DNA of 61,189 nucleotides, filler included, from Candidatus Hydrogenedentota bacterium (lineage in GTDB: Bacteria; JBFMHD01), in the NCBI GenBank assembly GCA_040752395.1. It is 5 parts of 5 records of this genome, joined end to end, with 100 filler letters (N's around TTAATTAATTAA, not from the genome) between each part and the next. Parts side by side here need not be neighbours in the genome. Positions count along the whole stretch, not along the records: positions 49,193 to 61,189 come from JBFMHD010000075.1; 4 more parts are not named here. One strand, 5' to 3'. Positions 1-61,189 of the stretch are shown one piece after another (positions within the stretch are counted from its first letter, which is position 1; each line of letters starts with the position of its first letter). A program made the translations under genes and the position numbers. A model generated the notes under the pieces. That model saw only the letters and a list, made by a program, of their open reading frames with translations. It was not told where the DNA came from and ran no database searches.

Positions 1-136
1 GAAGCACGGAGCCTGCTGAAAAGTCTTGAGTCTTGAGTCTCGAGTCCTGTTTTGACTCACGACTCTTTTCATATCATCTTTAGTTTTTCATCCTTTGTGC
101 CTTTGAAAGTAAGAAGTAAGAAGTGAGAAGTATCAG
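1..136 (-). repeat. Fragment of modular intergenic repeat family (heptamer arrays plus shared modules)
   Basis: GAGTCTT-type array followed by inverse GACTCAC; CATATCATCTTTAGTTTTTCAT is shared with 25046-25067 and (reverse complement) the 61035-61057 region; AAGAAGTGAGAAGTATCAG resembles 49059-49077. Confidence 0.75.
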
Positions 137-2475
137 AAGGGGTGAATAACAATCTCATTCTCATATTTTAATTCATCTGGCTTGATTATATTTCCTCTAA
201 TTTTTCTGCCGTTTAAGTAAATCCCCTTCTTTTCACTTTTTTTATAAACAATATTACAAATTTTATTTCGATAAATCCTTTTAATACTAAAAGAGTTCCA
301 TTTATCAGGGACGCAGGGGTCAATTACAAGTCCATCCCAGTCAGGTCTTATGCCAAGAAACCATTCACATAAAATTCTATGAAGCCAGGCAGAACTGCCG
401 GTATACCAGGTCCAGCTGCCGCGGCCGAAGTTCGGGCTATCGGGTCCATCAACGTTTCCAGCTGTTACATAAGGTTCAACAAAATATTTTTGGGCTTTAA
501 GTCCTCGAAGAACAGGTGAAAATTTTTGATATAACGCATAAGCCCATTCTTTATCTTTAATAAAGCAAGCCATCCACAAAGCCCAGACACCAGCATGAGT
601 ATATAACCCCCCATTTTCACGGGTGCCCGGTGCATAACGCGTTAGATAACCAATCGAAGAATCAGGACTCTTGTATGCAGGGTATAAAAGTATGCATCCA
701 TATTTTCGATCAAGATATTTTTTTATAGATTTAATAACAAGAGGTTTTCTATTTTGCGGGATTAAGCCTGAGAGGATAGACCATATTTGAGGGTTTAAAA
801 ATATTTTACCGTCCCTGCATCTCTTACTCCCGATTATTTCACCTTCATCAGTTGTTGCTCTAAGATACCAATTACCATCCCAGGCGTATTTATTTGTAGC
901 AATTTTTAGTTTTTTCATCACGTTTTTATAATAGGGTATCTTCTCTGTTTTATTTATTTTAGTTAATACAACAATAAGGTCAGAAAGGATATAATATAAA
1001 AACATACTCATCCATATACTCTCGCCCTTCCATTTATCGCCAGCAGATGATAGGCCATCATTCCAGTCACCCTCACCTATTAATGGTAGCCCGCGTTTAC
1101 TGCGTCTTTTGATTACAAGATTGATTGCTTTTAAGATATGATTAAGCAGAGAGTCTCTGCCTTTATCAACGTAGGCTTCAGTTTTATCAAGTATGTTGAA
1201 ATCACCTGTTTCTTTTAAGTAATTAAAAGTAACGAACCCGAGCCAGAGCAGATCATCAGAGAATTCGCTTTTTGGTCCAACACCAGCATCAGGGTGCCAC
1301 CAGTGATAAACCCTACCGTCAGAAAACTGGTGTCTTGCATGAAGTAGAATCTGATTTTTTGTTTTTTCCGGCTTTGATGGTAAAAATATTTGCGAATCCT
1401 GTAGCTGGTCTCTAAAACCAATTGCCCCACTTGATTGATAGTAACCACTACGAGCACAAAGTCTTGCTGAGATTGTCTGATAGGGGAGCCAGTAGTTGAC
1501 AAGTGCGTTTATATCGTCATTGGGTGTTTTAATCTGAGGGTTACAAGTCATTGCTTGAAAATATTTTAACGATTCTTCTATGATTTTATCAGTATCGGTC
1601 AAAGCAGTTTTTATGATGGAGTTAGCTTTAGTTAAAGTTTCAGAGACACCGAGGATAAAACTAAATTCGAGTGTTTGTTTTGGCTTTAGATTAATTTTCA
1701 ATCCAAGTGAAGCGATCCCGTCGCCGTGATTACCCACTGAGTTACCAAGATTGTTTCTTCTTATGCTTTCCGGGTCTGAAAGTTTTCTTGTTTTTCCGAT
1801 AAACACTTCTTTATCTCCGCTATATGAGCTTACCTTTTGTGAAACAGAATGAAACGCAACAAATGGCCAGGGCGTATTCCAGGCTTCTTTATATTGTGGC
1901 GAGGGAAAGATGCGTTTAGTTGCAAAGATAGAATTATTAAAAAACCAGGTCTTAATAAAAAGTTTATGGAATTCTCTGTGAGAATCAGGCCAGGGTCCAA
2001 GAAGCCATTCAAGATAAGAAGCAACAAATAAACTACGAGATTTATTTGAGCTGTTTTGTAGCCTTACTTTCCATATCTCGTAAGGCCTATCTTTACTCAC
2101 AAAAAACGATACCTCACACAGAACCCCATTCCTCACTGTTTTAATTATAGTATAACCGATACCATGAATACATTTATAGTCATCATATTTAGCGAGGCAG
2201 GGTCGAGGTGTAAGTGACCATAAATCATTACTTAATGAATCGTAAATAAACAGAAATTTGCCAGATCGCTCATCAATCAGATCCTGCTCGAACCGGGTGA
2301 TTCTATTGAGATTAGAGTTTTGATAAAATGAGAACCCGCAGCCGCTCTGGGTTATAACAAACCCGTAATCAGGGTTTGAGATCACATTAGCCCAGGGTCT
2401 TGGAGTATCTGGTGAAGTTATATGATATTCTTTTAAATCGTTACTAAAATAGCCGAACTCACTCTTATATTTCAT
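133..2475 (-). CDS. GH94 glycoside phosphorylase (cellobiose/chitobiose phosphorylase-like)
   Basis: TPRPWANVISN, GFRDQLQD, GDWND, GTRENGG and WYTGSSAW motifs; ATG at 2475 has GGAG upstream (ORF track starts 2499). Confidence 0.9.
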   Translation of the reverse strand: MKYKSEFGYFSNDLKEYHITSPDTPRPWANVISNPDYGFVITQSGCGFSFYQNSNLNRITRFEQDLIDERSGKFLFIYDSLSNDLWSLTPRPCLAKYDDYKCIHGIGYTIIKTVRNGVLCEVSFFVSKDRPYEIWKVRLQNSSNKSRSLFVASYLEWLLGPWPDSHREFHKLFIKTWFFNNSIFATKRIFPSPQYKEAWNTPWPFVAFHSVSQKVSSYSGDKEVFIGKTRKLSDPESIRRNNLGNSVGNHGDGIASLGLKINLKPKQTLEFSFILGVSETLTKANSIIKTALTDTDKIIEESLKYFQAMTCNPQIKTPNDDINALVNYWLPYQTISARLCARSGYYQSSGAIGFRDQLQDSQIFLPSKPEKTKNQILLHARHQFSDGRVYHWWHPDAGVGPKSEFSDDLLWLGFVTFNYLKETGDFNILDKTEAYVDKGRDSLLNHILKAINLVIKRRSKRGLPLIGEGDWNDGLSSAGDKWKGESIWMSMFLYYILSDLIVVLTKINKTEKIPYYKNVMKKLKIATNKYAWDGNWYLRATTDEGEIIGSKRCRDGKIFLNPQIWSILSGLIPQNRKPLVIKSIKKYLDRKYGCILLYPAYKSPDSSIGYLTRYAPGTRENGGLYTHAGVWALWMACFIKDKEWAYALYQKFSPVLRGLKAQKYFVEPYVTAGNVDGPDSPNFGRGSWTWYTGSSAWLHRILCEWFLGIRPDWDGLVIDPCVPDKWNSFSIKRIYRNKICNIVYKKSEKKGIYLNGRKIRGNIIKPDELKYENEIVIHPF

Positions 2476-2790
2476 ACTCCTACTCGAAGAGTCTGACAAT
2501 ATATGTAAACGTTTTCATAATTTTGTCAAGAAAAAAATTAGAGACCTCTAAAAGAGGTCTCTGAAAAACCCTATTTTTAAGGAATTTGTTTAAAAATTTT
2601 ATAAAACTATCTTTTTTAAGGGGTATACGATGTCCGGGATACTTTCCAAATATAGTCCAAAAAAGGATTGACAATACTCCAATAGAAAATAACATAACAA
2701 ATTTTCTTGAAAAGTTAACAAAAATTAGATTTTTATCCAAACACGGAAAAGGAAAAGAATTATTAAGTATGTACCGCCGAGCCGAACTTC

Positions 2791-2879
2791 GTCTAACACA
2801 GCATAAAAGGTTTGTGCCTTACAGCACTCACCCAAATTTTTGCTTCGCAAAAACTTCTTTTATGCTGAGAATGTTAGGC
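2791..2879 (+). mobile_element. Integron attC-like recombination site, copy 1
   Basis: GTCTAAC (RYYYAAC) ... GTTAGGC (GTTRRRY); inner inverted repeat CAGCATAAAAG/CTTTTATGCTG; internal hairpin TTTTTGC-TTC-GCAAAAA; near-identical copy at 5737. Confidence 0.8.
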
Positions 2880-2959
2880 GACATTTTGCTTGGCGGATTT
2901 GCAGATATAATCAAAATGAGAAAACATAAATATTATAAAATACAATCAAAGGATTAACT

Positions 2960-3793
2960 ATGTCTACATTTGAACTTGGTTCGGCAACAGCTAAAGGAGG
3001 CTTTGCTAACGAAAAGGCTATTTGTGGCAAGTTTAACAATTGGGAAACCGATGATGAGTCGCCGCTCTGGCTTAAAATTATGTGATACAACACCAGCCAG
3101 ATTGATTCTGTAAGGGCAATTCATATTCCAACGAGAATGAAAAGGACAGATATAGAACGATTAGGATTGAAAGAAACTTATGAAGAATTGATGAAATTCA
3201 AAAAGGCAGATGCCCAATTGAGAATTGTGATTACTATTGGTAAGATAGTAAAGATTGAAAATCTATCATTGAAGAAAGCAAACTCAGACGCAGATTATAA
3301 TCAGATAGATAAAAGATGGGTAGAAACATATCAGGAAATATGGAAATTTTCCAATGATGTAGCCTTTGGACTTAAACTTTTTACAGGAGAAGTCAATCTT
3401 GTTTCCCACCCTGAGATAGTCAGAAATAAAACATTGCGAGACAAAAGAAGGATGTTTCTTGATGAGCTTCCAACAGATTTAAAGAATAAAATTATGAACT
3501 TCTTTGCTGAAAATAAAATCCTTGTGGTTACAGACATCCTAAAGGGTAGAGGAGGTTTATCAGCTAACTGGATGTTAGTAACGAGGTACAACAGAGAAGA
3601 CGACACCACCACTTGGATTCTAAAGGATATTAACACAGTAATGAATTTCTTTGGTTCCGGCAATGTAAGAATGTCCCCGAGAGGAAGTTTATACATTGGA
3701 AGGATTACTATGCAAAGGAAAGGCGGTACTCCAGATCCAACAAAATTACAATTCAAAATAAAACCGTGTGAATTATTTAAAGTGGGAGAATAA
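2960..3793 (+). pseudogene. HinP1I-like type II restriction endonuclease with in-frame TGA at codon 42
   Basis: ATG 2960 reads MSTFELGSATAKGGFANEKAICGKFNNW...LKIM*YN, in frame with the 3137..3793 ORF (YNQIDKRW, DKRRMF, SPRGSL, QRKGG, LQFKI), matching my recollection of HinP1I; TGA at 3083-3085. Confidence 0.85.
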
Positions 3794-3795
3794 AC

Positions 3796-5685
3796 ATGTT
3801 CTTCTTGGCAAAAGTAAAATTTGACCTAAGAGACCCGGATGAACTTTATTTTGCTCAAAGGGAAATAGATAGTTTATTGAAGATAAAGACAGAGTTTGTT
3901 AAAACAATCGCCTCTCTGATTAAAAAGGAACCTTTTAACTTGCTTGATGACGAGGTTGTCCACTTGATTACTCGGTTAGTTTATATGGGTGAAGGGCAAG
4001 GATATTTAGCAGAGATACCGTTTAGAGAGATAATAAGTATAGTAAAAAAGGCAACCTTCTTCAGAGAAATTTATGGAATTTTTGAAGCAGAAAATAATCC
4101 AGAGAGACTAAAGGAGTTACTAAATAAGGTAGGGATAACAATTAGCAGTGAACAATTAGAGAATGAAAAAATAGATCCAAATCCTTATACTCAAATTTTC
4201 TTAAAGAACTTAAACGATACGAGTAAATTAGTAGCAATTAGATTTTTGCCTTTCCAAACACTTTTTGAATATGCAACTGAGGTAAAGAAACTTCCGGCAG
4301 CAGTATTCCGTCCTAGAAATAGTGAGAACTGGGCAGAGTACTTTAAGGAGAAGGAAAATGGAATAGAAAAAGGTATAAAAGAATTACTTGAACACATGAA
4401 AACAGGTTATTATCGTTCACCCCACTTTGGACTTGGGAAAAATCATGTAGGTGACTTTGTAGATTGGGCATCTACTGACCTGAGAAAACCCTTTCTTCAT
4501 TACCTCCACAAATACAAAGGAAAGGGAGATCCAAGAATATCACGTGCCTTGATAAACTTATTAGATGTGAAAGAAGGTGATACAATCCTTGACCCTTTTG
4601 TAGGTTCAGGAGCATTTATTGCTGATGCTCCCTCCATGGGATTAAATGCTATCGGTATAGAGATTTTGAATATAGGAAAGATGATTACTGAAGTTAAATG
4701 TAATCTAGGAATTAATATCACAGATTTACGAAACACTATAATCAAATTATTTGAATCTATGGATGGTATACTCTTCAAACAAGATATAAGGAATGAGTTA
4801 ACAGAAATAAAGGAAAAAATTAAAAAGAATACTGGCAATAATAGAACTTATGAGAATATCAGCCCACACTTGGCAAAAATTATATTTCTAAAGAAAGGCA
4901 TAGATAATATAGGTAATGAAGAAACAAGGACATTTCTTTTAGTTCTCTTAAGCCAAGAGATTGTAGAATATTCTGAAAAAAAGAGAGGATGGGATATAAT
5001 TAACTCTTTCAAATCTTATATTGAAGATAGATTCTTAACTTTATATGCTACTAAGAAACTTGCAGAGATACTCAATGTAAATCTCAACAAAGGTAAGGTT
5101 ACAATAATTAAAGGAGATTCCACTAATATGTCAATGATCAAAGATAATTCTATTGATGGAATGCTTACTTCTCCCCCTTATTTTGACGCTTTAGACTATA
5201 TCGGAAATAACAAGGTTTCAATTTTAATTTTGGGTTTAGATGAAGACCTTACTTGGGAATCTACAAAGCAATTTTATGAAGTAAAACATCGAGACGAAAA
5301 AAAGTATGAAACATTACCGCTGTTTGTCAGTGATAGATATTTTTCTATTCAATTACCTCCATCAAGTTTAAAACTTATAAAGCTACTGCAGGAATCCCGT
5401 AGAGCATATAAATCAAAAGTTGTCGAAAATTACCTAAAGATGATGAAACTTTCATTCGAGGAGTGTTATCGTGTTTTACGAAACAAAAAGTATTATTTAA
5501 TGGTGGTAAGCAAAAATCATAGATGGATAATAAATGGACAGGAGCAAACGATAGAAACGTCTTCTATACTAGCAGATTTAGGAAGATCTGTTGGTTTTAA
5601 AGTAAGCGATGTCATTGAGCACGGATTATCCAAAGCTGATAAAGGTAAGATCGGAGTAGAAGACATACTGGTTTTCCAAAAATGA
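3796..5685 (+). CDS. DNA amino-methyltransferase (likely N4-cytosine) with long N-terminal extension
   Basis: SAM motif I DPFVGSG precedes catalytic TSPPY; lies directly after the REase gene. Confidence 0.85.
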   Translation: MFFLAKVKFDLRDPDELYFAQREIDSLLKIKTEFVKTIASLIKKEPFNLLDDEVVHLITRLVYMGEGQGYLAEIPFREIISIVKKATFFREIYGIFEAENNPERLKELLNKVGITISSEQLENEKIDPNPYTQIFLKNLNDTSKLVAIRFLPFQTLFEYATEVKKLPAAVFRPRNSENWAEYFKEKENGIEKGIKELLEHMKTGYYRSPHFGLGKNHVGDFVDWASTDLRKPFLHYLHKYKGKGDPRISRALINLLDVKEGDTILDPFVGSGAFIADAPSMGLNAIGIEILNIGKMITEVKCNLGINITDLRNTIIKLFESMDGILFKQDIRNELTEIKEKIKKNTGNNRTYENISPHLAKIIFLKKGIDNIGNEETRTFLLVLLSQEIVEYSEKKRGWDIINSFKSYIEDRFLTLYATKKLAEILNVNLNKGKVTIIKGDSTNMSMIKDNSIDGMLTSPPYFDALDYIGNNKVSILILGLDEDLTWESTKQFYEVKHRDEKKYETLPLFVSDRYFSIQLPPSSLKLIKLLQESRRAYKSKVVENYLKMMKLSFEECYRVLRNKKYYLMVVSKNHRWIINGQEQTIETSSILADLGRSVGFKVSDVIEHGLSKADKGKIGVEDILVFQK

Positions 5686-5736
5686 GTAAAGTCAACTCAA
5701 ATAGATATGAAAGAATGATTGCCAAGCAAAACGGTC

Positions 5737-5825
5737 GTCTAACACAGCATAAAAGGTTCGTGCCTTACGGCACTCACCCAAATTTTTGCTTCGCAAAAAC
5801 TTCTTTTATGCTGGGAACGTTAAGC
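5737..5825 (+). mobile_element. Integron attC-like recombination site, copy 2
   Basis: GTCTAAC ... GTTAAGC, 89 bp, 5 substitutions relative to 2791-2879. Confidence 0.8.
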
Positions 5826-5867
5826 AAAATGCCAAGCCCAACAAAAAATTATGTAAGGTGAAAGAAG

Positions 5868-6209
5868 ATGGCTACCCGGACAACATTAGAGCGACTGGAA
5901 CAACAAGAAACTCGGCTGCCGATACGTGATCAACTAAAGCTGATAGCTCGCATCCCCGAGCGGTTGAGTATTATGCCGCGGGACATAGAGAAACAACATG
6001 CTGGAGATACTGATAAACTTTTAACATTGTGCGATGCGACAGCGGATATGTGGGAAGGCAAGTTTGATGCGGCTCAAGAGATTCGCCAAATGCGTCAAGG
6101 ACGAGAGGAGCAAATATGGCCGAGAATAAACACAATTTTTCTATCAGCTCCCCCAATTATCTCACCTGCGAATTGTAAAAGCATTGGAAAAGGCAGGTTT
6201 TACAATTAG
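5868..6209 (+). pseudogene. Small antitoxin-like cassette ORF, probably rearranged at its 3' end
   Basis: First ORF after attC2; ends ...EIRQMRQGREEQIW as small TA antitoxins often do; its tail is the HicA N-terminus read out of frame. Confidence 0.4.
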
Positions 6210-6369
6210 AAGACAGGGAAAACACATAACGATGTCTGATGGGATATCCATAATTCAGGTTCCGCGAAATAATCCTGTTAAAAAGTACACATTAAAGGAA
6301 ATAATTGAAGACGCAGGACTAACAATAGAACAATTTAAAAACATGATATGGTTATTGATAAATGGTTAA
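6142..6369 (+). pseudogene. hicA: HicA-family toxin, native start apparently lost
   Basis: YQLPQLSHLRIVKALEKAGFTIRRQGKHITM...VPRNNPVK..TLKEIIEDAGLT; no ATG ahead of the conserved N-terminus; no hicB adjacent. Confidence 0.7.
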
Positions 6370-6543
6370 TGATCAGAGAATATTGAATTATTTGTCAATA
6401 AAATGATTTATATCACCCTAACCCGAATAAATCGGAAAAGAAATATTACCACACTTACATTCTGTAGATATTTTTCTGATTTTTCTATCATAAAAGGATG
6501 ATAAAGCTATTTGAGATAAAGAGATCGAAATTATGTATCTCGC

Positions 6544-6681
6544 TAGTGCATTGTGACATTAATTTCTGACCGTAGATTTTTTATGTCATACCCCCGAAAG
6601 CGGGAATCCATACTCTTTTACTGGATTTCACGGTCAAGCCTGGGAATGACAATGTGCTGAAATTTATCTCGCAAACCACTA
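6544..6681. mobile_element. MITE-like element with imperfect terminal inverted repeats enclosing a dRS3/RPE-like palindrome
   Basis: TAGTGCATTGTGACATTAATTTC vs reverse complement of right end TAGTGGTTTGCGAGATAAATTTC; inner GTCATACCCCCGAAAGCGGGAATCCA...TGGATTTC...GGGAATGAC (6585-6650). Confidence 0.55.
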
Positions 6682-6744
6682 TCTTTTTTAATGCTCGTAA
6701 TTCAACCCACCCATTTTTTCAAAAAGGGGGTTTTTCTGAGCAAG

Positions 6745-6767
6745 ATAGGTCTAAAGACCTTTACTAC
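6745..6767 (-). repeat. GTAG-type REP-like hairpin
   Basis: Minus strand GTAGTAA-AGGTCT-TT-AGACCT. Confidence 0.45.
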
Positions 6768-6917
6768 ATTATATTTTTGCAGTGGTCGATTCGGCTATTT
6801 CTTTATTGGATGACGAATTTATAGGTAGCTATTCTGTTTCTTGACAGAATAATGCCAATTATGATAAGAAAGAATAAAAATTAGAAGACAGGAGACAGAA
6901 AACAAGGAGTTAAAACG

Positions 6918-9005
6918 ATGAAGGTATATACTACTGATAAAATACGCAATGTTGTAGTTGTGGGGCATGGGGGTTGCGGTAAAACATCGCTTATAGAAAT
7001 GGTGCTTTATAAATCAGGTGTTACTACAAGATTAGGGAGCGTTGATCTGGGAACAAGTTTTTGTAATTATGACCATGAAGAGATTAAAAGACAGACCTCG
7101 ATTTATCTAAAAATTATACCCATAGAATGGAATGGATATAAAATAAATTTTATAGACACCCCGGGATATGCTGATTTTATCGGCGAGATATTATGTGGGA
7201 TTAAAGCTTCTGATATCGGGCTAATCGTTGTCAGTGCCGTGGCTGGTATAGAGGTCCAGACACAAAAGGTATGGCGTATGCTATACGAAAAAAGTATGCC
7301 ACGAGCTTTCTTTATAAACAAATGCGATAGAGAAGGTAGTGATTTCGATAGCGTTTTGAATAGTTTAAAAAATACTTTCTCTAATAAAGTCGTACCGTTT
7401 CAGATACCAATTGAGCAGGGACAAAATTTGAAGGGCATAATTGATGTTTTAACGGAGAAAGCTTATGTATATAAAGATGATAAATTTGAAATAAAGGAGA
7501 TCCCACAAGAACTTAATGAAACTGTGAAAATTTACAAATCCGGGATTATAGAAACTTCTGTTGAAACCGACGATGCTTTACTTGAAAAATATCTTGAGAC
7601 AGGCGAAGTATCGGAAGAAGAGTTGATCAAAGCATTACATAAAGCTTTTAATAGTTGTGAACTATTCCCTGTATTTTGTGGTGCATCAACAAAAGCGATT
7701 GGGGCAGAGGAACTTCTCAATAATGTTATATCTATATTCCCACAACCAGCTGATACGCAAGCTATTAAGGCTAAAGATGCTAAAGGTAATGAGGTTAGTA
7801 TAAGGCCTGACTCGAATGAGCAACCAGCCGGTTTTATATTTAAGATTATATCTGAACCTCAGCTTGGTGAAATTGCGATTATGAGATTTTATTCTGGCAA
7901 ACTAACTCCTGGAACAGAACTTATTAACATCAGGCAGAATTCTTCTGAACGTATAGGACATATTATGGTTATCAGGGGTAAGAACCGAGATGAGATCACT
8001 GAGGTATATGCAGGCGATATATGTGCTTTACCTAAACTGAAAAATACTTATATCAATGATACATTATCTTCTCCAAAACGAAAGTTATTATTTCCCGAGA
8101 TAGTATTCCCTGAACCTGTTGTTGATTTTTCAATAAGGACCGCTTCACGAAAAGACCAGGAAAAATTAGGGAACGCTTTTTCAAAAATACTCGCTAACGA
8201 CCCCACAATTAAGCTTCAGATGGACCCTGAATTTAATCAAACTATAATCAAGGGGATGGGGGAACAGCATATTGAAATTACAATGAGCAAAATAAAAGAG
8301 AGGTTTCTGGTAGAGGCAACGCTTGATAAACCTTTAATCCCTTATCGGGAAACAATCCGAACACAACAAGAAGCAAGATTCAGACATAAAAAACAGAGTG
8401 GTGGAGCAGGCCAATTTGCTGAGGTCGCTTTAAGGATATCGCCGCTTGAACGTGGCAAGGGGTTTGAGTTTGTTGATGATATTGTCGGTGGTGTGATACC
8501 GAGTCAGTTTATACCATCCTGCGAAAAAGGTGTTATCTGGGCGATGAAAGAAGGCGTGATTGCAGGCTACCCGGTTGTTGATGTGCAGGTTTCTCTCTGG
8601 GATGGCAAAGACCATCCTGTTGATTCAAAAGATATCGCATTCCAGATAGCTGCACGAACAGCATTTAAAATGGCTATGGAAGCAGCTAAACCTGTTTTAT
8701 TAGAGCCCATTATGAATGTAGAGATAACAGTGCCTGATAAATACACAGGTGACGTTACAGGTAATTTAAACTCACGCAGAGGTAGAATCCAGGGTATAGA
8801 GTCACTGGCAGAGTTTCAGGTAATAAAAGCTACGGTCCCACAGGCTGAGATGTACGGTTATTCTGGCGATCTACGTTCGATGACCCAAGGCACCGGCTCA
8901 TACACAATGTCATTTTCTCATTATGAAGAACTTACAGGACAATTAGCTGAACGAGTAATAACCGAATCAAAAAAACGCGAAGAAGAGACCAGAGAAAAGG
9001 AATAA
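6918..9005 (+). CDS. fusA: Elongation factor G paralog (EF-G2-like)
   Basis: GHGGCGKT, DTPG, NKCD, KKQSGGAGQFA, HPVDS, LRSMTQG; G1 and switch I diverge from canonical EF-G; AAGGAG RBS. Confidence 0.92.
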   Translation: MKVYTTDKIRNVVVVGHGGCGKTSLIEMVLYKSGVTTRLGSVDLGTSFCNYDHEEIKRQTSIYLKIIPIEWNGYKINFIDTPGYADFIGEILCGIKASDIGLIVVSAVAGIEVQTQKVWRMLYEKSMPRAFFINKCDREGSDFDSVLNSLKNTFSNKVVPFQIPIEQGQNLKGIIDVLTEKAYVYKDDKFEIKEIPQELNETVKIYKSGIIETSVETDDALLEKYLETGEVSEEELIKALHKAFNSCELFPVFCGASTKAIGAEELLNNVISIFPQPADTQAIKAKDAKGNEVSIRPDSNEQPAGFIFKIISEPQLGEIAIMRFYSGKLTPGTELINIRQNSSERIGHIMVIRGKNRDEITEVYAGDICALPKLKNTYINDTLSSPKRKLLFPEIVFPEPVVDFSIRTASRKDQEKLGNAFSKILANDPTIKLQMDPEFNQTIIKGMGEQHIEITMSKIKERFLVEATLDKPLIPYRETIRTQQEARFRHKKQSGGAGQFAEVALRISPLERGKGFEFVDDIVGGVIPSQFIPSCEKGVIWAMKEGVIAGYPVVDVQVSLWDGKDHPVDSKDIAFQIAARTAFKMAMEAAKPVLLEPIMNVEITVPDKYTGDVTGNLNSRRGRIQGIESLAEFQVIKATVPQAEMYGYSGDLRSMTQGTGSYTMSFSHYEELTGQLAERVITESKKREEETREKE

Positions 9006-9034
9006 AAAATTCACCTCACCTGCGGTAATTTATC

Positions 9035-9217
9035 GTGTTAAGAATAATTTTTTATATTATTATTTTTTATTTGTTACTTAGATTAATATTCTGGTTTTTA
9101 CGTTTTTTCTTATCTAAACCAGCTCAAAGAAATAGTAAAAATTATAACGCCAAAACGATTATCGATATAAAACCAGATGATTATAAAGTTTACGACGAAA
9201 ACGAGAAACGAAATTAA
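9035..9217 (+). CDS. Small single-pass membrane hypothetical protein
   Basis: Hydrophobic N-terminus with charged tail; fills the gap between fusA and the convergent RRM gene. Confidence 0.5.
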   Translation: MLRIIFYIIIFYLLLRLIFWFLRFFLSKPAQRNSKNYNAKTIIDIKPDDYKVYDENEKRN

Positions 9218-9495
9218 TATTTCCTGAAAAAGCCACGGTCTCTACCGCGTCTCCCTTTATCTCTTGGAGGCTTTGCAGCATCGACTCTGATTGTTCTACC
9301 GCCGAAATCTGTGCCATTAAGCTCGCTTTTGGCTTTCTCAGCTTCTTGCGGGGTTGATAATTCAACAAAACCGAAACCTTTGCCTTCAATGACTTTTATT
9401 TCTTTAATCTTACCGTACTTTTCAAACAAAGCCTGAAGTTGTTCTTGAGTTGTGCCGTAATTAAGATTACCAACGAAAAGTTTACTGCCTTGCAT
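9214..9495 (-). CDS. RRM RNA-binding protein
   Basis: KLFVGNL (RNP2), KGFGFVE (RNP1), Arg/Gly-rich tail. Confidence 0.92.
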   Translation of the reverse strand: MQGSKLFVGNLNYGTTQEQLQALFEKYGKIKEIKVIEGKGFGFVELSTPQEAEKAKSELNGTDFGGRTIRVDAAKPPRDKGRRGRDRGFFRKY

Positions 9496-9779
9496 AATGC
9501 TTTCTCCTTTACGAATGTTTTTACCACTATACCTATGCCATAAGTATAAGGGGTTTACTTCTCTTCAAAAAATACTGAAAGTAGCTATTTTTAACCAAAG
9601 CTTCTGAAAGAAATCTCCATAGAGCTGAAGTTATAATAAGTACATTTACAGAATTAAGAAGACTGAAGTATTTGTGTACTATGTTTCTAATTTGACATTT
9701 TTTTAGTTTTTATGCAAGTAATATTTTACTCTAATCCCTGTGCATTTGTAACCCACTGTTGTGGCTTAACTTATATTCA

Positions 9780-10997
9780 TTATGGTCTGGATTTGGAGAT
9801 TATATCCTCAATTAATGGTATTAATTTAGAGAGATGATGCTGTTTTGTAAAATTATTAAGCACGATTCTGCGACCCTCGCTCCCAAACCGCTCTCTGGAT
9901 TCTCTATCTAATAACAATTTTTCAATTCTATTTTTTAAACAATTTAGATCTTTTCTTTCCACAAGAAAACCACAAACACCATCTTTTAACCAATCAGATA
10001 CACCACCACCGTTGAACCCGACAACAGGGGTTTCGCAGGCGAGAGATTCGATACCAACAATCCCAAATGGTTCAGGCCAGATAGACGGGAAAACAGTTAA
10101 TGTTGCCTTGCGATAGTAATCAACAAGTTCCTTATTTGGAATGAAGTTTTGAACTATTACCCTATCAGCGAACCCCAACTCTTTTGATTGTTTTAAGATA
10201 TCTTCTTTCAAAGGACCTTCCCCGATTATTCTATATCTCCATAATAGATTCGTATTTTTTAAAGCAGGGAGCAATAGATGTGGACCCTTTGGAGTTACAA
10301 CACGGCCTATAAATAGTATCTCTGGAGGCTCTATTTTTTGGATAGAATTATCAGGGGAAAACATAACTGGATCTATATAATATGGAATTTTATGTATCAG
10401 TGATGGAGGAACACTATGTTTTATTAAAAGTTTGCTTATATAATCACTGGGAGTAATCAATGCTTTAGCTAACTTAGCTGTTTTTAAAAGACGCAAGCCT
10501 GTTAATATTGTTTTTAAGTTTAAATCCGGTCTTCTTGGGCTACATCGTTCTTTATAAGTTCTTAAAAAACAACTGGTTCCAAATTTGTGTTCACAGATTT
10601 TATCCGAGTAGTTTAGAATTCGTCTGCCATTATAGCACGTTAGCCTGACTCCATTTACATATCTTATAACAGGAAAATTCCTGCATAAAAATTCAGAGAC
10701 AAAAGGGTTCTGTAATTCCGAGACATATATGAGATCGGGTTTTTCAGAAAATACTGACTTTTTAAATTCCTCTATTAGGCTTTTTGTATTTTTATAATAT
10801 ATATGAAAGAAACCTGGTGGCCAGCGTTTGGTTGAAAATTTACTGGCCAACTCCGAAGAAACAGGGTCTTCACTAAAATAGACTTTTATCTCATAGCCTA
10901 TCTTTTGTAACTCAAAGAGTACATCATAAAGATATTGTTCAGCCCCACCCTCAAAATTTAGATTGATATGGACTGCAAGTATTTTAGATTTTAACAT
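9780..10997 (-). CDS. Glycosyltransferase family 4
   Basis: GGAE, FIGR..PKG, EPFGIVGIESLACETPVV; start likely MLKSK at 10997. Confidence 0.9.
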   Translation of the reverse strand: MLKSKILAVHINLNFEGGAEQYLYDVLFELQKIGYEIKVYFSEDPVSSELASKFSTKRWPPGFFHIYYKNTKSLIEEFKKSVFSEKPDLIYVSELQNPFVSEFLCRNFPVIRYVNGVRLTCYNGRRILNYSDKICEHKFGTSCFLRTYKERCSPRRPDLNLKTILTGLRLLKTAKLAKALITPSDYISKLLIKHSVPPSLIHKIPYYIDPVMFSPDNSIQKIEPPEILFIGRVVTPKGPHLLLPALKNTNLLWRYRIIGEGPLKEDILKQSKELGFADRVIVQNFIPNKELVDYYRKATLTVFPSIWPEPFGIVGIESLACETPVVGFNGGGVSDWLKDGVCGFLVERKDLNCLKNRIEKLLLDRESRERFGSEGRRIVLNNFTKQHHLSKLIPLIEDIISKSRP

Positions 10998-11760
10998 TCT
11001 GGAATATATGAGCATTGTATTCTGGATTATAAAGATTTACAATACCATGAGCGATATCTGTTATATAAAGTCTTGAATTCTCAATCATAGCTTTTTTAAA
11101 AGAGACACCAGAGCAAAATAATGTTACATGCATTACTTCCTCAGTGGTCCAGGTGGCTATAGAATGTCTTCCTCCGTCGGTCATTCCGTGGTCAGAAAGA
11201 CATATTATATTATAATTCCCGGGGCATACTTTTTCAGCCACTTTAATTATCTGGCCTACTCTTTCGTCGCATCGTTTTATAGCCCAGATATAAGGTGATT
11301 GAAAGGAATAAATATGTCTATGAGCATCTCTACAGACGTGTGCGTATTCGTCAGGTTCTACAAAATACACATAAATAAAATCAAAATCTTTTAATATTTC
11401 CTTAACAACATCTGTTCTGACCTGGTCTGAACGGTAATGATGGTTCGCATCGTATAAATTATCCCAATTAGCTGTAGCACCTCGTCCTGTATATGGGTCA
11501 GTACCGATTGAAGCTGTTCTTAATCCCAATTGACCAAGGGTATCAAAAACAGTTTGGTGTCTATTATAATCCTGATGTCCAACGAGTATTTTACTCTGAC
11601 AATGGTTTGTTAAAACAGGTTCGAAAGTAAAAACATTTGTAAACCAGATACCATTTTTGATGATGTTTTGAAAATTAGGTAACCCAACCCAGTTATCGAT
11701 AAGCCTGACAGCATCATATCTTACGCCATCGAGAAGACAAAGGATCGTCTTAAACATCAT
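10984..11760 (-). CDS. Alkaline phosphatase superfamily protein (nucleotide pyrophosphatase/phosphodiesterase-like)
   Basis: LLDGVRYD, PVLT nucleophile region, DEYAH, LSDHGM motifs. Confidence 0.8.
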   Translation of the reverse strand: MMFKTILCLLDGVRYDAVRLIDNWVGLPNFQNIIKNGIWFTNVFTFEPVLTNHCQSKILVGHQDYNRHQTVFDTLGQLGLRTASIGTDPYTGRGATANWDNLYDANHHYRSDQVRTDVVKEILKDFDFIYVYFVEPDEYAHVCRDAHRHIYSFQSPYIWAIKRCDERVGQIIKVAEKVCPGNYNIICLSDHGMTDGGRHSIATWTTEEVMHVTLFCSGVSFKKAMIENSRLYITDIAHGIVNLYNPEYNAHIFQNVKI

Positions 11761-11769
11761 CTTGCCTCT

Positions 11770-12243
11770 TTATAATAGACTGATATATTTTATCAACTCG
11801 TTCCAGCACTCAGGTGCTTTAAAAAAATATATTCCGAAACGTTTACACTCATCTTCAAGTTCTTCCTGATCATCAAATAGATTTATAGATTCTCTTGAAT
11901 GCTCGATAATCTTTTTAAATATATCACTTTTGTAGTGTAATCTTGTTCGTTTATCACCATTTGACCTCATATATAGTTTTACCCATTTACTAAAACCATT
12001 TTTATTCAGCCACTTAATAGTAACATCTCTTAACTTTTCCTGTCTTGAAGACAAAAAGACAAGCGGATGCCTTAAGGAGAGTTTGAATAATATCTCTTTA
12101 GAATATTTAATTGGGGGGTCTTTTTCAATAAGTTCGGGAGTATCATAATAATCCCAGTCAAACGAACCATCAGGATTACGTTTTAATCTATGTTGTGTAT
12201 CAGCAATGGTATCGTCGATATTTACGATAATCATAAAAATCAC
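11770..12243 (-). CDS. HAD-superfamily phosphatase-like protein (PNK 3'-phosphatase type)
   Basis: IVNIDDTIAD, LSSR, K and FDD motifs; first Asp of DxD appears as Asn. Confidence 0.7.
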   Translation of the reverse strand: MIFMIIVNIDDTIADTQHRLKRNPDGSFDWDYYDTPELIEKDPPIKYSKEILFKLSLRHPLVFLSSRQEKLRDVTIKWLNKNGFSKWVKLYMRSNGDKRTRLHYKSDIFKKIIEHSRESINLFDDQEELEDECKRFGIYFFKAPECWNELIKYISLL

Positions 12244-12373
12244 CTCTTTTTTTCCATTTCTGTCTCCTGTCTTCTTAATTTACATATTTATTTAATTTTG
12301 CAAAGAGAAATCTCTTGTATTTTGATAGAGCCCGATATACTATAGAAAATACGAGAGAAAGAAATGCAATTTA

Positions 12374-12473
12374 NNNNNNNNNNNNNNNNNNNNNNNNNNN
12401 NNNNNNNNNNNNNNNNNTTAATTAATTAANNNNNNNNNNNNNNNNNNNNNNNNNNNNNNNNNNNNNNNNNNNN
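12374..12473. other. Artificial contig linker
   Basis: N-run, TTAATTAATTAA (stops in all six frames), N-run; 100 bp. Confidence 0.98.
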
Positions 12474-12908
12474 CCCGCAGCCCGCAAGCGCTAATACCTC
12501 TGAATCAGGGTTTGCACAACAAGAAGCAGAAATAGCGCTTACACAAGCAGTCCGTAGCCCGGTTAGAAAACTGCAATCCATAACAGCAAGCGGGATGCCG
12601 GTCTTCACGTCGTTATATATCTGGATACCACTGACATTAGGCAGATTGAACTTATAATTATTTGCGAAACCGCTGACCCATTTCAGACCACAAGCGCCGA
12701 GTTGTTTTAGATAAGCTGGCATCGCATGGATAAAATTTGCAGGGTGTGTTTCAGTTGGATGAACACCAATTTTGGGATGCATCTCGTATGTGTTATTTGA
12801 ATGCTCAATCAATGCCTGTTTAATAACAGCCGCAACTTCTGATACTGTCAGGTTAAGCGAAATGATGTCATTTTGCGAAAGAAAAAGTATATCAATTTTT
12901 GCCACCAT
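12474..12908 (-). CDS. Ornithine cyclodeaminase/mu-crystallin family, 5' part (cut by contig end)
   Basis: FIHAMPAY, GLKWVSG, LTGLRTA, start of Rossmann LAGCG. Confidence 0.85.
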
Positions 12909-13054
12909 ACTACATCTCACTAAAATTATATTCTTCAGTGAATAATTTGTCGGTCATTATAAATATAATATAATAAGTTTTGGTTCTCTACTGTCAAGCC
13001 GAAAAAGAAAAAGGCTCAATAATTTTCTTGAATAAATTTATGATTTAAGTCATA

Positions 13055-13079
13055 GTAGTGGCAGACCTATGTGTCTGGC
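13055..13079 (+). repeat. GTAG-type REP-like hairpin
   Basis: GTAGTGG-CAGAC-CTATGT-GTCTG-GC, followed by GAAGCAA heptamers. Confidence 0.45.
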
Positions 13080-13125
13080 TGAAGCAAGAAGCGAAAAGAA
13101 TTAGAATGTGCCGTAATATGAAATT

Positions 13126-14073
13126 ATGAACAACGAACAAGATTTAATCGAAAATGTGGTTATAATCGGTAGTGGGATCGCCGGATATACCGCTTCTATA
13201 TATACAGCTCGTGCTAACTTAAATCCTGTATTATTTACAGGTCAAAGGCCCGGTGGTCAGCTTATTATCACTACTGAGGTTGAAAATTATCCAGGATTCC
13301 CGCAAGGTATCAAAGGCCCTGAACTTATGGAGAATATTAAAAAACAAGCTATAAAATTCAATACAAGAGTTGTTGATTCTATTGTTAAAGAGGTTAACTT
13401 AAAAGATGAAATAAAGATTGTAAAATATAATGATAAAACTATTAAAACTTATTCTGTTATTATCGCAACAGGTGCTACTGCGCAATGGCTTAATATCGCG
13501 GGTGAAAAAGAGTATAGGGGTAGGGGAGTTTCGGCATGCGCTACCTGCGATGGCTTCTTTTTCAGAGATGGTGTTGTCGTTGTTATTGGTGGCGGTGATA
13601 CAGCTATGGAAGAGGCTTTATTTCTTACTAAATTTGCTTCAAAGGTTATTGTCTGCCATAGAAGAGATAAATTAAGAGCTTCTAAAATTATGCAGGATAG
13701 AGCCTTTAGTAACAGAAAAATAGAGTTTGTATGGAATAGTTTACCTGTAGAAATGATTGGAGATGGAAATAAAATAACTGCGTTAAAGATAAAGAATAAA
13801 CTCAGTGATAAAGAAGAAATCATTGCTTGTGATGGGATTTTCGTTGCTATAGGACATAGACCAGAAACAGATATTTTTAAAGACCAGATCGAACTTGACG
13901 AAAAGGAATATATAGTTTTAAAAGATAGAACAAGCAGAACAAATATAGAGGGAGTATTTGCCTGTGGTGATGTGGTTGATGCAAGGTATAGACAGGCTAT
14001 AACTGCTGGTGGCATGGGTTGTATCGCCGCTATGGATGCTATATTTTATCTGCAAGAGAAGCGGATCGTATGA
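13126..14073 (+). CDS. trxB: Thioredoxin reductase
   Basis: IIGSG.AG, GGQL, SACATCDG, GGGDTAMEEA, YRQAIT. Confidence 0.96.
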   Translation: MNNEQDLIENVVIIGSGIAGYTASIYTARANLNPVLFTGQRPGGQLIITTEVENYPGFPQGIKGPELMENIKKQAIKFNTRVVDSIVKEVNLKDEIKIVKYNDKTIKTYSVIIATGATAQWLNIAGEKEYRGRGVSACATCDGFFFRDGVVVVIGGGDTAMEEALFLTKFASKVIVCHRRDKLRASKIMQDRAFSNRKIEFVWNSLPVEMIGDGNKITALKIKNKLSDKEEIIACDGIFVAIGHRPETDIFKDQIELDEKEYIVLKDRTSRTNIEGVFACGDVVDARYRQAITAGGMGCIAAMDAIFYLQEKRIV

Positions 14074-15257
14074 TTGAGATAATTTTGTTAATTTTTAGTC
14101 TTGTTTCTCTTATAATTATTGCGGCTTTATATCTCAAAATAAATCAGATAATTAATAACAGGGCTATAGAGGAACTTAAAATTTTAATAAATACTTTAGA
14201 TAAATCGTTATTGCGGATTGAATCTCTATTCAGAGAAGAGCTGGGTAGGAACAGAGGTGAACTTTTTATTCAGCTTGAGAAGATAAGAGAGACGATTGAA
14301 AATAAACTCACATCAATCCAGAACGACAATAACGAAAAATTAGAAAAAATGAGGCAGACGGTTGATGAAAAACTTCATCAAACATTAGAAAAACGGCTCA
14401 GCGAATCATTTACTATTGTGAGTGAGCGATTGGAGCAGGTGCACAAAGGGTTAGGTGAGATGCAGAATTTAGCAGTGGGTGTCGGCGATCTGAAAAAGGT
14501 TTTGTCCAATGTTAAAAGCCGGGGCGTTTTTGGCGAGATACAGCTTGCGAATATCCTGGAACAGATTTTAAATCCAAGTCAGTATGAGAAAAACGTACCT
14601 ACAAAAAAGGAGAGTAGAGAAAACGTCGAGTTCGCTATTAAACTTCCTGGTAAAGATGATATCGGACATACTGTATATTTGCCCATCGACTCCAAATTCC
14701 CGCTCGAGTACTACTATACATTAGTTGATGCGTATGAACAGGTTGATACATTAAAAATAGAGGTTGCTACCAGAGAACTGGAAACAGTGATTAAAAGATG
14801 TGCTAAAGACATAAGAGATAAATACCTTAATCCGCCAGATACAACAGATTTCGGGATTATGTTTTTACCGGTTGAAGGGTTATATGCTGAAGTCGTTCGT
14901 AGAACTGCTATGATAGAGGTTTTGCAACGAGAATATAAAATTGTTGTCACAGGACCTACAACACTCGCAGCTCTATTAAACAGTTTGCAGATGGGATTTA
15001 AAACACTTGCTATAGAAAAACGTTCAAGTGAGGTGTGGAAGGTATTAGGTGCTGTAAAAACCGAGTTTGAAAGATTTGGCGATGTTTTGAAAAAAGCACA
15101 GGATAAAATCAGTCAGGCAGGTGATGAGTTGGATACCTTAATAGGTACAAGAACTAAACAGATTCAAAAAAAATTGAAAGATGTTCAAGAACTGCCGTCG
15201 CATGAGACACTGCTTTATTTATCAGATAATACCATAGATACTGATGAGTCGTCATGA
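14070..15257 (+). CDS. rmuC: DNA recombination protein RmuC
   Basis: RQTVDEKLHQTLE, RGVFGEIQL, LPIDSKFP, FLPVEGLYAE; ATG 14070 overlaps the trxB stop. Confidence 0.93.
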   Translation: MIEIILLIFSLVSLIIIAALYLKINQIINNRAIEELKILINTLDKSLLRIESLFREELGRNRGELFIQLEKIRETIENKLTSIQNDNNEKLEKMRQTVDEKLHQTLEKRLSESFTIVSERLEQVHKGLGEMQNLAVGVGDLKKVLSNVKSRGVFGEIQLANILEQILNPSQYEKNVPTKKESRENVEFAIKLPGKDDIGHTVYLPIDSKFPLEYYYTLVDAYEQVDTLKIEVATRELETVIKRCAKDIRDKYLNPPDTTDFGIMFLPVEGLYAEVVRRTAMIEVLQREYKIVVTGPTTLAALLNSLQMGFKTLAIEKRSSEVWKVLGAVKTEFERFGDVLKKAQDKISQAGDELDTLIGTRTKQIQKKLKDVQELPSHETLLYLSDNTIDTDESS

Positions 15258-15414
15258 GCGCTTTTGTGATCCACACTATTGGGTTCTTGGGTTCTTGGGT
15301 TATTGCGTTTTTGCGTTTTTGCGCTCTACACAAAGTAGGAAAAACCAGATGTTTGTTTATCTTGCTTCTTGCTTCTACTTGATATTATTAGAGTTACAAC
15401 GTTTTTCAGAGGAG
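15246..15414 (+). repeat. Modular intergenic repeat; core 15379-15414 ends in the RBS of the next gene
   Basis: GAGTCGTCATGAGCGC + (TTGGGTTC)n + GCGCTCTACAC + (TTGCTTC)n + core; ATG 7 nt after GGAG. Confidence 0.92.
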
Positions 15415-15421
15415 GGATATT

Positions 15422-16618
15422 ATGCGATTTAAATTAATAATTTTTATGATTTCGGTTCTTTTAGTAACAACCAATATTTTTGCCTATGAAGAGGATACTG
15501 TTTTTTATGCAAAAGATATTCTTGAGGAAGTTTATCTTAGAGGACCTGCGTTTACTACTGATGAAATTGTTTATCACGATGGATTATTTTATGAGTTCAG
15601 TATCAGTTCTAAATTCGGTAATTACGAGGCTTATTCTGCGGAAGGTCTTTTAATAAGAAAACATGAGCTCGAAACTATGGATAGGTTTGAAGAAATCCGT
15701 GCCGGTGATGAGGTGTTAAAAGGGTTCGGAAATACTCTTGTTGGCGTGGGAAGAGGTGTTGGCGAAGCGGTACTGCATCCAATAGAAACTGTTAAACGTT
15801 TACCCAAAGGTATCGGTAAAATTTTTGGCCGTTTAATCCGTATCGGCAAAAAACATCCTGCTGAAGAGAATAAAACCATTATGCAGGTATTAAGCTCAGG
15901 TGAAAAACGTAAGATCGCTGTTGAACTTGAGGTCGACGTCTATTCTGATAATGAAAAACTTCAAGAGATGTTATACCAGCTTGCTAAATACAGAACTGTC
16001 GGCGGAGGCTCGTTAAAGATAGGTGCTTTTTTTATACCCGGCACAGCGGCTGTGGTCTATAGCATCGGAAGTATTAATCAGGATGTTAAAAATCTTATCA
16101 GAGATAATAATGCTATTGAACTTGAATATATTAATAATAACAAATTAAAAGACCAGGCAATTGATGAAGAATTGAGATTAAAATTCTTGAAGAATACTGT
16201 TTTTACGCCCACAGACCAGACAGTAATTGTTGAATGTCTTGAAAAAATCGGCGCTTTAGAAGGCGAGGATATTTATCTGGAACTCTGTTCCAATATAAAT
16301 GATAAAAAATCAGCTCTGTTTTATCGAAAAACCGTTGAAATACTACTTGTTATGAAAGAAAAAGGTTATCTGCTTGAAAAAATATACAATGTTGATGATG
16401 TTATCTGTGCTTTATGTGATGATATGATTTTTATAGTTCTTCCGTCTGATATGCTCTCTTATACACCTGAAATCGAAGAATTAATAAAGAACACAAAGAA
16501 CAGATTCGAAGATAAAAGCATCACTCTTCTTACATCCGGGAAAATATCTGACCGATTAAAAGAATATCTTGAGAATAAAACAACGATTGTTTTCCTTGAA
16601 AAATTCGGTAAAGAGTGA
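15422..16618 (+). CDS. Secreted hypothetical protein
   Basis: 398-aa ORF with signal peptide-like N-terminus (..TNIFA|YEE) and RBS. Confidence 0.75.
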   Translation: MRFKLIIFMISVLLVTTNIFAYEEDTVFYAKDILEEVYLRGPAFTTDEIVYHDGLFYEFSISSKFGNYEAYSAEGLLIRKHELETMDRFEEIRAGDEVLKGFGNTLVGVGRGVGEAVLHPIETVKRLPKGIGKIFGRLIRIGKKHPAEENKTIMQVLSSGEKRKIAVELEVDVYSDNEKLQEMLYQLAKYRTVGGGSLKIGAFFIPGTAAVVYSIGSINQDVKNLIRDNNAIELEYINNNKLKDQAIDEELRLKFLKNTVFTPTDQTVIVECLEKIGALEGEDIYLELCSNINDKKSALFYRKTVEILLVMKEKGYLLEKIYNVDDVICALCDDMIFIVLPSDMLSYTPEIEELIKNTKNRFEDKSITLLTSGKISDRLKEYLENKTTIVFLEKFGKE

Positions 16619-16763
16619 ACTGAACTACATTATCTTACTATAACGTAATGCCTCAGTCTCTGGTGGAGTTTCCTTAATCTTGCTTCTTAAGTAAATTCTA
16701 CCGCACCAATAACTGACGGATTACACTATAACCAATCAGGAGTGGTAGTTGGGGGGGTGTACT

Positions 16764-19058
16764 ATGGCTATCGGTGATAGTGTTATAAGAAAAGATGCTT
16801 ATGAAAAGGTTACAGGTAAATCTTTATATGCAGCTGATATAAAGATTCATGGCATGCTCTATGGCGGTGTTGTAAGAAGCCCATACTCTGCTTCTAAAAT
16901 TATAAAGATTGATAAAAATAAAGCACTTAAGATCCCTGGAGTTGTCTGTGTTTTAACTTACGAGGATATCCCCGGCAAAAATGTTGTACCGTTAATTAAA
17001 ATGGATTTGCCGGTTTTAGCGGATAAAGAAGCAAGATTTGCAGGTGAGGCTGTTGCGTTAGTAGCAGCAACAACAATAGATGCTCTGGAACAAGGTATAA
17101 TGAATGTTGAAGTCTCATACAAAGAGATTGAACCGGTGATTGTTCCCGAAGAAGCCTTAAAACCCAAAAGCCGTATCGTAAACCCGCATTTTGAAAATAA
17201 TATTATCTCTGAATATAGAATTATCAAAGGTAAAGAGATTGAAGATGCTTTCAGCGAATGTGATTATATTGTAGAAGATAGATACGAAACACCGCATCAG
17301 GAACACTCATATCTTGAACCCCAGGGTATGGTGGCTATACCGCATCCTGATGGCACAATGGAGGTCCAGGGCTCGATGCAATGTCCGTTTTATGTTCTTG
17401 ATGCTGTAGCATCTGTCCTTTCGCTACCGCGTGCTAAGGTAAGGATAATCCAGGCTTGTGTTGGTGGCGCATTTGGCGGCAAAGAAGACGTACCAAGTAT
17501 TGTAGCGGCTCACACAGCTTTACTCGCGTATCATACTCAAAAACCCATGCAGATAATATATTCACGGCAAGAAGATATGGAGAGTACATCTAAACGTCAC
17601 CCTGGAATAATTAAATATAAATCAGGTATAAAAAAAGATGGGACATTACACGCTGTTAAAGTTGAGTATATTTTAAACGGAGGTGCTTATGCTACGTTAA
17701 GTCCTGTTGTTATGTGGCGCGGTAATGTTCATTCAGTTGGACCCTATAGATGCCCGAATGTTTATGTTCATACCCGAGCTGTGTGTACAAATACTGTGCC
17801 TAACGGCGCTTTTCGTGGGTTCGGGACGCCACAGGTTATATTTGCAATAGAGAGTCAGATGGATAGACTTGCTTTTAAAGCAGGGTTGTCACCGCTTGAG
17901 ATAAGATTAAAAAATGGTTTAAAGATAGGGGATGAGACAGCAACGGGTCATAAGCTTACTGAAAGCGTTGGTTTTATAGATACACTTAAGGCTGCTTCAT
18001 TGGAGATGGACTATGAAAAAAAATTCGAAGGATATAAAAGTCAAAATGGAAGGATACGAAAAGGTATTGGAATAGGGGCATTAATATATGGGGTAGGATT
18101 AGGAGCTGGTGGCAAACACCTTGAGAAAGCAGGCGCATTTATTCAGATCCATAAAGATGGCTCAGTACAGGTCGCAGTAGGGCATACTGAGATGGGGCAG
18201 GGATTTTTGACTGTTGTAGCGCAAATAACCGCTGAAGCACTTGGGGTTGATTATGACAGAGTTCATATACTACCTATAGATACGAGCCGGGTGCCGGATT
18301 CAGGACCTACTGTTGCCTCACGCGCAACATTCATAAGTGGTAAAGCCATACTTGATGCTGCAGCGGCTATGAAAGAACGCATATTCACTCAGGCTGCAAA
18401 ACTACTTAACACAAAACCAGAAAATATAGAAGCAAAAAATGGAGAAATCTATCTTAAGTCTGATAATACTCAAAAAATTTCATATGATAAAGTGATATCT
18501 GAATGTTTTGCAAACAAGATACATCTTGCAGCATCTGGTTGGAGCGAGATGTCGAATACTTCATACAATATGGAAAACGGTCAGGGTGATGCATATTTCT
18601 GTTATACGTTCGCAACTAATATAGCTGAGGTCTCTGTTGATATGGAAACAGGTGAGGTAGAGGTTTTAAAAATCGCAAGCGCCTATGATTTAAAACCAGT
18701 AAATTATCAGCTTACAGAGGGTCAGATCGAGGGAGGTGTTACACAGGGGCTGGGTTATGCTCTTATGGAAGGACATTTACTTAAAAATGGTGTTATACAA
18801 AATAAAGATTTCTCGACATACCTGATACCTACATCCAAAGATGTACCCAAGATAAAACCAATAATTATACCAAATGAGTATAGTATGGGTCCGTTTGGGA
18901 TAAAAGGGTTTGGTGAGACACCCCTGATGGCCGTAGCACCAGCCATTGTGAACGCTATATATAATGCAACTGGTAAACGGATTACCATATTACCTGTAAC
19001 ACCTGAAAAGATACTCGGGCATTTTACAATTTCCAATTTCCAATTTTTACCCCGTTAG
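16764..19058 (+). CDS. Xanthine dehydrogenase-family molybdopterin-binding subunit
   Basis: RKDAYEKVTG, GGAFGGK, AFRGFG.PQ, EMGQG, TVASR, GQIEGG, KGFGE. Confidence 0.93.
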   Translation: MAIGDSVIRKDAYEKVTGKSLYAADIKIHGMLYGGVVRSPYSASKIIKIDKNKALKIPGVVCVLTYEDIPGKNVVPLIKMDLPVLADKEARFAGEAVALVAATTIDALEQGIMNVEVSYKEIEPVIVPEEALKPKSRIVNPHFENNIISEYRIIKGKEIEDAFSECDYIVEDRYETPHQEHSYLEPQGMVAIPHPDGTMEVQGSMQCPFYVLDAVASVLSLPRAKVRIIQACVGGAFGGKEDVPSIVAAHTALLAYHTQKPMQIIYSRQEDMESTSKRHPGIIKYKSGIKKDGTLHAVKVEYILNGGAYATLSPVVMWRGNVHSVGPYRCPNVYVHTRAVCTNTVPNGAFRGFGTPQVIFAIESQMDRLAFKAGLSPLEIRLKNGLKIGDETATGHKLTESVGFIDTLKAASLEMDYEKKFEGYKSQNGRIRKGIGIGALIYGVGLGAGGKHLEKAGAFIQIHKDGSVQVAVGHTEMGQGFLTVVAQITAEALGVDYDRVHILPIDTSRVPDSGPTVASRATFISGKAILDAAAAMKERIFTQAAKLLNTKPENIEAKNGEIYLKSDNTQKISYDKVISECFANKIHLAASGWSEMSNTSYNMENGQGDAYFCYTFATNIAEVSVDMETGEVEVLKIASAYDLKPVNYQLTEGQIEGGVTQGLGYALMEGHLLKNGVIQNKDFSTYLIPTSKDVPKIKPIIIPNEYSMGPFGIKGFGETPLMAVAPAIVNAIYNATGKRITILPVTPEKILGHFTISNFQFLPR

Positions 19059-19150
19059 ATAAGTTAAAATAATATTTAAATCTAACGGGGTGAAATTTGC
19101 AATTCGACATTTGCAGAATGTCGCCTTACTTCTCACCTCTGTCTTCTGTC
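19024..19150. mobile_element. Mini inverted-repeat element (ACCCCGTTAGAT...ATCTAACGGGGT) within a heptamer array
   Basis: Perfect 12-bp IRs at 19049-19060 and 19080-19091, flanked by TTCCAAT/TTGCAAT repeats. Confidence 0.6.
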
Positions 19151-19235
19151 TGCTTTATTTATTCACCACCTATAACTGAGAACGTGTGATATATTTTTTT
19201 ACACATTCTGAGGGGATAGGTTATAAAATAAGTAT

Positions 19236-20660
19236 ATGAAAAACAAAAAAGTACTCTTTTTAAACCCGCCGGGTAAAGAGATATATATTCGGGATTATTA
19301 TTGTTCCAAAGTCTCAAAAGCGTATTATTTACCACATCCTGTTGACCTCTTAATGCAAACAGGACATTTCGCTTCCAGAGGCTATGATATTAGTATTATT
19401 GATGCGATTGTGGATAGATTGAATGTTTCTATAACTATTAATAAAGTTAGAGAAATCAATCCTGATTTAATCATATCTCAATGCGGTTCCGTATCATTTA
19501 CTGAAGATAACTTGTTTTTTACTGAGATTAAAAAAATATTAAATGAAACAAAAATTTTATCATCAGGGGATCTGTTTTTAGAAGACCCGGGTTATTTTCT
19601 TGAAAATTATGCCTGGCTTGACGGCATAATAATAAACTGGTTTTGTGATGGCAGTCTAAATTATTTTGAGGGTAATTATGATATTGCAACTGGTCTGGTA
19701 TTTAAAAAGAACAATGAGATAAGAGCTATTAGTAAAAAGACCGAGGGAAAATATGTTTCAATACCAAGACCAAAACATGAATTATTCTTTAATAAAAAAT
19801 ACAGGTATGCTTATGTGACGCATTATCCAATGGCAACCGTATTAACGAATTATGGTTGCCCATTTCCCTGCTCGTTTTGTATTATGCCGAAACTCGGTTT
19901 TTTAGTAAGAAAACCCGAGGATGTTATAGATGAGATTAAATTTTTGAAAAACAATGGTATCAGATATATCTATTTTTCAGACCAGACTTTTTATGCTCAT
20001 CCACAGGCAACAGATGCGATACTTGATTTTATGATAGAAGAAAAGATAGATATAGAATGGTGTTGTTTTACAAGAGTTGATAGAGTTGACGAAAAGAGAC
20101 TGAAGAAAATGAAAAAAGCAGGGTGTAATGTTATTATGTTTGGAGTAGAATTTGCTGAAGATGAATTATTAAATAGATATAAAAAGAATTATAGTTTAGA
20201 ACAGGTCAGAGAAACATTCAGACTTGCTAAAGATATAGGTTTGAAAAGGATGGGGACGTTTCTTATAGGTCTGCCAGGTCAGACCGAAGAATCAATTAGA
20301 AAGACGCTGAATTTAGCTATCAAGCTCGAGGCTGATTATGCTTCTTTTAATGTCGCTGTTCCACGAGCTCAAACCTCATTCAGGGAAGAAGCGCTCTCTA
20401 AAAAACTGATCATGGGAAATGATAGAATTATGGATCAATCAGGGAGTTTTATAACTATGGGAACAGGTGTTCTTTCCGCAGAAGATATATACCGTCTTAA
20501 AAACGAAGCATATTGTAAATTTTATTTTAGATTAGATTATTTATTAAAGCGATTATTAAAGATAAGAACAATGGATGAATTCAAAACACATTTTATAGAG
20601 GCTTTTTATATATTAAAAGGGATATTAAGTAAAGAGAAAACGAAAGGAGCTACGAGATAA
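19236..20660 (+). CDS. B12-binding-domain radical SAM protein
   Basis: GCPFPCSFC (CxxxCxxC); N-terminal VLFLNPP domain; FLIGLPGQT. Confidence 0.9.
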   Translation: MKNKKVLFLNPPGKEIYIRDYYCSKVSKAYYLPHPVDLLMQTGHFASRGYDISIIDAIVDRLNVSITINKVREINPDLIISQCGSVSFTEDNLFFTEIKKILNETKILSSGDLFLEDPGYFLENYAWLDGIIINWFCDGSLNYFEGNYDIATGLVFKKNNEIRAISKKTEGKYVSIPRPKHELFFNKKYRYAYVTHYPMATVLTNYGCPFPCSFCIMPKLGFLVRKPEDVIDEIKFLKNNGIRYIYFSDQTFYAHPQATDAILDFMIEEKIDIEWCCFTRVDRVDEKRLKKMKKAGCNVIMFGVEFAEDELLNRYKKNYSLEQVRETFRLAKDIGLKRMGTFLIGLPGQTEESIRKTLNLAIKLEADYASFNVAVPRAQTSFREEALSKKLIMGNDRIMDQSGSFITMGTGVLSAEDIYRLKNEAYCKFYFRLDYLLKRLLKIRTMDEFKTHFIEAFYILKGILSKEKTKGATR

Positions 20661-21818
20661 ATGATTACACTCAATATGGCTCGATGGATAGATAGAAAAA
20701 TAGGTAGACCTATATGTTTTTTAATCTCTATATTAATAAAGTTTCGAAAAAGAAAGATACCAGATTTAAACAAAGTAAAAAAAATTTTAATAGTAAAGAT
20801 GTTTGGATTCGGCACGATTATTCTTGCAAGCCCGGTATTTAAAATAATTAAAGATAATTGCGCTGATGTTAAATTATATTTCTTAACGCTTTCGCAAAAT
20901 AAAAATTTGTATGACGGCAGCAGATATCTTGATGACATAATTTATTTCGATATCAGTTCAATAACCAGATGCATAACCTCATTTATTCGGATAGTCGCAT
21001 GGCTATGGAAAGAAAGATGTGATGTGGTATTTGATTTTGAGATAGCTTCAAGAGCTACTGCTATAATATCATTTTTGAGTTTTAAGAGTCTTACTGTTGG
21101 ATATGCGCCAGCCGGCAGTGGTAAGGATATTTTCGATGTAACGATACCTTATAATGAATCAATACATATAACACGTATTTTTTTAAGAAGCCTGGATGCG
21201 GTTGGCTTTAGAATAAAAAATATAAATCTTTTAGAACTACCTATAACTGATACGGAAAAAAATAATGTAAATAATTTTCTTTTTAAAAATAACATTACTG
21301 ATTTCATCGTATTCAATCCCAACACAAGCGAACTTGCCATGGAAAGAATGTGGCCACTTGAATATTTCGCTTCACTCGCTAAAAAAATATTAAACGAGTA
21401 TAATAATATAAAATTAATTTTGGTTGGTGCCAGAGAAGATAAAGAAAGGTGTGAGATTGTAAAAGATTTGATACGGGACGAAAATAAAGTTTTCCTGACC
21501 ACCGGTATATTCTCTATTCGGGAGACAGCGTTTCTTTTAAGTAAAGCAAAAGTATTTATAAGTAATGATTCGGGTCCGCTACATTTAGGTGTTTTAGCCG
21601 GGGTACCCACTATCGGCCTTTTTGGACCTGAAACGCCTGTTCTTTATGGACCACTCGGAGAAAAACACAAAACTATCTCTTCTGGCGAATTATGCAGCCC
21701 CTGTATTACGACATTTAAAGACAAAGTTGTTACGTGTAAGAAAAACGCTATCTGTATGAAAAAAATAACAGTTGAGCAGGTATTTGATGCGGTAAAAGAA
21801 AAAATTATATCAGGGTAA
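20661..21818 (+). CDS. Glycosyltransferase family 9 (heptosyltransferase-like)
   Basis: ERMWP.EYF, FISNDSGPLHLG, LFGPE, C-terminal Cys cluster. Confidence 0.9.
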   Translation: MITLNMARWIDRKIGRPICFLISILIKFRKRKIPDLNKVKKILIVKMFGFGTIILASPVFKIIKDNCADVKLYFLTLSQNKNLYDGSRYLDDIIYFDISSITRCITSFIRIVAWLWKERCDVVFDFEIASRATAIISFLSFKSLTVGYAPAGSGKDIFDVTIPYNESIHITRIFLRSLDAVGFRIKNINLLELPITDTEKNNVNNFLFKNNITDFIVFNPNTSELAMERMWPLEYFASLAKKILNEYNNIKLILVGAREDKERCEIVKDLIRDENKVFLTTGIFSIRETAFLLSKAKVFISNDSGPLHLGVLAGVPTIGLFGPETPVLYGPLGEKHKTISSGELCSPCITTFKDKVVTCKKNAICMKKITVEQVFDAVKEKIISG

Positions 21819-23531
21819 AATCCCGCTCCTTGAGACTAAAATATTGTGTAAAACTAAATAGTCGATATCTGTTCTTTCAAAACAGGATAATGCATCAGAT
21901 GGTGTATTGACTATGGGTTCTTCAGCATCATTGAATGAAGTATTTAATACCATAGGTACACCTGTTAGTTTTTTAAATTCTTCTATAAGTTTATAATATT
22001 TAGGATTATCTTGCTTATTTATTGTTTGAACCCTGCCTGTGCCATCAACATGGGTTATCGCAGGAACAATATCTGGTTTCTTGACCTTATACACAAGAAG
22101 CATAAAGGGTGATAGATGAACCCCATCAAAATATTCGCTCATATCTTCGGAAAGCACAGTTGGTGCAAACGGTCTGAAAGGCTCTCTATGTTTGACTTTA
22201 CGATTTATTATTTCTTTCATTTCTGCTTTACGCGGGTCAGCAAGGATCGAGCGATTACCAAGAGCCCGTGGTCCCCACTCCATTCTACCCTGAAACCAAC
22301 CCACAATATTACCTGTGGCTATAAGTTTTGCCACTATCTCTTCAATGTTATTATATTCTTTCCATTTGTATTGAGATTGAGAGACAGCATCTTTACATTC
22401 AATATCTGAGTAAGAGGGTCCGAGATAAGCATCTTGCAAGATAAAGTTTCTTGGGTAATTAAAGATAGTATTGTAGAGATAGAAAGCGCCGCCGACTGAG
22501 GCGCCTGCATCGTGTGCAGCTGGATGTATATGTATATCTTCAAATATGCCTGATTGAAGAACCCTTGAATTCGCAACGCAGTTTAATGCGACACCACCAG
22601 CTAAACACAGATATTTTTTCCCGGTTTTAGTTTTAAGATATCTTGCCATCTCAAGGATAATCTCCTCTGTCCTTTTTTGCGCTGCATAAGCGATTAGCAT
22701 ATGTCTTGTGGTAATCTCATCATCCTTTTTTCGTGCAGGTCCGAGTATCTCTTCCATTGATTCTGAATACCATTTTGCTTCACCTCGGTGGTGTGTAAAC
22801 ATCTTTAAATCGAGCTCAAATCTTCCATCACCATACCATCTCACAAATTTTTTGAAAAATTCAATATAAGGGTTATCTTTATTCTCGCCGTATGAAGCAA
22901 GGCCCATTACCTTATATTCATCGCTGTTTGGTTTAAAACCAAGAAATTGAGTCATAGTGCCGTAGAGATTACCAAGTGAATGCGGGTAACCAATCTCTTT
23001 GATAACCTTTATCCTTGTTTCTTCACCAACACCGTATAATGTCGAAGACCATTCACCAGCAAAATCTATTGATAATATAGCTGCCTCATCAAACCCTGAG
23101 ATTAAAAAAGTACTCGCAGCATGACACAGATGATGCGGGATATAATGAAATCTGTTTTTAAAATTGTATCTCTTTATAAAGTCACGCTTCATTGTGTATT
23201 GTTTCCACCACGAGACAATGCTCCCGCCTCTTACAGCCTGACCCGCACTTCTACCTGAAAAATATGTTTTTGCAGTTGTGATGTTTTTTAAGATAATAAT
23301 AGCCCGATGGTGTAATCCAAGAAAAGGCTGCCAGTAAAAAACTACCTCATCAACATCATTGATAGAAGCTTTTGCTTCTTTAAGACAATAATTTATAGCC
23401 TCTTTTGGGAACCCACCGTAATGTTTTATCCGATTGAATCTTTCTTCTTCAGTTGCAGCTATGAGTTTACCATCTTTTATAATTGCGGCAGATGAATTAT
23501 GAATGTTACAATTAAAACCAAGTATAAGCAT
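21810..23531 (-). CDS. Carbamoyltransferase (NodU/CmcH family)
   Basis: EEERFNRIKH, HHLCHAAS, EYKVMGLA, GGVALN, GPRALGNRS, LNTSFN. Confidence 0.94.
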   Translation of the reverse strand: MLILGFNCNIHNSSAAIIKDGKLIAATEEERFNRIKHYGGFPKEAINYCLKEAKASINDVDEVVFYWQPFLGLHHRAIIILKNITTAKTYFSGRSAGQAVRGGSIVSWWKQYTMKRDFIKRYNFKNRFHYIPHHLCHAASTFLISGFDEAAILSIDFAGEWSSTLYGVGEETRIKVIKEIGYPHSLGNLYGTMTQFLGFKPNSDEYKVMGLASYGENKDNPYIEFFKKFVRWYGDGRFELDLKMFTHHRGEAKWYSESMEEILGPARKKDDEITTRHMLIAYAAQKRTEEIILEMARYLKTKTGKKYLCLAGGVALNCVANSRVLQSGIFEDIHIHPAAHDAGASVGGAFYLYNTIFNYPRNFILQDAYLGPSYSDIECKDAVSQSQYKWKEYNNIEEIVAKLIATGNIVGWFQGRMEWGPRALGNRSILADPRKAEMKEIINRKVKHREPFRPFAPTVLSEDMSEYFDGVHLSPFMLLVYKVKKPDIVPAITHVDGTGRVQTINKQDNPKYYKLIEEFKKLTGVPMVLNTSFNDAEEPIVNTPSDALSCFERTDIDYLVLHNILVSRSGILP

Positions 23532-23599
23532 CTAACAACCCCTTTATTCACCCCCAAAATTATATTGCCAGCTAACACATTGTCAAATAGTATTCCCTT

Positions 23600-23640
23600 A
23601 GAACCTGTGAAAAGATTGTAGTGAGCACCTTCAGGTGCGT
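23600..23640 (+). repeat. GTAG REP-like hairpin element, copy 1 of 2
   Basis: GAACCTGTGAAAAGATT-GTAGTGA-GCACCT-TC-AGGTGC; homolog at 46493-46533 on the minus strand. Confidence 0.7.
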
Positions 23641-23663
23641 TTTTAAGAAGTGGATTACAAATT

Positions 23664-24224
23664 TTATTTTGAGACTGTTTCTGCTCTCTTTAGCTCTTCC
23701 TCTAATTCTTTAATCCTCTCTCTGCCTTTGATCTCTTTACCCACATTGCCTAAATATAAAGCAAAAAATGATAATAAACACATCCGTATCAGTAAATTAC
23801 CTATGGCTTCATAAGTATATTCATGAATCATTAAAAAGGTTATATAATAAATAGCAAATACAACTACCGCAAATAAACCACCCTTTGCTTCATATAATAT
23901 CGAAAGACTAATCACCGGGAAAAATAACAACATAAAAAATGGGCTATCTAATTCACCTGAGTATGTTATAAGTAATAATATAAAGATTATATCAATTAAA
24001 CAGATGATAAATCCAAGAAGCTTTATTCTAATCCGATCAAGTGGTAAAATGAGTAATAGTATCCCATAAACTGAGACAATAATACCAAGTGTTTCAAGAC
24101 TAATAATATTTTTCTCGGGTTGAAACTGGATAAGCACAATTACACAAAGAATCATTATAGCTCTTGCAGTGTTAATCATGGTTATTAAATAATTTTTGGA
24201 TTGTTTTTTAATTTGTTCTGGCAT
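23664..24224 (-). CDS. Multi-pass membrane hypothetical protein (sensor-type TM domain)
   Basis: About 5-6 hydrophobic segments, SGELDSPF motif, coiled-coil tail. Confidence 0.7.
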   Translation of the reverse strand: MPEQIKKQSKNYLITMINTARAIMILCVIVLIQFQPEKNIISLETLGIIVSVYGILLLILPLDRIRIKLLGFIICLIDIIFILLLITYSGELDSPFFMLLFFPVISLSILYEAKGGLFAVVVFAIYYITFLMIHEYTYEAIGNLLIRMCLLSFFALYLGNVGKEIKGRERIKELEEELKRAETVSK

Positions 24225-24339
24225 AAATAGTTCCTCACATAAAAAGGTTAAAAGTTAAAAGTTAAGAAAAACATCTTGTTTTTTTGTTTTGTGTAGCAAC
24301 GTAACATACCAGTATGGCGACTTCTATAAAAAAGTCAAT

Positions 24340-24376
24340 AAAAAAAGTGGGCACTGCGCCTCTTAACGCAGTGCCC
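24340..24376 (-). terminator. Rho-independent terminator
   Basis: GGGCACTGCG/CGCAGTGCCC 10-bp stem followed by a T-run on the minus strand. Confidence 0.75.
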
Positions 24377-24518
24377 TTACGTACTTCTCGCTTCTTCTAA
24401 CCTCTTTCTCTTTTTTTTTACTTCTTGCCCTTCTTCCTTTGCTCTTTTATTACACCTTTAAACTTTTTTTAATAACTCCTGAAATTTTAATTTTTCAGAG
24501 ATTTTAAACCTTTAAAAA

Positions 24519-24747
24519 TTATTCCTCTTCGTTACTACTCTCTTCCTCTCCACCTTGTTCTTCACCACCCTGGTCTTCAGCTGGCTGTTCTTCCTTAGCG
24601 GGTTGCTCCTCTTCTGCTGGCTGTTCCTCTTCAGAAGGTTCCTCTCCTGCCTCTTCCTCAGCCACCTGCTCTTCTTCAGTAGTTTCCTCTTCACCTGCTT
24701 CTTCAACACCTTCTTCTTCACCCGCAGGTTCTTCAGTTGCTTCTTCT
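24519..24747 (-). CDS. Glu-rich C-terminal tail of a protein cut by the contig end
   Basis: Own translation EEATEEPAGEEEGVEE...QGGEEESSNEEE*; the ORF track shows only the other frames. Confidence 0.7.
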
Positions 24748-24847
24748 NNNNNNNNNNNNNNNNNNNNNNNNNNNNNNNNNNNNNNNNNNNNTTAATTAAT
24801 TAANNNNNNNNNNNNNNNNNNNNNNNNNNNNNNNNNNNNNNNNNNNN
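24748..24847. other. Artificial contig linker
   Basis: N-run/TTAATTAATTAA/N-run. Confidence 0.98.
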
Positions 24848-24945
24848 AAAATATTGAAAAAATTATTATAACAGAAGAGGTAATCACGGCTAATAAAAAA
24901 CCATTATATACTTTTGTAGCCAAAAAACAAGTTGAATCAGCATAG
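24848..24945 (+). CDS. clpX: 3' end of probable ClpX ATPase
   Basis: Own translation NIEKIIITEEVITANKKPLYTFVAKKQVESA* resembles the ClpX C-terminus; only about 31 codons visible. Confidence 0.55.
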
Positions 24946-25212
24946 GTCTCCTCTGAAAAACGCTGTAACTCTAATAATTCGGGCTACAGGCTACGGGCTA
25001 CGGACTACAGCCGGCTGGAGCCAAAAGCCCGGAGCCTGAAGCCAACATATCATCTTTAGTTTTTCATATATTGTGTAGAGCGCAAACGCGCTCATGTTGA
25101 CTCCTTCGAAAAACATTGTAACTATAATAATATCAAGTAGAAGCAAGAGGCAAGAAGCAAGGTAATGGAAAACTGTTGTAGGACAGGAAAGAACTTTGTG
25201 CCTTTGTGCCTC
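24946..25212 (-). repeat. Tandem double unit of the modular intergenic repeat (cores 24948-24978 and 25101-25136)
   Basis: Core-GAAGGAG runs directly into TCAACATGAGCGC hairpin, GGCT heptamer module and a second core that abuts the clpX stop. Confidence 0.92.
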
Positions 25213-25335
25213 AAAACGTAGATGGTCTAACATTAGCAAACTCCACCGAAAACTGAGGGAATACTATTATCAAATGTTTTTTCTTGATTAAATATTTAGT
25301 ATCGAGATAATAGAAATAAAAGGAGAGTAGTCTTT

Positions 25336-26568
25336 ATGTTTCAGATTGAAAAAGATGTTAATAAACAGATTGAGATAATAAGTAGAACAACAGAAGAGAT
25401 AATACCAAAAGAAGAGTTACAGAAAAAGATTGAAAGCTCTATTAAGACTAATACGCCGCTTCGGGTAAAGTTAGGAGCTGACCCAACAGCACCTGATTTA
25501 CATCTTGGACATTACATCGTACTTAGAAAGTTACGTGATTTTCAGGAACTGGGTCATAAGGTTATATTTATTATAGGTGATTTTACTGCGATGATTGGTG
25601 ACCCAAGTGGCAGGACCAGTACCAGACCACCGCTTTCAAAAGAAGAGATAGAAATAAATGCAGAAACCTACAAGAAGCAATTGTTTAAAGTTCTTATAAA
25701 AGACCAGACAGAAGTGGTTTATAATTCACAATGGTTGTCTAAACTCTCGCTTATAGATACGATTAAACTCCAAGCCCAATACACTGTGGCACGGATGCTT
25801 GAGCGGGATGATTTCAATAAACGATATAAAGAAAAAGTCCCTATCTCTATACATGAATTTTTATATCCACTGCTTCAGGCATGGGATTCTGTTGTAATAA
25901 GAGCTGATGTTGAGATAGGCGGTACTGACCAAAAATTTAATCTTCTTGTTGGAAGAGACCTACAGATAAAAAATAATCAATCCCCACAGATAATACTTAC
26001 TATGCCTTTACTTGTAGGTACGGATGGTGAGAAAAAGATGTCCAAATCACTGGGGAATTATATCGCGTTTAATGATACCGCCGAGGACATCTATGGAAAA
26101 GTGATGTCAATCTCAGATACTTTGATGTGGGAATACTATAAACTGATAAAAATGAAGCCAGAATCTGAATTAAAAGAATTAAAAGAAAAAGTGAAAAAAG
26201 AGATACTTCACCCCAAAAAATTAAAAAATGAGCTTGCTTTTTTTATAACAGCTTTTTTTTATAATGAAACCGAGACTATGAAAGCATCTCGTAATTTTGA
26301 AAAGGTCTTCTCTAAACGTGAAAACCCTGATGAAATACAAGAATTTTCTATAATTGATAAAAATCAGTCTATAATAGCTGTTCTAAAAGACTCATGTCTT
26401 GTTCCTTCAAATTCCGAGGCAAGGAGACTATTAAAATCTAATGCGGTAGAATTAAACAGCGAAACTATAAGAGATAATAGTATAATTGAATGGAAAGACG
26501 GTGATATACTTAAGATAGGCAAACGTCGATTTATTAAGATACGGATAATGGGAACCACGCAGTTATAG
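25336..26568 (+). CDS. tyrS: Tyrosine--tRNA ligase
   Basis: DPTAPDLHLGH, GGTDQKFN, KMSKS, S4-like C-terminus. Confidence 0.96.
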   Translation: MFQIEKDVNKQIEIISRTTEEIIPKEELQKKIESSIKTNTPLRVKLGADPTAPDLHLGHYIVLRKLRDFQELGHKVIFIIGDFTAMIGDPSGRTSTRPPLSKEEIEINAETYKKQLFKVLIKDQTEVVYNSQWLSKLSLIDTIKLQAQYTVARMLERDDFNKRYKEKVPISIHEFLYPLLQAWDSVVIRADVEIGGTDQKFNLLVGRDLQIKNNQSPQIILTMPLLVGTDGEKKMSKSLGNYIAFNDTAEDIYGKVMSISDTLMWEYYKLIKMKPESELKELKEKVKKEILHPKKLKNELAFFITAFFYNETETMKASRNFEKVFSKRENPDEIQEFSIIDKNQSIIAVLKDSCLVPSNSEARRLLKSNAVELNSETIRDNSIIEWKDGDILKIGKRRFIKIRIMGTTQL

Positions 26569-26646
26569 GTAGATAAAAAGTAAAAAGTGAGAGAACGAAA
26601 AAACAATTGGTGTGCGGTGCAAGAGAAAGGAAGCAAGAGTATCGGA

Positions 26647-27327
26647 ATGAATAAAAGTGTGTTTGATAGCATAGCAGAAGAATATAATGAACAACGAGAG
26701 AAAATGGACAGAGGTGAGAGATATTGTTTTGAGATAATTAAAGATTATTTATATTTTTATGGTATTAAGCCATACTCCGGGGTTGATTTAGGTATAGGCA
26801 GCGGATATTTTATGAGGATGTTTCTTAGGGAATATGTTAATTTAAAGATAGTGGGAGTGGATATATCGAATCCTATGCTTTGTGAGGCAAGGAATTATTT
26901 AAGTGAATTTATTAATAGAGTTCATCTGGTTTGTGGCGATATAAGAAGAATGAATTTTAAGAATGAAAAATTTGATATTGTAATCTCTTCGCTTACAATA
27001 CATCATCTCAATGATAGAGATAAAAAGAAAGTAATAAAGGTTGTTAAAAAGATACTTAAAAAAGGGGGTCTCTGCATAATCTGGGATAAATTTACAACAA
27101 GTAATAAAATTGATTCATTATATCATTCTATATGGAAAAAAAGAATGATGGGACAAGGCATAACAGCTGAAGAGATTATAAAGATTGAAAAAAGAAGAAG
27201 GTATGATAAACTAATTTGTTTAAACAGATTTATTCGAATGCTTGAGCGGAGCGGATTTGTACGAGTTAACACCCCGTATAAAGATTTAGGGATGAGTTTA
27301 ATTATTGGAGAACGAGGAATTATATGA
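26647..27327 (+). CDS. Class I SAM-dependent methyltransferase
   Basis: DLGIGSG, GVDIS..ML, FDIVISSLTIHHL, LKKGG. Confidence 0.85.
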   Translation: MNKSVFDSIAEEYNEQREKMDRGERYCFEIIKDYLYFYGIKPYSGVDLGIGSGYFMRMFLREYVNLKIVGVDISNPMLCEARNYLSEFINRVHLVCGDIRRMNFKNEKFDIVISSLTIHHLNDRDKKKVIKVVKKILKKGGLCIIWDKFTTSNKIDSLYHSIWKKRMMGQGITAEEIIKIEKRRRYDKLICLNRFIRMLERSGFVRVNTPYKDLGMSLIIGERGII

Positions 27328-27357
27328 AGAGTTAGACGAAATTCTTTTGAATGTCGA

Positions 27358-27475
27358 GAGGAGTCAACATGAGCGCGGTTTGCGCTCTACACAAAGGATG
27401 AAAAACCAGATGTTTGTTTATCTTGCCTCTTGCTTCTACTTGATATCATTAGAGTTACAATGTTTTTCAGAGGAG
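27358..27475 (+). repeat. Modular intergenic repeat; core 27440-27475 ends in RBS
   Basis: Starts and ends with GAGGAG; hairpin GAGCGC-GGTTT-GCGCTC-TAC; ATG 7 nt after the core. Confidence 0.92.
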
Positions 27476-27482
27476 AGATATA

Positions 27483-28892
27483 ATGTTTAATTATGACAGG
27501 GATGAGATTTATATAAGAGATAAAAAACATTTGCTATTCATCCTCTTATTAACAGCCTTATTTCTTGTTGTGATGTTTTTTTTAAAAAACAGATTGATGA
27601 TAGGCTGGTTAAGTGTAATTATTTTATGTTTAATATCTTTTACCTTAAATCTCTTTGTTATATCAAGCGTTGCTATTTTGAATCTTATAGTAACATTAAT
27701 AAACTTAAAAGGAATTGATTTAAAAAATATCAGTCTTTTAATTATAGCTGAAGGATTATTATTTTTCTTTGTTATCAAGATTATCAATTCATTAAAAGAA
27801 GAACACAAAAAAATATACCTCTCATCCCTTGATAATGAGGCTGATATTAATGAGATAAAGGATAGTATAAAAACAAAAGAGAGGAAAGTTGAGGCATTGA
27901 AATTACATATAAAAAGACATAAAAGTATTAAGAACCTTGCTGAAAAATGGATTAAAATTAAAAATTTTGATGACTTTTTAAGGAGCCTGGTTAGCAACAT
28001 TCAAAATTTTATCGGGTGTGACAGAGTTATATTACAACTAAAGGATAAGGAAGGTAAAATCCAAAGGACCGAGTGTTATCCCGATACTATGGGGGAACCA
28101 TTGTTTGATATATATAATGAATGGGTACGGAACAGGAATGAAAACCTTATTGTAAAAGATACTTATAAAGACGTCAGATTTAAAAAAGATGAGAGTATCA
28201 AAAGAGAGATTGGTAGTTTAATAATATGTCAGATAAATCTTAAGGAAGAGTCATTTGGGTATCTGAGGCTTGAATCAACAACTCGTGACTCCATTAGCGT
28301 ATACACCTTAAGACTTGCAGATGCGCTCTCCGAGTTACTTGCTGTTCTTATAAAAAGAAACAATTTAATAGCCGAGGTGGAGAAACTTGCAAGAGTTGAT
28401 GGTTTAACCGGATTATTTAAGAGATGGTATTTTGATATAAGGTTTGAAAAAGAGTATCTTATGGCTAAAAGATATAATTACAGGTTCGGGTTAATAATTT
28501 GTGACATCGACCATTTTAAAAGAATAAACGATACTTATGGTCATTCAGTTGGTGATATTATTCTTTCCAGATGTGCTGATATATTTAAAAATGTAGTAGA
28601 GCCTTATGGCATACATTGCCGGTTTGGTGGTGAGGAGTTTCTCGGATTATTAAGAAGATGTGATAGACCAGAGACGAAAAAGATTGCTGAAGAATTAAGG
28701 ACCCGGATTCTGGATATGGATAACATAGAGTTTAAAAATAGTGAAAAAGTCTCGGTCAGTGTTGGCTTTTCTGTTTTTCCTGATGATTCGATAGATGGAG
28801 AAAAACTTTTTCAGATCGCTGATGAAGCTTTGTACAAAGCTAAAAAACAAGGAAGGAACAGGTGTTTTGGTGGTGAGGATCTGATTAAATGA
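27483..28892 (+). CDS. Membrane GAF-GGDEF diguanylate cyclase
   Basis: TM helices, coiled coil, GAF-like region, DIDHFKRINDTYGH, RFGGEEF. Confidence 0.92.
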   Translation: MFNYDRDEIYIRDKKHLLFILLLTALFLVVMFFLKNRLMIGWLSVIILCLISFTLNLFVISSVAILNLIVTLINLKGIDLKNISLLIIAEGLLFFFVIKIINSLKEEHKKIYLSSLDNEADINEIKDSIKTKERKVEALKLHIKRHKSIKNLAEKWIKIKNFDDFLRSLVSNIQNFIGCDRVILQLKDKEGKIQRTECYPDTMGEPLFDIYNEWVRNRNENLIVKDTYKDVRFKKDESIKREIGSLIICQINLKEESFGYLRLESTTRDSISVYTLRLADALSELLAVLIKRNNLIAEVEKLARVDGLTGLFKRWYFDIRFEKEYLMAKRYNYRFGLIICDIDHFKRINDTYGHSVGDIILSRCADIFKNVVEPYGIHCRFGGEEFLGLLRRCDRPETKKIAEELRTRILDMDNIEFKNSEKVSVSVGFSVFPDDSIDGEKLFQIADEALYKAKKQGRNRCFGGEDLIK

Positions 28893-30085
28893 GCCCGCTA
28901 TTTATCGCAGTAATATTGGCTTTTATAATCTATAAATCAGGTATGGTAAAGAAGACACCTGCTCTTTTAAAATACAGGGATAAAATCAATACTGATTTTA
29001 CTGAAAGAAAAAATAAAATAATAATAAAAGAAAGAGGCATTGATGAAGCAATAGATGGGTTGGAAAGAGACATAAGAGAGATTGAAGTATTGTATCAATT
29101 TATCAAAGATGTTAATGCTGTGATATCCTTAAAAGAACTGGTTGAAATTTTGACAAAACACATATCAAGAAATTTCATTGTTATGGAGGCGTATCTTGTA
29201 ATATTTCAGGCCGAGAAAAATATTTATTATGATTTGAGAGAGAGTATAGAGATAGATACTGCTGAAAAAAAGATCGAAGAAGTAGCAATTGACTGGATAA
29301 AAAACAAAAAAAAATCATATTTCAAAGTTGAAGAAATAACGGATTCAAGATTTGAGAGCATAAGTGATCTTCGGGCAAGTATTTTTTCTGCTATTCTATC
29401 CCCGATAATATTTGAAGAAAAAGTACTGGGTGGTATTGAGATAATAAATTGTGGTATCAGGGACGATAAAGAAAAGGTATTTAATGTCTATACAAAAGAA
29501 GATGTAGAAAAATTGGAATTACTAACACAGTTCATTGCAATAGCACTTGATAGAATTAATCTTTATATCAGGATGGAAGACCTTTCAATCCATGATTCTC
29601 TTACAAACCTTTATAATTATAGACATTTTATTGAAAGATTTGAAGAAGAGATTGAGATATTTAAAAAGAATAATTCTTTTATATCTCTGATACTTATTGA
29701 TATCGACCATTTCAAAGACTTTAACGACAGGTTTGGGCATAAAGCAGGAGATTATGTTCTTTCCGAACTCGGCAAAATCTTAAAAAGCAGTGTTAGAAAT
29801 ATTGATTTCGTTGCCCGTTATGGCGGTGAGGAGTTCGCTGTTTATTTACCAGAGACTGACCATGAAGGAGCTTATACCACAGCTGAAAGATTAAGAAATG
29901 ACATTGAAAATGTCTCGTTAATATTTGATGGGAAAAGATTGGGCATCACAATCAGCGGTGGAATATCAAGTATGCCCGAAGATGGTGATAATATTAAAAA
30001 ATTAATTGAGATCGCTGATAACAGATTGTACAAATCAAAAAGAGATGGCAGAAACAGAATGACAGGTTATCGTAATAATGAATGA
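28889..30085 (+). CDS. GAF-GGDEF diguanylate cyclase
   Basis: DIDHFKDFNDRFGH, RxxD I-site (RNID), RYGGEEF. Confidence 0.92.
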   Translation: MSPLFIAVILAFIIYKSGMVKKTPALLKYRDKINTDFTERKNKIIIKERGIDEAIDGLERDIREIEVLYQFIKDVNAVISLKELVEILTKHISRNFIVMEAYLVIFQAEKNIYYDLRESIEIDTAEKKIEEVAIDWIKNKKKSYFKVEEITDSRFESISDLRASIFSAILSPIIFEEKVLGGIEIINCGIRDDKEKVFNVYTKEDVEKLELLTQFIAIALDRINLYIRMEDLSIHDSLTNLYNYRHFIERFEEEIEIFKKNNSFISLILIDIDHFKDFNDRFGHKAGDYVLSELGKILKSSVRNIDFVARYGGEEFAVYLPETDHEGAYTTAERLRNDIENVSLIFDGKRLGITISGGISSMPEDGDNIKKLIEIADNRLYKSKRDGRNRMTGYRNNE

Positions 30086-32711
30086 ATTTCTTGAATTAAA
30101 AGATTTTTTTAAAAATGAAAAAGAAAGATTAATAGATTTAAATAAAAAAAATTTATTATATGGGAAAAGTTTTTCAACTCAATTAAGTGAGACCTACGAT
30201 CTCTTTATCCATAAGATAGCTGAGAATTTTTATGCTGAAATAAAAAATGATATTTGCATAGTAGCAACCGGGAGTTACGGCAGAAAAGAATTAAACCCTT
30301 ATTCTGATATTGATTTAATAATTATATTAAATAGAGAGTTTAAAAATACAGAAACTTTAAACCAGTTTTTATATACTCTCTGGGATGCGGGTCTTAAGAT
30401 GGGGTACAGTACAAGAACCGTTGATGAATGTATTAATTATGCTAAAAATGATATTATTATAAGAACATCGCTTCTTGAAATAAGATATGTGTGGGGAGAT
30501 GAAAATTTATATAAAGAGCTCGATAAAATTATGGTAGAAGAGTTCACAGGTAAAAATTATGAGGATTATCTGATAAACAAAATTGATGAGTTATATAAAA
30601 CTCACAGCTCATATACCAAGAACCCGTTACCAGTCGAACCGGATATAAAAAAATCTCCAGGTGGATTAAGAGATATTCATAATCTTTTATGGATAGGAAG
30701 ATTAATCTATGGTGCCAGAGAATTAAAAAACATACTTGATATAGATTTTTTTACTGATGAAGAGAGGTTATTAATTAACGAATCTTATGAGATATTTATT
30801 GAGATAAGAAATAGACTACATAGATTATACCAGAAGAAAAAAGATATAATCCAGATAGAGATCCAGGATAAGATTGGTCTTCTTTTTGGATTTACGCCAA
30901 AAGAGACTGAGCACATCGCTGGTAACGACATAACTACTGGTGAGATATGGATGCAGGATTTGTTAAAACGTATGCTTACAATCGCACAATTAGTCAGAGC
31001 ATTCTTTGAGTGGCACCATCCAGGGATAGAAGCCAAAAGACAAAAGGCACGTGAGACGGGTCAAAGCTCAGAAGTTATAGGAGGATTTATAAAGATAGAT
31101 GATACCGTATATTTTGAAGACAGGGATATTTTTAACAGGGAGATTAAAGACATTAAGAGTGTTCTTGAGCTTCTATTATGCTGTCAGGTTGAGAACCTGA
31201 CATTATCTGAGACGGTTTTATTATGGATGAAACGAGGGTTTAAAAGAATAGGTCATCTTGATAGAAAACAGAAGATGGAGTTTTTTAAATATTTTGTAAA
31301 TACTATGAAAATAAGATGTAATTTATCAAATACTATTACAGGTTTTTTAAGGAGCGGATTTTTAAGTCTTTTATTTCCTGATTTCGATAAATTTGAATGT
31401 TTCTATAGAAGAGATGCCTATCATCATTATACCGTTGATATACATACCTTAGGGATGTTTTCTCATCTTGATGAAATAATAAAGGGCCAGGGATACATCC
31501 GGAAAATTTACAACAGCATAGAGAATGTAGATATTTTGCACATTGGAATACTTTTTCATGACCTGGGAAAAATTTATGGTCATAATCATTCGCAAACCGG
31601 TGCAACAGCTACAGCTGAATTTTTAACAAATATGGGTTATGACGAAAAAAATAAAAAAGTTGTGCAGGAATTAATTAAGAAACATTTATTAATGAACCAT
31701 CTTGCAATAAGAAGAGACACGGATGATGACGATGTTCTCGAATTTTTTAAAAGCAATATTTTAGATAGTGAATTTTTGGATTATCTATATATTTTAACCA
31801 ATCTTGATTTAATGAGCGTAGCACCAGGGGTATGGACTGAATGGAAATGCGCATTGATAAATAATCTTTATTTCAGAACGAAAAATAAATTAGAGGGTGG
31901 CGAAGATGAATACAGAGATGTAGTAAAATCAAAATGCGATAAGATAAAAGCAGTCTCAAATATTAATCCGGAAATAATTGAAAAACATATTCTCGGATTG
32001 GGAAAAAACTATGTTTATAAATATAATGAAGCCCAGATAATTCACCATCTTGAACTCATTGAAAAGCTTAAAATAAAAATGAACAATGCAAATTATGAAC
32101 TGGATTATATTGTAAATAATGATTTATCATTTACTGAGATGTCTATCTCTACAAAAACAAGAAGAGGTTTATTTGCTACGCTTTCTGGTGTCTTTGCTTA
32201 TCTGAATATAAACATTTTATCAGCAGATATAATGACGCGAGATGACGGAATAGCGCTTGATATCTTTCAGGTAACAAATACAGTTGGTGAACCTGTTACA
32301 GATGAGAGAAAGTGGAGTAGTTTTAATAAGATTATCGCCGATGTGCTCCAGGGAAAATCAGATATCAAAAATATGATTTATAATAAAAAGAAAGAGAAGA
32401 GCACAGCAAATGTTCCTGTGCACATAAGATTCGATAATCAGATCAGTGATAGATATACTGTGATGGAGGTAGAAACTGAAGACAGGATCGGTCTTTTGTT
32501 TGATATAGGCAGAGTTTTATACTCACTCGGGATAAGCATAGAGTTCGCAAGGATTACAACGGAAAAGTTTTTTGTATTAGATATCTTTAATATCGTGGAT
32601 GATGTTTCAGGAGAAAAAATAGAAGATGATAACAGACTGATATTAATAAAAGAGAAAATAACAGAGGTTCTGAAATCCCACACATCTCTGTATACCTGTG
32701 AGAAATTTTGA
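30078..32711 (+). CDS. glnD: PII uridylyltransferase/uridylyl-removing enzyme
   Basis: GSYGR..SDIDL, EPDIKKSPGGLRD, HHYTVD.H, HDLGK, two C-terminal ACT domains. Confidence 0.93.
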   Translation: MNEFLELKDFFKNEKERLIDLNKKNLLYGKSFSTQLSETYDLFIHKIAENFYAEIKNDICIVATGSYGRKELNPYSDIDLIIILNREFKNTETLNQFLYTLWDAGLKMGYSTRTVDECINYAKNDIIIRTSLLEIRYVWGDENLYKELDKIMVEEFTGKNYEDYLINKIDELYKTHSSYTKNPLPVEPDIKKSPGGLRDIHNLLWIGRLIYGARELKNILDIDFFTDEERLLINESYEIFIEIRNRLHRLYQKKKDIIQIEIQDKIGLLFGFTPKETEHIAGNDITTGEIWMQDLLKRMLTIAQLVRAFFEWHHPGIEAKRQKARETGQSSEVIGGFIKIDDTVYFEDRDIFNREIKDIKSVLELLLCCQVENLTLSETVLLWMKRGFKRIGHLDRKQKMEFFKYFVNTMKIRCNLSNTITGFLRSGFLSLLFPDFDKFECFYRRDAYHHYTVDIHTLGMFSHLDEIIKGQGYIRKIYNSIENVDILHIGILFHDLGKIYGHNHSQTGATATAEFLTNMGYDEKNKKVVQELIKKHLLMNHLAIRRDTDDDDVLEFFKSNILDSEFLDYLYILTNLDLMSVAPGVWTEWKCALINNLYFRTKNKLEGGEDEYRDVVKSKCDKIKAVSNINPEIIEKHILGLGKNYVYKYNEAQIIHHLELIEKLKIKMNNANYELDYIVNNDLSFTEMSISTKTRRGLFATLSGVFAYLNINILSADIMTRDDGIALDIFQVTNTVGEPVTDERKWSSFNKIIADVLQGKSDIKNMIYNKKKEKSTANVPVHIRFDNQISDRYTVMEVETEDRIGLLFDIGRVLYSLGISIEFARITTEKFFVLDIFNIVDDVSGEKIEDDNRLILIKEKITEVLKSHTSLYTCEKF

Positions 32712-32740
32712 TTTTTGAATTTTTATAGGGTGGTTAGATT

Positions 32741-34510
32741 TTGTTTAAAAGTAATTTTGCTATTCTTCAAAAAAGATATCCAGCACTCCTGCCGTTGATA
32801 CAGAAGATTAAACCGATGAATATTTACCTCCAGAAATCAAGATCAAATGATGATGTATTGTGTTTCCGGAAGTCAGGGGAAGAGGTGTATTTATTTTCTT
32901 TATATAATCCAAGAAAAGAAGCTGAGCGTATTTTTAATTCTTTCATTGATAGTAAGAAAGAAGTAGCATTGATATATGGTACGGGACTCGAATACTTAAT
33001 TGAGCAATTTTTGGATAGAGATATACAATTTTGCGTTATCGAAGATGACCCGGCTTTACTCTGGTTTTTATTTAACAGGATAGACTTAAATGATGAGCGA
33101 TGGAGAAGGGTTGAATTTATTTTTGATTTGCCAGGTTTTTATTTTGAAGAAGAACTGCGAAAATGGTTTCAGAAAAACAGGGCCCGCTCTTATGAAATAA
33201 TTTTTTCTTTAGGATTGTCTGAATTAAAAAAAAACAGGATTGAAAAACTCGCAAAAAGGATAGCTGAACTCGCTACTGAAGCGTATCAGAATATCGCCTG
33301 CACACTACATTTTAATATACACTGGTTAATGAACATACTCTCCAATCTTAAAAGAATAAAAGAAAATCTATGGGTGGATGATCTGCGATTTGAAAAACGG
33401 CATAACCCTGTGGTGGTTATAGGCGCAGGTAGTTCTGTAAGAAGCTATTTAGAGATATTAAATACGTTTCAGGATAGAATCTGGATTGTTGCAGTAGATA
33501 CTATCCTCCCAACCCTTGTTGATTGCGATATCAAACCTGATATAGTAGTTAGCATTGATGCAGGTCTTGAAAATGTTAAAGACTTTAAAATACTTAAAAA
33601 TAAAAATACTGGTTTTATTCTCGCAGCTGATGCTGTTATACATCCAGATACTTTTAACTATCATAAAGGTCAGACCGTTTTTGCTATAACGCCATTTGTT
33701 GGAATGGATGGCGATGTATCGCCTGTTATAAAATTTTTTAGTGATAAATTGACCAGGAGGCCGTTTTACTGGTTAAGCGGCGGGTCTGTATTACATAACG
33801 CAATCTATTTAGCATTATATCTATTTACCGGTGATATCTTTCTTTTAGGAGCTGATTTCAGCTATAGATATGTAAAACATTCTGTAGGAACCGTTAGTTT
33901 TAATAATTATATTAATCAGCTGGCTAAATTTAAAGGGGTTGATTTTAAATCTAATAAGAAAGAGGAAATAATATTGAAGAACATAAAAGGTGAAGATGTT
34001 TTTTCTGATAGAGTATTAATTTTATATAAACGCTTCTTAGAAGAAAACTTTGATTTTAAAAGCAGCCGCGTATATAATCTATCAGAGGAAGGTTTAGCTA
34101 TAAAGAATGTTGACAACATTAAAAAAGAGAGGTTTTTTAACATATTAAAGGCTGTTGCAAGAAAAGATAAGATATATGTAACAAGACATAGAGAAAGAAT
34201 CAGGTTTGATTTTTCTAAAGAAAGAGAAAAGATTGAAAAGATTGAGATTGGCGCAACTAATATTCAAATTGAAATTTTAAATTCATTAAAGGATGTTAAA
34301 TTTAATACCAAATTTATTCAGGATTTCGAGAAACTTGAAAAAGAAGATTATTTTGGTTTAGTAAAGGAATTAACAGGTGGGGTATTTATAGTTTGTGAGA
34401 AATACAACCGAGGCACAAGATACGGCGAACTCCAGTATTATTTTACACTCTCAAAAGCTATTTCTGAAGCGGCAAAATTTTTATTACAGGGTCTGGCATC
34501 CGTAGGTTAA
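32741..34510 (+). CDS. Maf/DUF115 family (motility-associated factor glycosyltransferase-like)
   Basis: S.YNP.KEA, VIGAGSS, AVDT, PDIVVSID, GGSV, LGADFS, NLSEEG. Confidence 0.8.
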   Translation: MFKSNFAILQKRYPALLPLIQKIKPMNIYLQKSRSNDDVLCFRKSGEEVYLFSLYNPRKEAERIFNSFIDSKKEVALIYGTGLEYLIEQFLDRDIQFCVIEDDPALLWFLFNRIDLNDERWRRVEFIFDLPGFYFEEELRKWFQKNRARSYEIIFSLGLSELKKNRIEKLAKRIAELATEAYQNIACTLHFNIHWLMNILSNLKRIKENLWVDDLRFEKRHNPVVVIGAGSSVRSYLEILNTFQDRIWIVAVDTILPTLVDCDIKPDIVVSIDAGLENVKDFKILKNKNTGFILAADAVIHPDTFNYHKGQTVFAITPFVGMDGDVSPVIKFFSDKLTRRPFYWLSGGSVLHNAIYLALYLFTGDIFLLGADFSYRYVKHSVGTVSFNNYINQLAKFKGVDFKSNKKEEIILKNIKGEDVFSDRVLILYKRFLEENFDFKSSRVYNLSEEGLAIKNVDNIKKERFFNILKAVARKDKIYVTRHRERIRFDFSKEREKIEKIEIGATNIQIEILNSLKDVKFNTKFIQDFEKLEKEDYFGLVKELTGGVFIVCEKYNRGTRYGELQYYFTLSKAISEAAKFLLQGLASVG

Positions 34511-34515
34511 AGATA

Positions 34516-36417
34516 ATGAATGAGAATGACATCTTTGAATATAATTTAAAAGAATTAGAGATTAGATTCCCTTATGTAAGAGAGAAACTTGATAAAATAA
34601 ATGAAGAAGAAAGTAAAGAGCAAGATTTTGAAATAATCGGTGTTCCCGGAAATTTTCCAAATCTTATTCTCGCTACTAAAGACGGACAATCAATATTTTT
34701 CCATAATATAGAAAATCCGATAAAGGAAGCATCTGATATTATAAATAGTATTGACTTTAAGAAAAATATAGATGCTTTTTTTGTTATGGGGTTTGGAGCA
34801 GGATATCATATCGAAGTTCTTATGGATAAGCTTCATAAGGAAATACCGATAATTATTATTGAAAAAAGTATAAAGATTTTTAGAGAAACGTTAAAATTAA
34901 AAAGATATGATAAGATATGGAATAGAAACAGATTGTGGTTATCACTCGATGAATCAGCTTATGATTCTACTTTTTATGCACTTGCTAATTTTTATAATAT
35001 AAGTCCACGCCCTGGTTTCCAGATCCTTTCAGTAAGAAATTTTAAATATTTTGTTCATAATTTATATTTTGCATTATTTAAAGATTATTACAATGAAGCA
35101 GTGCAGGAGATTAACAAAATAGCTGAGGCAGCTGGTGATAATGCTGAAACCTTCAGACAGTTTATTGATTTATGGGGTGACAATATTGTAGAAAATTGTA
35201 AGAGGTTTCTCTTTAATCCAGGCGTTGTTAAACTTAAAGACGTTTTCAAAGATATACCAGCGGTAATAGTTGGTGCAGGCCCGTCACTTGATAAAAATAT
35301 CAGGGTTTTGAAAGAGTATAAAGATAAGGTTCTAATATTAAGTGTAGATACAGCGTTAAAAACCTTCAAAACTAATGGGTTTGAACCGCATTTTGTTTTA
35401 TCGGTTGACGGCCAGAAAATGAATTATAAACATTATGAAAATGTAGAGCTCGATAAAACATTTTTAGTATCTGATCCGGTCTCTTATCCTGAAATACTAC
35501 GAAAATTTGAAAATAGAATGTTTACCTGCACCTGCGGACATCCTCTAAATTTTTATCTTGAAGAATTAACTGAAATAAAAGGATTTCTTTCAGGTAGCGG
35601 CTCTGTTGCTACAAACTGTATTACTTTAGCTTTGTATATGGGATGCGATCCGATTATATTTATAGGACTTGACCTATCGTATTCAGGCTGGCAGACACAT
35701 ACAAGGGTCTCTGCTTATCAGGAGATGTATTTAGAGAGAATTGATAAATTTAATTCAGTTGTTAATATGGTGATAGGGTTTAAAATCTCACAGCGTGAAA
35801 CTACTGTTAAAGGTAATTATGAAGAGATAGTGCCTACCTCTAAAACAATGAAGCGATGGATAGAATGGATTGAAAAAGCAATTAAAGAGGTAAAAGCCAG
35901 ACACTTTGTTAATGCCACAGAAGGTGGCGCTTTTATTCAGGGAACAGAAATTATGACTCTTAGTGAGGCCGCTAAAAAATATCTTAAAGATATTAATATA
36001 TCAATAATAGATGTTATAGAAAAGATTTATAAAGAAGAATCAAAAAGACCTGATAGAAAGTTTCTAACTACTTTACAGGAAACTATAATGAAATTACAGG
36101 AGATAGTAAAACTTACAAGAAAAGCAAGAGAGATAATTAATAGAAAAGCATTGAACCCTAAAGAAAAAAGAGATAGAGAGATACAGATAAATAGAATTGC
36201 AAGACAGATAATAGGTAATAAATTGTTTATGAGACTTTCACAATGGGATGTAGAACCATTGATAGCTGAATTAATGGAGAAACAGGATGGATTGCAGAGT
36301 GGCGGTTTTAATGAGGAAGCTTTTTTTAAAATATTCAAGGGCGTCAAAGAGGTAGCAGAGAAACTTATAACACGATTAAACCTTATCTATGAAAAAACTG
36401 AAAACCATATCTCTTAA
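34516..36417 (+). CDS. Maf/DUF115 family (second paralog)
   Basis: IVGAGPSLDKNI, SGSVA, GCDPIIFIGLDLS, NATEGGA. Confidence 0.85.
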   Translation: MNENDIFEYNLKELEIRFPYVREKLDKINEEESKEQDFEIIGVPGNFPNLILATKDGQSIFFHNIENPIKEASDIINSIDFKKNIDAFFVMGFGAGYHIEVLMDKLHKEIPIIIIEKSIKIFRETLKLKRYDKIWNRNRLWLSLDESAYDSTFYALANFYNISPRPGFQILSVRNFKYFVHNLYFALFKDYYNEAVQEINKIAEAAGDNAETFRQFIDLWGDNIVENCKRFLFNPGVVKLKDVFKDIPAVIVGAGPSLDKNIRVLKEYKDKVLILSVDTALKTFKTNGFEPHFVLSVDGQKMNYKHYENVELDKTFLVSDPVSYPEILRKFENRMFTCTCGHPLNFYLEELTEIKGFLSGSGSVATNCITLALYMGCDPIIFIGLDLSYSGWQTHTRVSAYQEMYLERIDKFNSVVNMVIGFKISQRETTVKGNYEEIVPTSKTMKRWIEWIEKAIKEVKARHFVNATEGGAFIQGTEIMTLSEAAKKYLKDINISIIDVIEKIYKEESKRPDRKFLTTLQETIMKLQEIVKLTRKAREIINRKALNPKEKRDREIQINRIARQIIGNKLFMRLSQWDVEPLIAELMEKQDGLQSGGFNEEAFFKIFKGVKEVAEKLITRLNLIYEKTENHIS

Positions 36418-36925
36418 ATTAAATCGAATTTCTTTCTTTTTTACTACTTTTTTGCTCCTTGATTCTATATTTGCCTTTGATAGTGGTTTTTATATCGGTG
36501 ATTTTAAATATATAACTGGTATGTATGGTGAATATAGAGAAAGTCATTTACATATGGGACTTGATTTCAGTACAGATGGTGAAACAAAAAGAGCGATTTA
36601 TTCTCCTTGTAATGGAAACATTGTAAGATTAAAATCGAGAAAAAAGGGTGATGGTAATGCTTTATATATTAAAGGTGACGATGGATATCTCTATATTTTT
36701 TTTCATCTTGAAAAATTTGGTAATGATAGTTTGAATAAATATCTCCGTGAAATTGGTGGAGAAGATATTGATTTATGGTTTAAAAATGCTATTAGAGTAA
36801 ATGCTGGAGAGATTGTGGGATATAGTGGAGAGAGCGGATCAGGACTGCCTCATCTTCATTTTGAATTAAGAACAGATTTCGATACAACTGTTAACCCGCT
36901 ACAATTAATCAAGATACAGGATAAA
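36389..36925 (+). CDS. M23 family metallopeptidase, 5' part
   Basis: GEYRESHLHMGLD, HL, SGESGSGLPHLHFELR; cut by contig end. Confidence 0.88.
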
Positions 36926-37025
36926 NNNNNNNNNNNNNNNNNNNNNNNNNNNNNNNNNNNNNNNNNNNNTTAATTAATTAANNNNNNNNNNNNNNNNNNN
37001 NNNNNNNNNNNNNNNNNNNNNNNNN
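36926..37025. other. Artificial contig linker
   Basis: N-run/TTAATTAATTAA/N-run. Confidence 0.98.
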
Positions 37026-37328
37026 TCCTAAATCACCGCTCCCGCGTGTGATAACAAGCCGAATATACGCGTCTTTTAGTTTATTAACTGCCAGAACTGA
37101 TAACACAGTTTCAGCTAATTCTTTCTTTTGCATCGGTATCTTTAATCGTATGGCTTTAGCTGAATCATAGAGTCTATCAAGATGCTCATCAAACATAAAG
37201 ACCCTACCGTTATATGCGCGTATCCCTTCAAATACGCCATCACCATACAATAATCCATGATCAAAAACAGATATTTTTGCATCATCTTTGTCATATAATT
37301 TGCCATCAATATAAACTTTTAAAGCCAT
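37026..37328 (-). CDS. ilvE: Branched-chain amino acid aminotransferase, 5' part
   Basis: [45 protein letters not shown]. Confidence 0.93.
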
Positions 37329-37334
37329 AATATA

Positions 37335-37600
37335 CTCCTCTGAAAAACGTTGTAACTCTAATAATATCAAATAGAAGCAAGAGGCAAGAAGCAAGATAAC
37401 GCAAAAACGCAATAACCCAATAACCCAAGAACCCAATAGTGTAGAGCGCAAACCGCGCTCATGACGACTCCTCTGAAAAAGTTCGGAGCTCGGAGCTCGG
37501 ATCTATTATTACGAACTCCTAACTCCTATCTTTTTCCTACTTTGTGCCTCTGTGCCTCTGTATCTCTTGCTTCTTGCCTCTTTCGTTATCTTGCTTCTCC
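37335..37600 (-). repeat. Modular intergenic repeat; core 37335-37370 ends in the ilvE RBS, with a second core end at 37468-37483
   Basis: TTTTTCAGAGGAG at both ends of the hairpin/8-mer/7-mer unit; further GGAGCTC, TGTGCCTC and TTGCTTC arrays. Confidence 0.92.
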
Positions 37601-37601
37601 T

Positions 37602-38282
37602 TTAATTGTTTGTAGTTAAAAACAGTTTACCATCATCAAGTTTAAAAACTTTAGACCCTTTTTTTATACGTTCGATCTCGTGAGTAACTATAACAGTTGT
37701 GATCTTTTCTTGTTCTGTCAGTTTATAAATCAGTTCTTCTATCTCGTTTTTTAAGTTGACATCAAGGTCACCTGTAGGTTCGTCTAAAAGCAGTATCTCT
37801 GGTTTTTTGACAAGTGCCCTTGCTATCGCAACTCTCTGTCTTTCGCCGCCTGATAACTCAGATGGATATTTATAAATATAATTTATTAATCCAACTTTTT
37901 CAAGATAAAGTTTTGAGTCTGTTATAGCTTTTTCTTTATCTAAACCCATAATATAACACACCATTAAAACATTCTCTAAAATGTTTAACTCTTTAATAAG
38001 GGAATGATGCTGAAAAACATAACTAAATTTTTTAAGTCTTATCTCGCAAGCCTTCTTATAATTCACGCTTTGATTATCTATTAAAACTTCTCCTTTATCC
38101 GGATTATCAAGTAAACCACAAATATTTAAAAGCGTGCTTTTTCCAGAACCACTCGGTCCTGTAATATAAACGATCTCGGCTCTTGCAACTATTAAATCAA
38201 CTCCTTTTAATACTTCCTGTTTTATTCCATTACCTCCATAAGATTTATATACGTTTTTTAATTGAAGAGTAATATCATTCAT
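37602..38282 (-). CDS. lolD: Lipoprotein-release ABC transporter ATPase
   Basis: GPSGSGKST, LSGGERQR, LLLDEPTG; next to a lolC/E-like gene. Confidence 0.85.
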   Translation of the reverse strand: MNDITLQLKNVYKSYGGNGIKQEVLKGVDLIVARAEIVYITGPSGSGKSTLLNICGLLDNPDKGEVLIDNQSVNYKKACEIRLKKFSYVFQHHSLIKELNILENVLMVCYIMGLDKEKAITDSKLYLEKVGLINYIYKYPSELSGGERQRVAIARALVKKPEILLLDEPTGDLDVNLKNEIEELIYKLTEQEKITTVIVTHEIERIKKGSKVFKLDDGKLFLTTNN

Positions 38283-39501
38283 ATCTTAATACCTGAGATA
38301 TGGTTTTTTCATTGGCTTTTATAGCAGGAAAAATGCTCGCTATGATTGATAAAACAAATGCGGCCGCAGGTACTAAAATAATTATCCTCCAATCTAAAGA
38401 AGCCGGCAGTTTTGATATATAATAAACAGAGCCACCACCTGGTAAATCTATACCTACAAATTTTATATACCAGATAATAATCATCCCAACAACCCAGCCA
38501 TAAATAGTCCCTATAGCTCCAATGATAGAACCCATAAATGTAAAAATTGTCACTATCTGTTTGGATGATGCACCAAATGATTTCATAATGGCTATGTCTC
38601 TACTTTTATCAATCACAATTGTCATAAGATTTGACGAAATATTTAACGAAGCAACTAATATAACAAGAGATATAATAATAACCATCGCTATATTCTCGTG
38701 TTTTATCGCTGTAAAAAGGTTTCTATTTAAGGCGAGCCAGGAAGTGACAAAATACTCTCCTTCTAATTTATCAAAAACTTTTTTTGCTACATTATGAGCA
38801 TTCATAGGATCTTTTATCTTAACCTTCAATACTTCAACATATTCCATACCTTCCATCTTTTGAATCTGGTCTATGCCGGTATAAGCAAAACTGGAATCTA
38901 TATCATAATAACCTGTTTGAAATATACCTGTTACTTCAAGTATCTCCATTTTAGGAATCATACCAAATAAGCTGATGTTGGTTTTAGCTGATACAAGTGA
39001 TATTTTGTTGCCTGGATAAACCAGCAAATAATCGGCAAGTTCTTTACCAATCCATACACCCTTTTCTTTGCCACCAAAGATAGCGCTCCCCTCACTTTTT
39101 AGTTCCTCCATCTCTTTTAATACATATTGATCATCTTTATCAATACCCACGACTTTTACACCTATACTTCTTCCATCCTCGGTTTTGAGAAGATAGGACC
39201 TTTCAATAGATGGAGAAACATTTATAATCTCAGTTAATTGATAAAGTCTATCAGAGATGGTTTTATAATCAAAAATCTGGCCTGTTCTGTGTTTAATAAT
39301 TAAATGTGGTGTAGCTTTAAGCAGTGATTTTTTAATATCCTGCTGTAGTCCGAACATAACAGAGAGTACAACCATCAAAGCAACAACACCAATAAACACA
39401 CCAATTATAGAGACACTTATTAAAAATAACAAATAAGGGTTTGCGCGTGTAGTCATTCTAAAATATTTTTTTGCTATAAAGTAAGAAAAAGATATCTTCA
39501 T
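38275..39501 (-). CDS. Lipoprotein-release ABC transporter permease LolC/E family
   Basis: GVFIGVVALMVVLSVM.G, periplasmic domain, DIAIMKSFGA, three C-terminal TM helices. Confidence 0.88.
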   Translation of the reverse strand: MKISFSYFIAKKYFRMTTRANPYLLFLISVSIIGVFIGVVALMVVLSVMFGLQQDIKKSLLKATPHLIIKHRTGQIFDYKTISDRLYQLTEIINVSPSIERSYLLKTEDGRSIGVKVVGIDKDDQYVLKEMEELKSEGSAIFGGKEKGVWIGKELADYLLVYPGNKISLVSAKTNISLFGMIPKMEILEVTGIFQTGYYDIDSSFAYTGIDQIQKMEGMEYVEVLKVKIKDPMNAHNVAKKVFDKLEGEYFVTSWLALNRNLFTAIKHENIAMVIIISLVILVASLNISSNLMTIVIDKSRDIAIMKSFGASSKQIVTIFTFMGSIIGAIGTIYGWVVGMIIIWYIKFVGIDLPGGGSVYYISKLPASLDWRIIILVPAAAFVLSIIASIFPAIKANEKTISQVLRYE

Positions 39502-40955
39502 TTAACAGGTCTAAGCAAGGGAAATAATATAACATCTCGTATGGATTGAGTATTGGTAAGTAGCATAACAAGTCTATCTATACCGATGCCGAGACCGCCG
39601 GTTGGCGGCATACCATATTCCATAGCTTCGATGTATTCTTCGTCTATAACCATCGCCTGTTCATCACCTGATTTTCTTTCTCGTTCCTGCTGCAAAAATC
39701 TTTGCTTCTGCTCCAGTGGGTCATTAAGCTCAGAATAAGCGTTTGCGATTTCTCTTGCTGCTATAAATAATTCAAACCTCTCAACAAGTTCAGGGTTATC
39801 TCTATGTCTTTTAGCAAGCGGTGATAAAGCAGCTGGATAATCAATAACAAAGGTAGGATTTATTAAAAATGGCTCAACGAATGTCTCAAATACATTATTG
39901 ATTATTTGATGAAACGACCCTTTAATATTATCTTCCTTGATTCTACCATCTCTTTTCAATATTTCTATCAGACTCTCCCTGTCTTTTATTTTTCTAAGAT
40001 TTAAATTACTGTATTGTTCTATAATATCATAGAATTTAACCCTGTTAAACCTTTTATCAATGTTTATTAAATTATCCTGATATTTAAATACCCCATCAAT
40101 AAATTTCGTAACAAGACTCTTAATGAGTTCTTCGCAGAGTTCCATCATATCATTATAATCAGCATAAGCCTGATATATTTCAAGGATGGTGAATTCAGGA
40201 TTATGTTGTGTTGATATCCCTTCATTACGGAAACATTTGTTTAGCTCATAGACTTTATCTATGCCGGCGATAATCAATCTTTTCAAATAAAGCTCAGGCG
40301 CTATTCTTAAATAGAGCTGCATATCGAGTGTATTATGGTATGTTATAAATGGTTTTGCTAAAGCGCCGCCATAAAGCGGTTGCATAACCGGGGTATCAAC
40401 TTCGATAAAAGATTTTTGATTTAAGAATTCTCTTATTGAATTAATAACAGCTGTTCTTATTTTAAAAATATCTTTTGAATTTTCATTCATTAAAAGGTCA
40501 AGATGTCTATTTCTATAAATAAGCTCAATATCAGCCAGACCATGATATTTTTCAGGTAAAGGTCTTAAAGATTTAGCTATTAATCTATAGTTATGGACAT
40601 TAATAGTCATCTCATTACGCTGGGTTTTAAAGAGACCACCTTTAACTTCAATAAAATCGCCTATATCGAGTAATTTTAAATCAACGTATGCTTCCTTGAG
40701 TAAATTCTTTTGAAAAAGCAGTTGAAACTTATCCGTGAAATCTTTTATGGTAGCAAAAGATATTTTTCCGTGTTCTCGAAAAGTCATCAGTCTTCCTGTT
40801 ACTGTAACAATCTTTTTCTCGTTTAAAAGTTTATCAAAGAGTTCTCTTAATTTTTTTAATGTATATTCTTTTTTACAGGTTGATGGATAAGGGTTAATGT
40901 TTTTTTCTTTTATTTTAGTTAATTTTTCTATTCTTATTTTTCTATATTCATCCAC
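39498..40955 (-). CDS. lysS: Lysine--tRNA ligase (class II)
   Basis: LRPLPEK, YLRIAPELYLKRL, FRNEG, HNPEF, GMPPTGGLGIGIDRL. Confidence 0.97.
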   Translation of the reverse strand: MDEYRKIRIEKLTKIKEKNINPYPSTCKKEYTLKKLRELFDKLLNEKKIVTVTGRLMTFREHGKISFATIKDFTDKFQLLFQKNLLKEAYVDLKLLDIGDFIEVKGGLFKTQRNEMTINVHNYRLIAKSLRPLPEKYHGLADIELIYRNRHLDLLMNENSKDIFKIRTAVINSIREFLNQKSFIEVDTPVMQPLYGGALAKPFITYHNTLDMQLYLRIAPELYLKRLIIAGIDKVYELNKCFRNEGISTQHNPEFTILEIYQAYADYNDMMELCEELIKSLVTKFIDGVFKYQDNLINIDKRFNRVKFYDIIEQYSNLNLRKIKDRESLIEILKRDGRIKEDNIKGSFHQIINNVFETFVEPFLINPTFVIDYPAALSPLAKRHRDNPELVERFELFIAAREIANAYSELNDPLEQKQRFLQQERERKSGDEQAMVIDEEYIEAMEYGMPPTGGLGIGIDRLVMLLTNTQSIRDVILFPLLRPVK

Positions 40956-43161
40956 TTTTACTTAGCCCTCTTTCTTGTATGATCTCTCGATATTCATCAA
41001 TGATACTTAAAAAAGCACCAACAACAAGCGGGTCAAATTGCGAACCTGAGTAGTGTTTAATCTCGCTGATAGCATACTCTTCGGGTTGTGCTGTGCGATA
41101 GGGTCTATCCGTAGTTATAGAATCATAAGTATCAGCAACAAGGATTATACGGGAACCTATCGGGATCTCATCCTGTTTCAAACCATCAGGATATCCCTTC
41201 CCATCAAAATGTTCATGATGATGAAGAATAAGTTCTGCTTCGTATCGTATCTGTTTAATGGGCTCCAGAATACCAGCCCCCAGTATAGAGTGTTCTTTTA
41301 TCTGCTCCATTTCTTTATCTACTAATTTTCCTGGTTTAAGTAATATTTTTTCAGGTATCCCAATTTTACCGATATCGTGAAGCAGTGCGGCTCTGCCTAT
41401 GGCTTTTATCTCTCTTTCAGATAGATTCAACTTCTTTGCAATCATTTCAGCTAATATTCTCACTCTTTCAGTGTGGCCAAATGTATAAGAGTCTTTAGCA
41501 TCAATAGCTGCTGCAAGCGCACCAACTGTCTGGTCAAAGAGTTTAATAGAATCCTGAATATTTTTAGATTTTTCAACAGCGATAGCTGCATGGTCAGCTA
41601 AAGAACCAAGTATATTTAAATCATCTCTATTAAATGAACCTGATCTTTTGTTTTTCTCGATGTTGAGAACACCTATAATCTTGTCATTTACTTTGAGAGG
41701 TAACGATATCATAGAAAAGTTTAGATTCTCCAGAATATTTTGTTTATAATACATCGGGTCTTTTGATACATCTTCGGTTATTCTGGCTCTTCCTGTTTTA
41801 GCAACCCAGCCTGCTATACCCTCACCAATCCTTAAAACCAGATCTTTGGTCATCTCTTTCTCTCGTTTCCCGAATTTTGCCATAAGTCTTAACACACCAT
41901 TTTCCTCATCTACAAGCATAATTGAACCATTATCAGCATTAACGAGCCCAACTGTTTTAGATAGAATCAAAGCAAGCGTTTCTTCCAGAGAAGGTGACGA
42001 ATTAATAATTTTCCCTATTTCAAAGAGGGTGGTTAACGATTCAATGTTTCTTTCAAGATTTAAGTTTATCTCTTTTAATTTTTCAGAATATTCTTTAATC
42101 ATTTTATTAGAATCTTCAACTTCACGTATCTTCAGTTTGATATCCTCGTAAAATAAAGAATTCTGGATAGCTATAGCAATATGTTCAGCAAGCAGTTTGA
42201 GTTTTTGAACAGCCTCTTCTGTAAAATAATGAATATTATTAGAATTAAGAACAAGAATGGATAAAAGGTTGTTTTCGTAAGTAATCGGTATAATAAGAAC
42301 TGATTTTATTTTATCAGAAAAGGCAAATAGCTTTAAATGTGTATCTCTATTGGTATTCCCTGATACAATATAATTCTTTTCAATAAACAAAGTGTCTCTG
42401 GTTTCTTTATTCAGGGACGATACGGCTAACCTATAAATCTCTGATTTATGTAGTTCTACACCTCTTGATTCCCTGACAATTAAGTTCTGATTATCCTCGG
42501 AAAAAAATAAAAATGCGCTTGAATCATAGCTGCAGATACTCTGTATTTCTTCGAGACAGATAGCGATAAGTTTTTCAAGTTCAATGTTTCGTGTTATCTT
42601 TTTTTCTATCTCATAAATCTTTTTTAATATTTCAAGACTTCTAATGGATTTTTCATAAAGCTTTATATTATCAATAGCAACAGCCACCTGCGAGGAAAAA
42701 GTATAGACAAGCTCCTTGTCATCATTATCAAAATCCGATTCCTTAAAACTTCCAATAAATATAAATCCTATGATTTTATTTCTTGTAATAAGAGGCATAG
42801 TTATGAAAGATTTTACCTTCCCACCCTTTTTAAAGACAGGGTTAGCATTCTTGTCATCCAACTTTTCTATCAGGTGAACAGGAATATTATCTTTATCCAG
42901 TACCTGTAAATCATCAGAACTTAAATCTTTAAGTTCTTCAATTTTTAGATCAGTATTTTTTTCAGAGGTTAGCTCGAACCTGCCTGTCTCTTCATTAAAA
43001 TAAAGAATAATATGTGCATCAAACTCTATTAATTTCTCCAATATTTCTACAAATTTTTCTATAACACCATCGAGATTATAATTAAAAAATTCGTAAATTA
43101 TTCCTATTTCAATAAGGAGCTTATCCCTGTTTTGTGCAATCCCTTTATTACTTCTACTCAT
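40948..43161 (-). CDS. Triple-GAF HD-GYP phosphodiesterase
   Basis: Three GAF-like repeats; HDIGKIG, HHEHFDGKGYP; start uncertain (43161 or 43200). Confidence 0.9.
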   Translation of the reverse strand: MSRSNKGIAQNRDKLLIEIGIIYEFFNYNLDGVIEKFVEILEKLIEFDAHIILYFNEETGRFELTSEKNTDLKIEELKDLSSDDLQVLDKDNIPVHLIEKLDDKNANPVFKKGGKVKSFITMPLITRNKIIGFIFIGSFKESDFDNDDKELVYTFSSQVAVAIDNIKLYEKSIRSLEILKKIYEIEKKITRNIELEKLIAICLEEIQSICSYDSSAFLFFSEDNQNLIVRESRGVELHKSEIYRLAVSSLNKETRDTLFIEKNYIVSGNTNRDTHLKLFAFSDKIKSVLIIPITYENNLLSILVLNSNNIHYFTEEAVQKLKLLAEHIAIAIQNSLFYEDIKLKIREVEDSNKMIKEYSEKLKEINLNLERNIESLTTLFEIGKIINSSPSLEETLALILSKTVGLVNADNGSIMLVDEENGVLRLMAKFGKREKEMTKDLVLRIGEGIAGWVAKTGRARITEDVSKDPMYYKQNILENLNFSMISLPLKVNDKIIGVLNIEKNKRSGSFNRDDLNILGSLADHAAIAVEKSKNIQDSIKLFDQTVGALAAAIDAKDSYTFGHTERVRILAEMIAKKLNLSEREIKAIGRAALLHDIGKIGIPEKILLKPGKLVDKEMEQIKEHSILGAGILEPIKQIRYEAELILHHHEHFDGKGYPDGLKQDEIPIGSRIILVADTYDSITTDRPYRTAQPEEYAISEIKHYSGSQFDPLVVGAFLSIIDEYREIIQERGLSKSG

Positions 43162-43174
43162 ACTCTTATGTCCT

Positions 43175-44752
43175 TTAAAACAATTTTGTTCTTGTATCAT
43201 CTCTATCTTTTCTTGTAAAATCTATAATAATCATAGTAACATCGTCATCAAATTTTTTTTTCATATTAAAACTATATAATTGCTCTTTAATAAAGTTTAA
43301 GAATTCGGATGTACCAAGATGCGGGTAATTTAAAAGAGCCCTTCTAATCCTGCCTATATCGAAAAATTCATCAAACATTCCCCTGCATTCTATAACGCCA
43401 TCTGAAACTATAACCATTCTATCCCCTTCTTCAAAATTCACATTATATTCTTCATATTTCCCTTCAAATGGACAATTTATATATACTGTCTCGTGTTGTG
43501 GTTCAATAACTTTATTTGTTCTGAAATTATATAAAAGAAAAGGATGATGCCCGGCAGTTGAATAGTATATCTTCTTCTTTCTAACATCAACCCGAAAAAG
43601 CAAAGCTGTGATAAATAAAGCTGTATCAGGTAAAATAGTCCTGATTTCTCTGTCTATGTTTTTTAATATATCAGAAAGTTTTATTCTTTCAATTATCTGT
43701 CTTCTGATTAAAAAAGTTACAAGAGACATAATAAGCGCTGCTGGTACACCATGTCCCGATACATCACCAACAAATACCACCGCATCGCCCTCTTTGTCTT
43801 TTTCAATAAAATAAAAATCACCGCCTATGCTCCCACCTGCCTGCTCATAAAAAGTTTCTATCTTTATATTCTCCAGAACAGGATAAGACCCACCTATAAG
43901 TTCTTTTTGTATCTCTTTGGCAATTTTTAGTTCTTTTTCATTCTGGTCCTTTTCTGTGCTCAGTTCCTGAAGTCTGTTATCTAAATCTTTTTTTAAATTC
44001 TCCAGCTGTTTTATTCTATCCTCCCATTTAAGAGATAGATTATTAAAAATGTTGTACAAAGATTCTAATTCTGTAAAATTTATTTTTTGTGATAATACAG
44101 CTTTTCTGTCTTCAAGAAGGGCTGATAACGCATTTTTAAAATCATCAATCGGTTTTAAAAGAACATTACTTAGTTTATAAAGAGCAGCAAGAGTTATAAA
44201 AAAAAATATCAACCATATCCCTGTATCCATTATTAAAATTTTTCTAATAGCCCTATCCAGATTTGCAAGCGAAAAGCCAATGTATATCTTCCATTTCCGG
44301 CCATCTATTAAATCAAGCCTTTTAGTAAGTTCGGTTTCAAAAGTTCGGCAGGATTCCATCACTTTATCACCCTTGATTCTATAATACTCCACACCCTCTA
44401 ATCTGTTATATAAAATAGGTTTATCAATTAAATAACCCTCTTTACACTCTTTTATTATTATATTGCCATTATTATCCTCAAAAATTATAAATACAATATC
44501 ATAAGAAGAATCAAGTAAAGTTTTACTCGCCGTTCTTAAAAACTCTATGTCCTCACTTATTACTGCAGGCGTTAAATTATACACACAGGAAGATAGAATC
44601 TCGTTGTTCCTTCGCTCCATATCTTCAATAAGAATAGCTCGCTCACTATAGATACGATTTAAAATCATCACAGCCCATAATATCGCTATAAGAATAGATA
44701 TAATATAAAATATTCTTTTTTTTAATGACCTGCTTTTGATAATACTATTCAT
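43175..44752 (-). CDS. Membrane PP2C/SpoIIE-family phosphatase
   Basis: Two TM helices, HAMP-like linker, GGDFY, DVSGHGVPAAL, AGH, SDG, DDVT. Confidence 0.9.
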   Translation of the reverse strand: MNSIIKSRSLKKRIFYIISILIAILWAVMILNRIYSERAILIEDMERRNNEILSSCVYNLTPAVISEDIEFLRTASKTLLDSSYDIVFIIFEDNNGNIIIKECKEGYLIDKPILYNRLEGVEYYRIKGDKVMESCRTFETELTKRLDLIDGRKWKIYIGFSLANLDRAIRKILIMDTGIWLIFFFITLAALYKLSNVLLKPIDDFKNALSALLEDRKAVLSQKINFTELESLYNIFNNLSLKWEDRIKQLENLKKDLDNRLQELSTEKDQNEKELKIAKEIQKELIGGSYPVLENIKIETFYEQAGGSIGGDFYFIEKDKEGDAVVFVGDVSGHGVPAALIMSLVTFLIRRQIIERIKLSDILKNIDREIRTILPDTALFITALLFRVDVRKKKIYYSTAGHHPFLLYNFRTNKVIEPQHETVYINCPFEGKYEEYNVNFEEGDRMVIVSDGVIECRGMFDEFFDIGRIRRALLNYPHLGTSEFLNFIKEQLYSFNMKKKFDDDVTMIIIDFTRKDRDDTRTKLF

Positions 44753-45291
44753 TTATAATTAAACCCTGGGTTATGTTTAGATAGGTATCTTTTAATTGCA
44801 TCATCCCATAAATTCTTTGCTCTTAAGACCATCTCTATAATCTCTCTTACAGCACCATCACCGCCTTCTCTCTCTGTTATATAATCAGATACAGCTTTTG
44901 CTTCAGTAACTGCATTTTTTACAGAAACACCTACACCTGCTCTTATAATAACAGGTATGTCAACTATATCATCTCCAGCATAAACTATCTCTTCATCGAC
45001 TAAATTATACCTTGATTTGATATCCTCATAAATCTCAAGTTTATTCTCACCCTGATGAACCTCAGTGATCCCAAGTTCTGTAGCATTGATCTTCATTATT
45101 TCTGTAACTTTCTCAGCAATAAGTGCAAATATGATCCCTTCCTCTGAAGCGAGTCTTATGGCAAACCCATCACGTATATCATATTTTTTAGCCCGCCCCT
45201 CAAATACATCAATATAAACCTTCCCATCATTTAATACCCCATCTCCATCAAGTATAATCATCTTAATCTTTGAAAACGAGTTCAAAATCAT
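44749..45291 (-). CDS. kdsC: KDO 8-phosphate phosphatase
   Basis: ILDGDGVLNDG, RDG, YAGDD..D, GGDGAVRE; real start 45291 (the upstream extension is repeat DNA). Confidence 0.9.
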   Translation of the reverse strand: MILNSFSKIKMIILDGDGVLNDGKVYIDVFEGRAKKYDIRDGFAIRLASEEGIIFALIAEKVTEIMKINATELGITEVHQGENKLEIYEDIKSRYNLVDEEIVYAGDDIVDIPVIIRAGVGVSVKNAVTEAKAVSDYITEREGGDGAVREIIEMVLRAKNLWDDAIKRYLSKHNPGFNYK

Positions 45292-45297
45292 AAATCT

Positions 45298-45430
45298 CTC
45301 CTGAAAAACATTGTACTCTAATAATTCGGGGTACAGGCTATGGACCATAGCCGGCTGGAGCCCGAAGCCCGGAGCCTGGAGCCTGAAGAGCCCGTAGTCT
45401 GCAATCTGAAGTCTGTGGTCCTGAGGCCGA
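45298..45430 (-). repeat. Modular intergenic repeat between kdsD and kdsC; core 45298-45325 ends in RBS
   Basis: CAGACTT/CAGGCTC heptamers, AGCCGGCT centre, core with small deletions; ATG 6 nt after GGAG. Confidence 0.88.
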
Positions 45431-45431
45431 A

Positions 45432-46391
45432 TCACATTATTCCTTGACTTAAAATATCATGCATATGAATTAAACCCTCTAATTTGCCCTGTTTATCAGT
45501 AATCATTAAAACAGTTATCTTAAAATCTTCCATTTTTTTTATAGCCTCATTAGCAAGTGCATCCTTTTCTATTGTTTTAGGGTTATAGGTTGAAAAATTT
45601 TTAATTGCGTCTTCAAGTGGTGGAACTTTATGTTTTTCAAGCGCTCTCATTAAATCCCCATTCGTGAAAACAGCTACCAACCTTTGTTTCTTATCCACAA
45701 CAGCAATAATGCCGAATCTCTTTTGCGACATAATTATTATTGCTTTTCTTAAAGTATCACTCTCTCTTACTATCGGCAGTTCATCACCCTTGTGCATTAA
45801 ATCAACAACCCGTAAAAGCATCCTTTTTCCAAGAGTACCCCCTGGATGAAGAAATGCAAAGTCTTTCTTTGTAAATCCCTTTTCTTTTAATACAGCTATA
45901 GCCAGAGCATCACCTAAAACAAGTGTGGCTGTAGTACTTGCTGTTGGAGCGAGTCCTAAAGGACAGGCCTCGCGTTTTACTGAGATATCAAGAACTATAT
46001 CGCTGTATTTTGCAAGCGTGGACCTTGTGTTTCCTGTCATAGAGATTAACTGTAACCCCATTCTTTTTATAGCAGGAAGTACAACATCAAATTCATCAGT
46101 CTCACCGCTATAAGAAATAGCTAAAACTATATCATTTGATGATAACATACCCATATCGCCATGTAAAGCCTCTGCAGGGTGTAGAAAAAAAGCAGGCGTT
46201 CCTGTTGATGCAAAGGTAGCAGCTATCTTTCGACCAATATTACCTGATTTCCCCATACCACAAACAACAACTTTCCCTTTACAACCGAGAATAGTCTTCA
46301 CACTTTGATTAAAATTTTCATCTATTCTATTTCTCAAATTTTTAAGAGCTTCTATCTCAATGTCGAAGACTTCTTTAGCTGTTTTAAGCAT
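45432..46391 (-). CDS. kdsD: Arabinose-5-phosphate isomerase (SIS + CBS)
   Basis: GMGKSG, HPAEALHGDMG, EACPLGLAPTAST, HPGGTLG, CBS pair. Confidence 0.95.
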   Translation of the reverse strand: MLKTAKEVFDIEIEALKNLRNRIDENFNQSVKTILGCKGKVVVCGMGKSGNIGRKIAATFASTGTPAFFLHPAEALHGDMGMLSSNDIVLAISYSGETDEFDVVLPAIKRMGLQLISMTGNTRSTLAKYSDIVLDISVKREACPLGLAPTASTTATLVLGDALAIAVLKEKGFTKKDFAFLHPGGTLGKRMLLRVVDLMHKGDELPIVRESDTLRKAIIIMSQKRFGIIAVVDKKQRLVAVFTNGDLMRALEKHKVPPLEDAIKNFSTYNPKTIEKDALANEAIKKMEDFKITVLMITDKQGKLEGLIHMHDILSQGIM

Positions 46392-46412
46392 CCAATATAC
46401 CTCGTAATTATA

Positions 46413-46534
46413 AGATAACGAAAGAAGCAAGAAGTCTGACTCCTGACTCCTAACTTTTAATTTTGAATTTTTTAATCTTTGTGCCTTTGCAGACGCATCT
46501 AAAGATGCTCACTACAATTTTTTCACAGGCTCTC
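46413..46534 (-). repeat. GTAG REP-like hairpin (copy 2) plus heptamer arrays between kdsA and kdsD
   Basis: Minus strand GAGCCTGTGAAAAAATT-GTAGTGA-GCATCT-TT-AGATGC; TGACTCC, TTTTAAT and GAAGCAA arrays. Confidence 0.7.
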
Positions 46535-46536
46535 AG

Positions 46537-47355
46537 TTATAATAAGCTATCTATGCTTTTTAATTCTTTTAAAAGTTTACGCATTTCACCAACTGGTAGC
46601 ATATTGGGTCCATCACATAGTGCTTTCTCTGGTTCAGGATGAGTTTCAAGATAAATACCAGCAACACCTATTGAAACAGCAGCCCTACAAAGCGGTCGAA
46701 TAAATTCTCGCTGACCACCGCTGCACCGTTCCCCACGTGACGGCATCTGAACACTGTGTGTGGCATCGAAGATTACAGGGTATCCTGTTCTTTTCATTAT
46801 CTCTATACCTCTAAAATCAACAACAAGGTCTCCATAACCAAAACTCGTCCCTCGTTCTGTCAGGATAATATTCTTATTGCCGGTACTCTCAATCTTTTCT
46901 ACAATAAATTTCATAGCCTCTGGTGCTAAAAATTGACCCTTTTTAATATTTATAATCTTTCCAGTTCCTGCTGCTTCTAATACTATATCTGTCTGTCTGC
47001 AAAGAAAAGCAGGTATCTGTATAATATCAACTATGTCCCCTACTTTCTTTATCTCCTCTCTGCAATGAACATCTGTTAATACAGGTATATCAAGCTTATC
47101 TCGCAGCTTTTTTATTATATTTAACCCTTTATCAAACCCTAATCCTCTGAATGACTTTAATGATAATCTATTAGCCTTATCATAAGATACTTTAAAAATA
47201 AAAGATATATCTAATTCGTCAGTAATAGATTTCAACGTTTCAGCAAGTGTAAATACCAGTTTTTCACTTTCCATAGCACAGGGGCCAGCTATCAATACAA
47301 AAGGCTGTGTATTACCTATTTTAATATCCCTTAATTTTACAGTCTTACTATACAA
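46537..47355 (-). CDS. kdsA: KDO 8-phosphate synthase
   Basis: IAGPC, DKANR, QIPAFLCRQT, KKGQF, DATHSVQ, CDGPN; likely TTG start at 47355 behind AAGGAG. Confidence 0.95.
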   Translation of the reverse strand: MYSKTVKLRDIKIGNTQPFVLIAGPCAMESEKLVFTLAETLKSITDELDISFIFKVSYDKANRLSLKSFRGLGFDKGLNIIKKLRDKLDIPVLTDVHCREEIKKVGDIVDIIQIPAFLCRQTDIVLEAAGTGKIINIKKGQFLAPEAMKFIVEKIESTGNKNIILTERGTSFGYGDLVVDFRGIEIMKRTGYPVIFDATHSVQMPSRGERCSGGQREFIRPLCRAAVSIGVAGIYLETHPEPEKALCDGPNMLPVGEMRKLLKELKSIDSLL

Positions 47356-48967
47356 ATACTTTTCTCCTTTTCTTTTTGACACGATGCTTGATTTTACTAC
47401 CAAAACGTTTAAGTTTTCTTAAGTTTACAAGACATAAGACATCATTCGGGTCGAATCTCAGGGCTGTCTCAAGCTCTGTTATGGCATCCTGTATCCTGTT
47501 CAACTCTACAAGAATCCCGGCATAATTGCATCGTAAATGGGTATCTTCTGGATACATCTTAACAACTCTTTCAAAATATTCACATGCTTTTTCCATATCA
47601 CCACTTCGTCGGTATATATTACTTAAATAAAAAAGTATTTCTTTATTCTCAGGTTGTTGATTTAAAATGTCTAAATACATTTCAATAGCCTGTTTATTTT
47701 TACCTTTTCTTTCGAGTATTTTTGCCTCTTTGATCCTCCTTTGTATGGTATCAAATTCAATTACTTTAGCCCCGATCTCTTCTTTTACTTCCCCTAATTC
47801 TTTTATTTTTTCTTCCTTCTTCTCTTCTTCTTTTTCGATCTCTCTCAATTCAAATGCTTTGATAACCTCATCCTCTTTTTCTTCAAATGTTTTTATCTCA
47901 AATTCAGGTATCTTTAACTCAAACTCTGATTTCTTTATCTCATCAGCCTTTTCTTTTTCTTCCTCTTCTTTTACTTCCCCTGCTTCAATCACTACGGGTT
48001 CAAATTTTTCTTTTTTTATTTCAAGCACTGGTAATTCTTCTTCTTCAATTTCCTGTATCACTCTTTCAAATTCTTCCGTGGGCTCTATTTTTACTTGTTG
48101 TATCTCTTCTTCTATTTTTTCTTCTTGTATTTTTAATCCTTCAATCTCTTTTAGTTCTTCAACTTTAACTATTTCTTCTTGCAATTTTTCTTTTTCTGGT
48201 TCTTCTATTGCGGGGATTCTGATGGCTTCACTTATCTTTGTCAGCTCTTTTTCTTCTTCTAAATCTTCAGGTCTTAATTCTGTAATAAAATCAAATTTAA
48301 GTTCTGGTACTTTCAATTCATATTCTTTAGCTCTATCTTCCTCGATAATTTTAAGTTCTTTCAAATCAGAGATATCGAGTTCAGCTTCGGCAATAACTTC
48401 TTCTTTTACAGGATATTTAGCTATTTTTTCTATCTCAGCCTCCTCAACACCGTATTGTTCTCTATCTCCATCTACCTTTTTTACAAATGGCTCAATTTTA
48501 TCTTCAGCTATCTCTTCCTCGGCATCTTTAATTTCAAATAATTCTTTTTTTTCTTCGACGGGGAGTACCTGAACCTCATCAAATTCAAACCTTATTTTAG
48601 GTTCTTCTTTTACTTCCTCATACTTTAACTTTATCTCTCGTTCTGGAACCTCAAATTCAAATAATTTAAATTCAGGTAGCTTTATTTCTTCTTTAATATC
48701 AATTTTTTTCTCCTCTTTAACAATAAATCCTGGCTCTTTTCCCTCTGGTTCTTCTTTTACCTCTTTAGTCGGTTCAATGATTTCCATTTCTGGAACCACA
48801 GGTATTTTTAATTCTTCTTTTTCTTTTTGGGGTTCTATCTTTTTAAAAGTAAATTTTAATTCAGTCCCCTCTTCTTTTACTAAATCACCAAGAAATAGTT
48901 CACCACAATTAGCACAGATAATTAAATCATCTTCAATTTTATTATTACAATACGTACAGCTAACCAT
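47348..48967 (-). CDS. Zinc-ribbon / Glu-rich linker / TPR protein
   Basis: CTYC-x10-CANC N-terminus, ~390-aa E/K/I/P-rich region, about three TPRs at the C-terminus. Confidence 0.8.
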   Translation of the reverse strand: MVSCTYCNNKIEDDLIICANCGELFLGDLVKEEGTELKFTFKKIEPQKEKEELKIPVVPEMEIIEPTKEVKEEPEGKEPGFIVKEEKKIDIKEEIKLPEFKLFEFEVPEREIKLKYEEVKEEPKIRFEFDEVQVLPVEEKKELFEIKDAEEEIAEDKIEPFVKKVDGDREQYGVEEAEIEKIAKYPVKEEVIAEAELDISDLKELKIIEEDRAKEYELKVPELKFDFITELRPEDLEEEKELTKISEAIRIPAIEEPEKEKLQEEIVKVEELKEIEGLKIQEEKIEEEIQQVKIEPTEEFERVIQEIEEEELPVLEIKKEKFEPVVIEAGEVKEEEEKEKADEIKKSEFELKIPEFEIKTFEEKEDEVIKAFELREIEKEEEKKEEKIKELGEVKEEIGAKVIEFDTIQRRIKEAKILERKGKNKQAIEMYLDILNQQPENKEILFYLSNIYRRSGDMEKACEYFERVVKMYPEDTHLRCNYAGILVELNRIQDAITELETALRFDPNDVLCLVNLRKLKRFGSKIKHRVKKKRRKVFV

Positions 48968-48976
48968 TATATAATC

Positions 48977-49092
48977 CTCCTCTGAAAAACATTGTAACTA
49001 TAATAATATCAAGTAGAAGCAAGAGGCAAGAAGCAAGAAGCAAGAAGCAAGATAACGGAAGAAGTGAGAGGTATCAGGACAGGCTACAGGCT
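48977..49092 (-). repeat. Modular intergenic repeat; core 48977-49012 ends in RBS; contig breaks inside it
   Basis: Five TTGCTTC/TTGCCTC units plus the CCTGATACCTCTCACTTCTTCCG module identical to the copy in 61117-61140. Confidence 0.92.
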
Positions 49093-49192
49093 NNNNNNNN
49101 NNNNNNNNNNNNNNNNNNNNNNNNNNNNNNNNNNNNTTAATTAATTAANNNNNNNNNNNNNNNNNNNNNNNNNNNNNNNNNNNNNNNNNNNN
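49093..49192. other. Artificial contig linker
   Basis: N-run/TTAATTAATTAA/N-run. Confidence 0.98.
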
Positions 49193-49537
49193 CAATATTT
49201 ATCACATTCTGAGCATGATGGCAATTATGTTGTAAGTGGTACAAATTACACCATAGAAGGTGATTTAGATGAGTGGCAGGTTTCTTTAATAGTTGCTTAC
49301 CAGTATATCCAGGCATTACCCTATGCAGGTATTAAATTCAGTGATTGGGATACTGACTGGGCTATATGGCAGACAGATGTACCTGCTACACGAAGTTCTG
49401 GTCAAGACGAGGCAGAGGATAATTTTGGTGTAATAGTTGGTTGTGATTTTTATTTTGAGCGAGACTGGAAACTGAATTTAGAGGGTAGATTCTGTGACGA
49501 GACCGCGTTTTCAGCCTCGTTAGGTTATACTTTCTAA
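49193..49537 (+). CDS. C-terminal part of an outer-membrane beta-barrel (chlamydial MOMP-like pattern)
   Basis: Own translation ...DEWQVSLIVAYQYIQALPYAGIKFSD...NFGVIVGCDF...LNLEGRFCDETAFSASLGYTF*; terminal YxF beta-signal; missing from the ORF track. Confidence 0.75.
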   Translation, partial: QYLSHSEHDGNYVVSGTNYTIEGDLDEWQVSLIVAYQYIQALPYAGIKFSDWDTDWAIWQTDVPATRSSGQDEAEDNFGVIVGCDFYFERDWKLNLEGRFCDETAFSASLGYTF

Positions 49538-49608
49538 GATAATATAGACACTTTATTTCAGGATAAAGTAGAAAACAAAAAGCCACGGCCGTTATAGATA
49601 ATTACATT

Positions 49609-49646
49609 TAAAACCCCGGGTATTTTATTAAGTTCTCGGGGTTTTA
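49609..49646 (+). terminator. Probable terminator hairpin
   Basis: TAAAACCCCG...CGGGGTTTTA downstream of the OMP gene. Confidence 0.6.
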
Positions 49647-49718
49647 TATTTGTAATTCATCAGAACCTAATTCAATTTCAGGTACATTTTGAAAATATCA
49701 CAGGGGATGAAATTAATT

Positions 49719-49969
49719 ATGACAATAACGAATGCAAAAGATGCAACGATAAGATCAAAAATACAAAATGTTGTTAAACAATTGGTAGAAAAATATAGTC
49801 CTCATAAAATAATATTATTTGGTTCAATGGCTGATAAAGCAGAGCAGCTATAGATTTTCGTTATCCTGGTGAGGTTGCTGACAAGAATGAAGCAGAAGAA
49901 TGTATAAGAATTGCTTGTTATATGAGAGATGAGATTAGAAGAGCCCTTTTACCCCAAAAAAGCCTTTAA
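49719..49969 (+). pseudogene. Internally deleted MNT-HEPN toxin-antitoxin pair
   Basis: MNT N-terminus (LVEKYSPHKIILFGSMA) joined out of frame to a HEPN C-terminus (AIDFRYPGE.ADKNEAEECIRIA). Confidence 0.7.
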
Positions 49970-49993
49970 GTTAAGTTTACATAATGCCGAAAA
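49967..49993 (+). promoter_or_regulatory. Candidate sigma-28 (FliA) promoter for flgI-flgJ
   Basis: TAAG-N15-GCCGAAAA vs consensus TAAA-N15-GCCGATAA, upstream of flagellar genes. Confidence 0.5.
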
Positions 49994-50044
49994 TATAATA
50001 AGAACCGACTCACATTTTTTCATAAGAGTTGATATGATATTCCT

Positions 50045-50092
50045 TACTTTTGCCTTTTAACTTTTTATAGGAGTTACAAAGTTTTTCAGAGG
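50045..50092 (+). repeat. Truncated repeat core at the flgI RBS
   Basis: GAGTTACAAAGTTTTTCAGAGG, 9 nt before ATG, preceded by TACTTTT/GCCTTTT/AACTTTT heptamers. Confidence 0.8.
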
Positions 50093-50101
50093 GTTTGTGA
50101 G

Positions 50102-51202
50102 ATGACAAGATTTAAAAGAATAATTTTGTTATTAATATTAATCCTGTTTTTTTCAAAAGCAGGTGCAGGACCGCTTGTGAGGATAAAGGACATATCGCGG
50201 TTTGATGGTGTACGTGATAACCAGCTCATAGGTTATGGTCTTGTTGTAGGTTTAGCAGGCACAGGTGATAGTGCCAAGAATTCATTTACTGTTTCTTCGA
50301 TAGTAAATATGTTAACGACGCTCGGGATACCTGTTGATAAGAACGTTCTTACGACTAAAAACATTGCTGCGGTTCTTGTTACCGCGACTTTACCACCATT
50401 TGCAAAAGAAGGCTCAAAAATAGATGTTATAGTATCAGCGATAGGAGATGCATCGAGTTTAAGAAATGGTACTCTTTTACAGACACCGCTTCGTGCGGCT
50501 AATCGCGAGATATATGCAGTAGCACAGGGACAGATATCATTAGGTGGGACAACAGGTATGGGTAGAGGCGGTGGTGGAACTACACACCCGACCGTGGCAC
50601 GGATACCTGAAGGCGCTATTATTGAAATGGGTTTACAAAACGATATTGTTAAGGAAGATGGTAATTTGAAACTTTTACTTTTAAGACCCGATTTTACAAC
50701 TTCATCGAGAATCGCATCTGCTATAAATCAGAATTTTAAAAATAATGTAGCTAAAGCTGTTGATGCAAATCAGATTGTAATTAGTATCCCGGATAAATAT
50801 AAACAGGATGTAATTACTTATGCCTCTATGATAGAAGAGCTACTTGTTGAACCTGATAATTATGCAAGAGTGGTTATAAATGAGAGAACAGGGACAGTGG
50901 TGATGGGCAATGATGTAAGGATAGACGCTGTGGCAATAACACATGGCGATTTAACTGTTACCGTGAGAAGAGAAGAAGAGATGGAATTACTTCCACAAAC
51001 TCAAACAGCTCAAACTGAGCGACGTGCCACAAGAAGAGAAGCAGAAAAAAAGGATTCAGTTGTTGTTTTACAATCAGGTGCTTCAATATCAGATTTAGTG
51101 AGAGCCTTGAATACAATAGGTGCTAAACCAAGGGATATTATAGCAATCCTTCAGGCAATCAAAGAAGCAGGTGCATTGAAAGCTGAACTGGTATTTATTT
51201 AG
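50102..51202 (+). CDS. flgI: Flagellar P-ring protein
   Basis: RIKDI..GVRDNQLIGYGLVVGLAGTGD, NIAAVLVTATLPPF, VVINERTGTVV. Confidence 0.96.
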   Translation: MTRFKRIILLLILILFFSKAGAGPLVRIKDISRFDGVRDNQLIGYGLVVGLAGTGDSAKNSFTVSSIVNMLTTLGIPVDKNVLTTKNIAAVLVTATLPPFAKEGSKIDVIVSAIGDASSLRNGTLLQTPLRAANREIYAVAQGQISLGGTTGMGRGGGGTTHPTVARIPEGAIIEMGLQNDIVKEDGNLKLLLLRPDFTTSSRIASAINQNFKNNVAKAVDANQIVISIPDKYKQDVITYASMIEELLVEPDNYARVVINERTGTVVMGNDVRIDAVAITHGDLTVTVRREEEMELLPQTQTAQTERRATRREAEKKDSVVVLQSGASISDLVRALNTIGAKPRDIIAILQAIKEAGALKAELVFI

Positions 51203-51226
51203 AAGCAAGAGCCGGGCTAAGATTTT

Positions 51227-51643
51227 ATGATTGAGAAATCTTTGTTGAATCTCAAGGAAGCTGAACTTAATAATATAAAGGATAAATATTTATCTTTACA
51301 GAAGAGAAGAGGCGAGAGGTTTGAGATAACAAACAAACCTGATGCAGAAAAGAATGTATACAAAGCTCCCTCTGATGTGCAAAAAAAATTAAAACAGGTC
51401 TCCTGTGATTTAGTATCTTTTCTTGTTCATCAGATGGTAAAAGAGATGCGTAAAACTTTAGATAAAGAAGATGATATGTTTTATGCAGGGTTCACAGAAG
51501 ATGTTTTTACTGATATGCTTGATTATGAATATTCTAAATCCCTGGTTAAAAATACAAGAATGAGCATAGTTGACAAAATATACGAACAATTATCAAGACA
51601 TATAAATCCTGGGAACAACAACCAGATTGATATAAATAGATGA
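51227..51643 (+). CDS. flgJ: FlgJ-like rod-binding protein (no muramidase domain)
   Basis: KLKQV..L...MVKEMRKTL, EDVFTDMLD.EY, IYEQLS; follows flgI. Confidence 0.75.
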   Translation: MIEKSLLNLKEAELNNIKDKYLSLQKRRGERFEITNKPDAEKNVYKAPSDVQKKLKQVSCDLVSFLVHQMVKEMRKTLDKEDDMFYAGFTEDVFTDMLDYEYSKSLVKNTRMSIVDKIYEQLSRHINPGNNNQIDINR

Positions 51644-51801
51644 TGAAATGAGACATGGAGGATTTTTAAAATATATAAAACAATAAAGCCCTATTTTATC
51701 TATTTTAGGTTTGAATATCTTAAAAATTAATACAAAAAAATTATAAAAAAATAAATTTAAAACTTGACAAAAAAACAAATTAAATATTAGTAAAGCCTTT
51801 A

Positions 51802-51900
51802 ACTCATATAATCTTGGTAATTGGTCCAGGAGTCTCTACAAAGAGGCCGTATAACCTCTTTACCACCACACCAATTAGTGTGGTGGTGGTAACTATGAGT
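51802..51900 (+). ncRNA. Purine (guanine-type, C74) riboswitch aptamer with an inserted 30-nt hairpin
   Basis: P1 ACTCATA/TATGAGT, UAA junction, P2 TCTTGG/CCAGGA with L2 GG, J2/3 GTCTCTAC, P3 AAAGAGG/CCTCTTT with L3 CCGTATAA; upstream of the pur operon. Confidence 0.88.
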
Positions 51901-51921
51901 AAATAGACAAATGCTCAATTA

Positions 51922-51995
51922 GACCTTTTAAGGGGGTCGGGCGAGATCTATTTTACGGTTAGAATGGCTTCCATGGATCTCGACCGACCTTTTTT
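51922..51995 (+). terminator. Probable riboswitch expression platform (terminator with a competing helix)
   Basis: GGGGTCGG-G-CGAGATCTA pairs with TGGATCTCG-A-CCGACCTT followed by a T-run; its 5' arm can instead pair with upstream GACCTTTT. Confidence 0.55.
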
Positions 51996-52055
51996 GTCTT
52001 TAAAGGTAAAGAGAACCGTCGTAAAAAACACTACTGACCAATTATTAATAATATA

Positions 52056-52222
52056 AAGACAGAAGACATTAGGGTTCAGGAGTTGAGGAGTTGAAGAGTT
52101 ACGAATCTTTAAACACTTTAACTCTTGAACTCCTGAACTTATCAACTTTATGTTTGTTTATCTTGCTTCTTGCCTCTTGCTTCTACTTGATATTATTATA
52201 GTTACAAAGTTTTTCAGAGGAG
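52056..52222 (+). repeat. Modular intergenic repeat; core 52187-52222 ends in the purC RBS
   Basis: GGAGTTGA 8-mer array and its inverse, ATGTTTGTTTATC, (TTGCTTC)n, core; ATG 7 nt later. Confidence 0.92.
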
Positions 52223-52229
52223 GTAATAT

Positions 52230-52940
52230 ATGGCTTTATTGTACGAGGGCAAAGCAAAGAGGATGCACACAACCACTGACCCGGAACAGCTTATTATGGA
52301 GTTCAAAGATTCAGCTACAGCGTTTAATGGCAAGAAGAAAGCTGAATTAAAAAACAAGGGTAAAATCAATAAAAAACTGACGTTATATTTTTTTGAGATG
52401 CTTGAAGACCACGGCATACCAACACATCTTATCAGAGATTTAAGTGAGAATGAAATACTTGTAAAACGTGTTAGCATTATACCGGTTGAGCTTATTGTTC
52501 GCAACATAGTTGCTGGTAGTCTTTCTAAACGTTCAGGGCTACCCGAAGGGACTGCGCTTGATTTTCCAGTTATTGAATATTATTATAAAAGCGATGAGTT
52601 AGGAGACCCTATGATTAATAGTGACCATATATTGGTTTTAAATTTAGCAACAGAAGAAGAGTTGCAGATAATGAGAAGTATGGCTTTAAAAATTAATGAG
52701 ATCCTTTCTTTATTTTTTGATAAAGCAGGTATATTACTTGTTGATTTTAAACTTGAGTTTGGTAAGACTTCGCTTAATGAGATAGTTTTAGCTGATGAGA
52801 TATCACCTGATACCTGTAGGTTCTGGGATAAAGAAACAGGTAAAAAACTTGATAAAGACAGGTTCAGACGAGATTTAGGCGATGTGATAGAGAGTTATAT
52901 GGAGGTTTTAGGGAGAGTAGAAAATGCATTGTGTTGTTGA
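52230..52940 (+). CDS. purC: SAICAR synthetase
   Basis: LYEGKAK, VELIVRN, LVDFKLEFG, ADEISPDTCRFWD. Confidence 0.96.
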   Translation: MALLYEGKAKRMHTTTDPEQLIMEFKDSATAFNGKKKAELKNKGKINKKLTLYFFEMLEDHGIPTHLIRDLSENEILVKRVSIIPVELIVRNIVAGSLSKRSGLPEGTALDFPVIEYYYKSDELGDPMINSDHILVLNLATEEELQIMRSMALKINEILSLFFDKAGILLVDFKLEFGKTSLNEIVLADEISPDTCRFWDKETGKKLDKDRFRRDLGDVIESYMEVLGRVENALCC

Positions 52941-53403
52941 AATTATTAATAGATTCTCATCCCCTAAAGATTTACAAGAGATAATCTATGATAGAACCGT
53001 TACAGGTTATTCGTATGCAAAGACTAAGGTATATGTAATAGAATATGAAGGTGAGGAGAGTTTAATAAAGAAGTTTGTTGAAATGGTATTTGCTGATAAG
53101 GTTGTAGATAATAAAGAGTATAATGGCAAGCCTTTTTATTCCGATGCTATTTACATTATAGATGTTGAATTAAAACCAGGGGTTCTTGATTTAGAAAAAG
53201 AATATGCTTTTAGATATAAGGACATTTTATCAAACGAGGGGCTGGTTATAAAAGATTTGAAAATTTCACAAAGGTATTATCTTTTTGGTAAACACAGTGA
53301 AAGGGTAAAAGAGGTGTTTATAAAATCAGGTCCGATTAATTCTGTGATACATAGTTATAAAGAAGTAAGAAGTATCAGAAAAAAGAAGCAAGAAGCAAGA
53401 TAA
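52924..53403 (+). CDS. PurS-like (tandem) FGAM synthetase accessory protein
   Basis: Lies between purC and purL; VELKPGVLD, NSVIH motifs resemble PurS / the PurL N-terminal domain. Confidence 0.6.
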   Translation: MHCVVEIINRFSSPKDLQEIIYDRTVTGYSYAKTKVYVIEYEGEESLIKKFVEMVFADKVVDNKEYNGKPFYSDAIYIIDVELKPGVLDLEKEYAFRYKDILSNEGLVIKDLKISQRYYLFGKHSERVKEVFIKSGPINSVIHSYKEVRSIRKKKQEAR

Positions 53404-53520
53404 CGGAAAGGAAAGAAAAGGTAAAGGTTGAGGTTGATATTATTAGAGTTACAAAGTTTTTCAAAGGGGGGCAGATAAATTTGCAATTTGCAATTTATAA
53501 TGGAGCGAAGCGACAAGAAG
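53365..53520 (+). repeat. Modular intergenic repeat before purL (inverted heptamer module, core 53434-53469, TTGCAAT array)
   Basis: AAGCAAGAAGCAAGATAACGGAA (reverse module), TTGATATTATTAGAGTTACAAAGTTTTTCAAAGG, (TTGCAAT)2-GGAGCGAAGCGAC. Confidence 0.88.
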
Positions 53521-53522
53521 AG

Positions 53523-55913
53523 ATGGATAGCGAACTAATTCCGATACTTGAGATGACTGATAGCGAGCTTGGGGAGCTATTTTTTAAGAGGAAACTATCT
53601 TTATCTAAATTTGATCTACGTGTAATCAAGGATTATTTCAGAGAGATAAAGAGAAATCCGACCGAACTTGAGATAGAGGTCATAGCGCAGACATGGAGTG
53701 AACATTGTAAACATCGGATCTTCAATGGAAGAATTTTACATAATGAAAATAATAAGATGAAGGTTATAGATGGTATTTTTAAAACTTATATAAAGGGGGT
53801 AACAGAAAAGATAATAAAAGAGCGAGATGGTTTTGTTTTATGTGCATTCGAGGATAATGCAGGATTTATAAAACTTGATGATGAGTTATCTGTCTGTTTC
53901 AAAGTAGAGACTCACAATCATCCCTCAGCGATAGAGCCATACGCAGGTGCGAATACCGGTATAGGTGGTGTTATAAGAGACATTCTTGGTGCTGGACGTG
54001 GTGCAAAACCCGGCGCCTGTATAGATGTTTTTTGTTTCGGACCACCTGATTGTGATATCGCAAATATAGAAGAAGGTGTAATACATCCACAAAGCATATT
54101 AAGGGGTGTAGTAAAAGGTGTAAGAGATTATGGTAATCGTATGGGCATACCTACTCTATGTGGCGCGATACATTTTAATAAGGTCTATACCTATAACCCA
54201 CTTGTTTATTGTGGTAGTGCAGGCATTATACCTATAAAGGATATCAAGAAAGAAGTTTATAAGGGTTTGAGTATAGTTCTTGTTGGTGGGAAAACAGGCA
54301 GAGATGGTTTACGGGGGGCTACTTTCTCATCTGCTTCACTTAGAGAAGATAGCAGAACTGAAGACATAGTTGCAGTCCAGATAGGAAACCCGATAGAAGA
54401 AAAGAAGATACTTGACTTTGTATTAAAAGCCAGGGAAAAAGGATTGATAGAATATATAACTGATTGTGGTGGTGGTGGTTTATCAAGTGCTTGTGGGGAA
54501 ATGTTAAAAACTACTGGTGGTAAGATATATCTTGAGAAGGTTCCGCTGAAAGAGCCGGGTATGAAATCCTGGGAAATATTTTTATCAGAGAGTCAGGAAC
54601 GTATGGTTCTGGCAGTGAAAGATGAAAATTTAAAAGAATTATCTTATCTTACTACAATATACGATATTGATTGCACAGAGATAGGTGAGATAACAGATAC
54701 CAAAAGACTCGAGGTATATTATTTTAATAATAAAGTCTGCGATTTAGAGTCTGAGTTCCTGCATAATCCACCTTATAAAGTTTTAGTATCACATTATAGA
54801 GACAATAATCTGAAAGCAGAGATTACTTCAAATTATAACGAAAATGAAATCTCTAATTTATTTAAACGTGTTCTTGCTGATATAAATATCGTCTCAAGGG
54901 AACCTGTTATTCGGGAATACGATTTCGAAGTACAGGGTAATACAGTTGTAAAACCTTTAATCGGCGGTCTTGGTGATATGCCACAGGATGGCGTTGCCAT
55001 ACGGGTTGATGGTAGTAAGAAGTATATAGGTTTAGGATGCTCGATTTTACCCTCGTATGCTTTAATCGACCCATATAATATGGGTTTATCCACACTTGAC
55101 GAAGCGGTTCGACAGATAATAGTTACGGGTGTTAATCCTGAAAAGATTGCGTTACTTGATAATTTCTGTATAGGTAATCCGGATGATTCTTATGAACTTG
55201 GCAGATTAGTAAAATGTGCCGAGGCGATATCTTATGTTGCATTATGTTATAAGACGCCGTTTATCTCAGGCAAAGATTCATTCTACAACTATTATATCTC
55301 AGAGAATGGTATACAATCGATACCTGTAAGTCTTTTGATAAGCTCTATTGGGATAATTGATGATAAATCAGATATTACAACGAGTAATATAAAGAGCGGT
55401 AATTCTCTTTTATGTATTGTTGGTTATACCAAAAAAGAGTTAGGTGGCAGTATATATTATAAGATTTTAGATATTAATGGTGGTCGGGTGCCAGGATTAG
55501 ACCCGCAACTCGCTTTAAAAATTTATCAGCAGTTTTATAAATGTATTAAAGACAGATTAATTCTTGCAAGCCATGATGTTTCAGAGGGTGGCGTTATTGT
55601 GGCATTAACCGAGATGGGTTTTGGAATAAATTGTGGGATTGAGATAGATGTTGATAGGATAATCAAAGAAGAGGATATGAGTATATCAGAACTATTATTT
55701 TCAGAATCGAATTCGAGGATAGTTTTTGAGATAGAAGAATCAAATCTTTTTAAGATAAAAGAGCATTTTAAAGATTTACCGTTTACGGTTATAGGCAAAA
55801 GTGTTAATAATCACAGAAAAATTATAATTAAAAATAAGAACAATATTGTAGTTGAAGAAAGTTTAGAGGAGCTTAAGAATATATGGAAGAAAGGGTTAGA
55901 AGTTTACTATTAA
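53523..55913 (+). CDS. purL: FGAM synthetase subunit PurL
   Basis: QTWSEHCKH, KVETHNHPSAIEP, DCGGGGLS, LSESQERM, ISGKDS; ATG 53523 preferred because the TTG at 53481 lies in repeat DNA. Confidence 0.95.
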   Translation: MDSELIPILEMTDSELGELFFKRKLSLSKFDLRVIKDYFREIKRNPTELEIEVIAQTWSEHCKHRIFNGRILHNENNKMKVIDGIFKTYIKGVTEKIIKERDGFVLCAFEDNAGFIKLDDELSVCFKVETHNHPSAIEPYAGANTGIGGVIRDILGAGRGAKPGACIDVFCFGPPDCDIANIEEGVIHPQSILRGVVKGVRDYGNRMGIPTLCGAIHFNKVYTYNPLVYCGSAGIIPIKDIKKEVYKGLSIVLVGGKTGRDGLRGATFSSASLREDSRTEDIVAVQIGNPIEEKKILDFVLKAREKGLIEYITDCGGGGLSSACGEMLKTTGGKIYLEKVPLKEPGMKSWEIFLSESQERMVLAVKDENLKELSYLTTIYDIDCTEIGEITDTKRLEVYYFNNKVCDLESEFLHNPPYKVLVSHYRDNNLKAEITSNYNENEISNLFKRVLADINIVSREPVIREYDFEVQGNTVVKPLIGGLGDMPQDGVAIRVDGSKKYIGLGCSILPSYALIDPYNMGLSTLDEAVRQIIVTGVNPEKIALLDNFCIGNPDDSYELGRLVKCAEAISYVALCYKTPFISGKDSFYNYYISENGIQSIPVSLLISSIGIIDDKSDITTSNIKSGNSLLCIVGYTKKELGGSIYYKILDINGGRVPGLDPQLALKIYQQFYKCIKDRLILASHDVSEGGVIVALTEMGFGINCGIEIDVDRIIKEEDMSISELLFSESNSRIVFEIEESNLFKIKEHFKDLPFTVIGKSVNNHRKIIIKNKNNIVVEESLEELKNIWKKGLEVYY

Positions 55914-56614
55914 AATTCCCGGGCACTAATTGTGACAGCGAGACTGATAGAGCATTAAGAACAGCCGGGTTTGATAATGATATCATCCCTATTAATTTAC
56001 TTAACAGAGATATGATTTTTGAATATTCGATGGTGGTTATACCCGGAGGCTTTAGTTATGGCGATTATATTAGGGCTGGCAGGCTTGCTCAACTTGAGCT
56101 TGGCTTAAAGATAGGTGATGCGTTGTTTGAGTTTAAAGAAAAGGGTGGCTTGATACTTGGGATTTGTAATGGTTTTCAGATATTATTGCAGCTTGCTCTT
56201 TTGCCGCAAGCTAGTCTTACGACGAACATCTCTGGAAGATTTATCTGTAAATGGGTAAAATTAAAAATTATAAATAGAAAAACACCGTTTTTATATCTTT
56301 TACCTTGGAAGTTTGAACTACCTGTTGCTCATATTGAGGGCAGATTTGTGACAAGTGAGAATAAAGCAAATGAATACGTTGATTCTGGGTTAGCTTCGCT
56401 TGTATATGAAGAAAATATAAACGGCTCAGAATGTGGAATAGCAGGCTTGAATGATGAGACAGGCCGGGTATTTGGTTTGATGCCGCATCCTGAACGATTT
56501 TTATTTTATGATGATTATTACAATATTGATAAAAGTAGTAATGAGAGGTATGGTAGTGGTTATATATTTTTTAGGTCTGTGTATGAATATCTGAAAGTAG
56601 GGGGTAAAATGTAG
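55883..56614 (+). CDS. purQ: FGAM synthetase glutaminase subunit
   Basis: FPGTNCD, PGGFSYGD, GICNGFQ, MPHPER. Confidence 0.96.
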   Translation: MEERVRSLLLKFPGTNCDSETDRALRTAGFDNDIIPINLLNRDMIFEYSMVVIPGGFSYGDYIRAGRLAQLELGLKIGDALFEFKEKGGLILGICNGFQILLQLALLPQASLTTNISGRFICKWVKLKIINRKTPFLYLLPWKFELPVAHIEGRFVTSENKANEYVDSGLASLVYEENINGSECGIAGLNDETGRVFGLMPHPERFLFYDDYYNIDKSSNERYGSGYIFFRSVYEYLKVGGKM

Positions 56615-58006
56615 ATGGAGCTTAAGGACAAATGCGGGCTATTTGGGGTATATAACAGTCCGACCGCTTCGAAAGACATATATTTAGGCCTTTATGCACA
56701 GCAGCACAGAGGCCAGGAAAGCGCTGGAATGGTTGTCTGTTCAGAGGATGGGTCATTCAATGTTCATAAAGGAATCGGGCTTGTTACAAATGTCTTTAAT
56801 GAATCCACAATAGAGAAACTTAAAGGTGGATTTGGTATAGGACATGTTAGATATTCTACATCAGGCGATACAGACATAAAAAACATACAGCCTATTGTTG
56901 TTAGCTACAGAAACAATGTATTGGGACTTGCACATAACGGGAACCTTATCAACGCATTAAGGTTAAGGGAAGAACTTGAGGATAAAGGCTCGATATTTAC
57001 AACCACAAGTGATACAGAGGTAATGCTTCATAAAATTGTAAAATCACAAAAAGTAAAGCCAGTGGATAAAATAGTTGAGGGTCTCTATGGTGTAGAGGGT
57101 GCATTTTCTATCCTACTTTTATTTGAGATGGGGATAGCTGCTGTAAGAGACCCGTGGGGTTTCAGACCTTTATTTTTCGGGAAACGGGATGATTCATTTT
57201 ATTTTGCCTCTGAAACCTGCGCATTTGATTTACTCGGTGTCAATGATTATAGAGAAGTTGAGCCAGGCGAGGGTTATTACATATCAGAGAAAAGGATTGA
57301 GAAATTCAGGCTTTTATCTTTTGCGAGACGATGTTTATGCATTTTCGAGCTTATATATTTTTCAAGACCTGATAGTACTTATAAAGGTTCATCGATACAT
57401 AATTATAGACTCAAATTAGGGATGCAGCTTTATAAAGACCAGAAAGCAGAAGCTGATATGGTTATAAGTGTACCTGATTCCTCCAATTCCGCAGCGCTTG
57501 GTTATTCTTTAGCATCAGGGATACCATTTAATATAGTAATGATAAGGAGCCATTATACAGGCAGGACATTTATAGCACCTTATCAGAGTATCCGGGATTT
57601 TAAAGTAAAGAAAAAGTTTAATATTATAAAAGACGTTGTAAAAGATAAGCGAGTTGTTGTTGTAGATGACTCGATCGTTCGTGGTACCACTGCAAAAAAG
57701 ATTGTGAAATTAATAAGAGAGAGCGGCGCAAAAGAGATACATTTAAGAATAGCATCGCCTATGATTAGATACCCCTGTTATTTTGGTATCGATATGCCTG
57801 ATTTTAATGAACTTTTTGTAAATAAAATACCATCAGATAAATTTAATGGCTACATCGGCGCTGATTCAATCGGTTATCTGAAATTAGAGAGTTTGCAGAG
57901 CATATTTGGTAATAAATTTTGCAAAGCTTGTTTTGATGGTCAGTATCCGATGGAGATAAAAAATATCGAAGATACACTTATTAAAAAGACAAAGCAAGGT
58001 AGATGA
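56615..58006 (+). CDS. purF: Amidophosphoribosyltransferase
   Basis: Propeptide then CGLFG, QHRGQES, GHVRYST, VVDDSIVRGTT, Fe-S cysteines. Confidence 0.96.
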   Translation: MELKDKCGLFGVYNSPTASKDIYLGLYAQQHRGQESAGMVVCSEDGSFNVHKGIGLVTNVFNESTIEKLKGGFGIGHVRYSTSGDTDIKNIQPIVVSYRNNVLGLAHNGNLINALRLREELEDKGSIFTTTSDTEVMLHKIVKSQKVKPVDKIVEGLYGVEGAFSILLLFEMGIAAVRDPWGFRPLFFGKRDDSFYFASETCAFDLLGVNDYREVEPGEGYYISEKRIEKFRLLSFARRCLCIFELIYFSRPDSTYKGSSIHNYRLKLGMQLYKDQKAEADMVISVPDSSNSAALGYSLASGIPFNIVMIRSHYTGRTFIAPYQSIRDFKVKKKFNIIKDVVKDKRVVVVDDSIVRGTTAKKIVKLIRESGAKEIHLRIASPMIRYPCYFGIDMPDFNELFVNKIPSDKFNGYIGADSIGYLKLESLQSIFGNKFCKACFDGQYPMEIKNIEDTLIKKTKQGR

Positions 58007-58998
58007 GGGACAGGATGTTTACTTATAAACAGGCAGGCGTAAACATAGATACAGCTGAGAAAATCGTGGGAGAGATAGCTGTGCTCCAAAAAAAAACAGA
58101 AATAACTAAAAAATTGTTAAATAAGTTTGGTTTTTTTTCTAGCTGCTATGTTTTAAAAGGATATAAAAACCCTGTGATGGTGGCAACCTGTGATGGTGTC
58201 GGAACCAAACTTAAATTGCTAAAAGATTATGATTTGATAGAAACAGCTGGTTGGGACGTCGTTGCTATGAATATCAATGACATCCTTACAACAGGTGCGA
58301 TGCCTTTAATGTTTTTAGATTATATAGGGATGAATAAGATTGATAGTGTATTAATAAAGAGGTTGATTAAAGGCATTACATCTGCTTGTGTTGAGAGTGA
58401 ATGTATTCTGGCTGGTGGCGAAACAGCTGAAATGCCAGGACTTGTTAAACCAGATTCTTTTGAATTGGCTGGTTTTTGCGTTGGAGTTTGTGAAAAGGAT
58501 GAATTAGTAAAACCTGAAACTATAATAGAAGGTGATATAGCTTTAGGATTTAAATCAAATGGTTTTCATTCAAATGGGTTCAGTTTAATTAGAAAGATAT
58601 TAGAAGAGAGAAAAAAAGACTTTAATATAAAAGAGATAAAAAATTTACTTAACAGAACTAAAATTTATTATAAGGAGATAAAAAGGTTAAAAGAGCTAAA
58701 AGTAATGATTAAAGGGATAGCTCATATTACAGGTGGCGGCATCCCGCGTAACTTATCCAGGATTATTAATAAAGGTTTGGGGGTTAGAATAAAATTACCC
58801 AGGATACAATGCGAGAGTATCATAAAAATATTGAAATATGTTGATAAAAGAGAGGCTATAAATGTTTTTAATATGGGGATCGGATTAATTATTATCTGCG
58901 ATAAAAAATATTATGATAAAATTGTAGAGAATTTCAAAGAGATTTATTTTCTTTCCGAGGTGGAAAAATCAGATATTACTTGCAGGGTATTTATATGA
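58003..58998 (+). CDS. purM: AIR synthetase
   Basis: YKQAGVNI, DGVGTK, GGETAEMPG, GFHSNG, HITGGG. Confidence 0.95.
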   Translation: MRDRMFTYKQAGVNIDTAEKIVGEIAVLQKKTEITKKLLNKFGFFSSCYVLKGYKNPVMVATCDGVGTKLKLLKDYDLIETAGWDVVAMNINDILTTGAMPLMFLDYIGMNKIDSVLIKRLIKGITSACVESECILAGGETAEMPGLVKPDSFELAGFCVGVCEKDELVKPETIIEGDIALGFKSNGFHSNGFSLIRKILEERKKDFNIKEIKNLLNRTKIYYKEIKRLKELKVMIKGIAHITGGGIPRNLSRIINKGLGVRIKLPRIQCESIIKILKYVDKREAINVFNMGIGLIIICDKKYYDKIVENFKEIYFLSEVEKSDITCRVFI

Positions 58999-59588
58999 CC
59001 ATAAAACTCGCAGTACTTGCCTCAGGCAGAGGTTCCAATTTTCAAGCTATATTACAATCGATTCTAAAAAATGAGCTTGATGCAACTATTAAAGCACTTA
59101 TCTCAGATAATAAAGATGCAAAAGCTTTAACTATCGCAAAAGAAAATAATATACCCACATTTTATATTCCGTATGATAAAAATAATCGGATTGAGTTTGA
59201 GAAGAAAGCCATAGAGATTATTGATAGTTATTCCTGTGATTTAATAATTCTTGCTGGCTTTATGAGGATACTCACTTCTTTTTTTGTAAAATATTACGAA
59301 AATAAGATACTCAATATCCATCCATCGTTGCTACCAGCTTTTAAGGGGCTTGATGCTCAGAAACAGGCACTTTTATATGGCGTGAAAATTACTGGCTGTA
59401 GTGTTCATATAGTTACAGAGAATCTCGATGATGGTCCGATTTTGGCACAGAGAGCTGTCCCGGTGTATGATAATGATACAGTGGAATCGCTTTCTCAAAG
59501 AATATTAGAACAAGAACATATATTGTATGTGGAAGCAATAAAGATTTATGAAAAGAAATATATAGATGGTAGAAGACAGAAGACATGA
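58995..59588 (+). CDS. purN: GAR transformylase
   Basis: LASGRGSN, LAGFMRIL, NIHPSLLP, GCSVH, DDGPI. Confidence 0.96.
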   Translation: MTIKLAVLASGRGSNFQAILQSILKNELDATIKALISDNKDAKALTIAKENNIPTFYIPYDKNNRIEFEKKAIEIIDSYSCDLIILAGFMRILTSFFVKYYENKILNIHPSLLPAFKGLDAQKQALLYGVKITGCSVHIVTENLDDGPILAQRAVPVYDNDTVESLSQRILEQEHILYVEAIKIYEKKYIDGRRQKT

Positions 59589-59668
59589 AGTCAAACTTCT
59601 CACTTTTTCATTATCTTGCCTCTTGCTTCTACTTGATATTATTATAGTTACAATGTTTTTCAGAGGAG
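59571..59668 (+). repeat. Modular intergenic repeat; core 59633-59668 ends in the purD RBS
   Basis: (AGAAGAC)2, TTATCTTGCCTCTTGCTTCTAC, core; ATG 6 nt after GAGGAG. Confidence 0.92.
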
Positions 59669-59674
59669 AAACAA

Positions 59675-60931
59675 ATGAGGGTCGCAGTACTTGGTAAAGG
59701 TGGCAGAGAACATTGTATAGTGTGTGAATTAATTGAATCAAAGACCAGACCCGAGATATATGTATATCCAGGCAGCGATGCAATGTTAAAAATAGCAAAA
59801 AGAATTGAGATACCACAAGCGAGTACTGGTTGTGATGAACTTGTTAAAACAATGAAAAAGATAAGGATAGATTTATGTATTGTAGGTTCTGAACAGTATC
59901 TTGAAGATGGAATAGCTGATAGATGTATAGAGAACAGGATTGCGGTGTTTGGACCCGTTAAATCATCAGCAAGATTAGAGACAAGTAAGGTTTTTGGTAA
60001 AGAATTTATGAGAAGAAACAATATACCAACCGCTGATTTTAATATAGCTTATAATGATAAAGAACTAATGAATTTGATAAAAGTGTATCCTGTAGTATTA
60101 AAATACGACGGTTTAGCAGCTGGCAAAGGCGTATCTATTTGCTATGATGAAAAAGAAGTAAAAAATTACATCAATGATGTCTTTACGTTAAAAAAGTTTG
60201 GACAGATTAAACCTGTTATAGTTGAGGAGTGTTTACAAGGAAAAGAACTATCAGTAATCTGTGCTGTATCAGATGGCGCATATCGGATTTTTCCATGTGC
60301 AAGGGATTATAAAAGATTATTCGATGGAGATAAAGGACCGAATACTGGTGGGATGGGAGCGGTTGCTTCTACTTCACTTATTACAGCAAATCTTTTTCTT
60401 GAAATAAAATCTAAAATAATCGAACCTACTATCAAAGCACTATTGAAAAATGAATTGTCTTATCGTGGATTTTTATATTTCGGATTAATACTAACGGATG
60501 CTGGACCAAAAGTATTAGAATATAATTGCAGGTTCGGGGACCCTGAAGCCCAGGCTATACTACCATTGATTGATGGTGATTTTACTCGTTTTATATATAA
60601 AGCTGCAAAAGGGGTGATTGATGATAGTTTAATATCATCAAGGAAGGGCTGGTGTACCTGTCTTGTATTAGCTTCACAGCGATACCCTTATGAATCAGAT
60701 AAAGGTGCTGAAATAAAAGGACTCGAAGCTATTCGTATGGCAAGGGTTTATCACTCAGGAACATATTTTGAGAATGGTTGTTATAAAGTTTCAGGTGGCA
60801 GAGCATTAAGTGTGAGCGCTATTGGTTATAATCGAGAGAGTGCTGTAAGTAGAGTGTATTCTGAGATAGAAAAAATCTATTTTGAAGGTATGCAATATCG
60901 TAGAGATATAGGCAGGTTACACTTTGAATAG
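59675..60931 (+). CDS. purD: GAR synthetase
   Basis: GKGGREH, DGLAAGKGV, GPNTGGMG, EYNCRFGDPE. Confidence 0.96.
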   Translation: MRVAVLGKGGREHCIVCELIESKTRPEIYVYPGSDAMLKIAKRIEIPQASTGCDELVKTMKKIRIDLCIVGSEQYLEDGIADRCIENRIAVFGPVKSSARLETSKVFGKEFMRRNNIPTADFNIAYNDKELMNLIKVYPVVLKYDGLAAGKGVSICYDEKEVKNYINDVFTLKKFGQIKPVIVEECLQGKELSVICAVSDGAYRIFPCARDYKRLFDGDKGPNTGGMGAVASTSLITANLFLEIKSKIIEPTIKALLKNELSYRGFLYFGLILTDAGPKVLEYNCRFGDPEAQAILPLIDGDFTRFIYKAAKGVIDDSLISSRKGWCTCLVLASQRYPYESDKGAEIKGLEAIRMARVYHSGTYFENGCYKVSGGRALSVSAIGYNRESAVSRVYSEIEKIYFEGMQYRRDIGRLHFE

Positions 60932-60939
60932 CCTACTTA

Positions 60940-61189
60940 TTTTTTCGAGGTAGTCAATATAAGCGCGGTTTGCGCTCTACACTATTGGGTTCTTGGGTTC
61001 TTGGGTTATTGCGTTTTTGCGCTTTACACAACGTATGAAAAACTAAAGATGATATGTTGGCTTCAGGCTCCGGGCTTTTGGCTCCAGCCGGCTGGAGTCC
61101 GTAGCCTGTAGCCTGTCCTGATACCTCTCACTTCTTCCGTTATCTTGCTTCTTGCCTCTATTTGATATTATTAAAGTTACAATGTTTTT
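60940..61189 (+). repeat. Most complete copy of the modular intergenic repeat; window ends inside the core
   Basis: TTTTTCGAGGTAG, GTAG hairpin, TTGGGTTC array, ATGAAAAACTAAAGATGATATG, GGCT/AGCC mirrored heptamers, CCTGATACC module, core from 61162. Confidence 0.93.

Follow-up and report, generated by a model that had tools for sequence, protein, structure and literature searches.

Why should one short sequence end on the ribosome-binding site (RBS) of one unrelated gene after another? The question arises from a 61,189-nt window, the whole stretch of DNA analysed here, in which five contigs of Candidatus Hydrogenedentota bacterium (GCA_040752395.1) are joined with N spacers. The host is a deeply branching, uncultivated, flagellated bacterium. 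Among its nearest protein relatives, the best purD is 54–55% identical and the best EF-G 65%.

The first-pass annotation had reported twelve copies of a 36-nt core on four independent contigs. Pattern searches and an nhmmer profile, made from the 8 full-length copies and run over the window, place them at the same coordinates and on the same strands: 12 copies within 49 kb, on contigs 2–5 of the five stitched together, or about one copy per 4–5 kb. The profile recovers exactly 12 copies at E ≤ 5.3e-5. These are the 8 full-length copies plus 24948–24978(−), 61162–61189(+), 50071–50092(+), and 45301–45325(−). The next match is a 13-nt remnant (E 0.14), and from E 1.5 up there is noise alone. A 21-nt core pattern with up to 3 mismatches gives 10 matches in the window and 0 in 100 shuffles of it; a 34-nt pattern gives 8 in the window and 0 in shuffles. 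The units, designated A to L, and the features beside them are as follows.

15249–15378, plus strand: upstream modules of unit A, with TCGTC-ATG left end, degenerate hairpin, octamer array (TTGGGTTC/TTGCGTTT), M module, and (CTTGCTT)x2.
15379–15414, plus strand: core A, ending in GAGGAG, 7 nt before the ATG (15422) of a 398-aa protein.
15422, plus strand: start of the 398-aa protein, whose N-terminus is signal-peptide-like; no family match.
24948–24980, minus strand: core B, 5′ part replaced (GAATTATTAGAG...), followed by a 17-codon ORF, with the contig end ~50 nt off.
24981–25100, minus strand: upstream modules of unit B, with TCAAC-ATG left end and GC hairpin, M module, and palindromic GGCTNCN/GTAGCCY heptamer hairpin (DNA fold z −4.6).
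25101–25136, minus strand: core C, its Shine–Dalgarno (SD) sequence changed to GAAGGAG, after which comes no gene but unit B's left end; nested or serial.
27356–27363, plus strand: host-side SD-like sequence of unit D, GAGAGGAG.
27364–27475, plus strand: complete unit D, with left end, hairpin, M module, (CTTGCYT)x2, and core 27440–27475, ending 7 nt before the ATG (27483) of a GGDEF diguanylate cyclase (DGC).
37335–37467, minus strand: complete unit E, with left end, hairpin, octamer array, (CTTGCYT)x3, and core 37335–37370, 6 nt before the ilvE ATG (37328).
37468–37480, minus strand: 3′ end remnant of an older core, TTTTTCAGAGGAG, directly ahead of unit E (the nhmmer match at E 0.14).
45298–45327, minus strand: core F, 5′ part replaced as in B, 1-nt deletion, SD CAGGAG, 6 nt before the kdsC ATG (45291).
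48977–49012, minus strand: core G, 9 nt before the ATG (48967) of a TPR protein, with (CTTGCYT)x5 and more modules to the contig end at 49092.
50071–50093, plus strand: core H, 3′ part only, with CAGAGG 9 nt before the flgI ATG (50102).
51784–51915, plus strand: purine riboswitch aptamer, outside the element (Rfam, 45.9 bits against a gathering score of 37).
51935–51995, plus strand: terminator-like hairpin and then a T-run, upstream of unit I.
52073–52222, plus strand: unit I, with a long hairpin of 8-nt units (52073–52139; z −6.3), (CTTGCYT)x3, and core 52187–52222.
53386–53399: inverted CTTGCTT array upstream of core J.
53434–53469, plus strand: core J, SD region CAAAGGGG, 11 nt before the purL TTG start (53481).
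59591–59668, plus strand: unit K, with short left end (TCAAAC), (CTTGCYT)x2, and core 59633–59668, 6 nt before the purD ATG (59675).
60940–60953, plus strand: degenerate core 3′ end ahead of unit L.
60954–61189, plus strand: unit L, the longest copy, with left end (ATA in place of ATG), hairpin, octamer array, M module, palindromic heptamer hairpin, (CTTGCYT)x2, and core 61162–61189 cut by the contig end (DNA fold z −3.5).

All 12 copies point toward whatever follows them. Of the 11 uncut copies, nine stop 6–11 nt ahead of a real gene start; the genes are those of the 398-aa protein, the diguanylate cyclase, ilvE, kdsC, the TPR protein, flgI, purC, purL, and purD. The other two lie ahead of the next element's ATG and of the 17-codon ORF, and with them the distance from the last core base to the start codon is 4–11 nt. 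Eight of these genes had been named at the outset, with a spacing of 6–9 nt. A scan against family libraries of 47 ORFs, all outside 49193–50101, bears out the identities (GGDEF cyclase, ilvE, kdsC, TPR protein, flgI, purC, and purD by NCBIfam; the 398-aa protein without match), while purL with its TTG start is a ninth gene and the spacing becomes 6–11 nt. By these identities the genes share no pathway, as had been supposed. Read by eye, region 49193–50101 contains a partial ORF along with apparent broken nucleotidyltransferase/HEPN fragments.

Copies do lie between genes that run the same way; three such sites belong to the pur cluster and another separates kdsD from kdsC. At seven of the 12 copies, the entire gap between co-directional genes is built of element modules. 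The kdsD–kdsC gap (45292–45431) consists of repeat modules throughout, unit K fills the purN–purD gap, and unit I lies between the purine riboswitch terminator and purC, ending 7 nt before the purC ATG (52230).

The similarity stops right after GAGGAG, in agreement with the first-pass annotation. In an 11-copy alignment, the mismatches per column are 0–2 through GAGGAG and 7–8 in the following two columns. The 8 full-length copies have a mean pairwise identity of 93% over the core, 68% at −25..−1, 28% at −60..−26, and 30% in the 30 nt downstream. The spacers between core and start codon vary in length and sequence among the genes, which fits each gene having kept its own SD-to-start spacer. 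Three copies differ only in the last SD bases (CAGGAG; CAGAGG followed by GT; CAAAGGGG), and this fits junctions formed inside the SD.

Among the 8 full copies, 8 of 13 substitutions fall in 2 of the 36 columns (permutation P ~4e-5), 9 nt apart, and decayed copies are nearly absent from the window in the nhmmer search. These facts suggest that the other 34 positions are constrained, or else that the copies are young. The variable position 22 is A in H, I, and J, which are neighbours. Of the 10 contig ends, three (1, 49092, and 61189) lie within such elements, in keeping with a high copy number; assemblies of this lineage are broken by the family.

The 36-bp sequence, first taken as the repeat unit, turns out to be only the invariant 3′ terminal module of a non-coding mosaic intergenic element of about 80–240 nt. 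Toward the gene, the order in a complete element is a TCAAC-ATG left end with a 6-bp GC hairpin, variable hairpins and 7/8-nt tandem arrays, (CTTGCYT)2–5, and finally an unstructured, AU-rich leader ending in CAGAGGAG. The defined left end is present in 5–6 of the 12 copies, and the other left boundaries are mosaic or undefined. The heptamer number varies from 2 to 5 among units; only internal heptamers vary in this way, and tandem arrays of whole units are not seen. Period-7 and period-8 arrays adjoin most copies and also occupy other intergenic gaps. Their units drift stepwise from the adjoining sequence, as where the hairpin arm GGTTTGCGCTC passes into an octamer array.

The complete left end abuts an SD-like sequence in all five cases: GAGAGGAG (D), TTTTTCAGAGGAG (E), the whole core (C to B), TTTTTTCGAGGTAG (L), and CTGATGAG (A). 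This is as predicted by insertion at SDs. The short version of the left end, at purN–purD, comes after ACATGAAG. GAGGAG does stand at both ends of 27358–27475 and 37335–37480, which had been read as target duplication or crossover at the SD. Altogether GAGGAG or a variant flanks five units, the left copy of unit A being GATGAG. In two of the five, the left copy is part of an older core and not a duplicated host target. Unit B begins directly after core C. As the internal modules of B and C are unlike, this order indicates serial insertion, not tandem duplication. The left end of unit A sits within the last RmuC codons, and the RmuC stop TGA is part of the element's ATGA; when unit A is removed on paper, a compact overlapping gene pair remains.

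The upstream modules fold as hairpins in DNA (z −2.8 to −6.3), with one exception among the six tested, the unit F module (z −0.3). At the left end, 8 nt separate the junction and the GC hairpin (z −3.0 and −2.8). Heptamers plus core, which make up the right end, fold less well than their shuffles (z +1.0 and +1.3; 172 and 189 of 200 shuffles fold at least as well). RNA folds agree on the open right end, and no leader RNA structure beyond shuffle level is seen. Such an end suits an open translation-initiation region.

Other interpretations of the sequence were tried and rejected. A small protein or type I toxin gene repeat was considered, as mini-ORFs open in the elements; these have only the residues MSA(V/F) in common, their length (10–42 aa) and end point vary, and neither frame nor peptide is conserved. 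A sigma-54 motif, a sigma-28 motif, and TTGATA as a −35 were read by eye and likewise discarded.

Relatives were sought elsewhere. Against genome contigs, the 21-nt core has, among the matches listed, one locus, inside an IF3-like coding sequence, and the genome concerned holds one copy. In 201 genomes of the same order, 11 have single matches, 8 of them in the IF3 motif (VTMFFRGRE) and 3 in other places. These 201 genomes contain no repeat family; the order was reached only via a chance match, not via any established kinship to the window organism. The 3′ half of the core has 0 matches in metagenome contigs. The 5′ half matches 27 loci there with unrelated flanks and 3′ halves, which are regarded as chance matches. 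The core has 0 matches in viral contigs. Unit L searched against plasmids in distant mode gives only two 36-nt matches, both to the octamer array. Rfam, named earlier as a place to look, returns the purine riboswitch as the only match in the whole window and no family for the element; 59560–61189, with units K and L, has no match at E ≤ 1. As the first-pass annotation had noted of the window, no mobilising enzyme comes up there: no transposase, recombinase, or RT family, nor a Y1 HUH transposase or RAYT gene, appears among the 47 ORFs scanned.

The best explanation of this 61-kb sample, with in our judgement about an even chance of being right, is that non-autonomous elements have been copied in at, or directly after, existing SD sequences. 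The agent could be a trans-acting enzyme, or recombination with the SD as microhomology. The old host SD would be left facing the element's own ATG, where a short non-conserved ORF opens. The terminal leader and SD of the element would take over translation initiation of the gene, with the original SD-to-start spacer retained. Such a swap would make an insertion nearly harmless, even within operons and behind a riboswitch. That the element targets RBSs had been proposed from the start. The docking at SDs, the sharp 3′ boundary, and the left ends abutting SD-like sequences speak for it. The lack of terminal inverted repeats and of a right-end hairpin speaks against it, and the element matches no known transposition chemistry. 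Also against it count the absence of mobilising enzymes among the 47 ORFs, the lack of a relative with the family in the sets searched, the small share of copies (5–6 of 12) with the defined left end, and the limited sample of 61 kb. The strong conservation of the core could equally reflect a host function, as promoter, leader, or binding site, and selection for a working SD could sharpen the 3′ boundary without targeting.

A more specific version can be put forward only tentatively, and we consider it possible but doubtful: a dedicated SD-homing element that would use the RBS as its attachment site, by an enzyme or by RNA-templated copying, with hundreds of copies genome-wide. In the RNA-templated variant, the 3′-terminal GAGGAG of the element might anneal to the complementary strand of another gene's SD and prime copying. 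Each copy would swap the host SD for its own, and the constant 3′ and variable or truncated 5′ ends would be the footprint of copying.

It is also conceivable, if on the whole unlikely, that the element is a portable promoter–leader–RBS cassette, or “putative mobile promoter”, with an extended −10 (TGATATTAT), a ~25-nt leader, and a strong SD. The host would benefit, recombination would spread the cassette, selection would keep it, and SD docking would be a by-product. The extended −10 suggested in the first-pass annotation is there, as TGnTATTAT, in 9 of the 12 copies. TTGCCT-18-TATTAT, with a spacer inside the 17 ± 1 nt of a sigma-70 promoter, scores 9/12 in units I and K, the −10-to-ATG distance is like that of a candidate tyrS promoter, and the core is constrained. 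The regions upstream of the DGC and 398-aa genes are 94.4% identical over 54 nt within −150..−50, where PMC3575422 uses at least 80% over at least 50 nt. However, an intact purine riboswitch and terminator stand upstream of unit I and purC, and two further copies lie in the pur cluster. Active promoters there would bypass purine control, which argues against a strong core promoter. Copies B, F, and H are without the TGn −10 yet retain the 3′ 22 nt, promoter-like matches are not enriched in contig 5 (61 vs 48.8 ± 7.1 in shuffles), and 34 fixed positions of 36 exceed what a promoter needs. The constant SD ahead of the complete left end is left unexplained. Judging from sequence, the promoter activity of TGATATTAT is probably weak if any.

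The same constraint, with its two free positions, would suit a shared 5′ leader bound by a global post-transcriptional regulator, protein or small RNA, the copies forming a translational regulon. The site and the SD overlap, the RNA is AU-rich and lacks structure, and repeats oriented to start codons of unrelated genes offer a precedent (PMC4679880). Nevertheless we think this quite improbable. An identity of 93% over 36 nt, with flanking modules (94% over 54 nt between A and D), points to descent by copying and not to convergence; the genes have no common pathway, and the nested copies and left-end junctions are unaccounted for. Growth in situ without transposition, by 7/8-nt slippage and gene conversion homogenising similar spacers upstream of SDs, seems less probable still. 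It agrees with the arrays beside most copies and in other gaps, with the stepwise drift of their units (GGTTTGCGCTC arm to octamer array), with the variable heptamer number, and with the A at position 22 in the neighbours H, I, and J. However, gene conversion requires two-sided homology, and the similarity stops at GAGGAG, so that each new site needed an illegitimate or site-specific event; nor can slippage make one non-repetitive 36-mer on four contigs. An artefact of assembly or stitching is hardly credible. Five contigs are joined by synthetic spacers and three contig ends lie inside repeats, but 11 copies are internal to their contigs and bordered left and right by unique genes, the copies vary among themselves and fall below typical read length, and the spacer repeats are a separate family.

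If elements do enter at and replace SDs, selfish DNA would have a distinct means of inhabiting gene-dense bacterial genomes, operons included, at nearly no cost, and a standardised translation-initiation cassette would be known from nature. The conserved unstructured leader is a candidate portable RBS.

Among known systems, BIME/REP, pneumococcal BOX, RIME, Correia, and cyanobacterial STRR heptamers are modular, hairpin-rich intergenic repeats with variable modules and possible effects on transcript ends or promoters. The present element resembles them in this build. REP and BIME lie after the 3′ ends of genes, and Correia elements carry terminal inverted repeats and duplicate a TA. None of these families is known to be anchored by a fixed terminal module on the SD. 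In the literature searched, no description of an SD-anchored dispersed repeat was found. When the left end (TCAACATGAGCGC...) is compared by inspection with the reverse-complemented right end (CTCCTCTGAAAAAC...), no MITE-type terminal inverted repeats are seen. IS200/IS605-derived elements (PATE) and REP/REPIN-RAYT have subterminal hairpins at both ends and insert 3′ of a short specific sequence without duplication. Insertion 3′ of GAGGAG would fit the IS200/IS605 type, whereas here the hairpin is at the left end only and the right end is unstructured.

The closest known analogues are MIRUs, putative mobile promoters (PMPs), and TAACTGA heptamer arrays. PMPs are highly similar upstream regions of non-homologous genes in one genome, whose means of spread is unknown (PMC3575422; Nijveen, Matus-Garcia, van Passel). 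Correia, ERIC, and REPIN elements are named there as promoter carriers. Near-identical upstream regions of non-homologous genes are also seen here. Among 45 of the 47 upstream regions (the two running into N spacers skipped), the DGC/398-aa pair is the only one of PMP type, and other pairs share only 15–45 nt. PMPs are defined away from the RBS and are mostly pairs, while here the best-conserved part is −45..−5 including the SD, the boundary is sharp, and copies are dense. If insertion at SDs is true, the family would be a concrete one in which to seek the enzyme or recombination route behind “mobile promoters”.

MIRUs (mycobacterial interspersed repetitive units), as presented in the review PMC12548453 (citing Supply et al. 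1997), are short intercistronic repeats in operons, co-oriented with genes. They are presumed to move, inserting at translation starts in a way that preserves expression. Both repeats are short, intercistronic, inside operons, and co-oriented with the flanking genes. A MIRU docks at the start codon with an internal ORF coupled at −4; the present element joins at the SD and supplies one itself. In a MIRU, the ends of the internal ORF overlap the stop and start codons of the genes on either side. Here the RmuC stop overlaps the element's ATG (ATGA) in unit A and the unit D mini-ORF ends 8 nt past the gene's ATG, but from copy to copy the internal ORFs keep neither frame nor end point. If insertion at SDs is true, the MIRU idea of start-codon docking would extend to the RBS.

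The TAACTGA arrays of marine Beggiatoaceae, as described in PMC4679880 (MacGregor 2015), are intergenic and lie toward the start codons of unrelated genes, and some overlap the end of the upstream ORF. The proposal there was that a global post-transcriptional regulator binds them. Both systems have intergenic tandem arrays of heptamers that face start codons. The Beggiatoaceae array ends ~1 nt before the start and mostly replaces the canonical RBS. In the present element, a unique 36-mer with a canonical SD adjoins the start, and different heptamers lie upstream of it.

The 36-nt core occurs in 12 copies, here lettered A to L (A 15379+, B 24948−, C 25101−, D 27440+, E 37335−, F 45298−, G 48977−, H 50071+, I 52187+, J 53434+, K 59633+, and L 61162+). 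A core profile built from the eight full-length copies and run over the window recovers exactly the 12 places reported by the first-pass annotation, with none extra (E 3.6e-13 to 5.3e-5). The next match is a 13-nt remnant (37468–37480, E 0.14), and beyond it there is only noise, from E 1.5. Judging by this drop, a core copy is either well preserved or missing altogether. With up to 3 mismatches allowed, the window contains 10 matches to the 21-nt 3' portion of the core, compared with 0 in 100 shuffles; for the 34-nt form the figures are eight and none. The repeat is real, far beyond chance.

The window, with a G+C content of 34%, comprises five ~12-kb contigs and synthetic N spacers. All 12 copies are on contigs 2–5, in ~49 kb. 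Contig 1 has no core copy, and the same accessory modules are present at its start. Three of the ten contig ends (1, 49092, and 61189) are inside mosaic elements. It is likely that the element family breaks up the assembly and that its copies are under-counted.

Eleven copies can be aligned when anchored on GTTTTTC. Each column contains 0–2 mismatches through CAGAGGAG, and 7–8 in the following two columns. Pairwise comparison of the eight full copies gives mean identities of 93% for the core, 68% for the preceding 25 nt, 28% farther upstream (ungapped), and 30% downstream. The 3' boundary is thus sharp, as had been noticed on first reading, while the 5' side decays blockwise. The 36-bp core described earlier does exist, but it is not the whole unit; it is the final module of a mosaic element. 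Five units are complete from the left end to the core.

Complete units and the sequences before their left ends
15249–15414 (+), unit A, preceded by CTGATGAG
24948–25100 (−), unit B, preceded by a whole core (copy C)
27364–27475 (+), unit D, preceded by GAGAGGAG
37335–37467 (−), unit E, preceded by TTTTTCAGAGGAG, a core remnant
60954–61189 (+), unit L, preceded by TTTTTTCGAGGTAG

A complete unit starts with TC(A/G)(A/T)C-ATG-AGCGCGGTTTGCGCTC-TACAC, a stretch that includes a 6-bp GC hairpin. Optional modules follow: an octamer array in which TTGGGTTC drifts to TTGCGTTT, a "ATGAAAAAC" block, and, built around CTCCAGCCGGCTGGAG, a long imperfect hairpin composed of GGCTNCN heptamers plus their complements. 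Then come (CTTGCYT)2-5 and CTAC, and the core forms the 3' end. Of six upstream modules tested as single strands, five fold well (z −2.8 to −6.3) and that of unit F does not (z −0.3). The heptamer-plus-core end is less well folded than its shuffles (z +1.0 and +1.3; 172 and 189 of 200 shuffles fold at least as well), in agreement with RNA folds of the leader. Structured DNA thus lies upstream, and the unit closes with an open AU-rich leader whose last bases are a canonical Shine-Dalgarno sequence (SD).

Many period-7 or -8 tandem arrays, whose units drift stepwise, are seen in intergenic regions of all five contigs.

Examples of period-7/8 arrays
22–46
107–132
15279–15327
24982–25010
37396–37438
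37543–37581
45359–45388
49015–49052
52074–52139
60985–61019

Many are paired with their own complements to form long hairpins. An AGAAGAC array (×2.7) extends into the 3' end of purN (59571–59590), and an ATTTGCA array (×2.7) into the first codons of purL (53478–53496). Elsewhere, a 96-nt direct repeat (2789–2884 and 5735–5830 (+), 93% identical) flanks genes for an R.HinP1I-like endonuclease (3137–3793) and a DNA methylase (3796–5685). The whole may be a restriction-modification cassette whose insertion produced a duplication. Periodic repeats of 15/18/45 nt occur in the ORF at 24512–24747 (−), which the contig end truncates; it is read as the tail of a low-complexity acidic protein. At 49671–49969 (+), the translations of two short ORFs resemble fragments of a broken nucleotidyltransferase and a HEPN-type protein.

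Scanning 47 ORFs in the window against NCBIfam and Pfam confirms the earlier gene assignments for the GGDEF cyclase, ilvE, kdsC, the TPR protein, flgI, purC, and purD, but the 398-aa protein downstream of copy A has no family match in them. purL, with a TTG start, is a ninth gene preceded by a copy. Two copies precede no gene: after copy 25101(−) comes the ATG of the next element, and after copy 24948(−) a 17-codon ORF near a contig end. Copy 61162 is truncated where its contig ends. All copies share the orientation of whatever is downstream. Seven copies are located between co-directional genes, and there the entire gap consists of element modules, as at kdsD-kdsC, lolD-ilvE, and three sites in the cluster purC-orf-purL-purQ-purF-purM-purN-purD. 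As first proposed, no mobilising enzyme was seen: none of the 47 ORFs matches a transposase, recombinase, or reverse transcriptase family.

An SD-like sequence precedes the complete left end in all five cases, and in the purN-purD gap a short left end (TCAAAC) is preceded by ACATGAAG. Units B and C have unlike internal modules; one unit is therefore set after the SD of another, and tandem duplication is ruled out for this pair. Unit A contributes the last codons and stop codon of RmuC. Deleting it on paper would leave RmuC and the next gene as an overlapping pair, and compact junctions would likewise be restored at D, E, and K. Copies F, H, and J depart from the consensus only in the final SD bases (CAGGAG, CAGAGG|GT, and CAAAGGGG, respectively), as expected if junctions form within the SD. 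Spacing from core to start codon is 4–11 nt over all 11 uncut copies. The spacers vary in length and sequence, as if each gene had retained its own.

The eight full copies differ by 13 substitutions, 8 of which are at positions 13 and 22 (permutation P ~4e-5); two or three alleles occur at each of these positions, variously combined. Taken with the scarcity of decayed copies, this clustering indicates either that 34 of the 36 positions are selected, for host function or copying competence, or that the copies are young and descend from several sources. Position 22 is A in the neighbouring copies H, I, and J (50071, 52187, and 53434) and T in K and L (59633 and 61162), a post hoc observation that hints at local copying or gene conversion.

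The extended −10 suggested at first holds for nine of the 12 copies, which carry the good match TGATATTAT, but in B, F, and H the TGn −10 is missing and the 3' 22 nt are kept. A promoter scan finds TTGCCT-18-TATTAT (9/12 positions matched) in copies with T at position 13. Promoter-like matches in contig 5 show no overall enrichment (61 vs. 48.8 ± 7.1 in shuffles). A purine riboswitch aptamer (RF00167; Rfam, 45.9 bits, gathering score 37) is present at 51784–51915 (+); next come a terminator-like hairpin and T-run at 51935–51995. Unit I is between this terminator and purC, and two further copies are downstream in the pur cluster. The riboswitch with its terminator-like hairpin and T-run is ~235 nt upstream of purC, and repeat modules fill most of the gap. 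A strong promoter in the core is disfavoured, because active promoters in the pur cluster would bypass purine control. Given this context and copies B, F, and H, the leader and SD are taken as the main contribution of the core, and any promoter activity is probably weak.

The best explanation, held with about even confidence, is a non-autonomous mosaic element that would be copied in at SD sequences and put its own terminal leader and SD in place of the host SD. What is observed is the repeat with its boundaries, junctions, and structures; insertion, along with its mechanism and expression effects, is our inference. A host promoter-leader cassette, on which the −10 matches and the riboswitch context bear, is unlikely but deserves consideration. 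Less probable is that a global regulator binds the leader; should a protein do so, a possible candidate is the 93-aa RRM-domain RNA-binding protein encoded at 9214–9495 (−) (Pfam RRM_1, 2.9e-23). In-situ slippage with gene conversion, to which the drifting arrays and the position-22 pattern are relevant, is somewhat more doubtful again, and an artefact is hardly credible. The pattern is striking and testable, but the sample is 61 kb of DNA from an orphan metagenomic lineage, and the proposed SD-targeting element is only putatively mobile.

Among the matches listed for the 21-nt core pattern in the genome collection, there is only a chance identity inside IF3-like coding sequence. It corresponds to the conserved motif KVTMFFRGRE in Thermodesulfovibrionales genomes, one copy per genome (e.g., at 5010–5030 (−) of one matching locus). 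Of 201 genomes from that order, 11 carry a single match each, which in 8 falls within the same motif; none of the 11 represents a repeat family. Two scans of metagenome contigs and one of viral contigs found no family member, and the plasmid search and an Rfam search, proposed at the outset, gave nothing relevant to the element. The host is an orphan lineage by its nearest proteins: purD is 54–55% identical to those of Verrucomicrobiota, Lindowbacteria, and Kiritimatiellia MAGs, and the nearest EF-G relative is 65% identical, the next 54%.

No SD-anchored dispersed repeat was found among the papers searched. Membership in MITEs is rejected because the element is without terminal inverted repeats, and membership in IS200/IS605- or REP-type families because the right end is without a hairpin in the fold test. 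The nearest idea in print is MIRU, from which the element differs in that its docking point is the SD, it carries its own SD, and internal ORFs are not conserved. In Beggiatoaceae, TAACTGA heptamer arrays are oriented to the start codons of unrelated genes (PMC4679880); unlike here, the array itself adjoins the start codon, mostly in place of a canonical RBS. Operationally, the element also agrees with the notion of putative mobile promoters (PMC3575422), with one pair 94.4% identical over 54 nt at −150 to −50, whereas its conserved part is the RBS-proximal 36 nt.

Follow-up and report, generated by a model that had tools for sequence, protein, structure and literature searches.

A guanine-type purine riboswitch with an extra predicted hairpin between P3 and P1 in a purine biosynthesis leader

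The leader of a purine biosynthesis gene cluster in a low-GC, flagellated bacterium of an essentially unsampled lineage contains a canonical guanine-type purine riboswitch, i.e., a family member by score for which guanine binding is predicted from sequence, with 30 additional nucleotides that separate helix P3 from helix P1 and are predicted to fold as a fourth stem. We give about an even chance to the reading that this is a guanine OFF switch that still works, or nearly so, and carries a recent passenger hairpin. All positions refer to the window, i.e., the whole stretch of 61,189 nucleotides that was analyzed, in which five contigs of about 12 kb were artificially joined; the riboswitch contig spans 49193–61189. 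Linkers of the form N44-TTAATTAATTAA-N44 lie at 12374–12473, 24748–24847, 36926–37025 and 49093–49192, and because they are artificial, genes facing each other across them are not genomic neighbors.

The aptamer core matches the purine riboswitch family

When the entire window was scanned, RF00167 (purine riboswitch) was the sole Rfam family at or above its gathering score. The match lies at 51784–51915 on the + strand and scores 45.9 bits compared with a gathering score of 37 (E 1.8e-4); on the riboswitch contig, other Rfam families gave no more than sub-threshold chance matches. The initial annotation had placed all elements of a purine aptamer in 51802–51900, and the sequence reads as described there. 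In alignment and folds, the P1 5′ strand ACUCAUA (51802–51808, + strand as for all features of the leader) pairs with the 3′ strand UAUGAGU (51894–51900), with pair probabilities of 0.79–1.0. According to the RF00167 alignments, J1/2 UAA (51809–51811) fits the consensus UAUAAU core. It is followed by the P2 hairpin (51812–51831; 51812–51818 with 51825–51831, pair probability 0.86–1.0) with the loop L2 AAUUGG, by J2/3 GUCUCUAC (51832–51839; consensus GUUUCUAC) and by the P3 hairpin (51840–51861), in which AAAGAGG and CCUCUUU (51840–51846 with 51855–51861) enclose L3 CCGUAUAA. Adjoining P1, the alignments place a J3/1 A-C (51892–51893) of which the C is the guanine-type specificity base; a C is thus found at the specificity position 51893, and another one at 51863. 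These bases are A73 and C74 in the numbering of the B. subtilis xpt structures. The GG of L2 and the CC of L3 are present. As had been annotated, both loops are slightly atypical: relative to the Rfam consensus, the 6-nt L2 lacks one base and L3 has one more.

In the full-length alignment, P1, J1/2, P2 and J2/3 fit the consensus, and the P3 region, 50 nt long vs 19 nt in the model, was skipped as a local end. As a proxy for scoring the aptamer without its insert, we separately scanned the first 80 nt of the match (51784–51863) and obtained a 3′-truncated RF00167 match of 53.0 bits. Here P2, J2/3, P3 and L3 were aligned to the consensus; AAAGAGG / CCGUAuAA / CCUCUUU fell on P3 and L3 of the model, a single base being inserted. 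We hence conclude that the first hairpin is P3 and the second one is extra; the opposite assignment, with the second hairpin (P4) as the true P3, was ruled out on the same grounds. P1, P2 and P3 have their usual lengths, and J1/2 with its UAUAAU core and J2/3 (GUNUCUAC) are conserved in alignments and folds. The element departs from the three-stem junction with a 2-nt J3/1, since the gap from P3 to P1 is 32 nt and a fourth stem is predicted.

A perfect hairpin lies between P3 and P1

The insert occupies 51862–51891, where 30 nt lie between P3 and the A-C-U leading into P1, just as the initial annotation had read the sequence. At the DNA level it is ACCACCACAC-CAATTA-GTGTGGTGGT-GGTA, followed by A-C-U; in the RNA the stem ACCACCACAC/GUGUGGUGGU closes the loop CAAUUA and is followed by the 3′ tail GGUA. 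This hairpin, P4, has ten perfect base pairs without any wobble pair, a folding energy of −17.6 kcal/mol alone and pair probabilities of 0.96–0.99. G or C make up 16 of the 30 inserted bases, compared with about 34% GC for the window. The 26-nt hairpin core ACCACCACAC-CAATTA-GTGTGGTGGT differs from its own reverse complement by 2 mismatches and is expected 0 times according to 100 window shuffles.

In the 80-nt alignment, the dinucleotide AC with which the insert begins is likewise placed on the 'AC' of the consensus J3/1. An AC is thus found on either side, adjoining P3 at 51862–51863 and P1 at 51892–51893, and the event can be described as an insertion of 28 nt together with a 2-nt duplication whose boundary is ambiguous. 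The inverted-end features comprise the 10-bp perfect inverted repeat, a 10-bp alternative register that extends into the flanking sequence, and the AC on either side, two bases being too few as proof. Searching the genome for other copies of the insert had been suggested at the outset. The hairpin is single-copy in the 61 kb window, and its pattern had 0 matches in viral_contigs, so that a dispersed repeat was not demonstrated. Moreover, its rhythm of 3 nt is unlike that of the 7–8-nt modules of this genome, and it resembles none of the repeat families of the window.

An assembly artefact, i.e., 30 nt that are absent from the DNA of the organism, is conceivable in so far as the record is a draft whose contigs, about 12 kb each, are connected by N-linkers. 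However, a clean 30-nt hairpin insertion with a 2-nt duplication would in our judgement be an unusual short-read error, and the flanks are continuous and unique. We consider this explanation highly improbable.

Comparable inserts were absent from the riboswitches surveyed

RF00167 matches were found in 71 of 151 Bacillota genomes. The matches listed (n = 150, with three more unlisted) are all 96–105 nt long, and none of them contains a comparable insert. They score between 56 and 95 bits in 147 of the 150 cases and about 46.5 bits in the other three. At 45.9 bits, the full-length element bears out the earlier warning that covariance searches may score it poorly.

We also scanned 401 Clostridia genomes with a pattern that required 36–80 nt between J2/3 and ACTAYR. 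This yielded 15 matches in 14 genomes, compared with, by our count, 30 matches in 27 genomes for the reversed-pattern control. Four of the 15 are true riboswitches (L203, L208, L211, L213), and in all four P3 runs directly onto ACUAUG; the other 11 were judged by eye to be chance matches. The pattern scan of these 401 genomes hence contained no comparable insert. L203 (G349:C1, about 2057636–2057739) has the same 6-nt L2 AAUUGG, together with a short 6-nt L3, normal overall length and no insert, which indicates that the L2 variant occurs independently of the insert. In viral_contigs, the pattern of the L2-variant core gave 0 matches; a generic long P3-to-P1 pattern gave at least 120 there, which we judged, uninspected, to be chance-level from the low specificity of the pattern and left unused.

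Close relatives of the host were scarce. The best matches of PurC in genome_contigs are 54–62% identical among those listed, and an aptamer-core regular expression found no riboswitch in the 80 PurC loci among the matches listed. The best non-self PurC match overall is 71% identical and lies on a 1,197-nt Logan contig, with the remainder at 64% or less. For EF-G the matches reach 65% (JGI, 2.5-kb contig), 54% and then at most 48% identity, and the named ones among the last group span several candidate phyla. FlgI matched generic FlgI clusters only and was thus uninformative on taxonomy. In the titles and abstract openings of the literature, we encountered no natural four-way or extra-hairpin guanine or purine riboswitch.

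The insert is predicted to be neutral for secondary structure

An expression platform follows the aptamer. An intrinsic terminator at 51930–51996, in which the base AAGGGGGUCGG pairs with CCGACCUUUUU ahead of a U-run, has a folding energy of −29.6 kcal/mol alone; a simple terminator scan requiring a loop of 3–8 nt had missed it because of its long internal loop. Since an intrinsic terminator follows the aptamer, transcription would probably be OFF when guanine or hypoxanthine is plentiful. Upstream of the aptamer, TTGACA at 51764–51769, read from the sequence, may be the −35 box of a promoter for the leader; the consensus promoter scan did not call it, as there is no good −10 box at 16–18 nt.

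In folds of the growing transcript, an alternative helix forms between ACCUCUUU (51854–51861), i.e., the last L3 base and the P3 3′ strand, and AAGGGGGU (51930–51937), the terminator base adjoining the U-run. We regard this predicted helix as a candidate anti-terminator: with ligand bound, the P3 strand would stay within the aptamer, by which AAGGGGGU would be freed and the terminator completed. In the same folds, the inserted hairpin is nested in the alternative helix and stacked on it. The alternative helix minus the aptamer amounts to −2.5 kcal/mol with the insert and −2.1 kcal/mol without it when the 3′ end is at 51937, and to +2.7 and +3.1 kcal/mol, respectively, when it is at 51960. The insert thus moves the balance between aptamer and candidate anti-terminator by 0.4 kcal/mol.

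At minimum energy, the 103-nt aptamer is predicted to fold into four helices, in line with the four-way junction that had been anticipated. Deleting the insert in silico leaves the pair probabilities of P1 and P2 given above unchanged, whereas those of P3 are 0.16–0.46 with the insert vs 0.49–0.64 in the deletion. With a probability of 0.57, the last base of P3 is drawn into the hairpin as part of a U-G pair, and the hairpin takes over the last P3 pair in the minimum-energy fold. It had further been proposed that an extended register of the hairpin, TTACCACCAC/GTGGTGGTAA, could compete with the binding fold. This register exists and would take two P3 pairs and the A adjoining P1. However, in a 111-nt context it reaches −33.3 kcal/mol compared with −38.4 kcal/mol for the aptamer with the inner hairpin; being 5.1 kcal/mol worse, with an occupancy of about 0.01, it was rejected as a fold competitor, and a competing-register mechanism is unsupported. 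From the shift of 0.4 kcal/mol and the unchanged P1 and P2 we conclude that the insert is neutral in secondary-structure predictions; tertiary effects at the ligand pocket lie beyond these predictions. In these predictions the hairpin folds autonomously, and it would probably project from the junction as a tolerated fourth stem, perhaps with altered ligand affinity.

The P4 apex is complementary to L2

The apex of P4, ACCAAUUA (51870–51877), is a perfect 8-nt complement of UAAUUGGU, i.e., of L2 with its closing U.U (51818–51825), and as such a longer L2 complement. The calculated duplex energy is −8.1 kcal/mol vs −4.7 kcal/mol for L2/L3, and 7 of 2000 random 12-mers of contig composition equaled it. 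The complementarity could point to a function, although we take it as suggestive only, because it was spotted post hoc among many possible pairings.

In a functional four-stem variant, P4 would be a selected part of the aptamer and, for example, pairing of its apex with L2 might compete with the L2–L3 contact and tune or gate ligand binding. Apart from the complementarity, the perfect stem, the otherwise fully conserved aptamer and the one-base departures of both L2 and L3 from the consensus are consistent with such a variant. However, the wobble-free stem suits a young sequence equally well, and the identical L2 occurs in L203 next to a junction of ordinary size. Nor did a second example appear among the 150 matches listed from 151 Bacillota genomes or in the 401 Clostridia genomes, and a long loop–loop helix between stems of the same junction would presumably be sterically demanding. 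We therefore consider a selected fourth stem unlikely. A specific form of it, in which pairing of ACCAAUUA with UAAUUGGU would compete with the pocket-preorganizing L2–L3 contact and act as a decoy that sets the ligand threshold or the folding kinetics, appears very unlikely to us.

Purine genes follow the riboswitch, and some share a repeat cassette

The downstream gene order is purC-ORF159-purL-purQ-purF-purM-purN-purD, all on the + strand, i.e., the riboswitch has purine-related genes downstream of its expression platform; flgI and a flgJ-like rod-binding gene lie upstream of it. purC (52230–52940) matches TIGR00081 with 249 bits, and purL to purD span 53481–60931. ORF159 (52924–53403), an orphan reading frame at the usual place of purS, encodes 159 amino acids that have no Pfam, NCBIfam or PDB match and found only themselves among 5.8 billion proteins. 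A single-sequence AlphaFold2 model of ORF159 has a mean pLDDT of 40.3, which is too poor for a fold search. An assignment as PurS was set aside as it had no Pfam, NCBIfam or PDB signal; ORF159 could represent PurS in a doubled or highly divergent form, or a different protein.

Between the terminator and the purC start codon lie about 170–230 nt of repeat modules. They include a second leader hairpin at 52074–52138, whose 27-nt arms consist of 8-nt repeats GTTGAGGA and are 85% complementary. Directly 5′ of the purC ATG, repeat searches identified a leader cassette of the form (CTTGCYT)n-TTGATATTATTATAGTTACAAAGTTTTTCAGAGGAGG (52150–52229). Cassettes of this type, (CTTGCYT)n-TTGATATTATTAKAGTTACAAYGTTTTTCAGAGGAG, end a few bases 5′ of the start codon in flgI, purC, purL and purD as well as in six further genes. 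Their 23-nt core occurs in 10 copies in the window when up to 3 mismatches are allowed, with 0 expected. With the cassette as a lineage marker, a scan of metagenome_contigs pointed to a single locus, L201, an AT-rich sequence that matches by chance.

The cassette before purC contains a promoter-like TTGCCT-18-TATTAT at 52170–52199. This site lends itself to a different explanation, i.e., a disabled relic: the insert would have broken the pocket, the terminator would persist as a constitutive insulator behind the flagellar genes, and purC would be transcribed from the cassette. Structurally, the insert falls precisely at the place at which, as in the solved xpt structures, both J3/1 bases must be stacked between P3 and P1. 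That the cassette also precedes purL and purD suggests expression signals gene by gene. However, the leader region has 6 promoter-like sites vs 4.1 ± 1.7 in shuffles, i.e., such sites are not commoner than by chance, and the cassette could just as well be a leader for ribosome binding. Furthermore, every conserved aptamer position is intact, so that any inactivation would have to be very recent. We judge a disabled switch to be improbable, on a par with the selected fourth stem.

The cassettes lie at 15352–15422, 27413–27483, 50059–50102, 52150–52229, 53434–53477, 59606–59676 and 61135–61189 on the + strand and at 24948–24978, 25100–25172, 37334–37406, 45290–45315 and 48976–49048 on the − strand. 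They combine a Shine-Dalgarno-like GAGGAG with the promoter-like TTGCCT-18-TATTAT and adjoin many unrelated genes, some of them within the pur cluster. The cassette may be a portable promoter, a ribosome-binding module or a mobile element.

Other repeats are found throughout the window. Most intergenic regions hold tandem arrays of 7–8 nt, often as hairpins and with copies common to several contigs; the units include TTGGGTTC, GGCTACA, AGAAGCA, TGTGCCTC and GTTGAGGA, among others. Examples are located at 15279–15327, 24982–25010, 37396–37438, 37543–37581, 45359–45388, 49015–49052, 52074–52139 and 60985–61019. They are reminiscent of the heptamer repeats of some cyanobacteria. A dispersed hairpin, GAGCGC-GGTTT-GCGCTC, stands 3′ of several genes (15256–15330, 27371–27387 and 60960–61025; 25050–25066 and 37440–37456 on the − strand), and in some copies its loop is enlarged by arrays of TTGGGTTC/TTGCGTTT. 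In addition, a 96-nt element occurs in two copies (2789–2884 and 5735–5830) that are 93% identical and flank the genes at 3137–5685. Each copy has an 11-bp inverted repeat, CAGCATAAAAG...CTTTTATGCTG, and its sites matched no Rfam family at gathering scores in the whole-window scan.

GC-rich hairpins, some of them common to several contigs, are present in most spacers, and the insert matches this habit of the genome in being GC-rich and palindromic. With intergenic regions full of repeat modules and GC-rich hairpins, a recent local insertion is favored. The initial annotation had left the choice between a structural variant and a small palindromic element. The perfect GC-rich stem, the duplicated AC and the repeat-crowded genome speak for the palindromic element; this half of the proposal gains ground, although a second copy is missing from the window. 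Most likely, the insertion was recent and locus-specific and would have arisen from the same repeat- and hairpin-generating activity that has filled the intergenic regions, this leader included.

Discussion

Among three-way-junction aptamers, the purine riboswitch is the reference example, and it varies very little in length, as the range of 96–105 nt in the 150 matches listed illustrates. The whole hairpin that this natural copy has at the seam of P3, J3/1 and P1 raises a question open to direct test, namely whether the pocket can bear a fourth stem on the continuous strand. If guanine is still bound, the seam would be a permissive insertion site for scaffold engineering, and covariance models would under-score working switches. 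If guanine is not bound, the locus would be a dated snapshot of riboswitch loss in a genome that rebuilds its leaders with repeat cassettes. As all evidence comes from a single assembled sequence of a lineage that is unsampled, we attach moderate weight to the finding.

Among the closest known systems is the guanine riboswitch of RF00167, as in the xpt-pbuX and purE leaders of Bacillus subtilis. Both share the P1-P2-P3 core, J1/2, J2/3, the specificity C, the GG of L2 and the CC of L3, and both have a terminator behind the aptamer and genes of purine biosynthesis further downstream. In contrast to the family, the element described here has 30 extra nucleotides as a fourth stem between P3 and P1, an L2 shortened and an L3 lengthened by one base, and a full-length score of 45.9 bits, and repeat modules separate its terminator from the start codon.

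The insert itself invites comparison with REP, BOX, Correia and MITE-like elements, i.e., with small intergenic palindromes that are repeated in a genome and may end up in leaders. Like these, the insert is short, GC-rich and a near-perfect palindrome, with a possible 2-nt duplication at its ends and a repeat-rich genome around it. Unlike them, it is single-copy in the window, and it has no resemblance to the repeat families there.

Natural variants of the guanine riboswitch offer a further comparison. PMC9295807 describes variants changed in J2-3 and J3-1, with seven classes built on one three-stem junction and with one- or two-nucleotide insertions in J2-3. The adenine, 2′-dG-I, 2′-dG-II, 2′-dG-III, xanthine-II, guanine-II and 8-oxoguanine classes share the scaffold with our element and are changed in their joining regions. 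These variants thus keep the three-stem junction, whereas the riboswitch upstream of purC has ordinary guanine pocket residues and a whole hairpin added.
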